Origin: Podarcis pityusensis
Lineage: Eukaryota
Strand: one strand, 5' to 3'
NCBI GenBank assembly: GCA_964106645.2
Contig: OZ078259.1
Length of the DNA stretch: 64,000 nt
Below are positions 1-64,000 of the stretch, piece after piece. The notes beneath the pieces were generated by a model. That model saw only the letters and a program-made list of their open reading frames with translations, made no database searches and was not told the DNA's origin. Within the stretch, counting starts at the first letter, position 1, and each line of letters starts with the position of its first letter. Both the position numbers and the translations under genes were made by a program.

Positions 1-1
1 T

Positions 2-264
2 TACTGTATTTTTCCGTGTATAAGACATCCCCATGTATAAGACACCCCCTATTTTGGGGGGGAAGACAGGAGTGCCTGGCATGCTCTGGTCCATGGGGTC
101 ATGAAGAGTCGGACACGACTAAACGACTAAACAACAACAACAATTTTTTGGGGACTCCAAATTAAGAAAACGCCCCTCAGCACTACCCGTGTAGACGAGC
201 CCCAATTTTAAACCTAATTTTTGGGTTAAAAAACCCCTAGTCTTATACATGGAAAAATACGGTA
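2..264. mobile_element. Tc1/mariner-pogo-type MITE interrupted by a BovB tail
   Basis: TIR tactgtatttttccgtgtataagac / gtcttatacatggaaaaatacggta with TA ends; uninterrupted relative at 17385-17553. Confidence 0.8.
61..143 (+). mobile_element. RTE-BovB LINE 3' terminal fragment
   Basis: gtccatggggtcatgaagagtcggacacgactaaacgactaaa(caa)n; same tail as the BovB copy at 22054; ttttgggg on both sides. Confidence 0.85.
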
Positions 265-594
265 TTTTATGCATGCTTTATCCTAATTGTTTCTAGTGAG
301 AAAAGTCCATTATATTTAGGATTGCACAGAGAAAGTGAGACTGTGAGGGCCCTTTCCATAGACCAGAGATAGTGAACGTGTTACTCTCCATATGTTGTGC
401 TGCAGCTCCCATCAGCCCTAGTCCTAGATGATGGGAGTTGGAGTCCAAGGTCAAAGGTTGCCCAGTCCTGCCATGGACTTAAACCAATATCCAAGAATAT
501 CCTACATAATTTCTGTTGTAGGCAAAGGACAATTTCCATTAATATACACATGTTCCACTTCTGTCTCAGCCATATCTACTTTGGCTTGGTCATT

Positions 595-1304
595 ACCACA
601 GAATAGAAGATGGCAGGATCCCCAAGGATTTGTTCTATGGGGAGTTAGCTCCAGGTCCATTGGCAGACCAACTTTGCATTACAAAGATATCTGCAAACAT
701 GACATGAAGGCTGGCAACAACAACCTTGCCTTGCAAATGACTGTAGTGCCTGGAGACAGTCTGGTTGTGTATCCACAGCAGTGACCAGAGGAGGAATTAC
801 CTCTGGGAGGAGCACAGAGATGTAGCGAGGAATACCCTGTGCTCAAGTTGGATAGTCAAACAAAAGGCTCTGGCCAAGATAGTGAAGCAAAACAGTGGCC
901 AGGAGGCCTGATCTTTATTGTTGCAACAAGACTTCAAACTACATCATAAAAGAAGCAGAGAGAAACCCTGAACAAAAGTTGCCCATGGTTACCCACAACA
1001 CCTTGGAAAAAGTGTCATGCACTTGTCATAAACATGTCATAAAGCAGGTGTGGCATCTGAATGGAAAGTTGAGTATTCAGAGTTCCCCCAGATTCTGATA
1101 ACAGAGAGAGGAAATGCCATGGTGCATCTGCAGCAGCACAACCAGGCACCTTCATCTGATCTTGCTGCAACAAAACATGTCTCTCCCATATCGGTTTTTA
1201 AAGCCACAGAAGGCATTGCAACCTTCCAACTTCACCAACACACTCTGACTTCACCCTCAAAGACACACTCTTCCATTGTCTCCCAAGACAGATGGATGCC
1301 AACA
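595..1304 (+). mobile_element. RTE-clade LINE 3' fragment split by a solo LTR
   Basis: Encodes an EDGRIPKDLFYGEL...GRPTLHYKDICKHDMKAG-like C-terminus with frameshift; colinear with the copy at 23995-24285. Confidence 0.8.
821..1103 (-). mobile_element. Solo LTR (283 bp)
   Basis: TGT...ACA ends, 4-bp TSD gaga, AATAAA on the minus strand (914-919), absent from the homologous RTE copy at 24 kb. Confidence 0.75.
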
Positions 1305-2142
1305 CATATTTATGCACACTCTCCTCTGATATATGCTTTTACTGCATTTATTTATTTATAGGTTGGATGACTGCATTGCAGTATTCAGAATAATGCAGAT
1401 TTTGAAGGATATTTGTATTTCAGTTTGTATATTGTTTTGGGAAGTGGAAATTAGGTTGGTTCACATTAATGCAAAACTTGCTCCCAAGGGTCCAACAGAG
1501 AGAGCATACATTTAAGTTATACCAAAGAATAAGATAGGGAATTTCTTAACTATTTTGTTTTCCTTTAGACTTTGAACAATTTTGAGTCAATGCATCATAT
1601 GGTGATTGTAACACAACAATCACAAAACAATGATAAGGTAAAGAGGTTTCTCTTAATCTAAGACTGTTACAATAGCTGCTAAAAAGTACAACAGAATCAA
1701 GCCAAGCGAGGTGCACAGATTTTTCCTGTTTGCATCCTAGTCCATCTCTGGGCCATAGCCTTATATACTCTGTTTTCTCATGACTAAGCAGAAGCTGCAA
1801 AACAAAGAGTACTGTACAACATTTTAAACAAAAGATCTTTCTAAATTATGTTCTGTTTTATTTAAGTTTCTATAACTATATGTGACCCAAGGTAATGCTT
1901 GCATTTTATACTTTGATCTATAGATTTCCTAAATTAGATTTATAATTAACCTCTTTCAACCCTATTCATTCCCACACCATTATCTTCAAACAAGACTTTT
2001 CTTCTTTTTTTTACAGGAAGATCATTACTGTTTAACTAACTGTTTTCAACTGTCTTCATCTCATCTAAGGCACGTTTCTCTCTCTTTTGTCAGGTAAGTA
2101 ACCTGCAGCTCAGGGGCCCCAAACACCACTGAGCCTAAACCA

Positions 2143-2306
2143 GAGAGCCAGTGTGGTGTAGTGGTTAAGAGCGGTGGACTCGTAATCTGGTGAACCGGGT
2201 TTGCATCCCCGCTCCTCCACATGTAGCTGCTGGGTGACCTTGGGCTAGTCACACTTCAGTGAAGTCTCTCAGCTCCACTCACCTCACAGAGTGTTTGTTG
2301 TGGGGG
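2143..2306 (+). mobile_element. tRNA-derived MIR/CORE-like SINE (Squam3-like)
   Basis: A-box gtggtgtagtggtt, B-box-like region, core gctgggtgaccttgggctagtcac. Confidence 0.75.
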
Positions 2307-3195
2307 TTTGTTATGCTCTTGTATTTGAATGTGTGCGCATCTACAGGTATGTCCTGGTGCCTGCATGAACATGTGAAACTGAATCTGTAGATGGAATGCA
2401 GGAAATCCCTGCTCACCATGTTCCTATCATGCTCAGTCCCTGAAAATGTCCACGTTGGCTGGAAAAAATAGGGTTGCCATATTAAAAAAAATAAAATTCC
2501 TGGGTTTTTTTAGGAAGACCCCAACATCCCAACATTGTTGAGGAAACCATTGTTGGAGGAACAAACCCAAAATTAGTTATTTTAAGCTGTTTCTGCTGCT
2601 TTTCCCATTGAGTTGCCATACGTCCGGGTTTCTCCTGACATTTTTGCTGATTTGACAAAATTCCCCCCAACACCATTTTTACACCTGAAAACCAGGACAT
2701 TTCAGGAAAAAGTCCACGGGAGGCTTTCACTTCTGCCTACTTGAACGCAAGTGGAATGCCTTGCATGATCTTGCTTTACCATGACCCACAAGCACATTGA
2801 GGGTTCTTTTCATGTTCAAGCAAGCACAAGTACAAGCCTCCTTGCCAGGGGCGTCTTACCCATAGACGTTAGTGGCGCAGGGTACCAGGGCACCAGATTT
2901 TGGAGGGTGCCACAGGCTGAGTGTCCGGGAAGGAGAGTCAGGGCGCCCTCCCTTCTCTGCTTTGGGACAGCCCACTCCTCTCCTCTCAGCCACCCATTGG
3001 AGCACGCTGTGTCCGGCTCAGGGAAGCCCCTTCGCGTCCCTTCCCGCCGGGGCTGCCTGGGTGCCTGGTGGGTGCAATTGGGGGTGGGCGTATGTGTCTC
3101 TACTGCCCCTCTCTGGCCACGTCACTGCCTGCGCACCTCCCTGTGGAGTCAGGCGAGCCACCTGATCTGCTTGCTGGTCCTCCTGTCGTGAGCAC

Positions 3196-3227
<32 letters not shown>

Positions 3228-4053
3228 TCAGGGGTTCAGGAGCAGGGGCACAGGAAAGGGAGGAAATAGAGAGCGAGGGGGAGGAGTCCGAAGGAAATGT
3301 TAGCGATGACAGCGGTCCGAGGTCTCTGAGTCTTTCCAGCGAATCGGAAGATTCACAGAAAGGGGCTCCCATGGTCAGAGCAAGGGGGGTGCCTAGGGGG
3401 ACACCCCAGGAAGAAGGGGCCAGAGGGGACTCAGAGAGCAGCAGTTGGAAATCAGGACCAGCGTCCACACCAGAGTGCAGTAGGGGGGAGGAGTCCCAGG
3501 CATCGGGATCAGGCGGCGCACTGCCAGTGGGAGGACATGAGTCAGGATTGGCCACGCCTCCATCGGGGAGCGAGGAAACGGTCGAGAGGAAGGTTGAAGG
3601 CTGGGCGCGCGCGCCAAGTTCAAATGTACAGGAGGGCGGCGCAGTTGGCAGCCCGGATAGGGAGCCAGGTCCCAAAGCCCGCCGAAAAGAGGGGGAGGAG
3701 TCAGGGGGGTCAACGTCAGCGTCAGAAGAATCCAGGAAGGAAGGGACCCCGGGGGGTAGCAGGACCCAGAGGAGAAAGGAGAGACGGAAGAGGTGGAGTA
3801 AGGCTAGAATCTTAAACTGGTGTACAGGGGGCGGAGACTCAGATGGAGCTTCGCCGATCTAACCCCTAGATGTAGAGCTGGGGCGCTGCGGCTTGAAAAT
3901 GGAAACTGTACTTCAATAAAGACTTTTGTACATTACTGCCGGCTAGCGTTGGTCCTCTGTGAGCTGGGACCTGGAGCCAGCTCTGACAAATAATAATAAT
4001 AATTTTTATTTATACCCCGCCCTCCCCAGCCAAGGCCGGGCTCAGAGCGGCTA
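3196..4053 (-). mobile_element. L2-type 3' tail with (ATT)n, split by an LTR
   Basis: Minus strand reads tagccgctctgagcccggccttggctggggagggcggggtataaataaaa(att)n. Confidence 0.6.
3226..3988 (+). mobile_element. Solo LTR (763 bp, probably Gypsy-like), CpG-rich and apparently young
   Basis: tgtcag...ctgaca terminal IR, aataa on both flanks within (AAT)n, AATAAA at 3915-3920. Confidence 0.8.
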
Positions 4054-5029
4054 GAGGGAGGCTTCACGGGAGGGTGCAGGAGGCCGTCTGGGCTGCGATC
4101 CAGGCGCCTCTTACTTACGAGCAGCACCGAGTGTGCATCGAACCATGCGATGTAAACGAGCCAAACCAAAGTCCCCCCCTTAAAAAAGGTAGACAACTCT
4201 GGAAAATGCGCGGGGGGGGGGGGGGCAGAGAGATATTTGCACCACGGTGCAGGATATGCTTAAGATGGCCCTGCTCCTTGCAGACCTTCCCCATGACTAG
4301 ATGCACACATATTGCTTGTTTAGTTGTTATTAATGACACAAAGTGGCACTTCAGAAAGAATTTAAGGAGAGGCTGCTCTTCCCCAAGGAGCTTAAAATCT
4401 ACAGGGTGTTCAAACTTCCCTCATGCATTGTTGCATGGGGGAGCATCAGCACACCCAACAATTATGCCTTTACTACTGATTGTATGAGGACTTAAAAAAC
4501 AAAATAAAAATGTACGTGGAAATGTAAACCTAAACTTCAGATAGAAAAATATTCACCCATGCATGGCTGCCAGAATATCCCACCTCTTGCAAGGCGTTGC
4601 CAGTTCTTGAGTATGCCTTGAGTATGCCTCATTGCTTCTAGACCCGAGTTTCCCAGCTGCGAAAATGAGAATTCATCATGACCTTCTTTGTTGGTTTTCA
4701 TTATCTGTAATGATGAGGACTGTACCAAATTTCAATCAAAACTGATGTTTTGGCCAAATTTGAGGTGATGGGGCTGAAACAGGCGTATAATTTAAGGGTA
4801 GTGGTCCCTAAACCATCTCATGATGGTCTAGGGGAAGGCGATAATTTACTGTGATGATGTTGGAGGCATCTGTCTCCTTTCCCTAACCAAAGTTTCAGTC
4901 AATAGCAGATGTGAGGCTACAACGGAGGGAGTGGACTTCCTTCCAATATGTTTCCTCCACCCACCTTACCTCTATCAGGTAATTCTAGCCATTAACTGCA
5001 TTTTTGCTAAAACCCTAACCATGGTACCT

Positions 5030-5190
5030 TTGCAATGCTGCTGCAGGCAGAAATGCTTCCCAATACAGTTGCTAGAAACCACAGGAGTGGGGGATAGTGC
5101 TCTTGTGCTCAGGTCTTGCTTGATCAGCCACTGTGAAAACAATGTTCGACTTGATGGGCCAGTGGCCTGATCCAGCAAGCTGTTCTTATG
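5030..5190 (+). mobile_element. CR1-type 3' UTR fragment
   Basis: ccactgtgaaaac...gatgggccagtggcctgatccagcaagctgttcttatg tail shared with the 14.3 and 43.8 kb copies. Confidence 0.6.
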
Positions 5191-5954
5191 TAAGGTGCAG
5201 GGTGGTAGGGGAAGAGCTGCATCCACTGCTTTGCCCACAGTTGGTGTCCCCCTTCTCCCAAACCATCAGGACATAATGTGGGGGCCAAGCAGTGAACAGC
5301 AGGTATGAGAGGGCCAGTCGTGTTCTGTTAAAGCAGAGATGGGAAACCTGAACCCCTTTACTTAATCTAATGTGTGTTGCATGGTGCGGAAAGAGCAAAG
5401 GAGGGGGCAGAAAGAGAAAAAGTTAGATGGAGAAGAAGCATTAGCAGAGGATTCACAGAGAAGCCCAATTTAAGAGTTTGTAAATTCCTAATACCTTTTG
5501 TCTGAGATCTTACTTGACTGTTACTCGCACTTAAGTGGAAGCAATCTGTTCCACTCACTCATGTCATCAAGCGGCACTATACAATGTCTCCCTAATATTA
5601 TCAAGCTCTGCAGCCTCTTAGTGCTAAAGCATTCTTTGCCTTATGCTAAGCACTACATCTATAAATGCCTAAAGGAAGAAACATACTGGCCAAACACCCC
5701 TGAAATAAAATGTATGTGGATATATAAAATATGCTGAATGACAATAAATTTTATGTGCATGGAAATGATGGATAGACTTCAAAACTACCTCAACTTGACA
5801 GAACTGATAGGCTGGCAAAGCATAAATGTAATTTCCCACTTCTTATTAGGTGCTAGAAGGCTGAGATTAAGTGTGAGCAAAGATTACATAATGCACTAGA
5901 CTTAATTTAAAAGCATCTGCTGCTTATTCCTCTTCATTGGCATCACATTCAAAA

Positions 5955-6045
5955 CCAACAAAGAGTCTAGTGGCATCTTAAAGAGTATCCAATTTATTGT
6001 GGCATAAGCTTTAGTGCACTAGAGTTTACTCCAACAGATGCATAT
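5955..6045 (-). mobile_element. Penelope-like terminal fragment, degenerate
   Basis: Minus strand tgcatctg...ctctagtgcactaaagcttatgccacaataaa...tctttaagatgccac. Confidence 0.5.
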
Positions 6046-6109
6046 AATGTTATCCTAAGTGGGGGAATTGTAAGCAGTGAGGCCTGTAGCAAGTGGAAGG
6101 CAAAAAGCC

Positions 6110-6292
6110 AGTGATGTACCTAGTGTTAGACTGGGGTCTGGGAGACAAGGGTTCAAATCCCCATTCAGCCATGAACCTTGCCATGTGACCATCTCTCAAT
6201 CTAGCCTACTCATAAGGTTGCTGTCAGGATATAATGAGGAGGAAGAATATCATATACACCATCTGAAGCTCTTTGGAGGAAAGGTGGTGTAA
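6110..6292 (+). mobile_element. MIR/CORE-like tRNA SINE (Squam3-like)
   Basis: B-box ggttcaaatccc, cagccatgaa core, similar to 11455 and 32148. Confidence 0.65.
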
Positions 6293-8645
6293 TGATTTCT
6301 GGAAGGCAAGAAAGCCCTGATAATAAGTAATGACTCTCTTACTTCTTATAATTTCTGAAACTAGTAAATGTGGTGTTTGAAGTCAAGACAGCCTCCTCAA
6401 GAGATGGTCTTAAAGAGGAGCTGTCCAAGAACAAAGACAGGTGATAGAAGAGTTTTTACCCTGACAAAAGGTGAGATATTCAGCATCAGACAAGCAAGGG
6501 TGAGGCGGCCAATATTACAGGTGGCATGATGTCACCACAGGAAAAAGTGCCTGCTGCAGGAGGCTTCTGAAATGGAGGTTGTCAGGGTGACAGTGCTATA
6601 TGCCCATGTCACCCCAAACCACCGTTTCAGTTTGGAAACTGCCCAGAGATTGGAATTCATTCATGCAGCTGAATGGCCCAGAAAGGAGTAGCCATGTAAA
6701 ATGTCAGAGCTCACTCTCCTGTTTGAGAAAATATATTTGCTGAAGGAAAGTCACCATTAGACAAACTAATATGCCTTTGAAGCAGCAGTAATGAGTATCT
6801 AAAAAGGGAGATGTTGTGAAGGTCAGTGAAGGAAGAAAAAAGTAAGCGCAGTTCAGCCAAAACCCACGTCTTAATGATTTCAGTTGATGCATTTGAAAAG
6901 GACCACAGTCATGATGAGGTCTGAGAGACCCTGGCCTTGCATGGGAACTCTGAACTCACCCCCTGAATGTTCTGCTTCCTGTTTAAAATGAAAGCCTCCA
7001 GTTCTTCCCCATTGCTCACAACAAAGAAAAAATGTTTCTGTCTTCCAATTTCTGGCCAATGAACAGAACAACTGGCAAGCACTAGAGCCTTCTTTTCTAT
7101 TTCTTCTCTCTCTTTCTCTCTCTTGCTCTTAAACTAGTTAGTGCATTAATACATAGTTTATTGAGCTACTTCTATTCGTGTACATCTGGTTGTTCTGTGA
7201 TGGTTCCCTGACATTTCTGGCTCAATGTATCTGCAGATGCAAGCAAACACTGGCAGATTCTCTTCAGCAGAAGCCACAAATGGAAATTCATCTTTCTAAA
7301 GGTTCACCAGCTCACCAACAAGGCATCTGGCACTATTGGTGGACTTTGGGCGGCACCCTGTATGATGCTAAAATCCGGTGCCCCCTGCCTCTAACACTCT
7401 GTGCTTTGTTTGTTCCACCCTAAAACTGCCTCTCCTGGCACAGTTTAATCCTGTGGTTCTTTCTCCTGCTTGAACCCCCCCCCCCCCCAAATAATGAATC
7501 TTCCACTTTATCAGATGCAAAGCCCTATTTCTGAGCAGTCACTCCCAGGATATTTGAGGAATATTGGGACTTGGGAATTCAGAAGCAGCAGGATGTCACC
7601 TACAGAGGGCTGTTGGAGGATAGTGGGTGCTCTATTTGAAGGTGTCTTCTACATGAAGGACCATCCTGCCCCCCTCCTGGTTAAAGATAAAGCATAAAAA
7701 AGGAGAGCAGACACTCTGGACTTGTCCATCAACACTGAGGTACCTTGATAGCAGACTGCGCCAGCAGCTGGGATACCTGGTTACTTATGGTTAGGTGTAT
7801 CTCTATTTAAATTAGAAATTACTGAATTTGCATCTGTAAATAGAAATTTGTGTATGCAAATATTTATTGTTAAAAAATGATGATACATTTTCTCTCCCTT
7901 TGATTTTGGCTTGTAGCTAACCAAGCCATACTTAGACTCATTGATCCAACTTAACTAAAACCATTGTCTACTCTGACTGTGATTTAGCTGAATTCTAGAA
8001 TTGCAGAGTAGGAAGGGACCCTGAGTGTCATACAGTTCAACCCCCTGCCTTACAGCAATCTCAACTAAAGCATGCATGACAGAGTAGAATAATATTTTAG
8101 GAAGCTAGTTTACCACTTAGGGAGGAATTGGGAAAAATAAGAACACACAGTTTCCCTTATAACTCCCTAAGTAAAAAAACATATTTTTAAAAACAAGCTA
8201 GAAATTGGGCTGGGGCTGGGGCTGGGGCTGGGGCTGGAATATTCCTGAAGGTGGCAGACCCCCATAATTCCCTTGTTGACTCCATGCCATTATCCACAAG
8301 AATTTCCTTATTTTAACCTGTGAAATATGGCAGACTATCCTGTCAGCAAGCAGAGATTCAGTATGAAGTTCAACATGCATCAGGAGCCAGCACAATGCAG
8401 GGTGTTTGTGGGGAGAAAGAACATTTACGCAATTTATTAGGCACAGTTGGAAGGTATGTGAAAAATGATGTAGTTATCCTTGGGAAGTTATTGTGTATCA
8501 GAAAAGCTTCCCCTGCATTCAATTTGTGTATGTTCTCTTGTAGTGTAATTACAAATGGCCAGTTAGTAAAAGGCTCTAATGTCAGACTGAATTAGTTTTC
8601 CAAAGCTTGTCTAAAAACAGGAGGAAAAAGCTAGGAGGGACTTTT

Positions 8646-8646
<1 letters not shown>

Positions 8647-8676
<30 letters not shown>
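8647..8676. repeat. (CAT)n microsatellite
   Basis: Read directly. Confidence 0.95.
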
Positions 8677-8677
<1 letters not shown>

Positions 8678-9252
8678 TATTAGTATTATTAGTATGTGTG
8701 TAGATAGGGGTCTGCTAGGGGCCTAGTAAATGGGGACTATTAGAATACCTCTTCCCATGCGTCTCTGCTGAGAGGCAGATGGATTTGTGAATGCATCCGA
8801 CATTTAATGAGGCTTAATGTGTGAAGATGAGAGCAGCTGGGGAGGCTGTTAAAAGGGAGTGAGGGAAGAAAAAGGAGAATGTGCACTGTAGAGTTTAAGG
8901 GAACCAAGCAAAAAAAGAAGATGGCATATTTGGCACATTCTTTTCATATAGCCCAATCTATAGCAAGGAAGGGACTTTGGGGAAAAGAGAGAGGGGCAAA
9001 GTTGGAGGAAAGGAGCATTGCTCTAAGATTTACCCTGTGAAAAAGGAGATGTGCATCTTTGCAAAATGAAGCTCAAGGCTTCTGCGTTGCAAAAGGTCTC
9101 ACCTATTCAATTTATTGGAGTCCACCCCCCCTTATACTTTTGAGAACAACTGTCAGAACTGGTGGGCAGGCAATTCAATACAGGAATCACCACAGAACAT
9201 ATGTTTGATTTAGTTCTGATTTAATATTTGTATGTTCAACAATGAATGGGCA

Positions 9253-9254
<2 letters not shown>

Positions 9255-9289
<35 letters not shown>

Positions 9290-9450
9290 TTCATTAAATT
9301 TGTATACTGCCCTTCACCCGAAGATTACAGGATGGTTCACAACATAAAAATACAAAATGAGAACACAAAATACATCATAAGATCAAAACGAAATAAAAAA
9401 TACCCCCTTCAAACACATTTAAAAGGCCACAGAATGTTAATCACCCAAAG
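9255..9450 (-). mobile_element. L2-type 3' tail with (AAT)n
   Basis: tttgtatactgcccttcacccgaagattacaggatggttcacaac; related tails at 32370 and 34960. Confidence 0.6.
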
Positions 9451-9937
9451 GAACATTTTCACTCTTCAAGTCATACTGTGCAGCATGAAGCAATAGGATG
9501 GATAAAAACAGACTTCTATTGGAATAAAAACTGTCCAGACCCATAAATATTCAAAAATTCAAAAGCTCAAATAACAAAACTTGTTCCAAAACAGATACAA
9601 AAACAAATAATGGTACATCTAAATAGTTGTATAATATCATGTGCATGTCCAGTACATCACAGTCACTAACTGCTGTTGCCATGTGCCCCATATCTCATGT
9701 GCCCTCTTTACTTCCCCTTGCTCAGAACCACTGTGATTTCAGAATCCCCCACCCCCTCCCCAGCAACTCTTTCCCAGGCACATCCTACGTTGGTTAATTT
9801 AAAAACAACAAAAACCAAAAATTAAAAGCACACAAGTTACATTTTTAAATTCCTGCATTGTGGGGACTAACAGAAGGACAACAAAAATGAATTTTGGAAG
9901 CCCTTATGGTGGCTACTTACTTAGAGGTAAGGAAACC

Positions 9938-10273
9938 CATACCCTCCAAGTGTCTCTATTTTCCATGGACAGTCCTGGAATTACAAAAGCCACCTGAGCA
10001 TCTGATTTGATCCCGGAATGTCCCTATTTTCCCCACCAGAATTGCTGCCGCTGAGCTTGGGGAGGAGGATTAGCCAGTGCTTATCCTGAGTTGCAGTGGT
10101 GGAAAGGTCATGGGAAGCATCCCATTGCCTCCCCATGACCTTTCCATGGCCACTGCTGCCAGTCTCCTTCTCTCTGATAGGACGTGCTGGGGGGGGGGAA
10201 CAAAAATGAGTGGGTGAGGAGGGGGCAAGTGACAAATGTCCCCATTTTCATCTGAGGGATATTGGGGGGTATG
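9938..10273. mobile_element. hAT-like MITE
   Basis: TIR cataccctccaa / ttggggggtatg with subterminal gtccctatttt repeats; relative at 48935-49618. Confidence 0.65.
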
Positions 10274-11454
10274 GAAAGAGAAGAGTGTATGCATGTGTTT
10301 TGGGATTGGGAAATGGCAGGGAATGGCCTCAGGGGGTGCGGGAAGGGGGAACACAGGGATTTTTTCTATGCCCTAGATTTTGGTCCGAGAAGGTTTCTGA
10401 GAGTTGCCTATCAGTTGATGTGGGTTTTCATGACCCATACACAGGTCAATTCTATCTATGGCTTGGGAGAACTTCATGGAATAAACTACAGATGCAGTAT
10501 GGATTTGGCCATGCAGAAGGTGGTACTGTCCCCACCCTACCTTTCTGAAATCAGAACCATCTTGCTTTGATAATGTATAAATCATGCCTTAGAGAGAGCT
10601 GGGAGCAGCACACATGTCAGTAGTGTGAAGCAAACACACCAAAAAGCCTTCTCACAGAAAGGGGAGGATGCATGTTATTAAAGGTGAAAGCAAAGAATAG
10701 ATATTTGGCAGCCTGTTCTCTTTGTGCCTTGCATCTGAAATCTAGTATTTTGGGGGAAGGCTGAATTGCAAAGCAGAAGAGAGGCCTGGGAGATAGTACT
10801 TATCATGGAATGAGATCTGTTTCTGCCATACTTAATCCAGTGTAACACATGATTACAACAGTAATGCTTCTCCTTTACACATACCCTTGTTCTGAAACAT
10901 TTAAATATTTCAAAAAACATAGTTAATCATTTATGTTAATAGGAGTAACCACACTCAGCTTGATGGGGTGTGTCATTTCTTGGGCAAAATGAACTCTTCG
11001 GGGGGTGTATTTTCGTCATATTAAATACTCTTACAGCAAAATATACGTAGAAAAACATCTTTGCACATGTGGTCTCAAGCAGTAGACTATTTTTATCATT
11101 ATTTATTATACTGATCCTTGTATTTTGAACTGAGAGCAAAGTAAGACACCTGATGGCGATGAAGGGAAAAGAAATCACATATTTGGTGTCTGATTCTGAC
11201 AAATCAGTGATGGACAAGAGTTGTGAGATTTGGACTGGCTGTCTGAAAGCTGAGTAATATGGTGAATTGCAAACATTTAATTTGATGATTACGGTAATTT
11301 AAAGGTTTCATTGGATAATTCTAATGTATTAGTTTGGTTACCTACATGCTGCAGATCACCCTATTTCACCTAGGAATAGTCACTTTTTCTGGAACTTGTT
11401 CCTGGTAAACTATTGGCCACATTTTTTGCCATTAATTTTTGTTATATATAATTT

Positions 11455-11670
11455 ATGTCTTACATTTATATCCCACATTTCCTCCAAGGTGCTCAAGGTT
11501 CCCTCCCCTTCAGATTTTCTCCTTGCAACCCTATGAAATAGGTTAGTCTGAGAGACTGTGGCTGGCTCAAGGTCACCCAGTGAGCACCATGGCTGAGTGG
11601 GGAATTGAATTCTGGTCTCCCAGATCCCAATCCAACACTCTAACATTCTAACCACTATGCCACACTGGCC
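11455..11670 (-). mobile_element. MIR/CORE-like tRNA SINE (Squam3-like)
   Basis: Minus strand ggccagtgtggcatagtggttag...ctcagccatgg...gggtgaccttgag, AT-rich tail. Confidence 0.75.
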
Positions 11671-12284
11671 GTCTGAGAAAAGTGTCTAGTTAGGGTTGCC
11701 AAGCTGCCTGCTCATGATTTCTGAGTGTGTGTGTGTACCCTGTTCTCTAGGGAACTGCACGCACATGAATAATAGGACAACCTCCAATGCACAGTCCATC
11801 ATTCCACACACTGCAACTGCTGAGGTATAACTGCAGGTAACACTGAAAAACGATGCTCTTCAAATAGTTCTTTTTTATATCATTTTTATTAAATCTCCAA
11901 AAATATCTATTCAAATATTTATTTAAGCAAAAGATTCTGGAGCAAAGGATACTCCCAAACCATGCATTTGCTGCTTTGTGGAAAACACAATCATGTCTAA
12001 ATCAGAAAATCAATTCATCCAATGTACCAACTGCACTTCTGACCTGTCTAATTTCAGTTTCAGTTTGTTTACCTGCATCCAGCCTTTCACTGGCCCCAGA
12101 GAAAGATGTGTGACCTCTAAAACAATCCTGCACTACCTAAAAGGTTAACAAAACTAGATTTCCTAGAATCAGATGGAAAGGTGAAATGCATTTGGCCATT
12201 CTGGTTATACTATGACAGTGCACCCCAAAGCTCTGGACAGCCTATCCCAATGGATTCATGTTGACATTAAAGTCTTAACTATGT

Positions 12285-12600
12285 AAGACGAGCCTTGCTG
12301 GTTTAGACTAACGGCCTTAACCATTCCAGCATTCTGTTCCCACGATGGTCAATGAGATGCCTCTGTGAAATTTGTAAGTAGAAGACATTCATACTCACAC
12401 TCTTACCTAGTGACAACTACTCAGAGGCATGATGCCTCTGATCTTGAAGGTAGTGCACAGCCATCAAAACTAGTAGCCACTGAGAACCCCCAAAATTAGT
12501 CTATTTCCCTTATGAAGCATTTCAAAGTGGTGGCCTTGCCTATGCTTTGCAGTAGCAAATACCATAGTTTAGCTTTGTGCTGTGTGAAGAGGTACTATTC
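12285..12600 (-). mobile_element. Old CR1 3' fragment
   Basis: Reverse-complement similarity to 13880-14412. Confidence 0.5.
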
Positions 12601-13009
12601 CATCAAAGTTGGTGGCCATCTCCACATCTTGTTATTCCCAGAGCATACTTCATGCCACATTGGTGTGGGATATTTCTTAGTGTTATAGCAGCATTAATTG
12701 GTTCTTTTATACTCACAATCACTGCTGAATATAGTACAGGCTGAAGAGACCTGTACTAAAATATTACAGCTGTCTGATTTAATAAGATAATTGCTGTCTT
12801 TCTTCATAAATATTGTGCTTTATTACTCATTGCTAGCATGGCACATGAGGAATATATAATTTATATCAATTATATATGCTAGGTGCTCATGGAATGTGAT
12901 ATTAAGGAGATGTATTTTGCAGAGCTGCCCTGGACTGAATGATGTAGTCCCACACCAAGGAGTTGTTTTGGTATAAAACATCCATTGAGAGTGGACCCCA
13001 GTGTAGTAT

Positions 13010-13172
13010 TGCATGCCACCCCAGGCTATGAGCAGTACCAGAAGCCAGGGCTTTCAGGTGCTTAACGAGGGGTTGTGTTTCCTCAGAATGAGGGAGAGCG
13101 GAGACTGTGATGTCTTTATGATATATGGTTTATTGACACATTTATACAACCTGAACCTACAATGGAAGGACT
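13010..13172 (-). mobile_element. LTR-like repeat fragment
   Basis: gggttgtgtttcct...ggagactgtg...gatatatggtttatt...atacaacctga shared with 60779-61054; AATAAA on the minus strand. Confidence 0.5.
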
Positions 13173-13530
13173 CCTAGAGATGGTAGGCTTTGAACCTGGA
13201 ACCTTTCACATGAAAATATTTGGTTTACTGAGCCAGGGCCCTCCCAGTGGTAAGGACTCTAGCTCAGAGGCACAGCATCTAAATGTGGGCACAGAACTTA
13301 CAGTAAATAATTTAAAGACATAGAAAGGGCACAGGATAGAAGCTGCTATTGTGACAAGGCAGTTTAGTAAGCCTGCAATTTACATACATTTAACTTCTGC
13401 GCATTCAGCTTTACACAGGTGGCAAAATAAGTAAGTAAGTAAGTAAGTAAATGGACAGAAAAGGGTGGGCATCTGGGAAAAAAGGAATTTGGCAATCCCA
13501 CCCATCATTACATCCAAAGTGTTTTGGCTA

Positions 13531-13756
13531 CAGTGGTACCTCTGGTTAAGTACTTAATTCGTTCTGGAGGTCTCTTCTTAACCTGAAACTGTTCTTAACC
13601 TGAAGCACCACTTTAGCTAATGGGGTCTCCCGCTGCTGCTGCACCGCTGCTGCACAATTTCTGTTCTCATCCTGAAGCAAAGTTCTTAACCCGAGGTAAT
13701 ATTTCTGGGTTAGCGGAGTCTGTAACCTGAAGCGTATGTAACCCGAGGTACCACTG
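13531..13756 (-). mobile_element. Tc1/mariner-type MITE (CAGTGGTACCTC family)
   Basis: TIR cagtggtacctc / gaggtaccactg, TA TSD. Confidence 0.9.
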
Positions 13757-13879
13757 TATATGCAATTTTGGCTTCAGGCAAGATCCCCAGATTATAACCC
13801 CCACGTAAATTGTGGGTTTACTGTATTCTGGACTTTTGCCTCCCAGACACCATGACTTAGATTAGCCCTGCCTAGAATC

Positions 13880-14412
13880 AAAATGATCAAGTGGTTGGAG
13901 CAACTCCCCTAGGATGAAAGATTACAGGTTTGGGTGGGTGAGAGGCATTGATTTTGGGGGAAAAATATGTAAGGGTGAGGGCATGATAGAAGGCGTATAA
14001 AATTATTTATGGTGCATTTCTCTTCCTTTCTCATATTTCTTGAACTTGGGGTCATCCAATGAAGATGTGTGTGGGGGGGGGGAATTCAGTTCATACAAAA
14101 GAAGATACTTCTTATTGCAGAGTATAGTTAAACTATGGAATGTGGTTCCCGAGGAGGCAGGGATGGCCACCAAGCTGGAGGGCTTTAAAAGTGGATTAAA
14201 CAAGTGCATGGAGGAGAAGGTTATTAGTGGGCACTAACCATGGTGGCTGTGCTTTTCCTACACCATCAGAGGCAGCATGCCTCTGAATATCAGTTGCTGG
14301 AGATCACAACTGCTCAGGCCCTGCTTGCGTGCTTCTCATAGGCATCCCGTTGGTCTTGTGAGAACAGGATGCTGGACCTTTTGTCTGATCCAACAAGGGC
14401 TGTTCCAATGTT
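13880..14412 (+). mobile_element. CR1 LINE 3' end
   Basis: Encodes KRRYFLLQSIVKLWNVVPEEAGMATKLEGFKSGLNKCME (CR1 ORF2 C-terminus), then 3' UTR. Confidence 0.8.
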
Positions 14413-14919
14413 AAGGCACCACCACCACACAATGGAGTTTGGGCAGAGCAGATATGTTTCCCTTTCATTTTAATCTCTCCTGCAAATGGACTTGCCACAA
14501 AAAGTGATTTAAAACAATTACTGAATTCAACAATAGCACTGTTTTAATACCCTCCAACATATTTAATTAAAAGTCTAAATTTTAATTATGTGTATGTATG
14601 AGAAATATGATGTGTGGCAAGTATATTTATGGAACCAAGGCGAGGGGGGTGATCCCTCCACATCTATAATGGAATAATAGCACATCAACTGGTGTGGAAA
14701 CCAAAACCTGCCAACGGGTACAAACGGCATTTCTGAATGTATTCTACCTGCGTCGTGACTAGGAATGTATGAGAATTCTGACAAAAATGGAAATGTGGGA
14801 GCAGGCATTTGTGATTGTGATTGTTTACTTATGTGCCACTTTTCAGTCAGAAGAGATCCACAAAGCAACTCACACAAAATAACACATATTTGCAAAATTC
14901 AAATACAATGCAATTGATA

Positions 14920-15047
14920 NNNNNNNNNNNNNNNNNNNNNNNNNNNNNNNNNNNNNNNNNNNNNNNNNNNNNNNNNNNNNNNNNNNNNNNNNNNNNNNNN
15001 NNNNNNNNNNNNNNNNNNNNNNNNNNNNNNNNNNNNNNNNNNNNNNN
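14920..15047. other. Assembly gap (128 N)
   Basis: Run of N. Confidence 1.
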
Positions 15048-15599
15048 TTGCCAAAAAAGCAAGGGGCAGCACTCACAAAAAATGTCAGGGAAAACAAGAG
15101 TAAGCGCCTGAAGACTGCTAACGTAAAGTGGTAAAGTTCACTGCAGTTTTCTGTTGCCTCTTAAAGCTGCATGTCTAGACCTTGCCTCAGCCACCTGCCA
15201 GCATCCTGAAGGAAAAGGCTTGGAGCACCATACTCCGAGTGAAGACATGAGGGATGCTGCGCCAGTCCACAGGCAGACTGAAGAGCCCCATCTCAGGGAT
15301 GTATCACTTGCCCCACCCTACCAATGATCCTATTGCAAGCCTGCCTTGTTCATCAGTCCTTCATCATTGTACCTTGAACCTCTGGCAGCACAGTAGATGG
15401 GAAAGCAAAAGACACAGAAGCACAGCTCTACAGCAGGTTTGTACTCTGGATGAAGGGTCTACTTGGAAGGAAAAATCTACTCAGGAGGAAGGAGAAGGCC
15501 CAACTGCAAGCCTTCCTATAGGAATTGAGTTAGCAGAGGGCATGGTAAAGGCAGTGACTATTCAAGCCCTACAGTCTCCTCCAGAACATGGGAAGCTGC

Positions 15600-15860
15600 T
15601 TTAGAAGGCTATTGGGCCAGCTGGCTCAGAACTGTCTAAATTGACTGGCAATGACTCTAGGGTTTCAGACAGGACATTCCTGGTCTTACCCGGAGATTGA
15701 AACTAAGCCCTTCTGCATGCAGGGTAGACACAGTGGGTCTCTCCAAGGTTTCAGATGGCGATCTATCTGAGCCCTACAAGGGTTGGAGATGCCAGTGATT
15801 GAACCTGGAACCTGCAGCATGCAAAGTAGATGCTCTTCCATTGAGTTATGGCCCTTTCTT
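15600..15860 (-). mobile_element. tRNA-derived SINE fragments (family of 17106)
   Basis: gattgaacctggaacctgcagcatgcaaagtagatgctcttccattgagttatggccc is a reversed tRNA head; a second partial head lies near 15700. Confidence 0.6.
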
Positions 15861-17105
15861 TAGACCTTTGCTTGATTAACAGCTCCCTTCAGAGCTCATT
15901 AATGCTCCAGCACATTGTCGACTCTGCTTCCAGACACCATGCCTAGTGCTGGTCTTGGGCAACGCCTCACATAATGTGCACTATTCTTCTCCTGAGATGT
16001 GCAAGGGAGATGCTGCCTTTTGTGCTAGAACCACTTTTAACTCTGTGAAGTTCAAGCTGGTCAGGAGAGAATATAGCAAATTGAACTTTTCAACTCCATC
16101 TCTCCTTGCCTTGATGGCAGCCAGGCAGCCTGACAGGTGGGGGACGCAAGTTCAGCGTGAGTGAGTAATAATGGAAAATGTAGTTTTGCAACTTTTCTCT
16201 GTCAATAACAAAGCTCATCTTTCTGGGCCAGCAAGACGTTGCATGCAGCACACATTTCAAATTCAGTTAATCTCAGAATAATTCAAAAATCAAAGAGCTT
16301 ATTCAACCATCAAGATAGACCAGATTGACTTGCTGTGTATTCATAGGAGGGAAGAAGGAAAGAGAAAAGAATCCAATATTGGAATCAGTAAAAGCAGCAG
16401 TGGTTTTTTTCTATTCATTTTAAATTGTTTTTAGACCACACAAGCTCACTGTGAATACTAAAAAAGATACAAAAAGAATGCTTTACGACTGCATTGTTTG
16501 CATTATTCAAGCAGCAATAAAATACATTTTATGTGGGAAGATGCAATAAGTGCTTTACTTTCTCTGATTCTTCCCATCTCTGTTTGTGTGTGTGTTTTAG
16601 TTTCATTTAAATGTTGTGTGTATATAACAAAGTTCCTTGTAAACAAAGGGCCATGATTGAAATCCTATTGAAAGGACTAGAAATAGCATTTGCACTTGTT
16701 AAAGTGCTTTTGAATTCTTATTTCATTTATCTTGATTACTGCCGTCTGAATGATGTCATCATTACTTTTGCCTGATAAGTCCATAATTCACAGCCGCTCT
16801 CCGTGTTACAGTTTCCCTTTATGAGGATGCACCTGCAATGCCATGGTGAAAGCTGAAGCCTAACACAAACTGTTTGCACAATCAGTTATTCCAGGTTAAC
16901 TATTCACTTTAATGTCTGGTGTTTTCATAGGTTCGAATAGGAAGCTGAAGACAGAGAAAGGAAATTTCAGGTGAGGACATACTTGAAGTTAGCAAAGCTT
17001 TAAAGCATATCTCAGCTTGACAGTAGGTTTAACAATAACAACAACTTCAGCACAATAAAAATATTAGCTAGAGGTTTGCTGAAAAAAATACGTATTAAAT
17101 CTGAT

Positions 17106-17299
17106 GGGGAAGCGTCATAGATCAGTCGCAGAGCATCTGCTTTGCCTGAAGAAGGTCCCTGCTTCAATATCAGGCAATACCAGGGAGGACTGGGATAGAC
17201 CCCAGTCTGAAACCCCAGAGAGCCACTGCCAGTCAGTGTAGGCAAAACTTAGCTAGATGGACCAATGGTCTGACTTGGCAGAAGACGGTTTCCTATGTC
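17106..17299 (+). mobile_element. tRNA-derived SINE with tagatggaccaatggtctgac tail
   Basis: Head atagatcagtcgcagagcatctgctttgc; body gagccactgccagtcagtgtag. Confidence 0.7.
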
Positions 17300-17384
17300 A
17301 ATACATATCAAAAATAAGAGAAGGAAGGAAGGAAGGGTTTAACTAATTCTGAGGACATCTGTGCTCATTTCATCTCTTCTAATA

Positions 17385-17553
17385 ACTGTATTTTTCAGTG
17401 TATAACACGCCTGCGTGTATAAGATACCCCCTATTTTGGGGAACTCAAAATTAAGAAAAAGGGGGGAGATTGCCGCCCTGTATGAGACATTTTTTAACAT
17501 TATTTTTTAGTAAAAAACAACAACCCTAGTCTTATACACGGAAAAGTATGGTA
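17385..17553. mobile_element. Tc1/mariner-pogo-type MITE
   Basis: TIR actgtatttttcagtgtataa / ttatacacggaaaagtatggta; same family as 2-264. Confidence 0.8.
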
Positions 17554-17599
17554 ACTTCATTTTGATGAGCCATCAAGCATTCAGTAATGACTGGTGTCA

Positions 17600-18973
17600 C
17601 TTAAAGAACAGCTTGTAAACCCAATGAAAGATATAATGAATGAAATATTAACAAAAGGAGAAATCCCAGAAACTTGGAAGGAAGCTTATATTACTTTGAT
17701 TCCAAAACAAGATACAGATCTGACCTTGATCAGAAATAATGGACCTATTTCATTATTGAATAATGATTATAAGATATTTGCTAATATTTTAGCTAATAGA
17801 TTGAAAAGGGTCTTAAATATTTATGTACATCCAGATCAAGCAGGATTCCTTCCAGGTAGACAAATGAAAGATAATATAAGAAATATTTTAAATGTAATAG
17901 AATACTTCGAAGTAAGAAATGAGAAAAAAGCAGCAATTAGGGTTTATAGATGCGGAAAAAGCATTTGACAATATATCTTGGGATTTTATGAAGAAAGTGA
18001 TGGAAGAAATGGAAGATGGAGTAAGGTTTATAAAAGGGATAAAAGATGTATATACAGAACAGAATGCAAAATTAATTATCAATCAGGTGATAACGAATCA
18101 ATTTAAAATAGAAAAAGGAACGAGACAAGGATGTCCGCTATCACCTTTATTATTCATCTTGGTCCTGGAGGTTTTGAATAGAAAGAGATTGGGAAAAGAT
18201 GTGGAAGGTGAATTTAAAATTTACAGATTGTATCTTATTGAAAGAGAATTATATGAAAATGATGTATAGATTGTATATTACACCAGAGAAAGTGGCTAAA
18301 ATGTATAAAAGGGGATCAAAAACTTGTTGGAAATGTAAAGGAAAAGATGGCACATTTTATCATATGTGATGGGAATGCAAATAGGTTAGAAATTATTGGG
18401 AAATGATATACAGTATAATGAACTGGAAAAAAAAAGTTTAAAAAGACTTTTGTTAAAAAACCAGAAGTATTCCTCCTAGGAATTTTAGATCAAGATATAA
18501 AAAAGGAAAATTGGAAATTATTTATGTGCGCAACAACAGTGGCAGGAATTATATTAGCACAAGCTTAGAAGACAGAAGAAATACCAATGAAAGAACAATG
18601 GCACGGGAAACTTATGGAATATGCAGAACTGGCAAAACTAACAGATAAACTACATGAAAAGGACAACAAAGACTTTAAAAGAGAATGGGAAGCATTTACA
18701 ATATATATGAAGAGACAACATAAAGAACTGGACCCATTGGCGGGATTTGAGTAAACAATCACAATTGTATATAATAATAATAATAATAATAATAATAGAT
18801 TATATGTTTTGGAAAATTTTGGGGAAGCAGGGTGAACAATATGAAAATAAAACAAAATGGGAGTATGAGGGAAGTCCAGGGGAGGGGGTAGGAAAATATG
18901 GAAAACTGTTAGAGAAATATTGTTAGAGGATGTATATATGGAAAAACCAATAAAAAATATTTTAAAAATAAAA
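17600..18973 (+). mobile_element. 5'-truncated L1-clade LINE with decayed ORF2 (RT and C-terminal Cys-rich region) and an internal deletion
   Basis: PISLLNNDYKIF, DQAGFLPGR, DAEKAFD, GTRQGCPLSPLLF, CWKCK motifs; A-rich tail; 15-bp TSD taatgactggtgtca (17585-17599, 18974-18988). Confidence 0.92.
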
Positions 18974-20329
18974 TAATGACTGGTGTCAGTGCCTTACATT
19001 CTCCCATTATGCTTAAAGGAGGTGTCAACTATCATGTGCTCCACTAGCCTATGTATACTTATCAGAAGTAAACTCTACTGCACATAGGAGCTTCCAAGCG
19101 CCATTCACAATCATCCTATTCACATAGGTTATCCTAGCACCGGACTTCCGGAATCAAGATAAATCTTTTTGGGGTATATGGAAGGCTTTACTGCAGGAGT
19201 TACCTGTATGTTGCCTTCCAGATGTTGTACTACATCCCTGCCCACTGGCCATGTTGGCTGTGGTTGATGGGCGTTGTAGTCCAACAGGATCTGGAGGGGA
19301 CCACAATGTCTAGCTCTGCTTTATTGCATGGAAGCAAATGGCTAGCAGTCTTAATATTATTGTTCCACACCCAATGTTCTGAGCAGTAAGAAGTTTTTGT
19401 AGGAAATTGCAGTCAAACATAACTACAAATGAGTGCTAGTTAGTGCATGAAGGGGGTTAAGACCAGAGAACTGTGTTCCTAGACTCAGTTAGGTTACACC
19501 TCTTCACCTTTGGTGAGGGAGGAAGTGAAGCCTTTTCTCTTTCTTTTCTTCACTCCCTCTTCAGGCCATGTAATCAACTAGTTCCAAGCTCACACTGCAT
19601 GTTTGAAACCATCTTTCTGTATTTTGTACCTAATAGTATTTTACCTGTGTTCCCCTTGCTGCTGCATGGAACAATGCACAAATCAGACCTTTGAATTTTG
19701 TAAGCAAAGTTACTTAAGAGTGTGGTCTCTTCATTGCCAGAGGGGTAGAAAGAGATTCAATTGCTGTGGCAGATTAAACATGATATGAAAAGGGGTCTAA
19801 CAGCCTACCTTCCCATGCTGTATTGCTGCTTAACTCTGTGACTGTTTTAAACTTTGCTGGGGGCTTCTTCCAATCCTGCCCTCCAGGTTGTTTGCAATTT
19901 CACAGACACCAAATCAGCACAGTCTTCAGAGGAGCAAGGAAGAAGGGATCCCCTATTCAGATAGTTGCTAGTCATTAAGGCCTACCAGCCTACCAATTTA
20001 CCTCTCAATGGGTATGCCAAGGTGAGGAAATGTGCCCAGCTGTGCATCTGAAGTCTTCTGGTGGGATTACTGACTCCCCTGCCCCTCTTCTGCATAGTCA
20101 GAACAGACAAAGGCTGTTTGAAATGTGCTTTTATTCTAGCAGAGTTTGTGGCAGGAAGAATCTATGAAGAAAAATGGAAGTGAAACTAAAAGTGGAGTCG
20201 CTAAAAATTAAATATACTTTGTTTCCATGGGAAATGGTTTTGCATGAGTTTGTGCTTGTTAAAGGAATATGTTTTTTTTTGGGGGGGGGGTCCTGACCCT
20301 TCCCACGGTTGGAATGTATTAGTATTTAT

Positions 20330-20745
20330 TTATTGTGTTTTATTAACTTTCTTGGTCACTTTTTTGCCATTGCAATGCAAAGCAACATACAATATTTTAA
20401 GCGAACAAACATAAAATAAAACCAGCAATAAAATAAATCAAAAATACAATTCTATTTTTTTAAAAAAACTGGATAAAAACACTCCATCCATGCAAAAAAT
20501 GCAACAAACAATTAAAAGCCAAAGGCCTGATGATAAACAAATGATTTTGCTTGGCACCTCCAAAGATAAGTAATGATGGCACCAGTCAAGCCTCCCTGAG
20601 GAGAACATTCTCCCTGAGGAGAACATTCAGGAAGCCACCACTGAAAAGGCCCATTTATGTGTTGCCACCTTAAGGACCTCAACACTTGGAGGGGGCACAA
20701 GAGGAAGGGTCTCTGATGACAATGACAAGCCAGGTTGGAAATGTA
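20330..20745 (-). mobile_element. L2 LINE 3' fragment
   Basis: Minus strand gggccttttcagtggtggcttcctgaatg...tggtgccatc...tggaggtgccaagcaaaa, L2-type 3' end. Confidence 0.6.
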
Positions 20746-21569
20746 GCCCCTAGCAGATTTCCACTGGGATAATTTGCCTTCCACTTCAAAAAATGTTTCT
20801 CATATCCCATACAAGTATATGCTATGATCCTCCTCCTCTTTGCTCTAGTAATTGAACCCTTGGGACATAAACAAGACTAACGAAAATTGGTTGCTGGATG
20901 GTATCAAGCCGAAAGGATCACTCACTGAGATTCTTCCAAATGCCAGAGTACAATACATTAATGATGCCAAAACAAAAAAGCTTCTGCCACAAATGCAATT
21001 GCCTGATCTTTAAGGTGTCACAAGGCTCCATTGTTTCTGTAGCAACAGAGTAAGTTGGCTACCCTTTGGGAATTTCTGAAAACCAAAAACTTAAATATAT
21101 CCATCATCAAATAGAAACAGCAGAGAAACTACAACTGAGGGTGCATTTTCTTTTATAAACTAATGCAGAAAGTGCATGTGCTACTTAATGTGGAATTTAA
21201 CCTTCCTTTGAGTACTCCTCATGCAATTTTTTGAGTATAATACTCAGAGGAACATTTTAAACTACTGCAGGAAGTTAAAATGCTTCAGGAACACAGTCAA
21301 TGCAAAAAAGGCGGATGCTTTCATTAAAGACACTTGAGTTTCCTGAATTACATTCCACAATACTCCTCTTTAAATACCCATGTACGTAGTTCTATACAGT
21401 GGGGTGGTGGGGAAGAAGATAGAAGAGCAGACTTTTTATCTTGATTGAAACCTTGGAAACACACCTTGGTTACAAACAGAAGCATCATTGCACACCAGAC
21501 AATTGTTCCATTTTCCATGCAATTCTGACTGTGATCCTTGACCTTGTCCCATTATAAATGAATTGGAGA

Positions 21570-21945
21570 AGTTTTCACTCTCTCTCATAATACTTGAACT
21601 TGAAGCCATTCAATGAAGCTGAATATTGTTGGAATATTCAGGATGGGCAAAAGAAATCCCTCCTCACACAGAGCATAGTTAAAACTATGAAACTTTCTCC
21701 CACGAGATGTAGTGGATGGCCAGAAAATTGGATGTCTTTAAAACAGGATTATTCATATTCATAGAGGGTAAGACTATGAATGGCTACTAACCCTGGTGGA
21801 TACATTCTACTGGTGGAAGCAGTAATGTTTCTGAATGCCAGTTGCTGTGAAATGCAAGTTGGGAGAGTGCTCCTGCACTCAGGTTCTGCTTGCAGGGTTC
21901 CCATGAGGGCTTGTTTGGCCACTGTGAGAACTAGATTGGCTCCCT
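21570..21945 (+). mobile_element. CR1 LINE 3' fragment
   Basis: ccattcaatgaagctgaat...cacacagagcatagttaaaactatg...ggccactgtgagaac. Confidence 0.75.
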
Positions 21946-22053
21946 CAGATTTTGATCCACCATACTCTTATTCGGTTCTTTTTACTGTGCATTCATGATG
22001 ATTAGTGCTCATAATACTGTGCTCATGTTCTTATTAATTACTTACTTGGCCAT

Positions 22054-22594
22054 GTTGTTATTGTTTAGTTGTTTAGTCGTGTCTGACTCTTCATGACCCC
22101 ATGCACCATAGCACGCCAGGCACTCCTGTCTTCCACTGCCTCCCGCAGTTTGGTCAGACTCATGTTGGTAGCTTCGAAAACACTGTCCAACCACCTCATC
22201 CTCTGTTGTTCCCTTCTCCTTGTGCCCTCAATCTTTCCCAGCATCAGGGTCTTTTCCAGGGAGTCTTCTCTTCTCATGATGTGGCCAAAGTATTGGAGCC
22301 TCAGCTTCAGGATCTGTCCTTCCAGTGAGCACTCAGGGCTGATTTCCTTCAGAATGGATAGTCTCCTCCAGCACCAGAATTCAAAAGCATCAGTTCTTCA
22401 GCAATCAGCCTTCTTTATGGTCCAGCTCTCACTTCCATACATCACTACTGGGAAAACCATAGCTTTAACTATTCGGGCCTTTGTCGGCAAGGTGATGTCT
22501 CCGCTTTTTAAGATGCTGCCTAGGTTTGTCATTGCTTTTCTCCCAAGAAACAGGTGTCTTTTAATTCCGTGACTGCTGTCACCATCTGCAGCGA
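22054..22594 (-). mobile_element. RTE-BovB LINE, 5'-truncated
   Basis: Encodes MRREDSLEKTLMLGKIEGTRRR...RWLDSV; BovB tail; 11-bp TSD tacttggccat (22043-22053, 22595-22605). Confidence 0.95.
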
Positions 22595-22880
22595 TACTTG
22601 GCCATATCTAAACCTTATTTATGCAGTTTAGAAAAACTGTAAATCCAGCTCACTGATTTTACAGAAGTACGTAAGAGCTCCTTCATGCACTCACCCAATA
22701 CATGCATCAGGATTCTGCTGGCTAGCTATGTCCTTCTCACCAAAGTGTCCCCCAGTCATGCCTTCCATTACCAGCTGTGCATTCAGCTGCAGTGAGAATG
22801 GGCCCTGCACACATATAACTGATAGCAGAGGGTGGGGCTAGATGGCATGATTGAGTGACCCATTCAGGAATTGGGCAATA

Positions 22881-23076
22881 CAGTGGTACCTCGGGTTACA
22901 GATGCTTCAGGTTACGGACTCCGCTAACCCAGAAATAGTACCTCGGGTTAAGAACTTTGCTTTAGGATGAGAACAAAAATCGCGCGGCAGCGGTGCGGGG
23001 CAGCAGGAGGCCCCATTAGCTAAAGTGGTACCTCAGGATAAGAACAGTTTCAGGTTCTTAACCCGAGGTACCACTG
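22881..23076 (+). mobile_element. Tc1/mariner-type MITE (CAGTGGTACCTC family)
   Basis: TIR cagtggtacctcgggtta / taacccgaggtaccactg, TA TSD. Confidence 0.9.
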
Positions 23077-23388
23077 TATGTTGTTGGTTTTTATGTGTGT
23101 GTGTGTTTGTACCACTTTGTCTAGTGAACACTTCATGCATTGGATAAGTGGGTTGTGTGTATTTGTGGCAGAGTTATTCAACCTTAGATCTCCAGATATC
23201 ACATCCCTAACCAGCTTACCCAATGGTCAGGGACAATGGAAGTTGTAGCCTAATTACCTCTGGAGACTAAAGATTGAAGAATATTGATCAACAGAAAGGT
23301 TGCAATCCTCCTCAACAAGAGAAGGGACTATAGATTAGTGGTAGCACAACTGATTTGCAAGCAAAAAGTCCCTGATTTGCTCCCTGGT

Positions 23389-23390
<2 letters not shown>

Positions 23391-23420
<30 letters not shown>
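23391..23420. repeat. (GT)n microsatellite
   Basis: Read directly. Confidence 0.95.
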
Positions 23421-23424
<4 letters not shown>

Positions 23425-23994
23425 CTTCTGCATGAGACAATGGAGGCTGCTTCATTAGGGCAAGCTCATTCTCCCTTCAGCCAGCCCCTACCTGCCTGCC
23501 TCCCTTCTTTAAACCAGTCCAGAGGGTGGCACTGCCTGCCAGCTTTCTCTAAATTTATTTAATGTTACATAAAAAGCTGAACAAATGTAATTGCATTGCA
23601 TTGCATTGTATTGAAGTTGCTGGGAAATCATGTCTGTATTTTTCCATGGGGCATGAGATGGAGACCTGCTGTAAATTTCCATTGCAGAAGTGAGGTGATC
23701 TAACTCTTTGCAACCCAGTTGTATGCATTCATAAGACTTGGAGTGGGTTACAAGATGTTTGAATATGGTAACGAAGTAGGATCCTCTGTCTTAGACCACA
23801 TTGCCTTTATTCTCAATTGCTGAAAATAAGGGACATTATTTCTCACTGGAAAAACAGCCTGAAGCAGATAGGCTGGAAATGGGGGAGAGAGGGAGCTTTG
23901 ATTTTATCTCAAAAGCTGGATTTCAGCAGTTACATATGTCTTTAAGCCTTATACTGGGAGCAGCACACATATATCTAAGACAACATATTGTTTT

Positions 23995-24285
23995 TGTAGC
24001 TGGCAACATCAACCCCATCCTTGCAAATGACCACAGTGGCCGGAGACAGACAGTTAGGTTGTGTATCCATAGCAGTGACCAGAAGAGGAATGACTGCTGG
24101 GAGGAGTGCAGGCAGAAGAAATGCCATGGTGCATCTGCAGCAGCACAACCGGACACCTTCATCTGCTCCAGCTGCAACAAAACCTGTCTCTTCCATATCA
24201 ATCTCTACAGCCACAGCTGGCACTGCAACATTCCAACTGTTTGACTTCACCCCCAAAGGCACACTCTTTCATTGTCTCTTGAGGC
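23995..24285 (+). mobile_element. RTE LINE 3' fragment
   Basis: Encodes the FICSSCNKTCLFHINLYSHSWHC zinc-finger-like end; homologous to 700-1300. Confidence 0.75.
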
Positions 24286-26488
24286 AACAATTAGAAGCTA
24301 AGTTCTGTTAGTAAAGCTTTTTGAACATTTTTGGGGGGGACTGGAGCAATTTATTTCTAAACAAGAGCCAGTTTACAAAGAGAAAAACTTCTGCTCATAT
24401 TAATCTACAAATTCTTTCATCCTCCCCCTTCATCTCAGTTTTGCCTTTGTACAATTCAGCAGTGAGGAAGATCAGAACAAAGGCAAAATTAGTTCTGCCT
24501 ATCACTGGCTCCAGTTCCAGTAGCCATTTGCTCTGGTTCCACTTATTGTTGGTCTCCCTGTCTTCTGCCCTGCCAGACTCCACTGGAGAACCATTGTCAA
24601 TCAAAGTAGATATTGCTGAGGTAGATGGACAGCTAGTCTGACTTGGTATAAGGAAGCATCCTGTGTTCTGCCACAGAGGTAGGAAACACATGGTCTTCCA
24701 GATGTTGCCGGACTCTGGCTTCCACCAGCCTCATCCAATATAGCTGGCAGTCAGGGATGATGGAAGCTGTAGTTCAACAACCTCTCAAGAGCCTTAGGTT
24801 CCCCTCCTTGTCTTTGCTCTTGGCTTCTGTTGGAGAAGGATTGTTTTCAAGTGACTGCAAGCCTCCTCTGCAGCACTGAGTTCTGTCAACCACAATTGCA
24901 AATCTCAAACAAATCTGAAGTGTTCCTCCTGTTTTTAATTTAGATTTTTGAAAACAACATCTCTTATACATAAGCTGTAGGCTTCAGAACTCTTTGTCAT
25001 TCTGCTAAACTGTTAGGAACTAGGTCACACCCACAGCAAAAGGGAAAAGCAGAACAAGAGACGTTGGCATTAAGTGCCAGTGTATGTTCTTCACATTACC
25101 TTCCATTATTTATCTCCCTGCCTCTAGCAGCATGCCACTCTTCCACCTTGCCCTGGAGTAATTGATGTGGCAGAGTGATTAGAGATGGCGTGCTACATAA
25201 CATCTCCCATTATCATAACCAGGAGGGCATGAACAAACAATGTGCAATCTGTCTTTAATTGCTATTTTCTTAATGACAAAGACCATGGTCATTTATAACA
25301 TGCATTAACCATCCTAGGGAGCAGGTGCCACAGCTGTGCACTGTGCTGGTCTTTTCCCCGCAGAGGCAACATCTGGCACCAGGGGAACCAACCCAAATGA
25401 TGTTTGTGTCATCACTCACAAATATGTCATCGGAAAAATAATAATAAGTAGTTCCGTGAGGGAATGAAGTTCATTTTATGAATGTGTGGGTGAGGATCAC
25501 TGGCACGAGCTGTGAACGAGCTGTCAGAGCCTGAGCATTAATTAAATCCAAAGCAGGACGATTCACTAAGCAGCTAAATGCTTTCCTCCTTCTATTTTGG
25601 AAATCAATTACAGAAGTTTGTGATTGTTTTCATCAGCTAATGGAGTTAAATTAGAATTTGCTCCTAACTGCTTTGTCTCCCTGGTAAGTGAATGCAGATT
25701 CAAATTTCTCCTTGTTACTTCATTGTAATTGGGAGCTGTCCCATTGAAATTAATGGAGGTAATACACTGGGGGCTCATTCATTCAGGAGCACTGTTGCAG
25801 CTAAAACCCACATTTTTTTTTACCCTTTGGATTCGTCTGTGTTAGTCCACCCCTGGCCACGCTGAATTTGATCCCTTGGTTCAGATCTGCCATTTCCATT
25901 CTGCCAAGAACTGATCATGCACTGTAGGTGTAAGAGGCAGTTTTGTTAGGTGGCTGACTTGTGAGTGGTGCTGCCCACTTGTCCACACTGGCCCACCTGC
26001 CTGGTTGGGGGGGGGGGTGACTCAACAGGTTTAGCCCAAACCAAGCAGCATCAAGTTCTGTGTCCATCAGCTAGGAAGCACTGAGATGAATCCTGCTTTG
26101 TGTAGGGTTCGGACAGGTATTCTATTTTTGTTTAAGGTCAAATATACCACCATCAGCTGGCAAACAAAAGTAAAGCAAGCGCTGCCTGAAAAGCAAAAGG
26201 GAGAGAAAGCAAACTCAGGAGAGCAGTTACTACTTAGGAGATGAACCACCCATACCATAGCATTGCAACCCATACTGTAGCAATGTGATCTTCAACCCCT
26301 TGAAGCAGCAGCTTGAATTTGATATTCTTGTCCTCTTTGGGTTATCCAGGGATTAGAAAATCCAGATTGCTGCAGTAAAAATTGCAGGACACCAGTGAAG
26401 TGATGAGGATATCATACGGATGGACAATTAACAGAGACATAAGCAGTTCCAAATTTACATTTAAATCCAGTGTGGATGGGCCCTACAG

Positions 26489-26949
26489 CAGTGGCATAGC
26501 GTGGGGGGTGCAGGGGGGGGCAGCTGCACCGGGCGCAACATCTGGGGGGGGGGCGCGCTCGCACTCGCAGCTCTCTGCCCCTACCTGGCTCACTCACTCT
26601 CTCTCACTGCAGTGCTGGCTGTGCGAATCCAATCCGAGACGCTGGGTCGCCGCCCACTGTGGAGGGGGTGGGTGCCAGGCATGCGGTGCGGAGAGAGAGC
26701 GAGGGACTATCTGGGGGAGGGACAGTGCAGCGGCTGCCCAGCGCAGCGCTGAGCGCGGGAGAGAACCACACCAGACCAGACCAGGCAGCAGCAAGAAGAA
26801 GCTGGCAGCGGCGGCAGGTTAGGGGTTGGGGGCGCAAATTACTTGCCTTGCCCTGGGTTAGGGGGCGCAAATTACTTGCCTTGCCCTGGGTTAGGGGGCG
26901 CAAATTACTTGCCTTGCCCCGGGTGCTGACAACCCACGCTACGCCGTTG
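26489..26949. mobile_element. Young hAT MITE with an internal 33-bp tandem array
   Basis: TIR cagtggcatagcgtggg / cccacgctacgccgttg; 8-bp TSD ccctacag (26481-26488, 26950-26957); CpG-rich. Confidence 0.9.
26828..26923. repeat. About 3 copies of a 33-bp unit gggggcgcaaattacttgccttgccctgggtta
   Basis: Read directly. Confidence 0.9.
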
Positions 26950-26957
26950 CCCTACAG

Positions 26958-27322
26958 CATGGGTGTGGGGGGCATTTTCAGTCAGAGGGTCACATTTCCT
27001 TGTGGGAAACTTTCCAGGGGCCACACACTAGCTGTGGGTGTTTGGTCAGAGGCAAAGTATTGGTGGGGCAATATATTTTCCAGTAGGCTACATTTCAGCC
27101 ACACATAAACCAAAGGTTTCTACACATATGCCACAATACAGAGATCTCACCAACCTCTATCCACTATCACAGCTCAAGGACATATTCTAGCTAGGCGAAA
27201 GCACTTGCGGAGCAAGTGGCGCAGGCCTAATGAGGGTGTGTGTCCTGGGGAGAGTACAGAGGGCCCAATACAGCAGCATGGAGGGCCACATTTGGCCCCT
27301 GGGCCTAAGGTTCCCTGCTACT
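26958..27322. mobile_element. Old hAT-like element
   Basis: ttttcagtcagagggtcacatt...ttcagccacaca shared with 31410-31750. Confidence 0.5.
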
Positions 27323-29229
27323 GCACTGGAGACTCTTATTTCCTGTTAAGTAGGACTGTACACCTTCCCTTTCCTCCTCAGCTTTAAACTCTAAGTTATA
27401 GACATGTTCACTTTGATACTGTCGGCTGGAATTGCTTGCTATCAAGCCTTTTAGCTGCCTAGTTGGATCCATTTATTTTTAATGTAAAAGACATATAGGC
27501 AATTTAGAGCCAACAGTAATGGAAATGTATTATAAATGTCAGAGGTTTTGAGTTAGAGCACCGTTATAAAACTTTATGTACACACTTTATACACACGCAG
27601 CTCCTTCCTGAGTTGTAACAAAAAGGCCTGGTTAACATTATTTCTTACATCTTTACTCTCCTGATTAACCACCTTCCTCCTTAATATCTCATCCATCCTT
27701 GATTTCACCCAGTTTGGGCACCAGCCATGTATGCATTAATGATTAGTGCTAACCACAAACAGGGACGTTTTTCAGTGTATGTTTCTCTCAAGTGAAATCT
27801 GCCCCTCACTATTTCAGTGATTCCACTGTGGAAGTTTATGACAGTAGGAAGGGCACCCTTCCAGGAGACAATCAAGCTGTGTCTGGCCTATTTTAGTCAT
27901 TCAGGTAGATACTCCATAGTTTGTCTCCTCAGAGCCCTGATTGGTAAAAGCTTTGACACAATTTCTCCCCTTCAGTCGTACTTATTCCTAGTAATGGTAA
28001 TATTATCATGTCACATAACCATGTACTGAGCTCAAAGGAAGCCAAATCAGACTGAGGGCAATGTTTTTTTTTGAAAAGGCACTGCCCTCCCTCTAAATTA
28101 ACTTAGTTTCCATCAGCGATGTCACCACATAACCAAACCTGGTTCCTATAGGCCTCTGGTTGAGCACTGTAAACAGGGGTACTAGGCTAGATGGGCCTTT
28201 GGTCTGATCCAGCTGGGCTCTCATGTTCTTATTAGCTGGTCATGTGTGGGCTGAATTTTGATTGGCTTAAGATTGCAGAACCCCGTTACCCCATTCCCCA
28301 CGCTATGAAATTGGTGGAGTTTTAGCAATTAGTGCTTGGGGAAAGCATTGGTATCCTGTAGTATAATAGCTTTCTCAGGAAAGTTTGGAGGGATGATTTC
28401 TTCAGGCACCCCTTTCTGGGACAGGTTATCCCTGTCCTTCTGATGTGGTGATGCAAATAAGGTCATGATTCCAAGGATTTATAGACCTTAAAAAAATCCT
28501 CTCTGGAGATCTATCTCTGTCTAGGAAAATAATGTCAATGTATCATTTGCTGATTTGTGTCTCCTGTTTGAATCCTCAGTTACTTGAGCACCCAATTGCT
28601 TGATGTTGCGTATACAGCCTCTCTCAATCCTTCTTCTGTTGTAAACATGGGCAACTGAGATGCTGCATCAAGTGCTCGCATCTGAGATGCTTCACACATT
28701 AAAACTGATGGCTATTCCGTATTCAGACCTCATTTCCAGTGCTGAAATATTGATTAGACTGAACTATCCTATCCAGAGCTCATACATTTTGTGCTGATAC
28801 AGGATATTTCTTAATCCCTTTCACTGGTTATTTGTGTTATGTAGATGCTAATGAAAGTGTGCACAAAGACAAACTACACCGGGAGTAGCCAATGAAGTGC
28901 ATTCTAGATATTGCAACTTCCATCAACCCCAGACAACCATGCCAATGATTAGGGATGATGGGAGTTATGAGCCAACAACATCTCAAGGGCACCATGTTGG
29001 CTGCCCCTGAACTAGACCATGTCTATAGGAAGACGTGTGGTTATAGAGGAGTAGCATGATGCAATTAAACATCCCTTGGTTTATCAATATCCTTTAGTAA
29101 GGCAGTTCATACACAGTTAATAATTGGAGATATCAGAGACCCTCTAACCATTAAAATAAACCACATTTTCAGTAGCAGAATATTAGAATTTTATTGAAAT
29201 TGCAACAACCATCACCATTAGTCATAGTG

Positions 29230-29580
29230 TATTTAGATATCTTACTCATCATTCATGATAAAGTCCTAGTGCAGGTTCCAGCAATGTAAAAATTTACAAG
29301 TGCAGCACATATCTCAGATGGCAAAGAACAGGGTCAGGAGATCTGTCTTCAGCACATTATGAAGCTTGTATAATGAAGGTGCCAGATGCACATCTATGGA
29401 GAGGGAATTCTACAATTCTACCAGCTGTGACAGAGAACACTCTCTCCTGGGCCACCCCACCAAACCTCTGAGGGCAAGGGAACTAGCAAGAGGACCATCT
29501 CTACTGATCTTAACTTCTGAGGCAGTCTATAGGGAAGAAGATAGTCTTTCAGATATTTGGGACCAAAGAATGTGGCCTGC
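29230..29580 (-). mobile_element. Old L2 3' fragment
   Basis: Minus strand FGPKYLKDYLLPYRLPQKLRS, L2 ORF2 C-terminus-like. Confidence 0.6.
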
Positions 29581-30102
29581 TCTGAATAATCCTGGTGCAG
29601 GGGCAAATGAGGCAAAGGGTGGCTAGGTCAGGGTGCTTATTAATTTGAAGCTGATAGCCTTTTTTGTGTGAACATAAGTTGGCACAAGCTGGCATATGGA
29701 CCCTTGAGTCAGATGCATGGAAACTTAGGGAGTATTGAAGTGCAAAAGTCCTGCAATTTTGTGAGTTAAGGGGGCTACAAATGGATTATTTCCAGAATCT
29801 CAGAAGACATAAATGAGCAATTCATACGTACTATATTACATTAGTTTTCCAGAAGTGGCTTTTACATTGTGTGAAAGCTCAAATATTGTGCACAGGAAAT
29901 TGTCAGGGAAACAGAATAAAATGCCATGTGAATATAGCCAAAGAATAACTTCATAAACTGCATGCATTTTGGAACAAGGGCTCCCAGCATCCATCACCTC
30001 ACACATATTGAGAAGAGAGACATTAATTTGCACCCAACTGAGGTTATAGGAATGTGGCTGTAATTGTGCTGATAAAGCGTGTTCTCCTTCATGGAGAGCA
30101 CG

Positions 30103-30908
30103 TGTTGCGGTGGGGGCTGCCAGGACACTCCAAAGTTGGGGGCGGACTAATTGTTCGTTGGCCACTGATGCGATTGGGGCTTCCCTTGTTGTTGGGAAGA
30201 AGTTAATGTTGCCATTTGTTGATTGACAGCCAGAAATGCTAAAACTCCTTGCACGAGGCTAGGGCTTCCTCTTTTCGACCGTGCATCGGATTGCCCGTCC
30301 CCCCCTCCCTAGAATTAGGGTTGTTCGCTTTGACCTTGCTATGCCTGTCATGGGGTCGTCTGCCGTTGGGGCAGGGGCCTGGTAGGAATTTTGTCCATCT
30401 GGCTGATTGGCTGGGGCCATTTGGTTTTTTGCCTACTGCATAGCAAATCATCACAACTTGTAAGGTTGCGGTTAGGCATTGGTTTATGGTTTGGTTGGTT
30501 GAGGGGAAGTGGTTGAGTGCCTGCCCTTGGTAGGTTGAGTGCCTGCCCCTCTAATGCTGCTGCTGCAAGGGATTCCGTTAAAGGAATTGGGGGCTAACTA
30601 TTGCTTGTCCACTCTGTCAAGGGGGCTCGGGCTATAGCAATGAGCTCCTGGTTGCATTTGGGGTGAGGGCAGGTTCCCTGCTCCGCGTAACCCCCAAGTG
30701 TATTCCCCTATTCTGACTTTCGCATCGTGCAGAATGTCAGTCTGTCCCCCATGGTGGGGGCAGATAGTCGCAACCAATGCCTAAGCAACCACTCACAAAT
30801 TTGTATTTCAATAAAGTTGTGGCCAAAATTATGCCAAAAATCTTAAACAAAAAATTCTGTGTGATGTGTGAGTTATTGGGGTGGCCCTGGGGACCTCGAC
30901 ACGCAACA
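30103..30908 (+). mobile_element. Non-autonomous DIRS/Ngaro-like repeat, copy 1
   Basis: tgttgcg...cgcaaca ends, no TSD, aataaagttgtggcc motif, homology to copies 2 and 3. Confidence 0.65.
30381..30437 (+). other. ENE-like U-rich internal-loop RNA structure
   Basis: GGUAGG-AAUUUUGU-CCA...UGG-UUUUUUG-CCUACU. Confidence 0.55.
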
Positions 30909-32147
30909 TAATAGCAGTGGGTCAATTCTAATCATGAACAGCTCTGGAAATTACATTTATTGCACAGAAATCATAGGTTATACCCTATTTCTTTGTAAAT
31001 GCTTGATTTCCAAGGGTTTGTATATTAATTTTGTTCATATCCTTATCCACTCAAGCTTTGCAATTAAAAAAGTGGTTCAAATGAGTAGGTAATATTCTCA
31101 AGTCAACATGTCATCTGCAGCAAAGAAAATCAAGTTTGCATTTGTTGATTAGATAACAGGTCAACCATACCATGATAATAGCATAATTACAATTGTGTCA
31201 TCAGCAGAGTGTGTGATTTGTAGTGTAAAAGGAATGGAAGACTTCAAAGTCCAGCATGATCAAAACTGAATGATTTAATTCATGGCACCAGTGATGCATA
31301 TGTTACTCAACATGCAGTAAAGTCCCACTATTTGTCATGAAACTTAAACTAAGTTCTGCTCCAGGAATTGAGTTACAATGAGCATTATGTTCAGCCTCAT
31401 GGTCTAAATCAGGGGTGGGGAGCCTTTTTCAGCTTGAGGGGCACTTTCCACCTAGGGAAACCTTACAGTGGCAGCAAGCCAATAATGGGTGGGGTATGGG
31501 GGAAGTGGGTGGAGCAATGAATGCAACTCTTTCCTTTATATAACAGGTTACATACATTCCAGCCACACAAATGTCTGAGGCTTCTATCTCTCAATAAAAG
31601 CAAGCAAGAGGTATCATGGTAGTTGAAGGACACATCCCAGTCTGGCGAAAATACTCAAGGAGGGTGCAGAGCAGATTCTAAGGGCAAAGAGGCTCTTGTA
31701 ACTGGGGATGCATCAAATGGCATGGGGCCAAGAAGCACCTTCCCTCATACAATAGTAATCATGGAACCATATGAAGACATAGCAGTGCAAGTGGCTTACA
31801 TGAATAATTGAACCCTGCAACCTTAAGCTCCCAGCTTCAAGATTTTGCCCTTCAGTGCTTGGAGGATAGCAAGATTCAGCAACAGGGACAAAGCAAAGTA
31901 GGTAGGGCCAGTCAGTGTGGCCCTGTTCCACATTTCCATGCATTGGACATTGAATTCCTGAATAGGGGTTTTGTGACCTTCCATTTGGGATCTGGAACAT
32001 CAGGATGTTAATTATCCAATAACATAGGGAGTAACACAGGAAGCTTATGCTGAATCAAAGTATTGGGCCACCTAGCTAAGTATGATCCACACTGACTGTG
32101 GCTCTCCAGAGCTTCAAATACAGGTCATTCCAAGCCCTGCATTCCAA

Positions 32148-32360
32148 GCCAGTGTGACGTAATGGTTAGAGTGTTAGACTCGGAACCCCACTCAGCCATG
32201 AAGCTCACTGGGTGACCTTGGGACAGTCACTGTCTCTTAGCTTACCTACCTCACAAGGTTGTTGTGAGGATGAAATGGGGAGGAGGAGAACCAGGTGACC
32301 ACCTTGAGCTCCTTGGAAGATAAAGGTGGTCTATAAATGTAATAAATAAATAAATAAATG
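32148..32360 (+). mobile_element. MIR/CORE-like tRNA SINE (Squam3-like)
   Basis: gccagtgtgacgtaatggttagag...gggtgaccttgggacagtcac...(taaa)n. Confidence 0.75.
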
Positions 32361-32410
32361 ATGATTATGTTGTAAACCACCCTGTTATCTTCGGATAAAG
32401 GGCAGTATAG

Positions 32411-32452
32411 AAAACAAACAAACAAACAAACAAACAAACAAACAAACAAACA
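32411..32452. repeat. (AAAC)n microsatellite at the end of an L2-type tail
   Basis: Read directly. Confidence 0.9.
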
Positions 32453-34031
32453 AATAAACAGGATTGGACCTGAGACTTTCTGCATGCAAAATGATTACTT
32501 ACCCACGAGGTACAGTTCTTCCCACATCTATAGTCCAAACAAATAAATGGATGTTCTCTTAAAGCATCATCAGACAAGTGGTGATTTAATAGCACCCAGT
32601 GCAATTTATCATTTCAAATGCCTTTTTAAAAATTCTACCAGTGTCCCAGACCCAAGGTCAAACTTTTGGGAAACAAATGCAGTGATAACACACTATGCAA
32701 CATTTCTTTTTGCTGAGCTCATTTCATATGTAGTGCATGAAGGGAAAGACACAGGCAATGTGCTTGTTTTCAAACTGGTCAGCCTCTGTAAAACTGTGAT
32801 CTAAAAGAACACCATCATGACACCATGAACAAATTCAACACTACATATCCCAAAGACAAACAGGCAGTGAGCATTCCTGGTCTTAGGGCTCAGTCTCAAG
32901 AAAGGGACGTGCTCCTGGTGTTCCACAATGTCAGCAGAACAGCAATCCTGAAAGGCCTTTGGCACTACAGCAAAACATCTTGAAGGGTGAGATGTGCTGT
33001 GTGGTTTATTGTTAATTCTTTTTGCAGTTCTTTCCCACCAAATTCTGAAACAAAGACTTTGACACATGCTCTCACATCCCTTGTAAATATGATTTTGCAA
33101 GGCCTGGATGTCACAAAATGAGATGTGCTTGCTGTTCAGCTGTCCTCATTTCACAACTCACTGTTATTGAGCTGTGTGAAGAAGAGAAAGAAGAGTGTCG
33201 AGGCATCTGATGTTGTTGAAGCAGAGCTCAAGAGATGGCCGTGGCATGAAAATTTATACCCAAACTAGAAATCGTGTACTGCTGATTAACAACAATGTTG
33301 ATTTGAGGCAGGTTCCAGGTAGGTAGCTGCGTTAGTCTATTGCGGTAAGAATAGCAAAGAATCTTGGAACCCCTTAAAGACTCAGAATTTTATAGTGGCA
33401 TTAGCCTTCATTGGCCTGACGCCACTTTGGCTGATGCATAAAGGGGACACATTGAGTAAAGATATATAATGATGGCCCCAGGCAAGCCTTCCTGGTGAGA
33501 GCATTGCACAAGCAGGAAGCCACCGTAGAAAAGGCTCATTCTTGTTTGGCCACCCTCTGGATCTCTTGTGGAGGAAACAAAGAAAGAAGAGCCTCAGGTG
33601 AAGATCACAGGGTTTGGGTCAGTTCATATAATGACATTAGACGACTTACAAGTGGTTAACCCTGCCCACCTATCAAAGCTGGTCTGTAGGATGGGAAGAA
33701 AAGATCTGGCCCACCAGGCCAAAAACATTCTCCACTCTTGTTTTTGTTTTTATCAAGCTAGAATTCCTAAGGAATTTGTGCATTGGTGAATTTTGTATGA
33801 TTGTTCCCAATATCCAAAGGTTCCAAGGAACAGACATTTCATTTGTGCAACATCCAAGTCTTCATGTATTTCAAAATTATTGATGAAATGATGCTATGTA
33901 ATGGAAGGAGGAGACGAAGAAGAAGAAGAAGAAGGTGAAGAAGAGATTACACTGTTATTCTATCTCATTACTGATGTTACAATGGTGTGCCCACTTCTGA
34001 GTGATGGTGATATTCAAGTCCAGCATAACCT

Positions 34032-34238
34032 CGGTCACATTCATACCATATATTTCAAGCATGCTTATACAATTGTAACAGTCATGGCCTGCCCCCAGAG
34101 AATCCTGGGAACTGGCAGTTGTAGTTCTTAGCAGATCTCCAAACCCTTAACAAACTACAGTTCCCAGACTTCTTTGGAGGCAGGCCATGACTTTTAAGGT
34201 GGTATAAGACTATTTTAAATGTAATGTGTGGGTGTGAC
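34032..34238. mobile_element. Palindromic MITE (possibly Harbinger-like)
   Basis: agtcatggcctgcccccagagaatcctgggaac / gttcccagacttctttggaggcaggccatgact; relatives at 42155, 44295-45450 and 53755. Confidence 0.65.
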
Positions 34239-34944
34239 ATTTGCTATACGTTGACTGGTTTATTGGAATTCTAGGCAGTTAGGCTCTAACAACTCACTCA
34301 GAATTCTGGTACAAGAGTGAAAGCCACAGTATATTTCTAGTGCTCCTATTAGGAGCCCCATGTTACCTCCAGGCAGTGTTTCAGATTGAATTTAAGAGAC
34401 CTCTTGTTCCATTTAGGTCTATCTGTGACCTTGACCTTGCTTCAGTATATCAGAGACCTGGAGGCGCCATGTGCTTCCAGAGAAGCCTTTGTAGTACAGT
34501 TCTGAGGTTTACAGATTTCCCTCCTTTTAAGGCAGGCATTCTCAGACTTTATCATGCAAAGCATGTGTGCGCAATGAACAGGCACACCAGCACCACATAA
34601 TCCATATTTATAAGATGGATCAACAGCAAATGCGGATTTTTTTCTGTACAATATTAAGGCAATAGAGCTGGATAACATAGCTCAAGTAGCTTCTAAAAAC
34701 AGGGGAGATGCCCATTGCTACTGCTTGTAAGTGGTGCAAAACAGAAAGAAAAAGAAGAAGAAAGAAAATGCTGCTGCTAAGGATTATGCATCAGTTAGTT
34801 TTAGTTTCTCATTTTCCCAACTTTAAGTTCAGTTCTCCACACTAGCTTGCAATTTTTAAATGAAAAATTCGTCAGCATCTTAGAATTTGATGTATGCAGT
34901 TCTGCCAAATATACACATTTTTGCAAAACAATCTTCTTTAATAA

Positions 34945-35330
34945 TTTTATTTATTTATTATATTTGTATACCGCCCTTCATCTGAAGATCACAGGGTAGT
35001 TTACAATATAAAAACACAACAAAGCTCAATGGGGCCAAAGAATACTCCCCAAGCATCACCCTCTGGAAATGACCACCCAGGTGGGACTGGAACCACCACA
35101 AAGTAGAGCCACCCTCCCCTAACTTGGACAGACACTCCAGAGGTATACCATCATAGATGGCATTGAAGCCTGCTAAGAAGTCAAAGGAGAATTTACAGGG
35201 ACACATTTTCCCTGTCTCTCTCCTGACACAAGTAATCATACAGGGAGACCTAAGCAGTTTCTGTGTGAAAACAGGGCAAAACCCTAATTGAAATGGATCT
35301 AGAAAATCAGTTTCCTCTAAGAGCGCCTGG
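34945..35330 (-). mobile_element. L2 LINE RT fragment joined directly to its 3' tail
   Basis: Encodes LEETDFLDPFQLGF...WFQSHLGGHFQRVMLG, then the tail gaagggcggtatacaaat(aata)n. Confidence 0.75.
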
Positions 35331-36281
35331 ATAAAAAAATGCATTTTTGTATTCTAACTAATTTTATATGCACACTTTCTCCAAGTACATTAATTTCTGT
35401 ACACATTACAGCAATATGGGCAACTGCACTGCAAAATTCATTGAAGTGTGGATTTTGAAGACTGGGTGTATTTTTTTGTTCATTAAATTTCTCCCTTAAT
35501 CCCAAGGAGGCCTTGGCTTTAAGGGCAAAATAAATACCTTGTTTCTCTGATCCATTTTATTGCACTCTTTTCATAAAGGGAGAAGAAGAGATCCACTGGT
35601 TTTATGTACTGTATTTGGTATAAAATCCATTTGGCCATTTGTTTCTTAGCCTCCCCTCAACCTTCAGTGCTGCATGTCAGATCCCAGATGGCCCAGATGA
35701 CTACCTACCTAGTAGTCTTCAAAGAGAGTCAGAGCATCACTATTCTGATGTCCCTTAATGAAGTAGTAACCACGCTGAACGCACTCTTGTGCCAGGAAGC
35801 AAGCTTATACATGTTTGCTATGTTCAGTAGCACTTACTCCCAAGTAAGCATGTAGTTAGGGATGGAGGAGAAATTCAATTCACATTTGATGACAAACGTA
35901 TTTAATTTGTACTTTTTGGAACAAGATGTGAACTGAAATAAAGCAGTTCTTCAAAAGTCACATTTATCTGAATTTTGCAGCATGGTTCTTTAGCCATGTA
36001 ATGTGTGCTAAAGTGCATACTAGGATAATGTACGGGCAACTCCTATTTTGCACACATTCAAAGATCTTGCGACCATGTATACATGCATCGCTACAACCTG
36101 AAAGTGGCAGGAAAAGGAGTCGGAACAGGGGTGCAGTGGAGACAGAATGGGCTTCCACGTGCTCCGCCGATGTATGTGGGGGTCAGGAATGCAAACCCCA
36201 TGTAAAACAGTCATTCTCTGTATGCATACAAATGCATATATTAGTCAAAATAATATACAAAAATATGTTGTTTTAGGGATA

Positions 36282-36765
36282 AAGTGGTACCTCCAGTTAC
36301 AAACGCTTTGGGTTACAAACGCTTCAGATTACAGACTCCACTAACCTGGAAGTAGTACCTCAGGTTAAGAACTTTACTTCAGGATGAGAACAGAAATCGC
36401 GGGGTGGCGGCGGGGTGGCGGCGGGGCAGCGGGAGGCCTCATTAACTAAAGTGGTATCTCAGGTTAAGAACAGTTTCAGGTTAAGAACAGACCTCCAGAA
36501 CGAATTAAGTTCTTAACCAGAGGTACCATTGTACAGTGGTACCTTGGGTTACAGACGCTTCAGGTTATAGACGCTTCAGGTTACAGACTCTGTTAACCCA
36601 GAAATAGTACCTCGGGTTAAGAACTTTGCTCCAGAATGAGAACAGAAATCATGCGGTGGTTGCGCAGCAGCAGCGGGAGGCCCCATTAGCTAAAGTGGTA
36701 CCTCAGGTTAAGAACAGTTTCAGGTTAAGAATGGACCTCCAGAACGAATTAAGTTCTTAACCAGA
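36282..36765 (+). mobile_element. Head-to-tail dimer of CAGTGGTACCTC MITEs
   Basis: Copy A 36282-36531, shared TA at 36532-36533, copy B from 36534 lacking its last TIR bases. Confidence 0.85.
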
Positions 36766-38919
36766 TGTAATTGCTTTGCAAAAATGTGTATATTAGGCAA
36801 AACTGCATACAAACACCTGCATGTCAACATAAATTTCCTGATGTGCATTTATGAGAACTTTTAAAAATAAATGAATTGCAAACTGGTGTGGAAATGAAGA
36901 CTGAAGATTGGAAGAGTGAGAAAATGAGAAAAACAGAAATTGACAGGTTCACACAGCTCTAAGCTGGAGCATTACTTGATTGTTTTCGTTTTCATTCTGC
37001 TTCTGTGTAATAGCATACAGAAGTGGACTGTGGCATTATTTCGTAAAGTAGTGACATATTTTACAACCCAACTTCCCTATAACAAAAAAAAGAAGGAAAC
37101 CAGCTGTTTATAGCAGGTATTAAACCCCTACAGAGAATTTTAAATAGCACCCTCCCCGCTCTTTGTAGTTATTCCTGTTTTGTACAGATCAAAAAGAAGT
37201 ACAAAGAAAACCGAGGCTGGCTGCAGGTACTTTCGTCCTGATGGATTTAACATTTTGCATATCTTAACATGCAGTGCCTAATGCCTGTTCTTCCTGTTTA
37301 ACCAGCACAACACTTTTATACTCTATCTATTAGCTTTGTATGTGGCCATAAATCTCCACCTACAGACTATCCATTAGGGAGCAGGATCAAAAGAGAGGTA
37401 TTTAATGTTCTGCATTGTGTGTTCTCATGCTAATCCAGCCTCAGTGAGATTTAGAAAACTCAGTAAGGTTTATAGAAGCAAACGCCAAAGATTCACTTTT
37501 AAAAACACACACACAATAATCCCTAAATGCACAGCAGTCCACCGGGGAGGACCACCAGAGGCACAGGTACCTTTGATACCTGATAGATGCTCTACCTCCT
37601 CTAAAGCTGGGAATAAAGAGAGGGGAGGTTGTTACTGCTTTGCACATGACATTTTATTTAGGGGGGGAAAGACATACGGCAGGGAATATTGATGATGGTG
37701 CACCAATGCAAGAATCCAGCTAGCATGCTAAACCATTGAAGTGTTAAGATTTTAATGTACAATGACTTAAAATATAAATTTACTGTGTATGAAATGCATT
37801 ATGCCAATATATTTTATGTCTGTGTGCATTCACACACACACAAACTTGTTTAATGGGTTGATTCCTTCAGTTTTCTTCAATAATTGTTTCAAGCTTCTGG
37901 CATTTATTTGGTTCTGATCTAGTCACATGCCGGCAGGACGTCTGTACTTGGGGATATTGGAATGGAGTTTGATGAAGTTTGACACACCATGCCTGAAATT
38001 GGTGGGGGGATAAAGAAATGCAAAAAATTGCAAACAGAATACTCAATAGTGTAAGCCGTACTTATTCTTACACCTGAAATAGAGAGCGATACTGGAGGAC
38101 ATGCATTCTGGAATCTGCTGCTCAAGGCAAAACCATTGTGTTGGGTATGTGCAAAGCTGATTCTTCATGAGTTAGTTGTTTTCGTATTTCAAGACTAGTA
38201 TTATTGACTCTGATTGGCAACAAGATTGCGAACAAGGTTCCCCCACCCTGCTCCCAGGTCCTACTATGTGATTTATTTTGAACTGGCAGTACAGCCTTAG
38301 AGATGAAGTTTATGTTTCCAACCCTGTGTTATTATTTCATCGTGAGGCAGGTCCTGGTGACCCAACTCTTTGCACTGAAAGTAATAATATATTAACTTTT
38401 CATTTATATTGTGTGTTGCTGCATTCATCCCCCTAACATACTGAATCAATGGGTCGGTAGCGGGTCACAAGTCTGGGAAACTGTGGCCCTCCATCTGTTG
38501 CTGTACTCCAACTTCTATCAGTCCTAGCCAGCATGGCTAATGTTCAGAGATGAAGGGAGGGCCCAAAGTTCCCCATCCCTACCCCAGACTGTCTGCCACA
38601 GAAGAAATCTCATGCAAAAAGGCCTTCAAAACACTTTCTCTTTGCTCTGTACCGTGCTGTCTCTAGGCTCTAAATGATGCCGCTTAAATCCTGTTTATGA
38701 CATCTTGGCTGAGGGGTTAATCCCTTCATTGCTCAGGAGGTGGCACCATGACAATATAATGAGATTCATATTAACAAGAGATGAGTCCTTCTCCAAAGGA
38801 GACAAAAAAATACAGATGGCAGTGTGAAACCTACTAATTATTAAACTAATATACCAAGGCACTTTTAAACGGGAGCATTTAGTAGGCTAAAATCAGCAGT
38901 GCTAGATTTATTATATGTT

Positions 38920-38923
<4 letters not shown>

Positions 38924-38957
<34 letters not shown>
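38924..38957. repeat. (GT)n microsatellite
   Basis: Read directly. Confidence 0.95.
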
Positions 38958-38958
<1 letters not shown>

Positions 38959-39829
38959 TTTCTCCTGATTTAATTCAGATGATTAAATGACCAATAGAAT
39001 ATGAGAGGGAAAGAGCGAGAAAGAGAGAGAAGAGCCAAGCATTAAAATTTACTGAAGTAGAGACCCTGCAAAAGTCAAAGCTCCGACAGGTTTATTCTAG
39101 TGTATCCTTCTGTGACTTGCTAGCCGGTTCTTCGTAATGGTAGATGGGCAAGGCGAGAAGAGTCGAGGCTTTAAAGTGGAAATGAAATTTCCTGCTCCAT
39201 GGAAACTTGAGCACACAGTCATTAGTCTGTGTGACCGAAGAAAGTTCTGGGAAGTTTAGTGTATCAACCCACAGCAGGCCAGTCGCTGGAGAGCATGCTC
39301 AATTATTTAAGGGCAGTATGTTTCTGACACCCTTGTGGTGAATTCCTAATGAAGTGAGCCACCGGGAGAAGCATACCCTGGCGACCTCAAGGATTAAGGT
39401 GGGAAGGAAAGGTGGGGGGAGGCCATTAAACTGAAGCTGAGGCTGCCAAGTTGAGAGTTTGCAGTGAAACAGGGGGGGAGCGGAGAGAGAAAAAAATGAA
39501 AGCAAAATGTAATTCTTGGAACTTTTCCTCACCTGGCATGCCCCTAGGAAGAGATGTGCAATTGCATATCTTGCTTCTAATGAACAGTTGCTGACACTTA
39601 ATTGGTAGCAAAATAAAAGCAGATACCTGTGGACACAGCCTCATTTCTCCATGTTTTCCTTCCAGAGTGTCAGGGGATTTATACATACAGAATGGAAGAG
39701 AAAATGCTAGGTATTTGTAAACAGGAAAGGGACCTGATGAGATTTTTTTTATTGCTTTTACGCATGGTTCACATTTTCCTCAGCAGTTTGATGTTCCAGA
39801 GGGAGCACTATCCAGTTTCGCTTCCTTTG

Positions 39830-40418
39830 AAAAGAGATGCCAACTAAACATCAGGAAGAACTTTCTGACAGTAAGATGTTTCTGACAGTGGAACGGACTC
39901 CCTTTCAACTCCCGTTCATTGGAGGTTTTTAAGCAGAGGTTGGATGACCATCTGCCATGCATGATTTAGCGGAGAGTCCTGCATTGCAGAAGACGCGGGT
40001 GGCGCTGTGGGTAAAGCCTCAGTGCCTAGGACTTGCTGATTGTAAGGTCGGCGGTTCGAATCCCCGCAGCGGGGTGAGCTCCCGTCGTTCGGTCCCAGCT
40101 CCTGCCCACCTAGCAGTTCGAAAGCACCCCTATGTGCAAGTAGATAAATAGGTACCTCTTTATAGCGGGAAGGTAAACGGCGTTTCCGTGTGCGGCGCTG
40201 GCTCACCAGCTGCAGCTTCATCACACTGGCCATGTGACCCAGAAGTGTCTTCGGACGGTGCCGGCTCCCGGCCTCTTAAGCAAGGTGAGCGCGCAACCCT
40301 AGAGTCGGACACGACTGGCCCGTACGGGCAGGGGTACCATTACCTTTTACCTGCATTGCAGGGTTGGACTAGGTGAGCCTCAGGGTCCCTTCCAACTCTA
40401 CGATTCTATGATTCTATG
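39830..40418 (+). mobile_element. CR1 3' end with (ATTCTATG)n tail, interrupted by a Sauria SINE
   Basis: aggaagaactttctgacagtaag...ggtcccttccaactctacgattctatgattctatga. Confidence 0.85.
39990..40349 (+). mobile_element. Full-length Sauria SINE
   Basis: gacgcgggtggcgctgtggg...ggttcgaatccc...ccctagagtcggacacgactgg, accttt-type tail; 12-bp TSD cctgcattgcag. Confidence 0.92.
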
Positions 40419-40504
40419 AATGGGAGAACAGTAGAGACTTAAAGTATATTTGTAAGATTCATTTTATTTACTAATATATGAGCAGAGGCCAGGAAGCAAG
40501 CAAG

Positions 40505-40730
40505 CACAGGAAGCTGCCTTGTATCTGGAGTGTCTATTAATATTTCTCCATCTAATCCGGTGTTGCCTAACTCTGACACAGTGGCTCTCCAAGGTATCAG
40601 GCAGCGGTCTTTCACATAATCTACTATATCCCCCCCAACCCCTCCTCCTCCTTGTGCATCCCAGGGAGTGACTGATCCCTTCTGCATGCAAAGTGTGCAC
40701 TCTACCACCGAGCTATGACTTCTCCCCGAG
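40505..40730 (-). mobile_element. tRNA-derived SINE (family of 17106)
   Basis: Reversed head catagctcggtggtagagtgcacactttgcatgcagaaggg; tail aggcagcttcctgtg. Confidence 0.65.
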
Positions 40731-42105
40731 GCAAATACATATCTATAAGCAGACAGCATTGCCTTTATCAGAGTGCAACTTGTTCCCAGAGTACAACTTG
40801 TTCAGAACCCAACACACATCCCCAGGCACATCCCACTTCCTAGCTAACTCCAACTAGAAAACTTTTAGGGCTCTGTCTCTTTGCCTCAGCCAGTTCTAGC
40901 AACTGTTTTTGCCATTACTATCCACTCCACTCCACTCCACTGGAGGCGAGTAAGCTCAGCAGTCAGGATGCTTACTGGGTGAAATGGTTTATTGTTATTA
41001 TTTATTGAATTTATATACCACCCTATACCTGCAGGTCTCCATGCAATATGAATATAATTCTTATGATTCAGGAAACTAACTAAGCATAGGTGAGGGCTTG
41101 GCATGGCTAGCTGACATTACTGTGCTTCCTTCCTTGTATACATTCACTGTATAGGTATGTAATGTCTGCACAATCCCACCATGAGCCTTACCACCCTGTG
41201 ATTTTCAATGTGCTGATTTGTTGTTGTTGGCCAGCAAACAAAATGTGGTGTTCTAGAACTCCACATTTCTAGCAGTGGTTTACAGTAACTTTGCTAGTTG
41301 TCTGCACAGATTAAGAAGCATGCTGGAAAAGCAAGAATGTGTTCACTTGAGTAGCTATTTATGCTAATGGAAAGAAAGGTCTATGAATTAGCTCCCTGTA
41401 ATGGTAAACAAGATTAGAGTTAAGTGCTTTTTGGGGGGGCTGAGCAAGAAACAGTCAAAGGTTAATTGCACAGGAGAGAAAGAAGAAAACCCATAAATTA
41501 GGAAACCAGAGTCTGGAAAACAGGAAGGTCAGAGAACGAAATGGGCAGGTGAAATCTGCAGAGACGGTGGAAAGAAATCAAAGTGGGGGAAGTGGCAATG
41601 GGCAGTTTAGCTGGTCAGTCTATGAAGGATGGGCATAGATTCTTTCATGGATAAAGTGGACAATCATGGTACATAAAGGGTACAGCAGAAGATAAAACAA
41701 ACTTTATGGTAAGAGAGATAAAAGAAAAAGATGACGGTATTTGAAAAGAGAGTGTTAGAAAATGCTTTTAAAGTAGTTAATTGCCGTTGTAAAAAGAACA
41801 ATAACCAAGGTTTAATTTCTCAAACTAACTATGCAGATAAAACCCATTAAGAAGGAATGAACAAACAATAGAAAATGCAAAGGGATCATCATAAGCAACA
41901 GAGGGCATGAAATAATATATTTCCCCTATGACGGTTTGCAATTGTGAAAAACAAAAGGAATGCACACAATTGAAATGTCTCATATGGCCTCATATACCAA
42001 TTGGAAAAAATATGAGTACAGCGGTACAAATGAACAATTGAGAACTAATGATAATTTATGTAGATGAGGGACAGGCAAGATAGCAGGCCCTTCACCTGTT
42101 CCATT

Positions 42106-42106
<1 letters not shown>

Positions 42107-42142
<36 letters not shown>
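42107..42142. repeat. (CA)n microsatellite
   Basis: Read directly. Confidence 0.95.
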
Positions 42143-42146
<4 letters not shown>

Positions 42147-43499
42147 TGTCTCTTAAGACCCCATATACACTATATATTTAAAGCTCTATGATACCACTTT
42201 AAACAGTCATGGCTTCATCCAAACAATTCTGGGAGCTATGGTTTGTTAAGAGCACTGAGGTTTGCTAGGAAGCCTCCTATTCCCCCCACAGAGCCGCAAT
42301 TTGTAGAGTTCACTGGGAAGAGGGATTTACTGTTATAACACTCTGGGAATTATAGTTCTCTGAAGGGAAGAGGGGTTGCCTAATTACTCTCAGCAGTTAT
42401 GAAGGTGGGGGGGGGATCAAAATGGAGCAGGACTTGGAGGAAGGTGGGGTGGGGGGAAGAGGAGAAGCTGGCTCTTTCATTATACCTCAGATAATTCACA
42501 CATCTATTCAGTATAGCTAGGTTGTGCCGAAGCACTCAGGCTCTCTTCTCCCAAGAGTAGCCGGGCAGAGACCCCATTATCTTTTCTCCCAGCATTAAGC
42601 TACTCATCACCATTTAGACTAATTCACCATCAATTTTCTCATTAGGAACACTTTGCATTTCCAGAGGCTAAAAACATCCAAACCAGGCTATTTTACCCGG
42701 TAGTGATATATGTGTTTATTTATTTATCCCCCCCCCCCAACCAGTCTAATTTTCCCCTATGGGATTTTTCTTGTGTGTATAAAAGATAAAAGGAGAAGGA
42801 GGAGGAGGCGGAGGAGAAATGACACTTTTATGATGGGTGGCACCTTTCCTCACACCAACAGGTGTTGTCGCAGTACTTCCAACATCCTTGTATTTCCCCC
42901 CAAATTAAATATAACTGCACCTAGCTGAGAGTTAATGATAAACACATTCCCACTGGGAGATGCATAATAGTGCATGCATTGTTGATCGTTTTAAAATTAG
43001 AAGCTGCTTTTGTTTACATGATTTTTAGTGCACTTCTCTACCCCTTTGGTTCAGTGATCCTGCATGGTGGTAATGAGGTGATGTCTGCTTATGAATTTGA
43101 ATTGATTCCCCAATAACTCTGCAGAAGGCAAACATGTCTATGCTTCAAATGTATTGCACACACCCCTGCTGCCACCCCTTTTCCTTTTTGGAAAACGTCA
43201 ACATGGTTTGGTTGTATTCATTAGTAACTGAACAGTGGGAAGCAGTCTTTCTACTTCTGAAAAGGCATGCATTAAGTGTATCTTTCAATATAATAAATGG
43301 TAATAAAACATTACTCTTCCCCCAGGCATTTGATGGGTGAAAGATACTGTTCCCGGCAACCTTGAAATTATTAGCTGTGAGGGATATGTGGGTGCACAAA
43401 AATGTATTTTTTTTAGTTATTCTTAATGTTTTTAAATGCATTGAACATTTGTTGGTTTGTGCTATTTATTTTATTCCAGGGTTTTTCAGTTTAGGGAAA

Positions 43500-43916
43500 A
43501 GACAAGTAAGAGGTGTGTAAAAAGCAATACATGGTGTGGGAAAAGTATACTAAAACTTGAGGATATCAAACAAAGCTGAATGTTGGACAGAGAAAAGAAA
43601 GCATTTCTCCATGCAGACCATTGTTAAACTATTGAAGTCTCTCTCACAGGAGAATGTGATGGCCACCGACTCAAATGGCTTTTAAAAAGGATTAGACAAA
43701 TTCACGGAGGATGAGACTCTCAGTGGCTAATAGCCATGATGGGTAGGTTCTCCCTTCATTGTCAGAGGCAGTATGCCTCTGAGTAGCAGTTGCTGAAGAG
43801 TGTTCAGGTCCTGCTTTCAAGGCTTCCCACAGGCACCAGGCTGGTCACTGTGAGAAAAAGGATGCTGGGATAGATGGGTCACTCAATTAATCCAGCAGGC
43901 TCTTACTATGTTCTTA
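43500..43916 (+). mobile_element. CR1 LINE 3' end
   Basis: gtgatggccaccgactcaaatggcttttaaaaaggattagacaaattc...ccagcaggctcttactatgttctta. Confidence 0.75.
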
Positions 43917-44179
43917 TTTTTCGTTGTATTATTTTACTGCCCTGCTGTTTGCTTCTCTGGGCTTCTTGGGGAAGAAGGGCAGGTTAGAAAATAAACAAAC
44001 CTTGTTCGGTTATGGCCTCTGCATATGGCAGTCTTTCCCTATCAGGCGGTCTCTAGATATTGCTGGACTCCAACTTCTACCAGCCTTAGCCAGAGCTCAG
44101 GCCGATAATAGATTTTAGGGCAAATCACTTGGAGGGAGTAGACCAGTTTTTTTTTGTTTTTTTTTAAATTAAGGCTAAC

Positions 44180-44181
<2 letters not shown>

Positions 44182-44213
<32 letters not shown>
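44182..44213. repeat. (CA)n microsatellite
   Basis: Read directly. Confidence 0.95.
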
Positions 44214-44215
<2 letters not shown>

Positions 44216-44394
44216 ACTTCTCCCTCCTTTTGCAACACTTGCCATCACTCCTCCTACAGGGTGTGCTTCGGTTAGCCATCTTTTATGAGTAGAAATTTGG
44301 TGGGAGCCCCTGATTTCCCACAGAGCTACAGTTCTCAGAATGATTCAACAGTCAATCCCATTTCCCATGGAATTCTGAGAAATTGAGGGTCTGC

Positions 44395-45155
44395 GTTGCA
44401 CGCGGGCCCAAGGCCCCTTCCCCACTATCCTGGAGTGGGAGATTGAGCCCAGCCCAGGCGATGGCCCCACGATCACACCATGGCCTATTGGCCAATCAGA
44501 GATCAGTGGTGTGATCATGGGGGCATATAAAAGGTGGCGATCCATTTCTGGGGATTTACCTGGCTTCGCAACGCTGAGTACCCACCTGCCCGCCCTGTAT
44601 TTTAGGTGTCGGCTTTGGCCTTGCTCTGGACTTTGGTTGGTTCCCTGTTTTGGAACAGGGGCTGGGTAGGAATTTTTTCCATTTGGCAAATTGGCACTGG
44701 CCACTTGGTTTTCGCCTACCTCTTAGCAATTGTCACAACTTTTGTAAGGTTTGGCGGTTAGGCATTGGCTTATTGTGATGTGGGGGAGGAGAGGTGCAGC
44801 CATCACCTGCCCCTCCAGGTACAAGAGTATTCTGGTAAAGGAATCTGTGGATCTGGATCTCGTCCGAAGTCTGCTTGAGGGGCTAGGGCCATGCCAGGAC
44901 CCAGCGGGAACCTCGAGGTGAGCTTCAGTTGCTTGCCATCAACGGAGCTCCCTCGTTTGGTTGTTTACCTTTCCAGACTTCCTGCAAGGCAGACAGGAGT
45001 CAGATAGTTATTGCCAATGCCTAAGCCAATACCACTCACATTGCTGTAATCAATAAAGTTGTGGCCTAAATTTTTGCCCATTAACCTTAAATTAAAATTC
45101 TGTGTCAGTGTGTATTTATTTATCCTTGGGGGTGCGCCGGGTCTTGACGCACAAC
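44395..45155 (+). mobile_element. Non-autonomous DIRS/Ngaro-like repeat, copy 2, inside a MITE
   Basis: gttgcacg...acgcacaac ends, CCAAT and TATAAAA near the 5' end, aataaagttgtggcc; host MITE resumes after it. Confidence 0.7.
44665..44720 (+). other. ENE-like U-rich internal-loop RNA structure
   Basis: GGUAGG-AAUUUUUU-CCA...UGG-UUUUCG-CCUACC. Confidence 0.6.
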
Positions 45156-45254
45156 TGTGGCAGTATCATGGGAATAGGGGTCTCCTAACAATTCTCAGAG
45201 ATCTTACCAAATACAGCTTCCAGTATTATTTAGGAGAAGCCATGACTGCTAGTA

Positions 45255-45410
45255 AGACGCGGGTAGCGCTGTGGTCTAAACCACATGACCTGGAAGCTGT
45301 CTGCGGACAAACGCCGGCTCCCTCAGCCTATAGAGTGAGATGAGTGCCGCAACCCCAGAGTCGTCTGCGACTGGACCTAATGGTTAGGGGTACCTTTACC
45401 TTTACTTTTA
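45255..45410 (+). mobile_element. Internally deleted Sauria SINE
   Basis: 5' head fused to 3' body; 15-bp TSD ccatgac(t/c)gctagta. Confidence 0.85.
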
Positions 45411-46100
45411 CCATGACCGCTAGTAGAATAAATGTATGAGGTGGATATTATCCATGTGTCAGATCTTGGTGTGTGTGTAGGTTTGAGCAAGATGTCTTCA
45501 AGGCCCTTGTCCCTGAGTAGCCCTACTTCTTCCTAACTACTGTTGCTGGTGACTATTTGCTTGCCAATCCACACTCTCACACAGAAGAAGAGGACAAGCT
45601 GAACAGAGGTTTCTTGCTCCTGTCTCTGTGCATGTGCTCAGAGGTGGCAAGTGGAAAAACAGCAGCAGTAAAGTGAAGGGGAGAACATCAGCAACAGGGG
45701 TTCTTGGGGTCTGGCAGTGGGCCTCATCTAGAAATAGAGAGAAATAAAGTAAAGTTCACATTTAAAAGTGAACTTTCCTAATCTGCATTTTTGAAAACCC
45801 CCAAGATCTTAAAAAGAACCATCCTTTGAAATATGCACGTTTCCAAATTTTTAAATGCAGTACTTCAGATAAGTAATGTGTACAAAAATGCATATAGTGG
45901 AGTAAAGTGTCTATCTGAACCCACAGGTTAGTAAAGATAACAAAGAAATGCATTATTTTAGCAGAAACTGCTTTGCCCAAAAAAATAATAATTGTATACA
46001 TTAGATAGAATTGTATACATGTGTACGTTAGGAGGAGTTTACGTTAAAATGCTGATGAATTTTCACAAATTCAAATGCAAATGTAAAATTCACTTACAAA

Positions 46101-46268
46101 CAGTGTTTTTTTTTCTGGGGGATGCAGACCCCTAAATATTTTGTGAATCTTTGTACTTTTGTCCATTTACTGTATTTATTTTCCCCGATTTGAACTATAA
46201 AATGGTGGTTTTCTTGAGTCAAAATGAGAGCACCCCTAAACTTTTTTTTTTTTAAGAAAAAAGCACTG
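46101..46268. mobile_element. Short hAT MITE
   Basis: TIR cagtgttttttt / aaaaaaagcactg; 8-bp TSD cttacaaa. Confidence 0.85.
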
Positions 46269-48934
46269 CTTACAAATGCAAATCAAATGTCACTTTTTTA
46301 AAAAAAAAATCACAGACATTGGAATATGGAGAACTGAAAAAAGAGAAACTGAGAGAAACTGAAACAAACAGATTCACCCATCCTTAGCCTGAACAATTCC
46401 AATCTTTATGGTGGCTCAGTCAGGTTTGACAATTGGGGTGTTGCTGGCATTCCCTGTAACACATTGCAAGGTATAATCTTAGGCATATATTTTCATGCAA
46501 TGGTAGTGGAAAGGTAGATGTCTTTGTTGCAGGTTTAAGGAGTTGGGGTTGTTAACCCTACTCAGAGTTAAACCTATTAAAATAAATAGACATGACTAAT
46601 TTAGGTCCATTAATTTCAATGGGTCTACTCCAAGTAGAACTTAGTTGGATACAACCCTGGGAAAGCAGAGCCACTCTGATAAGCTCAGAGATGAGGTCCT
46701 TTAGGTGCTTTCTCTCCCTGAACTGTTTCCAATTTCCATCCTCAGTGGTAAGAGCTATGTAACTTTAAGAACCAGTGCCACTATTTGCCTCCTCCCTGTC
46801 CATAAAATTTCCTTTTATGTCTCTCTTTTAGATTATAAGAGTGAGGGAAGGGACTATAACATTCATCTGTAAGTTGTTGTGGGAGCTTTTTTGGCTGGGG
46901 AGCAGGGTAAAAATGCTTTAGAGAAATAAACAGGCTGATTCCCAAATCAGTGCACCATTAAAAATAATCTATTCAGCATAAGCAACCTTTGAAAAGGGGC
47001 TGCTAGCACATTTCAATTACAAATGCAAATCAAAAGTGCCAAAGATCAGGAATAAAAATCCCTAACTCTGTTGTAGAGCACAGACTTTCATGCAATAGTG
47101 AAAAAACCATTTATGCTGAAAAATGAGGGAAGAGTTAGAAAAAGCTTCAGTGATGAGGGTCATCAGCAAAAGCAGTGATGGGGGAATTACTGAGAAGCAG
47201 AAGTTGAACTCTGGCAGATTCCTACAATGTTACACCCCAGCTAGAGATTATTGTGCAGCAGTTGCCTAGGAAGGAAACTTTTCATGTCTGCCTTCCTAAA
47301 TTTGGACTTCTAACATAACCTAGTGTGACAAGACATAGCTCTGAAAGGTTTCCTGTTTTGAAGTGCAATATTGCAGCCTTGGAAGTAATTGGTGATGGGG
47401 TATAGTTCATTTTGCAAAACAGAACAAAAAGCCCACAGATTATACCTTTAAAGGGACCAAGGAGCAAGCTGTGAGGCTAACTCTACATTTTTACCCTTGA
47501 ATAGAATAAGCTGAGCATGAACAGTGAGCGTTAATGCTGGCAGTAAGCTTATGCTCCTTGGATTAAACAAATAAGTGGGAGAGTTTTAAGAACAGGTACT
47601 GGCTGGAGATGACATTATGGGTGCTGTGAGATATTTAGCAAAGGAAAATGTAATCTCACAAATGCTTGACTCACAAATGCCAGAAAATAAATAAAACACA
47701 GATGCAACCAAAGATGCATGCATTATCATCACCATTACCATCATATTGGATCCAAGTGACACATTTGTTTGGGCTGGACATTTGAATAAATTTCTGCCAT
47801 TTCCCCTTGTATGGGAAATATGTGGATCACATGTTGTGATCGCGTGGAGACAGTGGCATTTCAACAGGATATCTCTTTGACGCCTTATGAAGGGGCTGCT
47901 TATTAAACTGATAAGTAATGATAGAATCATTCTAAGGTGTGTCCTGAATAAGGAGTGATTTGCGTAGAAATGATGATGCCATGAGAAAGGGCTGGGGTCT
48001 TCTGCTAAGACCATAGTATGAGAAAGTACAGTCATAATGGAGGTGGGCTCCCCTTAAAGGCCATCAAGGTAAGGCACTGGATAGCTGCCCAGGCATCATC
48101 AATGCATGAGGCTAGCACAGGAGCAATGAGCCACCACCCTTGGTCACTGGCCAGCCCACTGACCAGTCAGGAGAGTGCTCTGTTTCTGAATACCAGTTGC
48201 TGGAAACCATAGAAGAAGAGAGTGCTTTTGTGCTTGAATCCTGCTTAACAGGACACTGGACTAGATGGGCCTTTGGTCTTATTGAGCAAGCTCTTATTAT
48301 GAGTGTAAAAGTTTGATGACATCATCATTTGATACTAAAAATACCATGGGGCCCAATAGTTCCCTGGCTTAACTGGAGATCCCAATGACAGCTGTAGGCT
48401 GGAAGGAGTGGGAGCATGTGCAGCTCTTCTTAGAGAGCTTTTTCAGCAAAGGCCCACAAATTCTTCATTTTCTATGCTTTGCTTTGCATTCTTGTCCAGC
48501 AAATAAACACTGCTAAGGCATCAACCTGGCTACTTCCTGCCTACTTGAATCCAAAATAAGCCCTTACCCCTTGGCAGGGCACTCCTTCACTGAGGAATGC
48601 CCTTCCTTCTGCCCCTCTGTTGCTTCAGGCATCTCGTAAAGGCGTAACCTTTTCTTCCAGACTTTCCCTGACCCATAAAATGGGACCCTGTTTTTATAAT
48701 ACTATTTTACTGGTTGCTATGTTGTATCCCTGTTTTTATTATAGTGTTTTACTGGTTTTTAAATAAAATTGCTGAATGAGGCTGCAACCTTCTGGACCCT
48801 ACGTTTGCTTCCTTGTCTTTGTCCTGCTTCAGACAAAGCAAGTGTTTTGTGCCTGTGCCTGAGGAAGGGCCACAGTTTAGTGGTAAAGCACCCGTTTTAT
48901 TTGGAGATGGTGCCATATTTATTCACATGCTAAT

Positions 48935-49618
48935 ATGCCCTCCAACATTTCTCTGATGAAAATAGGGACATCCCATTCCATAATGATAATTTTAATATTT
49001 ATACCCCACACATCTTCCTGGGTTGCCCCAGTCACTCTGGGCAGCTTCCAACATATATAAAAACATAATGAAACATTTAAAAACTTCCCTATGCAGGATT
49101 GTTTTCAGAGGGCTCAGAGGTCAGATAACTCTATGCCCTCCAACATTTGTCCAATGAAAATAGGGACATCCTAAGGAAAAGTGGGGGATGCGGGTGGCGC
49201 TGTGGGTAAAACCTCAGCGCCTAGGACTTGCCGATCGTATGGTTGGCAGTTCGAATCCCTGCGGCGGGGTGCGCTCCCGTCGTTTGGTCCCAGCGCCTGC
49301 CAACATAGCAGTTCGAAAGCACCCCCGGGTGCAAGTAGATAAATAGGAACCGCTTACCAGCGGGAAGGTAAACGGCGTTCCGTGTGCTGCGCTGGCTTGC
49401 CAGATGCAGCTTGTCACGCTGGCCACGTGACCCGGAAGTGTCTGCGGACAGTGCTGGCTCCCGGCCTATAGAGTGAGATGAGTGCACAACCCTAGAGTCT
49501 GGCAAGACTGGCCCGTATGGGCAGAGGTACCTTCACCTTTTAAGGAAAAGTGAGACATTCTGGGATCAAATCAGAAACCAGGGACTTCTCTGGAAAATAG
49601 GGACACTTGGAGGGTCTG
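48935..49618. mobile_element. Composite hAT-like MITE with a duplicated end and an L2 fragment
   Basis: atgccctccaacattt...gaaaatagggacatcc at 48935 and 49133; far end aatagggacacttggagggtctg. Confidence 0.65.
49184..49540 (+). mobile_element. Full-length Sauria SINE
   Basis: Same head, body and tail as 39990; 12-bp TSD taaggaaaagtg. Confidence 0.92.
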
Positions 49619-50096
49619 TGCTAAGTAAACTATAGTTTGGGGCCTCAGTTTATGTGTTGGTGTGGGTATGGGTATTGGGGGGGTCTAAATACACCCCCAC
49701 ACTCAAAACATTCCTAACCTCCATTGATATTGCTCTCAAAAATCACAAAGGAATTGTAAATTTTATATCCTGAACAGAACACACCCAGTTCATGTTGTGT
49801 TCCCTTTTCCACATCATAGGTGCCAAACAGTGTGCTTAGCTGCTCTTGTGTTGCTCTACATTACACATTCTCATATATGCTAAGTAAGAAGTCATAGGGC
49901 ATTTTCATTTAAAGGTATTATTGCAAGATATATGTTTCAGTTAGGTTGTTAGCTTTTAGTTGCATCCTTGCCTACACACCAGTATATGTGCAAATATAAA
50001 AGTTTATTATTTTTATAGTCCTTTCTGTTAGAATGATACACATTGTTTTGGTAATGATATAGAACCTCTTAAATCTGACACAGCTTTATGGCCTCA

Positions 50097-50693
50097 GCTA
50101 TGGATGGAGGGATCTGTCAATTTTGTTTCTCATTGTTTCCAATCTTAAATCGAGTTGCCTATATTTCTGCAGCAATTTGCTTTTTAAAAAAAAAATCATG
50201 AAAATTCTTCAGCATCTTAGTGCAAATTTCTTCTAAGTACATTTTTGTCTGCACATTTTTTACAAGCAGTTTTTCCTAATATGTGTTTTTGTATGTTATT
50301 TTCATCCTCCCTTGTTACAGTCTCTGTTTAAATGAAGAGCAGATCAAAGGGATTGAATAAGAAATAATGTTATTAAAGAACTATGTACAACAAGTCTTTT
50401 CTCCTTTAGCTACTTTCTCAGTCTGGTTTCTAACCCCAGCTCCTGCTTGGACCTGACCTCCTGACCTATATATGGGAGGTGCCCTTAAAAGTATACTCAC
50501 ATTTATCCTTGCATGCCCTTAATACTTGCATTTCTATAAACATTGTTTGGCTGGAGAACTGCATCACGAAATTTCAGTAAGTGCAGACATCGAAAGATGG
50601 CCGTGTTCCAATTCTCATATCGTTTCAGAAAGTGCAGGTTTGTTAGATTCAGCTTTAAATGTGAACAGAATCAAATTTCTTCCCTATCCCTAG
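50097..50693. mobile_element. AT-rich dispersed repeat family (probably DNA-transposon-derived)
   Basis: catgaaaattcttcagcatcttag...ttccctatccctag; relatives near 1340, 34790, 35860-36960, 45730-46385, 51870 and 60320. Confidence 0.55.
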
Positions 50694-51594
50694 GCTAAGC
50701 GTATCTGCCTCTGCATGGAGAATGTCCCAGATTCAAATTCTAGCACTTCAGGTATCTTTTTTTAAGGATGAGATGGCAGGTTATGGGGAAAACATTCAAT
50801 TTACTGAACTCAGCTGGCCCCCACCAGCCTGTCTTAATTAATTACATTCAGTCCAGGAATGGGAGCTGCCCATCAGCTTCCTCCTCCTTCATCTCTGGCT
50901 CAGGACTACCCTTGTAGAACTCAGCAGGCAGGATGATAGGACAGCCCGGAATTAGTTGGCTTTGCTGCCTGTCATTGGTTCTGGCTTCACATACTGTTTG
51001 GCCTCCCTGCCTGCTGCCCTACTAGTCACAGTGGGCATAAACCACCACTGCCTGCCAGCCTATTCCCATCCCCCTTTAATGGAGATATTGGGAATTGAAT
51101 CTGGAACATCCTCCATGCAAGGCAACTGCTTTCCACTCAGGGATGATCCTTCCCAAAGTGCACTGTGCTGAACCTCTGAATAGCTGCTGATTCTCAGGGT
51201 AGATGATATTGGGCTTGATGAATGAAGGAAAGCCTGACATGGTTGGTGTGAAATTAGACACATTCCCTTGGGAACTGTTCTTACAGGGGCTGCAATTAGC
51301 ATGATTACAATCACTTGGGAGACACTTGAGTCTGAGAGGGACCTGTGCACCTGGAAGCATGTCCTCAAGATGAATCCATGGTACCAGTGCAATTCTCTGA
51401 CTCAGAGGGTTCCATTGCAGAAACCCCAATACAATCAATGTTTCCCTACTCTGGGGGAGTAAAAGACTGCTGGAGAGGATTGAGCCCCCTTATGCAAAGA
51501 GATATTTTTCAGTAAAGGCAGAGTTTGCAATTGAGATTTGCAATTGAGAAACTGCTGCTCCTTCATCAGAATTCTTTCTTTTAGCATTGCTTTT

Positions 51595-51862
51595 GGTGAG
51601 CTCCCATTGCTTAGTCCCTGCTCCTGCCAACATAACAGTTCGAAAGCATGTCAAAGTGCAAGTAGATAAATAGGTACTACTCTGGCAGGAAGGTAAATGG
51701 CGTTTCCGTGCGCTGCTCTGGTTCACCAGAAGCGGCTTAGTCATGCTGGCCACATGACCCGGAAGCTATACGCCGGCTCCTTTGGCCAGTAAAGCGAGAT
51801 GAGCACCGCAACCCCAGAGTTGGGCACGACTGGACCTAACAGTCAGGGGTCCCTTTACCTTT
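51595..51862 (+). mobile_element. 5'-truncated Sauria SINE
   Basis: gtgagctcccattgc...agttcgaaagc...gtccctttaccttt. Confidence 0.85.
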
Positions 51863-53782
51863 GCACATATTTTAACAAATGCATGCACTAGGTTAAAGGA
51901 TGCATAAAAACACACATTTATTGGTGAAAAATAATGTGTATAAATACATTATATAGGGGAAAATAGAATTATATTGGTTTGCAAAAATGTGTACATTGGG
52001 AAAAATGCATACTAACATGTGCACATTAGGATAAATTTGTACTAAAATCCTGATTAATTTTCATGAGGACTTAAAAAACAACATACCCTCACACTGATGT
52101 GGAAACGTGTAGAACTGAATTTCAGATTGGAACAATTAGAAACTGAGAGAAACCAAAACTTGCCCATCCTTACTTGGAACACTCTTATCTTACCTGCAAA
52201 CACAAAAATGGGGAATATGACTAGGGGAGGAGAGCCTGGTGTTGTTGACCACATCTCCCAGTATCTCACCATTGACCATCCTGGCTGAGGGTAATGGGAT
52301 TTGTAGTCCAAAACTAGGTTGGAGAATGCTGTCCTTGGTCTATTTGGCTGCAAATTGCCTATTTCAGCTGGTAACAACTCTCCAAAGTCTCTGGCAGAAG
52401 CCTTTTCTATCACCTGCTCCCTTACCATTTCACTGAAGATGGGAGATGGGGTTGAAATGGTTTCTTCTTTATCAAGTATGGACAACCTGTTGCCCTCCAG
52501 ATGTTGTTCCATGCCAACTCATTGATGATGGGAGTCTAGCATCTTCTGCAGGTCCACAGGTTCCCCACTCATGTTCTACATACATAACATATAATCTACC
52601 ACCGGTATAATCGGTTTCCTGAAAATAGCTAGATGTCTCAATGGTCTAACTCACTATAAGGCACCTTTGCTCATGCAAGGGTCCACCCCCCCCCCCAGGA
52701 GGCATTAAGAAGCTCCATCACAAAGTTGGTCCAAGGTCCATGGAAGCCTTACTTGATTTTTTCAGTAGATTTCCAACAGGGCACTCAAATTCTGTAGGCA
52801 ATCTACTCTTGTTTGGTTTCAGTGAAATGGTAGGTTGCTTCTCCCAAGGATGCACAAGACGCAGTTATATAGGGAAAAGAGGTGGGTGGGGGGAAGATCC
52901 TCCAGAAACCTGTCCAGGAATGGTGAAATTACAACGTTCCCACTAAATCTCTAGCAGCGTCACCTTCTAGGTCAGGAGAAAATGGTTTAACATAAATGTG
53001 AAGTGTAAGAAAATATGGTTTGGTCTGAGTGCCATTCTGGAGGGGAGCACAGGGAATTTATACGCTGAGGCAGCAAAGCAGACACTTTAGCCTTGGTCTA
53101 TTTGTCCACCTTGAAGTATTCAACATGGATTTGACAAAACGTTAAGAATGATGAATGAGGTATAAATAAAAGGTCCTTTTAAAACTGCCTGCCATCAATG
53201 GATTAAGTGGAACAGCTGTGAATTTAACAGTGGACAATGTGCAATCTCCTGGGACTTCACTGTGAACCACAGCCAGTTTCCATTGATTACTTGGGGAAAT
53301 GGACCATAATAAACCTTCCATTCTACAATTGTTAATTGTGACAAAAACATACAACCAAAACTCACCAAAACCCAACCTCTAGAACTGGACAGGACTCTCT
53401 TCAGATTGTTGCTAAACTATATATACATAATAATTGTTTTGTTTGTTCCTTATTCTGATTAATAGTAGAATGAGGAAGATATATATGAATCTGTGATAAA
53501 TAAAGACTCTGTCTGCAGCTGACATGAGAATACTATCTTTTCATTATCAGAAATCATTTTTCTGCATGACGCTTGACATGAGGATGAGCGTAGTTCAACT
53601 GATGAGGAGTCACAATCTTTTTTCAATATCAAGTCTAATTTATATTTTTATTGCTTACATTTTGTATTTATATGGAGATTGTAAAATAAGAAAAGAAAGA
53701 AAGAAAGAAAGAAAGGGGGATAAAAGACTGCAGTGCTGTAGTTCTATGCTCACTTAGGCCCCATCTGTATGATACATGTCAC

Positions 53783-53932
53783 AGAATCTAGAATAATAGA
53801 ATTGTTGAGTTGGAAGGGACCCCAAGGGTCATCTAGTCCAACCCCCTGCAGTGCAGGAATATTTTGCCCAATTTGGGGCTCAAACCCACAACCCTGGGGT
53901 CAAGAGTCTCATGCTCTACTGACTGAGCTATC
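53783..53932 (-). mobile_element. tRNA-Lys-like SINE with CR1 3' tail
   Basis: Minus strand gatagctcagtcagtagagcatgagactcttga...gggtttgagcccc, then cctgcactgcagggggttggactagatgacc...ggtcccttccaactc. Confidence 0.75.
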
Positions 53933-54806
53933 TGTTTGACAAGCACTATTGTACCACTTTTAAAAGTCATGGCTTCCTGCAAAAAATCCTGGGACCTGCA
54001 GTGTGTTAAAGGTGCTGAGAGTTGTTAGGAGATCCATATTCCCCCACAGAGAGCTACAATTCCCACATTCCCTGGGGAGAGAGATTGATTGTTAAACCAC
54101 TTTGGGAATTCCCTTGATTTCTCAATTTGAGTCTCCTGTTTCAGTTGCAGTGTTGCCTTAATATGATTGTTTTATTGTGTGTTTTAATTATGGATGCTTA
54201 TAATTTAATGTCTGTATAATGGATTTTTTTATATTTTGTAAACTGTTTTAGAAGCTTATTTTAGCATTAAGCAGTGGCACAAAAATAACAACCCATAAGA
54301 AACAATTAATAATTAATAAACAATCCATAGGAAATTCAACATATTTTCCAGACTTAAGACTAAGACACCGCTACAGACAAAAATATTGTTGTTTTGGTTC
54401 ACTGTTGGTTTGGGAAATGGAAATGAGAGTGGTTTCCATTAAGCTGCAATGGGGGGTGGGGGAAACCACCCGTCCTCTCCCCTATTGCAAGGCTTGGTGC
54501 AAATACAGTATGCTTGTTTTCCAGCACCCTACATTTACAGATATTCACTGGATCGAAGCACTCACCTTTCAGCCATATCTCTTTCCCCAGCAGCAGCAAT
54601 AAATGAATTATATTTGGAAGAATGTGTTCATTATAACCTTTTGGGATCAGTTTCCAAATTGGAAGCCCCCTTTCTGGAAGTCCACAAAAGTTGCCCTTTG
54701 TCATAATAATCTTGACCTTTACCAGTTAATTAGTCATTCTTCTATAACCTAGTCTTCCTCGTTCTAACATTTGGTATAAGCTGCCTTGTCTCTCAGGAAG
54801 ATTAGT

Positions 54807-55597
54807 TTGCGTGATCAGGCTGCGACAGCTCCAGCCCCCAGGGATCATAAGAAAGGAATAAAGACTCCAACAACGTGTTATGGAATTAAAATTAGGCTGG
54901 AACTTTATTAAACTTCCAAATGTAGGAAGACCTTGGCTTAGGCCTTGGGCGTGTATCCCTCCCAGCCCCCTGGCCGGGGGAACTGGGGCACAATAGGGTA
55001 AATGTGATATAGGGGTACACTGTGAGACGTATGTGTACGCAGGCAGCCCAGCCCATATCCTCACATGCAGGGTAGTTCACTGACAACTTTTCGGTGTATG
55101 GCCAGTGACACCCATATATATAACCCCTTTTAAGAGGGGACCCTGGAATTGCTGCCGTGGGGGGGGTGAGTCACCACTTCACGCCCCCCCATTATAGGGA
55201 GGAAAAGACTAAAGGATTCCACCCAAGACCATAAACCACCCAAGTTGTGACAAATTGCTACTGGGAAGACAAAACCTGCCAATGCAGGAAAATTTCTTTC
55301 CGGTCCTTCAACAGCAACCAGTCAAAGACCACAGCAGCGCCCACTAAACAGGAAGAAAAAGTTGACCTGCAATCAAGAAAACATTAAACTAAGGGAGGGT
55401 AGGGTGGGTGAATCTCCTGAACCGACTGCCTGGCTACTGTTGGCTGCACCCCCTATTTATAAATGGGGCTGGCCCCACCTCCCGGCAGTAAAACTTGACT
55501 ACCAAGTCTGGGCGTGAACCTCCAAATATTAACACTGAGAGGCAGGCCAGCCACTGTTTGCCATTAAGCTCCCTGGGAACTGTAGGACTGCGTGCAA
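54807..55597 (-). mobile_element. Non-autonomous DIRS/Ngaro-like repeat, copy 3 (most divergent)
   Basis: Minus strand ttgcacg...cacgcaa, TATAAAT, tagcaatttgtcacaactt, aataaagtt; no TSD. Confidence 0.6.
55261..55302 (-). other. ENE-like U-rich internal-loop RNA structure
   Basis: GGAAAGA-AAUUUU-CCUGC-AUUG-GCAGG-UUUUG-UCUUCCC. Confidence 0.55.
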
Positions 55598-57334
55598 TCT
55601 CACAAAGGGCACCCACAATGTAAAGTGTGAGTGTTCATTCTTTCACGGAATAAGTCCTTTTTGTATTTTTTTAAAAAATTCTTCTGATACAAGCTGAAAC
55701 TAGGAGGGTTTATCCTCCTTCGGTGCCCTATCACAGTAGTCCTTTTCACACAGTCCTCCAACTGTGTAGGCAGTCCCTCAGACCTCTCGTGCTCAGGTGT
55801 TAGGGATGGGTTAATATAATTTTACTGTAGTGGTTAATTTGCTTCAAATAAGCTTCCTTCTCTGAGGCTGAGATTGTTTTGTATGATACAGAGGTCCAAA
55901 GATGCCACAAGGCTAAATCAGAAAAGCACTGTCCTAGTTCTGTCTCCCAAACACTTTGCCTCTGGTACAATCCTGAGACCAGCCCCTTTGTATGGGTAGT
56001 GTACAGGCAACTCCCCATTTATGCTCATTCAAGACACATGTGACCGCACATGCGTGCATTGTCACAAACCTGGAAGTGACATGAAGAGGGGCAAAAACAG
56101 TCCTATAAGAGCACAAAAATGGCATGAAAACAGCATCTAGCAATGCCATGAGCCTTTGCAAGTGCCATCCCAGGAGACTTTGCACCAACGTCTGAGACCT
56201 TTGGAGAGTTGGAGTTGTCTGTAAGCAAGTACACGTCACAATGGCAAGTGAGAGAATGATGTATCCTGATGCGTGATGCTGTTCTGCACAGTGCAGCAAT
56301 CAAACACACCATATTACCAAGAATGCACTTCAGAGCTCTTTCACACATTAAAATTTGGCCATATCCAAACTTTCATCCAAATTTATACAGTCACAGTCAT
56401 AAAACAGCTGCCTGATTCTATAATGACATCAACCTGCCCACCAGTAATTATGATTGATTAGAGTATAGGGATCAGATTTTCATAATTTCCATCTCAATCG
56501 TATGGGGCTTCCTCTCAAATAATGATGCACAGGACTACAGCCAAACTCTGAGGATTGTTATATAACACTTGCACAAAGCAAAGCTCGGCAAGAGAGACCC
56601 TCTTTTCAACTTTTGACTTGGCTGATGGAACTTTTAAGTTGTTTTACTATAAGCTTCTTGCTTCAATTTTGTTGCAAAGGTTTTAGCTTTTTGAAAAGCT
56701 TCCCAGAGTGATAAGGGAAGATATGAGGGTCATACTAGCATATAAGGGTTTATTTGTTGCTGCTCCCATCATGAGCATAGTCAGGCTCAGTGGAATAAAT
56801 TGAAATGATAGAAAGAATGTATGCATGCTGTCCACACCCCCCAGTTGACTGAGATTAACTGGAGCAGCATCAGACTTGGCTATTCAGTTTAGAACCTTTT
56901 CTTACATTCATTTGTTAATTCACTTATCTCACTTCTGCTCCATCCTTTAAGTCAAGTTAGCTTCCAAAGAGGCTTACAGCAATTGAAACCAGTCGCAAAG
57001 ATGCAATGTAAGGCATCAGGGATTAAAAATGTTGTACGTTTTGTCCCGATACATATCTGTTAAAGAAATGTATTTTTCCTGTTTTGTTACTCTCACATTT
57101 TGCATAGCAAACTGCAATCCTATGTGTATGTGTGTATTTCCTAATGGTGAGTCTTCATGTAAATCATGCAAATAATACTGCCATGTTTTCTTAGGGAACA
57201 TAAAGTCAAAAACCCAGTCTTACGTGTGAGATTTTCAGGGCAATCCTATGCATTTTTAGAAGTACATTTCACTGGGTTCAATGGAGCTTGCCTTCAAGTA
57301 CCGTAAATTGTATGCAAGTTACATCATCATCATC

Positions 57335-57755
57335 ACAACAACAATTTATTTTTTATATCCCACCCATCTGGCTGGGTTCCCAAATCCACCCTGGACAGCT
57401 CCCTATAGAATACCAAAAACAACAATAAAAAAGCGTTTAAACAACAAAAATTAAAAACTTCCCTAGACAGGGCTGCCTTCAGATGTCTTCTAAAAGTCAG
57501 GTGGTTGTTTATTTCCTTGACATCTGATGGGAGGTTGTTCCACAGGGCAGGTGCCACTACCAATAAGGCCTTCTGCCTGGTTCCCTGTAACTTCTCACAG
57601 TGAGGGAACCGCCAGAAGGGCCTCGGCACTGGAACTCAGTGTCCGGACAGAATGATGGGGGTGGAGACGCTCCTTCAGGTATACTGGGCTGAGGCAGTTT
57701 AGGGCTTTAAAGGTCAGCACCAACATTTTGAATTGGGCTCAGAAACGTACTGGTA
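57335..57755 (-). mobile_element. L2 LINE 3' end
   Basis: Encodes TRQKALLVVAPALWNNLPSDVKEINNHLTFRRHLKAAL, then tail. Confidence 0.8.
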
Positions 57756-58089
57756 GATATTCACAACTTTGAAAATTGGTGTCAACAACTGCCACTTGCA
57801 TTTGCATGAAGTGGCAACTAGCAAATATGCAAACAGCAGCAATTTCCTCATTCACTTCTGTTTCAGTTGGGATTTTTTCACCTCCCTATCAGGGATACAT
57901 GGGAGGGTTATGCATGGTAAGGGAGTGAATGGGGCCTGGAAATACTTGCTTCTTTTGGTGTAGACTTATTTCACAGAATCCAGCGTGTCACCCATGAGTT
58001 CACATATGCCCACTGAGGCCTTCCCTGGCATTGGCATTGGCAGCACCCAATCTCCATGCCTCCCTTGCTGAAATAAGGCTGGGGGGATT

Positions 58090-58440
58090 TTTGTTGCCCA
58101 TTTCTGGGATGAGATATTTGAAACGTTTGAAAGATCTGTTTAAAAACCTCCTGGTGTTGTATTATTGGGTATAGTCAGTAGAGACAACCAAGGAATTACT
58201 ATATAAATATTAAATGCTTACTTGTTAATAGCAGCAAGAATATTCTTAGCTAGAAACTGGAGAGAAGCAAAGGGTTTAAATGCACAAAAAGGTTATGATG
58301 TAATTTGGGACATAGCACTTTCTGAAAAATTGACACAAAAACCTTTTGTGGTTAAAGGGCAAAAAAGCCCGAGAGACTTTTATGGTGGAGTGGTGGCCAT
58401 TCATCCAGCACATGAACAAAGACTCTGCAGGACAAACTGT
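58090..58440 (+). mobile_element. Old L1/Tx1-like ORF2 C-terminal fragment
   Basis: LLIAARIFLARNWR...IWDIALSEKLT resembles the L1 C-terminus near 18540. Confidence 0.5.
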
Positions 58441-58811
58441 ACCTGCTGCATTCCATAATATATGGTTGTGTTAACATTTTCCTTTATACTTCTCCATCAG
58501 CAACTTTCAGACTCTGTACTTCAGTGTTTGTATGAATTTTGCTATTATTGTTTAGAGCTGAATTATACTTTCAGGTTGGATAAAAGGGGTGAGGTGGAGT
58601 GGGGTGTTCAGTCCACCCCCCACTTTTCAATAAAAGAAAAATAATTTTTGGCTCTTTCTTCCAGCCTAATTGTTGGTTTGGGGGAGGGGAAGAGGAGCAA
58701 TTTTCCTGGAGATTGCAGTTATGAGGGAAAGTTGACTCTTTCCTTAGTAGCTCCACTCTCCAGCAGGATCACACAGACACACCCAATCGTTTAAAAAAGT
58801 AAAAGTACTGT

Positions 58812-58950
58812 ATTAGACTTTTGGAAGACATCTGAAGGCTTCAGGGAAGTTTTTGATGGTTGGTGTTTTACTATTCTTTTAATAACTTGTTTGGAGCTGC
58901 CCAGAGTGGCTGGGGTAACCCAGTGGGATTGGTGGAGCATAAATAATAAT
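58812..58950 (+). mobile_element. L2 3' tail
   Basis: gaagacatctgaaggc...gctgcccagagtggctgggg, same family as 57335. Confidence 0.65.
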
Positions 58951-58959
58951 TTTTTGTTG

Positions 58960-59092
58960 TTGCCTCAAGAGACAATGGAAGAGTGTGTCATCAGGGGTAA
59001 AGTCAAACTACTGGAAAGTTACAGTGCTTGCTGTGGCTGTAGAGACCAAATCAGGAGAGACATGTTTTAGTGCAGCTGGGGCAGACGAAGGC
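58960..59092 (-). mobile_element. RTE LINE 3' tail
   Basis: Reverse complement matches 24160-24285. Confidence 0.65.
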
Positions 59093-60645
59093 TTCCCCAA
59101 AGACAACACACACATAGCCCTCCTTTGAAATATCCGCCCATCTTCTGTTTATCAATACTCATTGCATCTCACCCATAAAATGAAATGGAACATACAGGAT
59201 AAAGAACTAAATTTTATTCTTCAGAATAAAGAATCTCTTTCCCTCCACTGTTTCTTTCCTGAAAACAAATTAGGCAATTACAACAAAGAATCTTGGTTCT
59301 GTATTTTAATGTGCTGAATGTAGTCATCCTTTTCTAGGCAAGGATAAGCTATCACCATCTCTTTGATATAGTGGAATAAATAAATGGGCTTCCTGGAACT
59401 GAGGAGGTATTTAAAGTTGCTTATGTCTGTGAACAAAATCTCACAGTTTCAATGACAAGTTATTCATGCGCCTCCTGTGTCACTGATAATTGTTATTAAT
59501 GGATTGTACGTTGTTCTCCCCTGCAGAGCAGAAAAAAGCCTAAATAAGTAAAATTAATAACTCTATTGCAATGCATTGTACAGATAAACCAGTAATTGCA
59601 AGGTCAGATTGGCCTACACAGATCGATTGTTAACTGGTTATCCTATAATGAAAGCACAGACCTCTGACAGTCATTTATTTATAATGTTTCTCATAAAAAG
59701 TTTGGATTGATTGCCTGCAAGTGCATCTGGTGAACTCAGAACGATTAACATTCAAAATAATGAAATATTAAACACAAATTGAGAATCCATAGTAGAGTTA
59801 GTTGAAAGAACTTATAACTACTCTTTCATTTCTTGTTGCAACAGTGGGGTAAATTAATTAAAACTCAATAGTTTTCTATATTTTTCTTAGAATTAAGTTA
59901 ATTAACAATCTGTGGTCTGCCAGTCTTAATCCTGGCAAGAATGTGGCTTTTAAAATCACTTGCTCCTTCCTGCTCCTGCCCTGATTGTTGTCTAACCCTA
60001 TTCCCAAATTTGTTTTGAACTGAAATATGTAAGGGAATCATCTAGCCCAGGGAAAGAGAACCTGTGGCTCTCAGGAATTAGTTGAATTTCCTTCCAGGTT
60101 AGATGAGAAGAATTGGCACAATGCTGGGTATCACTCTGTAGGGCTGGTTCCAGCTTTTGAGGGCCCATTGGGCAAGGAGTCCCCAATCTCTCATGCTCTC
60201 CAAGGCACCACTGCCTGCTCACTTGCCCTCTCCATTTGGGCCCAATCCACACAGTTGCCAGGTGGGGGCAGCACATGTCAAGTGGAGGATGCTACTCCTT
60301 CTTCTTGCTAGGAATCTGATTATTTCCAGTTTCTGTTATCTTCTCATTTTTTCATTCTTAAATTCCATTCGCCCCATTTTTGCATATGTTTGCAGATTTT
60401 TAAAGAAAGAAAAATTGAATGCATTTTTATGTGCTTTGCTCCTAATATATTTATTTTTGTTTTCAATTTGGCCTAGTAAGTGCATCTTTTAGAAGTATGC
60501 AACCTTCTCTGTCAACTAGTGCAATGGCTCCTGTGCTGGCGAATGGGTGAGTTTTAATGTTGCACAACAGAGGAATCCAGTGCAATAGCTTTTGCAATCC
60601 ATGGTGCCATGTACTTACCTGATTATGCATTCTGTTGTACTACAA

Positions 60646-60690
60646 TGGTCCGTTGGTACTAAACATTTGGCCCGTTGGTACTAAACATTT
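60646..60690. repeat. 22-bp tandem duplication
   Basis: tgg(t/c)ccgttggtactaaacatt x2. Confidence 0.9.
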
Positions 60691-60778
60691 CACCAGTGGA
60701 ATGGTAAAACAAGCATACCACTAAGAGACTTTAACTTACTGCTATTTTGGAAATAACCAATAGAATGAATGTTTTTAG

Positions 60779-61054
60779 TGTTACATCCCAAGTGGTGCAA
60801 GATTCCAGGGGTCCAGGTACTTACCCAGGGTTTGTGTTTCCTTTGAAAAGGAAGCGCAGGGGAGACTGTGGTGATATATGGTTTATTTACACATATATAC
60901 AACCTGAGTCTACAACAGAGAGGCTTCCAGCATCACACTCCAAACTTGTTCTCTACATGAAGGGATTTTTAAAAAGTTTTTGTTTTAAGAGTATTCAGTT
61001 TTGGGAGTTCCCTCCTGCACCTTGAAATTGCACACCCCAGATGCTAGTTTAACA
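60779..61054 (-). mobile_element. LTR-like repeat
   Basis: tgtta...taaca ends; homologous to 13010-13172; no clear TSD. Confidence 0.45.
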
Positions 61055-61731
61055 ACACAGTAAACCTAGGCTTCTTCTCCCTGTGCATTTTGTGTCTCAT
61101 ACATACATGCTTCTTCTCTCTGTGTGTAAATCTATATGGAGTTTTCCTGCAAAGAGGTGTGGTACAATTATCATTATGTTCAAAAGACAGGAGAATTGGG
61201 TTTCTCAGTTTCCTAGCAACAGAGATATTCTGGGTGACGAAAGAAGAGTGGTGAGCCTGTCCTTCCTGCTTTGAAATAATAGGAAATACGGTAGCTGATG
61301 AGAAGAAGATTTTAAAAGGGAGAAGAAAAAGGTAGGACCACCGGAAGCAGTGTTTTGGCTAGAATCGGGAAGCAAATTCCTGCTGCTTCTTCTTAAGAAC
61401 CAGATTATTATTTTTATTAACTCACAATTGAACCAAAGGACCAATTTTAAAAGCCTGTTTTTGCAAACAGCATGAGCCATTGAATCTAATTTAAATCTTT
61501 TCCAGTCACAAATTTTGCATCGAGTTGGGCTGAATCCTTGTGCTGATATCTAGAAAGCCTCAACACCTTGCACAAGCAAGGCTAGACCAAAACTGATGAT
61601 ACATAGGTGATACTGGGAGCCCAGTTTCTTTGTGCACAGAACCAATATTATAGAGAGAAATATGGTGATTTTGGCCAGGTAGGCATGGCCAAGATTATTG
61701 TCATTATAAAATACAAGCCAGCAAAGCAATA

Positions 61732-61940
61732 CAGTGGTACCTCGGGTTACAGACACTTCAGGTTACAGACTCCGCTAACCCAGAAATAGTACCTTGGGTT
61801 AAAAACTTTGCTTCAGGATGAGAACAGAAATCACACAGCGGCAGCGTGGCGGCAGTGAGAGGCCCCATTAGCTAAATTGGTACCTCAGGTTAAGAATGGA
61901 CCTCCGGAACGAATTAAGTTCTTAACCAGAGGTACCACTG
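61732..61940 (+). mobile_element. Tc1/mariner-type MITE (CAGTGGTACCTC family)
   Basis: TIR plus TA TSD. Confidence 0.9.
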
Positions 61941-61992
61941 TACCTTTCTTTTGGATAAGCATGCATGTTGCATTTTCTCTTTGAAAAATACA

Positions 61993-62029
<37 letters not shown>
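61993..62029. repeat. (AAT)n microsatellite
   Basis: Read directly. Confidence 0.95.
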
Positions 62030-62032
<3 letters not shown>

Positions 62033-64000
62033 TCTGTCCATCTTGATTTCTGAATTTTATTCTGAAATTGTTTTGCTGCTTAGGAGCAGTGTGGTTGCTC
62101 AACTCGAACATGTGAAGTCATTACTGACTTGTCCCATCTCTAAATAATCAAGAGCCTGGAGAGATAGGAGTATAATTTTGTGAACAGAGTGGGGTGGTTT
62201 CGGATTTTCAAAGGCCAGGACTGTTGCTGCTTGAGAGGTTTGTTTGGAGATCTTTGATGAGGATTTCACCAGGAAATAAATTATTTCTCCTTTTCCATCA
62301 GAAGAGGCTAATTTATAAAGGTGAATGGGGCTCTGCCCCACCAGCTTCAGCCAACCCTTGCCTCCCTTGCCTTCTTACTTACATAAGGTCCAATGGGTAG
62401 CACTGGCTGTTACCTTCCCTCTCCTTAGTCTCAGGGTTGCCCTCTTAGAACTCACCAGGGAGGAGAAGGACATGGGACAAAATTAGAATGAGTTGGCTCT
62501 GGCTCTCATTGGCTCTGACTCCACCTACTGTTGGTCTCTCTGCCTTCTGCCCCACTAGATCCAGTGAGCAACACCCACCATTGTGTGGCATGGGCTTTTG
62601 GCAATGGCCTTTTTTTGGGATATAGCTTTTCAGAATGGACTTCAAATCTTGTCACTCAAGCAAATATTACCCCCCCCCCACCGCTGTTAGAAATATCTTC
62701 TTTTCTGACATGTTTTCAATTCCAAGTGACTTGATTTCCTATAAATAAATCTATCTTTATCTGTTGTATTCATTTGTCTCTGGACTGGAATCTTCTGTGC
62801 AGTTAGATGCTCTGTTGCACAGCAATACTATTGGTAAATATATTTTGGCTTTATCAGAGAAAATGAGGCACCTCCAAAGGCATAGACGGCATGAAGTACT
62901 GGCTTACATTGCAATTCTAACCATGTCTACTCAGACATAAGTCCTATTGAATTTAGTGGGGCTTACTCCCAAGTACATGGGCTAGGATTTGAGCCTTAAT
63001 TATGTGTTTGTTGTAATCCTTCCTTATCCTTTATGAGAAGGTCCCAAGTCAGGTTATACCATATATTTTAAAGATGCAATAAAAACAATAAACCACAACA
63101 GCTCTACCCATAACTCCAAGGCAATGTTTCCTTATAGCACATTGCAGGGAAGACATCAAAGGGTAAGGTAAAGAGGTGGTGACTAACAACTAGCTCTTTT
63201 TCTCATGATTATACATGTGCATGGAAGTCTGTGTTTCTGTAAGCAGCTCTTTTCTGAATGCTGACATTTCATGAAGTAATGGACAAACTCCTCTTGGCTT
63301 GGTTCAGTATGGGTTTGGCCAAATCAAAATATTGTTCCACAAAGTCAGAAAATAGCTTAGTTTCTTCTTCATTTTTCCTCCTTTTTTCATTATTGATTTG
63401 GAAATATTATGAAAAGGAAATAAAGAAGGAAATACATCACCAGCTGGCAGTGTCAATAAAAATATTCCATTAATCCTAATTTGAACATATACAGATTAAT
63501 ATAAGAAATCCTTATGCCCAAACAGGTATTTCAAATGAGATTGACTGATAAGCTATGCATTAAAACACAGAAAGGGCAGTGAGAACTTCACATCACTGAG
63601 CAGTAAATGTTGGGTGTTCGTCCTGCTAATTTTGGAGTGCTCACCTGAAGTACTCACAGAATCCGCTTTTGTTGTCCATCTATTAGTCCCCACACCACAG
63701 GAATATAATTTTTGAGCTTTTGTTTTCCTGATCACATTTTTAAAATCCAGAAATTTCACTGTACTCCCAGTGATGGTATCAAGAGCATGAAAGGGCCTGA
63801 ATGCCTCCCGCACACCTTGACTTCCTCAAGCTTCCCATAAACTACTCCTTGCCCTCAAACAAAACTTATCTGGCAGTGACAGTGATGATGGTGACAGCAG
63901 CCCCAACAGCAAGAGTGACCAGGAAACCTACATTCCTTTAGAATGTTGAAGTGGCAATATATTTGATGCCACAAAACATTTTCTCATAAACTGGGACGCC

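Follow-up and report, generated by a model that had tools for sequence, protein, structure and literature searches.

The window, a stretch of 64,000 nucleotides of contig OZ078259.1 from Podarcis pityusensis (assembly GCA_964106645.2), carries three copies of one repeat, two on the plus strand and one on the minus strand. They are solo A-X-B end-units of a Ngaro element, a tyrosine-recombinase (YR) retrotransposon of the DIRS order, and of this assignment we are virtually certain. The unit is about 800-830 nt long, begins with AA, ends with CGCAA, and is laid out in the window as follows.

30074-30906, plus strand: copy 1, a solo A-X-B unit with ends AA…/…CGCAA and no target duplication
30074-30292, plus strand: A repeat of copy 1, the promoter-bearing left end (boundary from homology)
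30293-30467, plus strand: X of copy 1, the unique spacer that separates A2 from B2; an RNA domain with a three-way junction
30468-30906, plus strand: B repeat of copy 1, present twice in a full element
44381-45154, plus strand: copy 2, a solo unit of an older subfamily, its 5' end about 10-15 nt short
44526, plus strand: TATA-like sequence of copy 2
54807-55639, minus strand: copy 3, a solo unit of the most divergent subfamily

The parent was found with a pattern that joins the right end of the unit to its left end. This pattern occurs at four loci, which are 99.9% identical across 7.26 kb. The intact element L096 consists of A1 (219 nt), gag-like, RT/RH, YR, and SGNH/GDSL open reading frames (ORFs), B1 (426 nt), A2, X (168 nt), and B2, and copy 1 is 72% identical to its A2-X-B2 part over the full length. 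In Pfam, the RT ORF matches PF00078 (E 3.9e-14, a score that covers the RT domain alone), and weak matches fall on the YR ORF (PF00589, E 1e-4, under the curated cut-off) and the SGNH/GDSL ORF (PF00657, E 9e-4). The YR translation displays H-S-F-R plus a terminal Y, which we read as such motifs are read in PMC8547959, and a methyltransferase domain, the criterion for Ngaro versus PAT, was not found by Pfam in the four ORFs. Among 29 relatives of copy 1, the target duplication is 0 nt in 22, 1 nt in 6, and 2 nt in 1, and AA forms a short core common to both ends. An LTR of an ERV or Gypsy element was rejected, since the ends are not TG…CA, a target duplication of 4-6 bp is absent, and the parent encodes a YR in place of an integrase.

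Split repeats in the order A1…B1-A2-X-B2 are complete in 14 of 21 elements, namely L096 and 20 picked by hand from 150 scored matches to span families; one has a partial A and six lack a second B. The 14 complete elements form a single clade, with the last ORF 59-100% identical to that of L096. Their B repeats are about 425 nt long, and B1 and B2 are 99-100% identical, including a fast-changing middle that between families is merely 59-69% identical to copy 1. This organization resembles that of Xenopus DIRS-53_XT, which has the same order of gag-like, RT/RH, YR, and SGNH ORFs and repeats A1…B1 A2 B2 that are 100% identical in young copies (10.1101/2021.08.05.455354). It differs in the length of B (152 nt in DIRS-53_XT) and in the 162-181 nt of unique X between A2 and B2, and RNA structure is not described for it there. 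Scattered units of the type A-(unique spacer)-B are also reported as the solo ABs of Cafeteria Ngaro (PMC8547959) and as SIRE of VIPER, which has an exclusive 30-bp middle (PMC6681497); the present units differ from both in that there are thousands of copies and that the spacer is a conserved folded domain. Ngaro-type elements and their solos are already known kinds (see also PMC4157794 and PMC4350176).

The X motif has 6,997 exact matches in the genome, compared with 26 for a control motif, and none of the first 30 matches listed has a B1 upstream. A first look returned 5,533, 4,027, and 1,598 family candidates for copies 1, 2, and 3, respectively, 40 of each being scored. The copy-1 subfamily has at least 40 copies at 96-99% identity. 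The junction pattern found no exact end-to-end junction of this subfamily in the genome, and its solos far outnumber full elements, an excess that may point to recombinase-made or directly mobilized A-X-B units. Junction patterns for the copy-2 and copy-3 subfamilies, meant to reveal their full-length parents, returned 0 matches and 1 unrelated match.

Several relatives depart from this layout. L130, L131, L132, L138, L147, L148, and most of L196-L209 end after a single B, without A2-X-B2, and are the reciprocal product to the A-X-B solos. At L095:7956-9221, a copy-1-type B-A-X-B unit starts exactly at the B boundary and the DNA upstream is unrelated. L137, L138, L144, L146, L147, L130, and L131 have decayed gag, RT, and YR and an intact SGNH ORF adjoining B1, some of them with an older decayed SGNH further upstream; these families are multi-copy and near-identical, which suggests that selection acts in cis on the hydrolase ORF or on its RNA end. 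RT-YR elements on metagenome contigs (L186-L195; RT 33-48% identical) carry short internal repeats after YR, and split repeats were found in none of these 10 loci.

The ends of A have structures of their own. A TATA-like box lies about 50 nt upstream of the A end in full elements, where the transcription start is a predicted one. Between this box and the A end is a palindrome whose sequence differs between families and whose pairing is kept (L096:2003-2041, the A end of 13 other elements, and about 30250-30287 in the window); it may serve strand transfer, and in RNA both arms would be on A2 alone. The junction of B tail and A head (L096:8250-8345) folds into a long hairpin in which a short inverted repeat flanks AAA. 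This is a likely recombinase site, possibly read as folded single-stranded DNA.

A covarying helix at the start of the B repeat

The B repeat is spanned by a long-range helix, helix B, whose 5' strand crosses the boundary between X and B.

30464-30484, plus strand: helix B 5' strand of copy 1, with a GG bulge at 30470-30471; the B repeat starts at about 30468
30772-30790, plus strand: helix B 3' strand of copy 1
44751-44769/45013-45029, plus strand: helix B of copy 2
55220-55238/54934-54951, minus strand: helix B of copy 3

The initial annotation, made from the letters of the window, had proposed this helix for all three copies, and in each of them we recovered its strands at those positions with pair probabilities of 0.7-1.0. 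The segment of copy 1 from 30330 to 30840 folds with a z-score of -2.72 (2 of 100 shuffles were as low) into the X domain, an outer helix A, and helix B in series. For the family-wide comparison, 171 loci were reduced to 142 motif-anchored and 137 kept loci, that is, 120 distinct copies in nine clusters, a motif-based selection that favours conserved motifs; a tenth subfamily was added separately. The cognate helix B duplex had a median energy of -32.2 kcal/mol against -18.5 kcal/mol after shuffling, and in 104 of the 120 copies it was lower than all 30 shuffles. Helix B of the copy-3 clade scored -38 with itself and -21 to -25 against the main clusters.

Covariation had been claimed for all three copies. 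Copies 1 and 2 share an 11-nt core, and copy 3 alone swaps pairs, so that the claim is overstated; the actual covariation comes from the wider family. Across the ten subfamilies, helix B and the lower stem of the U-rich hairpin in X covary by anchored counts. One pair of helix B changes from A-U to C-G, another is U-A, C-G, G-C, or A-U depending on the cluster, and the tenth subfamily contributes three further swaps. In a 33-row alignment, the whole structure contained 33 cells with two-sided changes compared with 12.1 in shuffles (0 of 500), and one slid control equalled its covariation score (0.105 vs 0.101). Anchored counts were used because MAFFT misaligned helix B of the copy-3 clade, so that this alignment undercounted its covariation (1 of 11 pairs). 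Helix B and the X domain are very probably a real RNA structure.

The repeat boundary is tied to this helix, a coincidence that the initial annotation had not noted, nor had it identified the Ngaro parent. In all 14 complete elements, B1/B2 identity starts just before the GG bulge, 4 nt before it in 13 elements and 2 nt in 1. Helix B may be chiefly a reverse-transcription signal, with minus-strand cDNA starting at or beside the bulge, which is a serious possibility although we hold it at less than even. Priming could proceed by self-priming from the 3' strand of helix B after a cut, or by initiation at the bulge, as in hepadnavirus epsilon. The part downstream would then be supplied from B1 in each cycle, which would set the B boundary and keep B1 equal to B2, and structure on the B1 side would stop or hand over the second pass. 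The constant position of the boundary and the near-identity of B1 and B2 over some 425 nt despite their fast-changing middle favour such a role. Which primer DIRS-1 and the DIRS order use is stated to be unknown (PMC7192593), and self-priming is known in some LTR elements (PMC5006619). On the other hand, the 14 elements are one clade, in which the boundary may have been inherited once, and copying of the primer strand should erase the bulge, yet the bulge is kept; the distant relatives, being without split repeats, are uninformative on a priming boundary. A priming role would be compatible with the explanation that we prefer, namely a 3'-end module. Splice-donor-like hexamers also lie just 5' of helix B in both contexts (30459-30465 in the window and L096:7820-7825).

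The X domain and its U-rich loop

X is a conserved three-way junction closed by stem P1, and one of its arms is an ENE-like hairpin.

30336-30344/30438-30446, plus strand: P1 stem closing the X domain of copy 1
30379-30437, plus strand: ENE-like hairpin of copy 1, with its lower stem at 30381-30386/30432-30437
30387-30392 (AAUUUU) opposite 30425-30431 (U6-G), plus strand: ENE-like loop of copy 1
30395-30397/30422-30424, plus strand: upper stem of the hairpin of copy 1
44665-44720, plus strand: U-rich loop of copy 2
55261-55302, minus strand: U-rich loop of copy 3

Folded alone, X domains have z-scores of -1.5 to -2.1. In the lower stem, five of seven pairs show two-sided changes in the 33-row alignment (U-A to A-U or C-G, G-C to A-U, and others), and the stem is absent from the prediction in 2 of the 14 elements. 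The loop, AAUUUU opposite UUUU(C)G, is kept beneath unrelated upper stems, including that of the copy-3 clade. Its shorter U run measures 4 in 93 copies, 3 in 19, 5-6 in 7, and 2 or fewer in 10 (129 of 138 copies could be anchored and 9 could not), and two subfamilies have U3 on one side. The hairpin and the 5' strand of helix A are located in X and hence occur once per element, before B2 only.

The loop is a U-rich stretch flanked by two stems, as in an ENE. It is closed by C-G on the upper side; on the lower side AA faces (C)G ahead of the stem, with A-U closure in the copy-3 clade. A poly(A) signal with its spacing is present, and the predicted fold brings the loop near the 3' end. We found one such loop with two As (three in the copy-3 clade), where a dENE has two U-rich loops and an adenosine triad. 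A MALAT1-like or other known RNA family was rejected: Rfam gave no match at gathering in the window, and L096 7700-9100 yielded just four chance-level matches. ENEs and dENEs have been reported in plant, fungal, and slime-mould transposable elements and in stickleback retroviruses (PMC7583470, PMC13541005, PMC6233925), and the X loop shares with ENEs its position as a U-rich internal loop between two stems near the predicted poly(A) end of an intronless retroelement RNA. The KSHV PAN ENE forms five triples (PMC7583470), in comparison with which the X loop, mostly U4/U4, is shorter. The Evade ENE needs G-C pairs next to its U tracts (PMC12501189); here AA/(C)G separates the U tracts from the lower G-C stem. 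Unlike known ENEs, the loop is separated from the end by about 430 nt of sequence, a distance that two long-range helices are predicted to bridge; its host is of the DIRS order, and the function of the loop is a predicted one. We class the X hairpin as ENE-like, with a fold backed by covariation and with a putative triplex and protection. That the loop binds poly(A) is, on these models, about an even bet.

Alternatively, the X domain may be a protein-binding cis-element for Gag packaging, export, or RT loading, in which the U-rich loop with its AA/G side would be a protein or tertiary contact without any poly(A) triplex, and X would mark the full-length RNA because it occurs once. We consider this rather unlikely. 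It would fit the three-way junction being more alike between families (77-98% identity) than the A repeats (63-94%), the reduction of the loop to U3 in some subfamilies, and the retention of an intact X by decayed, non-autonomous multi-copy families. It leaves aside that both loop strands stay U-rich in the copy-3 clade, whose upper stem has been replaced, and that the invariant helix A puts the start of the tail beside this loop.

Helix A and the mature 3' end

Helix A joins X to the poly(A) region of B.

30451-30459, plus strand: helix A 5' strand of copy 1, in X; invariant
30814-30823, plus strand: helix A 3' strand of copy 1
44732-44741/45056-45065, plus strand: helix A of copy 2
55242-55251, minus strand: helix A 5' strand of copy 3
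30810-30815, plus strand: AATAAA poly(A) signal of copy 1, conserved in all subfamilies; its use is a prediction
45052-45057, plus strand: AATAAA of copy 2
54904-54909, minus strand: AATAAA of copy 3
30834-30878, plus strand: predicted cleavage site and GU-rich downstream element of copy 1, at canonical spacing, with CA about 21 nt after the hexamer

The pairing of 30452-30459 with 30814-30821 given in the initial annotation was reproduced, and that of copy 2 was one base off (it starts at 44734). The same source had called helix A partial in copy 3; the break is there, but it comes from private mutations, and relatives of copy 3 keep the full strand. At every position of helix A, between 99 and 120 of the 120 copies have a pair. 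Compensatory changes were found in none of its 10 pairs, that is, it is conserved rather than covarying. By our estimate, one 10-bp complement in 500 nt is about the chance expectation for a single sequence, and what supports helix A is that it stays invariant in subfamilies that share 59-69% identity with copy 1 in the middle.

The strength of helix A depends on the state of the RNA end. Before cleavage its probability is at most 0.24 in 13 of the 14 full elements. In a model of the mature end, cut about 21 nt after the hexamer and extended by a modelled tail, it is at least 0.66 in 13 of 14, with a median of 0.99 in further copies (17 of 20 loci scored), and the start of the tail is then some 13 nt away from the X domain with its U-rich loop. 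With helices B and A formed on this modelled end, the variable middle is looped out and the tail comes to lie near that domain, in agreement with the initial proposal. Because helix A is predicted to be strong only after cleavage, it fits the role of a clamp of the mature end and not that of a mask. A third helix, between the 5' strand of the loop and the sequence after AATAAA, was rejected: its probability, about 0.9 in copy 2, was 0.0 in all 14 elements, and where the 5' strand of the loop has changed, the matching change is in the local stem instead.

The suggestion that helix A masks AAUAAA as a polyadenylation switch, at B2 or, by pairing backwards, at B1, did not survive this comparison and is improbable. 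Helix A does contain the last two As of the hexamer, and in the whole 3'-end fold of L096, X pairs back to B1 with a probability of about 0.44. However, those two As are all that it covers of the signal, it is weak before cleavage in 13 of 14 elements, and transcription reaches X only some 450 nt past the B1 signal, so that co-transcriptional masking is possible at B2 only, where it would block the very site that the element needs. Two hexamer-less copies keep the helix A strand, which speaks against dependence, though they are uninformative for a lineage. These copies, L151 and L159, belong to different subfamilies, both lie near the start of contig C1, and both lost AATAAA via the same 8-nt deletion. 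The deletion pattern has exactly two occurrences genome-wide, and a separate lineage without AATAAA was rejected.

It is likewise highly improbable that the pairings act in single-stranded cDNA, for a circularization fold or recombinase loading, rather than in RNA. The cDNA of DIRS-1 is linear and single-stranded (PMC7192593), and the B/A junction is itself palindromic. The G-U pairs of the sense strand (pair 2 of helix A in 33 of 33 rows, and others in the lower stem) would, however, be A-C mismatches on the minus strand.

Identical poly(A) signals in two contexts

Since AATAAA and the core of helix B sit in B, they occur twice per full element, and the two occurrences differ in what lies upstream. 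B1 is preceded by a strand at the end of the last ORF, here called the ORF4-end strand, which holds the stop codon of the SGNH ORF. Its target corresponds to the following segment of copy 1.

30786-30796, plus strand: target of the ORF4-end strand when the repeat is B1; mostly unpaired in the solo or B2 context

In each of the 21 elements, its pairing partner is the 11 nt that follow helix B (probability about 1.0 in L096); the solo copies of the window lack the strand. The resulting duplex has a median of -18.3 kcal/mol at B1 vs -7.4 kcal/mol at B2, and for 11 of 14 B1 duplexes no more than 3 of 50 shuffles did as well. Over the 25 nt that precede the hexamer, the unpaired probability is 0.34 at B1 vs 0.52 at B2. 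For the hexamer itself the values in the 14 young elements are 0.53 vs 0.52 with 55 nt of downstream sequence and 0.41 vs 0.52 with 30 nt, and for UGUA 0.49 vs 0.45. The tenth subfamily goes further. Twelve of its 14 pattern matches follow an SGNH ORF, and the duplex of the ORF-end strand, with about 20-25 pairs (-26 to -34 kcal/mol), extends across UGUA as far as AAU. The first three hexamer bases are unpaired at 0.3 or less in 9 of these 12 B1-context loci, and behind X at a median of 0.84 (17 of 20 X-context loci scored). Most of the 12 loci have no A2-X-B2 following and may have arisen by recombination.

The ORF4-end strand is nearly invariant, and its sole variable position pairs in just 7 of 12 loci. 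The search for a B1-side counterpart in copy-2-like families gave 3 matches vs 1 for the control, none of them adjoining an ORF. Occlusion specific to B1 by the ORF4-end strand is, on the modelled folds, somewhat better than an even prospect, and at B1 this strand is a better candidate occluder than helix A. The HIV-1 polyA hairpin is a precedent for structure-controlled poly(A) choice (PMC2645353); in both cases a duplicated AAUAAA would be ignored at first and used the second time, through structure and a sequence unique to one copy. Unlike in HIV-1, the occluding strand here lies outside the repeat, at the last stop codon, and would pair some 350 nt away with the first copy only.

Among the listed records that contain the sequence, none was filed as RNA. 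In four raw RNA runs from two studies, copy 1 is covered by 58-69 reads per run, which map in both directions and derive mostly from sister subfamilies. Neither starts nor ends pile up, at a read number insufficient for locating the 3' end, and the loose ends listed contain no poly(A); 8 and 5 reads extend past the predicted cut. These reads look like background from dispersed copies. An A-rich stretch lies 3' of the predicted cut site and could also mislead oligo-dT methods.

A model of the Ngaro 3' end

The architecture of the Ngaro 3' end is real and supported by covariation, and its function is predicted. The explanation that we prefer, to which we give an even chance, is a 3'-end module that chooses B2 and clamps the tail. 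Judging from the layout, genomic RNA must pass B1 and end in B2, although AATAAA is identical in both, because the element must regenerate its ends. Helix B would form in both B repeats and bring the sequence just 5' of B beside the poly(A) region. In the case of B1 this sequence is the terminal part of the last ORF, which would extend the helix over the region upstream of the hexamer and probably weaken B1, and in one subfamily the extension would cover UGUA and AAU as well. At B2 and in solos, X would lie upstream and leave the signal open. After cleavage, helix A would clamp the new end beside the conserved U-rich internal loop, which would most likely bind the tail in a short triplex like that of an ENE, with about four U-A-U triples. 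Such a triplex would be expected to slow deadenylation, and protection would be limited to RNA that reached B2. A more comprehensive version, in which one helix organizes the whole 3' end by silencing B1, docking an ENE at B2, and marking the start of reverse transcription with its bulge, is unlikely as it stands; in it, the B repeat would begin at the bulge because reverse transcription starts there. If true, it would provide the first ENE in a DIRS-order element together with a concrete priming site.

In the literature that we searched, which did not extend to Tycowski 2016 or the papers of Goodwin and Poulter, we found nothing on RNA structure at the 3' end of DIRS-order elements, nor on poly(A) choice or ENEs in them. 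In Ngaro, PAT, and VIPER elements the poly(A) signal is present in duplicate, and no primer of their reverse transcription is known (PMC7192593). Covarying helices tied to exact repeat boundaries turn poly(A) choice and priming into simple tests, and the genome holds young families with near-identical intact copies, four of them at 99.9% or more and many more besides. If the loop is an ENE, ENEs would extend to a new order of retrotransposons, in a tetrapod-type genome, and thousands of solo promoter-plus-poly(A) cassettes would be able to end or stabilize host transcripts.

What the first reader, a model, noticed from the sequence alone, without database searches (positions are those of the whole stretch)
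30381..55302. ENE-like poly(A)-capturing RNA motif conserved in three divergent lizard retroelement copies
Seen: all three ~0.8-kb elements share the pattern lower stem, AAUUUU(UU), CC-initiated upper stem closed by GG, UUUU(C)G, lower stem. Copy 1 (30381-30437) pairs GGUAGG/CCUACU and copy 2 (44665-44720) GGUAGG/CCUACC. Copy 3 (55261-55302, minus) has a rewritten lower stem GGAAAGA/UCUUCCC with one mismatch and a short CCUGC/GCAGG hairpin. The stems change while both U-tracts persist. Known: this is the layout of the KSHV PAN and MALAT1 ENE, a U-rich internal loop forming U-A.U triplexes with an A-tract, and ENEs are known in plant and fungal TEs. Inference: these elements stabilise their RNA with a poly(A) triple helix. 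I am not aware of this being described for vertebrate DIRS/Ngaro-type elements, but I cannot search the literature.
Basis: partly seen in the sequence, partly recalled or inferred. Interest (0 to 1): 0.85.

Follow-up and report, generated by a model that had tools for sequence, protein, structure and literature searches.

The report
U-rich-loop hairpin in lizard LTR-like repeats
Three old, divergent copies of a lizard LTR-like repeat keep a small RNA hairpin whose two facing runs of U resemble the poly(A)-gripping "ENE" stability element, but three copies cannot show that it works that way.

Summary
At all three sites the sequence folds into a lower stem, an AAUUUU-type 5' loop strand, an upper stem opening CC and closing GG, a UUUU(C)G 3' loop strand, and the lower stem again. 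The three sites are homologous positions in three homologous units. Each unit has a TATA-type promoter (degenerate in copy 1), about 530 nt of transcribed sequence, AATAAA, a conserved CCA and a GT-rich downstream element. This is the layout of a solo LTR with a long R region. I found no evidence for the DIRS/Ngaro label.

The hairpin is one arm of a Y-shaped domain. A predicted long-range helix loops out about 250-290 nt and brings the hairpin near the poly(A) site.

The ENE reading is plausible but unproven.
- A loose descriptor of the motif matches 13 times in this window, against about 4 in shuffles.
- A covariance model built from copies 1 and 2 finds copy 3 only at E=0.11.
- Covariation is anecdotal with n=3.
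- Only four U per strand are common to all copies.
- Purines separate the U runs from the lower stem.
- No Rfam family matches.
- No further copies could be retrieved.

ENEs are already known in TE LTRs and in stickleback retroviruses, so at best this is a new member of a known kind. I put about 0.3 on the ENE mechanism.

The parts
30381..30437 (+). Copy 1 hairpin (P3): GGUAGG / AAUUUUGU / CCA..UGGCU upper stem-loop / UUUUUUG / CCUACU
   Evidence: MFE -18.6 kcal/mol, z -1.66. Kept in the whole-R MFE and ensemble, with pair probability 0.79-0.88 and U runs 0.8-0.97 unpaired.
44665..44720 (+). Copy 2 hairpin (P3): GGUAGG / AAUUUUUU / CCA..UGGC upper stem-loop / UUUUCG / CCUACC
   Evidence: MFE -19.0 kcal/mol, z -2.30. 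Displaced by an alternative fold in longer context.
55261..55302 (-). Copy 3 hairpin (P3): GGAAAGA / AAUUUU / CCUGC-AUUG-GCAGG / UUUUG / UCUUCC(C), with one A.C mismatch
   Evidence: MFE -13.6 kcal/mol, z -2.32. Kept in the whole-R MFE and in the 96-nt domain fold.
30336..30446 (+). Copy 1 Y-shaped domain. P1 (UUGCUAUGC 30336-30344 with GCAUAGCAA 30438-30446) encloses hairpin P2 and the U-loop hairpin P3.
   Evidence: MFE -46.8 kcal/mol, z -1.95.
44621..44729 (+). Copy 2 equivalent of the Y-shaped domain. P1 is UUGCU 44621-44625 with AGCAA 44725-44729. P2 is CCCUGUU/AACAGGG.
   Evidence: RNAalifold columns 37-147. The single-sequence fold of this copy prefers an alternative, z -0.5.
55257..55338 (-). 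Copy 3 Y-shaped domain. P1 is GCUGCUG 55338-55332 with CAGUAGC 55263-55257.
   Evidence: MFE -32.0 kcal/mol, z -1.87.
30472..30784 (+). Copy 1 long-range helix: UUAGGCAUUGG 30472-30482 with CCAAUGCCUAA 30774-30784. It loops out about 290 nt.
   Evidence: (I1) and the MFE.
44758..45024 (+). Copy 2 long-range helix: 44758-44769 with 45013-45024, 12/12 complementary.
   Evidence: (I1) and the MFE.
54935..55237 (-). Copy 3 long-range helix: GGUUUAUGGUCUUGGG 55237-55222 with CCCAAGGCCUAAGCC 54949-54935. It has 15 bp, one bulge and two G.U pairs. Relative to copies 1/2 there is one compensatory A-U to C-G change.
   Evidence: The MFE, and sequence read.
30810..30875 (+). Copy 1 3'-end signals: AATAAA 30810-30815, CCA at +19..+21 after the hexamer, and a GT-rich downstream element around 30855-30875.
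45052..45118 (+). Copy 2 3'-end signals: AATAAA 45052-45057, CCA at +21..+23, and a GT-rich element around 45098-45118.
54850..54909 (-). Copy 3 3'-end signals: AATAAA 54909-54904, CCA at +21..+23, and a G/T-rich stretch downstream.
44490..44533 (+). Copy 2 promoter-like region: GGCCAATCAG (CCAAT box) and TATAAAAG 44526-44533, about 140 nt upstream of the hairpin.
55455..55461 (-). Copy 3 TATAAA box, about 160 nt upstream of the hairpin.

Best explanation
The three sites are the same conserved RNA hairpin in the long transcribed (R-like) part of three solitary LTR-like units of one old squamate retroelement family. Each unit carries its own TATA-type promoter (degenerate in copy 1), about 530 nt of transcribed sequence and a complete poly(A) site.

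The hairpin is one arm of a Y-shaped domain. Its internal loop presents at least four U on each strand, directly under two C-G pairs.

In the copy of R at the 3' end of the element's RNA, a long-range helix loops out about 250-290 nt. The hairpin then lies roughly 80-90 nt of path from the start of the poly(A) tail.

The most likely single mechanism is ENE-like. The tail folds back into the U-rich loop, forms a short stack of U.A-U triples, and slows deadenylation and 3'-5' decay.

Shown: the motif, the homology of the copies, its sense orientation, and the promoter and poly(A) signals.
Predicted only: the folds and the long-range juxtaposition.
Inferred only: tail binding and stabilisation.
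For: - All three short segments have this fold as their MFE structure. Copies 1 and 3 keep it in the whole-R and domain folds, with U runs 0.8-1.0 unpaired.
- The copies are homologous despite 52-64% identity.
- AATTTT is among the four longest invariant runs in R.
- The lower stem keeps 5/6 pairs through 5 changes, two of them double. Simulated P = 0.064.
- The upper stem is 20 nt shorter in copy 3 yet is still closed by C-G pairs next to both U runs.
- G.U pairs in the lower stem of copy 1 and in the long-range helix of copy 3 work only on the sense strand.
- AATAAA, a conserved CCA at about +20 and a GT-rich element define a poly(A) site on the same strand.
- The long-range helix appears in the MFE of all three copies.
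- Literature: an ENE is a stem-loop with a U-rich internal loop next to G-C pairs (PMC7583470). ENEs occur inside TE LTRs (PMC13541005), in stickleback retroviruses (PMC7583470), and in the mobile Copia93/Evade element, where the ENE raises RNA stability and mobility (PMC12501189).
Against: - Only four U per strand are common to the three copies (4/6, 6/4, 4/4).
- AA on the 5' strand and G or CG on the 3' strand lie between the U runs and the lower stem. The G-C platform therefore does not directly abut the U loop on that side.
- The hairpin is 332-373 nt upstream of AAUAAA in the linear sequence. Its nearness to the tail rests on predicted helices.
- In copy 2 the fold loses to an alternative.
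- A loosely defined motif is common: 13 in the window against about 4 in shuffles.
- The CM from copies 1+2 scores copy 3 at 14.2 bits, E=0.11, next to a noise hit of 13.6 bits.
- The RNAalifold covariation term is +0.68, which is no net support.
- Transferring one copy's whole-R MFE to the others does no better than slid controls.
- No Rfam family matches, even at E<=10 on 100-nt stretches.
- The same hairpin would also sit about 110-170 nt from the cap in the 5' copy of R, where a tail clamp has no role.
- From my memory of the abstract, the published genome-wide ENE search reported only one fish among animals, so this motif probably fell outside its model.
Confidence: 0.3

Rival explanations
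1. The Y-shaped domain is a general leader/R-region RNA structure of a retroelement, serving packaging, dimerisation, strand transfer or nuclear export. Its U-rich internal loop and conserved apical AUUGGC are protein- or RNA-contact sites, not a poly(A) clamp.
For: - As part of R, the domain would sit about 110-170 nt from the predicted start site in the 5' copy.
- It is embedded in a multi-helix domain whose neighbouring blocks (TAGCAA, TCACAAC) are at least as conserved as the U runs.
- The apical ATTGGC is invariant in all three copies although the upper stem differs.
- From general knowledge, retroviral R and leader regions are dense in functional hairpins (TAR, poly(A) hairpin, DIS, psi).
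Against: - No known retroviral cis-element model matches.
- Facing U runs bracketed by G-C pairs are not a described feature of packaging or dimerisation signals.
- No palindromic loop typical of a dimerisation site is shared by the three copies.
Confidence: 0.25
2. The conserved letters act in DNA rather than RNA. An inverted CCAAT box (NF-Y type) flanked by AT-rich tracts downstream of the start site acts as a transcriptional, possibly antisense-promoter, element, and the hairpin is a by-product.
For: - ATTGG is invariant. In copy 1 it reads CTGATTGGCTGG, a textbook inverted CCAAT/Y-box.
- CCAAT motifs recur in these units: upstream of the TATA box in copy 2, and in both arms of the long-range helix.
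- Sequence conservation is better supported than covariation.
Against: - The stems change while pairing is kept. G.U pairs are tolerated only on the sense strand.
- The flanks of the CCAAT core in copies 2 and 3 fit the NF-Y consensus less well.
- This reading does not explain two facing U runs.
Confidence: 0.15
3. The fold regulates polyadenylation. The U runs and the long-range R pairing mask or expose AAUAAA and the cleavage region, so that the signal is ignored in the 5' copy of R and used in the 3' copy.
For: - AAUAAA lies at the 3' edge of a long R and must be bypassed at the 5' end.
- In copies 1 and 2, CACAACUU just 3' of the hairpin pairs with AAGUUGUG just 3' of AAUAAA in the MFE.
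- In copy 1, AAUUUUGUCCA is 91% complementary to UGGCCAAAAUU in the tail region (I5).
- The RNAalifold consensus pairs UUUGRCC at the foot of the domain with GGCCWAA after AAUAAA.
Against: These pairings are weak or absent in copy 3. They are short and AU-rich and have no statistical support.
Confidence: 0.1
4. There is no function. The hairpin is a leftover of common descent in a locally slow-evolving stretch, and its likeness to an ENE is coincidental.
For: - Loose matches to the motif are frequent by chance.
- n=3, with no significant covariation.
- An invariant run of 6 is about what is expected once in about 400 columns of which 40% are invariant (computed).
Against: Copy 3 is about 52% identical to the others, yet it keeps both U runs, the AA, 5/6 lower-stem pairs after 5 changes (P about 0.06), and a re-formed upper stem after a 20-nt length change.
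Confidence: 0.1

Closest known systems
KSHV PAN RNA ENE (single-domain ENE)
   Same: Both are a stem-loop with a U-rich internal loop bracketed by helices, on the sense strand of a polyadenylated pol II transcript. The U runs directly abut an upper stem that begins CC and ends GG. The known mechanism is five U.A-U triples plus three A-minor triples with the poly(A) tail (PMC7583470, PMC13541005).
   Different: Here only four U per strand are shared by all copies. Purines (AA; G or CG) separate the U runs from the lower stem. The linear distance to the poly(A) site is 330-375 nt. There is no sequence or model match, and no experimental evidence.
ENEs and double ENEs of transposable elements (rice hAT TWIFB1, Arabidopsis Copia93/Evade, LTR-embedded ENEs of plants and fungi, stickleback retroviruses)
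   Same: The context is a mobile-element RNA. Some of these ENEs lie inside both LTRs (PMC13541005). Evade shows that such an element raises RNA stability and mobility by blocking deadenylation (PMC12501189). A vertebrate precedent exists in stickleback retroviruses (PMC7583470).
   Different: Most plant elements are double-domain, with a conserved A triad and a 3'-end pocket. This motif has a single U-rich loop. None has been reported from reptiles or other amniote TEs in the papers I could read. Homology to any of them was not testable because no sequences were available in the tools.
MALAT1 / MEN-beta triple helix and the MALAT1-like loci of anole lizards (Zhang 2017, as cited in PMC10869381)
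   Same: U-rich motifs in a hairpin capture an A-rich 3' end, and dozens of such loci are reported in anoles.
   Different: Those use a genomically encoded A-rich tract and a tRNA-like RNase P site, with G/C interruptions in the U motifs. Here there is a canonical AAUAAA poly(A) site, no tRNA-like structure (Rfam), and no conserved A-rich tract after the hairpin.
Structured R regions of complex retroviruses (HIV-1 TAR and poly(A) hairpins, the long HTLV/BLV R with the Rex-responsive element). From general knowledge.
   Same: Both have a long, highly structured R between the start site and the poly(A) site, long-range pairing around the poly(A) signal, and possibly a splice donor within R.
   Different: There is no sequence or model similarity. 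The class of the lizard element is unknown, and no internal coding region is present in the window.

Membership tests
ENE (poly(A)-binding triple-helix stability element) | Stem-loop with an internal loop carrying U runs on both strands | tested here: met
   Present in all three copies and is the MFE fold of each short segment.
ENE (poly(A)-binding triple-helix stability element) | U runs long enough for a stack of about five U.A-U triples, as in PAN | tested here: inconclusive
   The runs are 4/6, 6/4 and 4/4 U, so at most four facing U positions are shared. Whether four suffice cannot be judged here.
ENE (poly(A)-binding triple-helix stability element) | G-C pairs directly adjoining the U-rich loop (A-minor platform) | tested here: inconclusive
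   Upper side: C-G, C-G abut both U runs in copies 2 and 3, and the 3' run in copy 1. Lower side: G-C pairs exist but are separated from the U runs by AA and by G or CG. In copy 3 the first pair is A-U.
ENE (poly(A)-binding triple-helix stability element) | Position near the 3' end of a polyadenylated (or A-tract-ended) transcript, on the sense strand | tested here: inconclusive
   The hairpin is on the same strand as AATAAA, CCA and the GT-rich element, but 332-373 nt upstream. Predicted long-range helices shorten the path.
ENE (poly(A)-binding triple-helix stability element) | Stems supported by covariation across the family | tested here: inconclusive
   n=3. There are two double changes in the lower stem (P about 0.06). 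The RNAalifold covariation term is +0.68. The global transfer test equals the slid controls.
ENE (poly(A)-binding triple-helix stability element) | Match to a curated covariance model | tested here: inconclusive
   No Rfam 15 family matches at gathering score or at E<=10. I could not confirm that Rfam holds an ENE model, so the blank says little.
ENE (poly(A)-binding triple-helix stability element) | U-dependent binding of oligo(A) and stabilisation of an intronless reporter | not testable with these tools
   Needs bench work.
LTR of an LTR retrotransposon or endogenous retrovirus (solo LTR) | U3-R-U5 logic: promoter, transcribed repeat, then poly(A) signal with downstream element inside one unit | tested here: met
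   CCAAT and TATA in copy 2, TATA in copy 3, and a degenerate GCTAAAAC at the matching place in copy 1. AATAAA, CCA and a GT-rich element are present in all three. Similarity runs about 65-95 nt past AATAAA, so these are not processed retrocopies.
LTR of an LTR retrotransposon or endogenous retrovirus (solo LTR) | TG...CA termini with a 4-6 bp target-site duplication | tested here: inconclusive
   One search gives candidates (for example copy 1 30152-30908 with TAAT). About one such hit is expected by chance, and TAAT also follows the homologous point in copy 3. Repeat homology of the flanks places copy 2 at roughly 44447-45152.
LTR of an LTR retrotransposon or endogenous retrovirus (solo LTR) | A full-length relative with paired LTRs, PBS/PPT and gag-pol | tested here: not met
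   None is in the window. Only three solitary units are found, with no retroelement ORF beside them. Other genomes could not be searched.
DIRS / Ngaro tyrosine-recombinase retroelements | Tyrosine recombinase, RT and methyltransferase ORFs with inverted terminal repeats plus an internal complementary region, or split direct repeats | tested here: not met
   No such ORF or repeat architecture surrounds any copy. This does not exclude that full-length relatives elsewhere are of this type.
MALAT1-like triple helix locus | Encoded A-rich tract followed by a tRNA-like RNase P substrate | tested here: not met
   ARAGORN finds nothing in 29000-57000. The only weak Rfam tRNA hit, 53873-53930 on the minus strand, lies about 1 kb away in another repeat. 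No conserved A-rich tract is present.

The most novel reading that the evidence does not exclude
A single-domain ENE variant sits inside the long R of a squamate LTR-type retroelement. It would be the first in an amniote mobile element. Its U4-6/U4-6 loop is offset from the lower stem by conserved purines, and a long-range R helix, not linear proximity, delivers it to the poly(A) tail.
Probability: 0.3. Interest if true: 0.6.

Novelty: new member of a known kind. Interest (0 to 1): 0.4.

Why it matters
If confirmed, it would extend poly(A)-clamping triple helices from plant and fungal transposons and one fish retrovirus group to reptile mobile elements. It would give a natural example with a shorter U stack and an offset lower stem, which helps define the minimal requirements of an ENE. 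It would also show a case where RNA folding, rather than linear distance, brings the clamp to the tail.

If it is not an ENE, it still marks a conserved Y-shaped RNA domain in the long R of a squamate retroelement family whose function is open.

Tried and rejected
- Rfam at gathering score on the whole window, at E<=10 on 30000-56000, and on each 100-nt site: nothing relevant.
- More copies in the window: nhmmer profiles of the whole unit and of the core, and a CM with filters off, found only the three known copies.
- More copies elsewhere, using a 21-base gapped pattern that all three copies satisfy. There were 6 metagenome hits, none with the hairpin and all judged to be chance, 1 bacterial MAG hit and 0 viral hits.
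- A 51-aa ORF across the domain as a handle on public assemblies: no candidate.
- TG/CA plus target-duplication search for exact LTR ends: not above chance.
- Whole-R structure conservation, by transferring one copy's MFE pairs to the others: no better than slid controls.
- A MAFFT alignment of the domain alone misplaced copy 3, so the pair-counting tool was not used on it. The per-pair table was used instead.
- I did not send a 566-character structure string to the pair-counting tool.
- Rejected readings. Processed retrocopy: similarity continues past the poly(A) site. MALAT1-like locus: no tRNA-like element or A tract. Telomerase-RNA-like gene: no template.
- Tycowski 2012/2016 and Zhang 2017 are not held in the library. 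Their content is cited only through reviews or marked as memory.
The only consensus lines are those the alignment tool prints on its own.


Full report
**Observation.**
- Copy 1 (30381-30437, +): GGUAGG, AAUUUUGU, an imperfect upper stem CCA..UGGCU/GGCCA..UGG, UUUUUUG, CCUACU.
- Copy 2 (44665-44720, +): GGUAGG, AAUUUUUU, CCA..UGGC/GCCA..UGG, UUUUCG, CCUACC.
- Copy 3 (55302-55261, minus): GGAAAGA, AAUUUU, CCUGC-AUUG-GCAGG, UUUUG, UCUUCC, with one A.C mismatch.

Folded alone, each segment has this structure as its minimum-free-energy fold, at -18.6, -19.0 and -13.6 kcal/mol and z-scores of -1.7, -2.3 and -2.3. The shared core is AA plus four U on the 5' strand, and four U plus G on the 3' strand. 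The 3' U run directly follows the GG that closes the upper stem in all three copies. The 5' run directly precedes CC in copies 2 and 3.

**Chance.** One such hairpin means little. A loose descriptor finds 13 instances in the window (both strands), against 4.2 +/- 2.1 in 100 dinucleotide-preserving shuffles. The descriptor asks for a 6-bp lower stem with at most one mismatch, U4+ on both strands with short spacers, and a G-C-closed upper stem.

The weight of the finding lies in homology.
- BLAST aligns copies 1 and 2 over 30303-30877 and 44589-45120 at 64% identity. It does not find copy 3.
- A profile made from copies 1 and 2 alone finds copy 3 collinearly over 55341-54878 at E=2e-13.
- Three-way identities are 64%, 52% and 53%. 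The longest invariant runs are AATAAAGTT (9), GCCTAAGC (8), TCACAAC (7) and AATTTT (6).

The 5' U run therefore sits in one of the best-conserved blocks. However, a run of 6 is about what is expected once in about 400 columns of which 40% are invariant.

**What the units are.**
- Upstream of the hairpin, copy 2 has GGCCAATCAG and TATAAAAG (44526) about 140 nt away. Copy 3 has TATAAA (55461, minus) about 160 nt away. Copy 1 has a degenerate GCTAAAAC at the matching distance.
- Downstream by 332-373 nt, all three have AATAAAGTT, then a conserved CCA at +19 to +23, then a GT-rich stretch. This is the standard vertebrate poly(A) site.
- Similarity between copies continues about 65-95 nt beyond AATAAA, to a shared CACGCAA. 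The units were therefore copied as DNA with their downstream element and are not processed retrocopies.
- Promoter, a roughly 530-nt transcribed repeat, a poly(A) site and a short tail is the logic of a solo LTR with an unusually long R.
- The exact ends could not be fixed. TG/CA plus target-duplication candidates are no more than chance gives. Copy 2 is bounded at about 44447-45152 by pieces of another repeat on both sides.
- There is no retroelement ORF beside any copy. The only RT fragment lies at 17594-17968. The DIRS/Ngaro label is therefore unsupported here, though it is not excluded for full-length relatives elsewhere.

**Structure around the hairpin.**
- RNAalifold on the three R regions keeps the hairpin and nests it in a Y-shaped domain. 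A closing helix P1 pairs UUGCU.. upstream with ..AGCAA downstream, which explains the conserved TAGCAA. P1 encloses a first hairpin P2 (CUGCC/GGCAG in copy 1, CCCUGUU/AACAGGG in copy 2) and then the U-loop hairpin P3.
- Copies 1 and 3 fold into exactly this shape as single 96-122-nt sequences, with z about -1.9. Copy 2 does not. There, GGAA/UUCC closes a mini-hairpin on the 5' U run, and the ENE-like fold has only 0.13 pair probability in the whole R.
- A long-range helix is in the MFE of all three copies. It is UUAGGCAUUGG with CCAAUGCCUAA in copies 1 and 2, and GGUUUAUGGUCUUGGG with CCCAAGGCCUAAGCC in copy 3. It shows one compensatory A-U to C-G change and G.U pairs that work only on this strand.
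- This helix starts 25-35 nt after the hairpin and ends 24-26 nt before AAUAAA. It loops out about 250-290 nt, leaving roughly 80-90 nt of path between the hairpin and the start of the tail.
- Weaker pairings between the foot of the domain and the stretch after AAUAAA appear in copies 1 and 2 and in the consensus.

**Strength of the structural evidence.** It is modest.
- Between copy 2 and copy 3 the lower stem differs at 5 of 12 positions and keeps 5 of 6 pairs through two double changes. Random placement of five changes does this in 6.4% of trials.
- The upper stem differs by a 20-nt length change and still pairs.
- The RNAalifold covariation term is +0.68.
- Transferring one copy's whole-R MFE to another keeps informative pairs no more often than slid controls do.
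- A covariance model built from copies 1 and 2 ranks copy 3 first among non-training hits, but at 14.2 bits and E=0.11. A noise hit at 47264-47301 scores 13.6 bits.

Three sequences cannot give a covariation test.

**More sequences.**
- None are in the window.
- A 21-base gapped pattern that all three copies satisfy, and that no shuffle of the window matches, gave six metagenome hits. All lack the hairpin.
- The same pattern gave one bacterial MAG hit and no viral contig.
- A 51-aa ORF spanning the domain found no relative in the protein collection.
- The tools hold no squamate genomes, so the decisive family-wide test could not be run.

**Comparison with ENEs.** Reviews define the ENE as a stem-loop with a U-rich internal loop next to G-C pairs. 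[quoted passage not shown]

In favour of the ENE reading:
- the facing U runs;
- the C-G pairs abutting them on the upper side;
- the sense orientation in a polyadenylated transcript;
- high predicted accessibility of the U runs in copies 1 and 3;
- the predicted delivery of the hairpin to the tail.

Against it:
- only four shared U per strand;
- conserved AA and G or CG between the U runs and the lower stem;
- the long linear distance to the poly(A) site;
- the unstable fold in copy 2;
- no Rfam match, although I could not confirm that Rfam holds an ENE model;
- the hairpin would also sit in the 5' copy of R;
- from my memory of the Tycowski 2016 abstract, that genome-wide search reported only one fish among animals.

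The motif is not a MALAT1-like locus. There is no tRNA-like element and no conserved encoded A tract.

**Rivals.**
- A general leader/R structure whose U loop and invariant apical AUUGGC are contact sites.
- A DNA-level inverted CCAAT box. Copy 1 reads CTGATTGGCTGG.
- Control of poly(A)-site use by pairing with the AAUAAA region.
- No function at all.

I rate the ENE-like clamp as the single most likely specific mechanism at about 0.3. The other RNA-level role follows at about 0.25, and the rest are lower.

**Novelty.** ENEs are already described in LTRs of plant and fungal elements (PMC13541005), in stickleback retroviruses (PMC7583470), and functionally in Arabidopsis Copia93/Evade (PMC12501189). 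MALAT1-type triple helices are multiplied in anoles (PMC10869381, citing Zhang 2017). A squamate LTR-borne ENE would be a new member of a known kind, with variant details. It is worth a family-wide covariation test and a simple oligo(A) binding assay, but it is not yet a discovery.

**Handling note.** The element may be an endogenous retrovirus of an animal. I only compared and described the natural copies. Profiles were used for searching only, and consensus lines appear only where the alignment tool prints them on its own. None of the fetched contigs looked human.

Noticed in passing
window 30572-30587 (+); 44829-44844 (+); 55139-55124 (-): A second small hairpin in R has an invariant UAAA at the 3' side of a 6-nt loop (GUUAAA, GGUAAA, CUUAAA). 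Its stem is AUUCC/GGAAU in copy 1, AUUCU/GGAAU in copy 2 and CCCCU/AGGGG in copy 3, giving three fully compensatory pairs (columns 291-295/302-306). Whether this A-rich loop contacts the U-rich loop is unknown.
   Followed up: partly
window 30664-30733 (+); 44920-44977 (+); 55058-54983 (-): All three copies keep a GTGAG donor-like site and, 60-80 nt later, a pyrimidine-rich tract ending in CAG, with branch-point-like TTCTGAC in copy 1 and GTCTCAC in copy 3. This may be a short intron, or a splice donor, inside R. It was read by eye and not scored.
   Followed up: no
window 30405-30415 (+); 44688-44695 (+); 55283-55276 (-): ATTGGC (an inverted CCAAT) is invariant at the top of the hairpin in all three copies. 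Copies 1 and 2 carry the TGGC motif twice, which suggests a small internal duplication relative to copy 3.
   Followed up: partly
window 44292-44446 and 45153-45250; also 42170-42351 and 53928-54110: Another repeat family (GGGAAT..CTCCTAACAA..CTCAG..GAAGCCATGACTG) flanks copy 2 on both sides in opposite orientations. This bounds copy 2 at about 44447-45152.
   Followed up: partly
window 39992-40349, 49187-49542, 51595-51862, 45281-45403: A SINE-like repeat at 76-86% identity, with a tRNA-related head (GTAGCGCTGTGGTCTAAACCAC...) and a ...GGGGTACCTTTACCTTT tail. From memory it looks like a squamate (Sauria-type) SINE, which fits a lizard origin for the window.
   Followed up: no
window 13529-13763, 22875-23056, 36280-36769 (tandem pair), 61726-61943: Another dispersed repeat family at 83-90% identity, including a tandem duplication at 36280-36525 / 36532-36769.
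   Followed up: no
window 17594-17968 (+): An ORF fragment with a reverse-transcriptase (RVT_1) match, E=1.6e-6, just under Pfam's cut-off. It is probably a LINE remnant and is not linked to the three units.
   Followed up: no
window 14920-15047: A run of 128 N (an assembly gap or masked stretch). Left as is.
   Followed up: no
window 38924-38957, 42107-42144, 44182-44218, 23388-23423: (CA)n/(TG)n microsatellites. They probably explain the weak SCARNA7 and EBV-sisRNA Rfam hits at 38808-38972 and 42060-42231.
   Followed up: no
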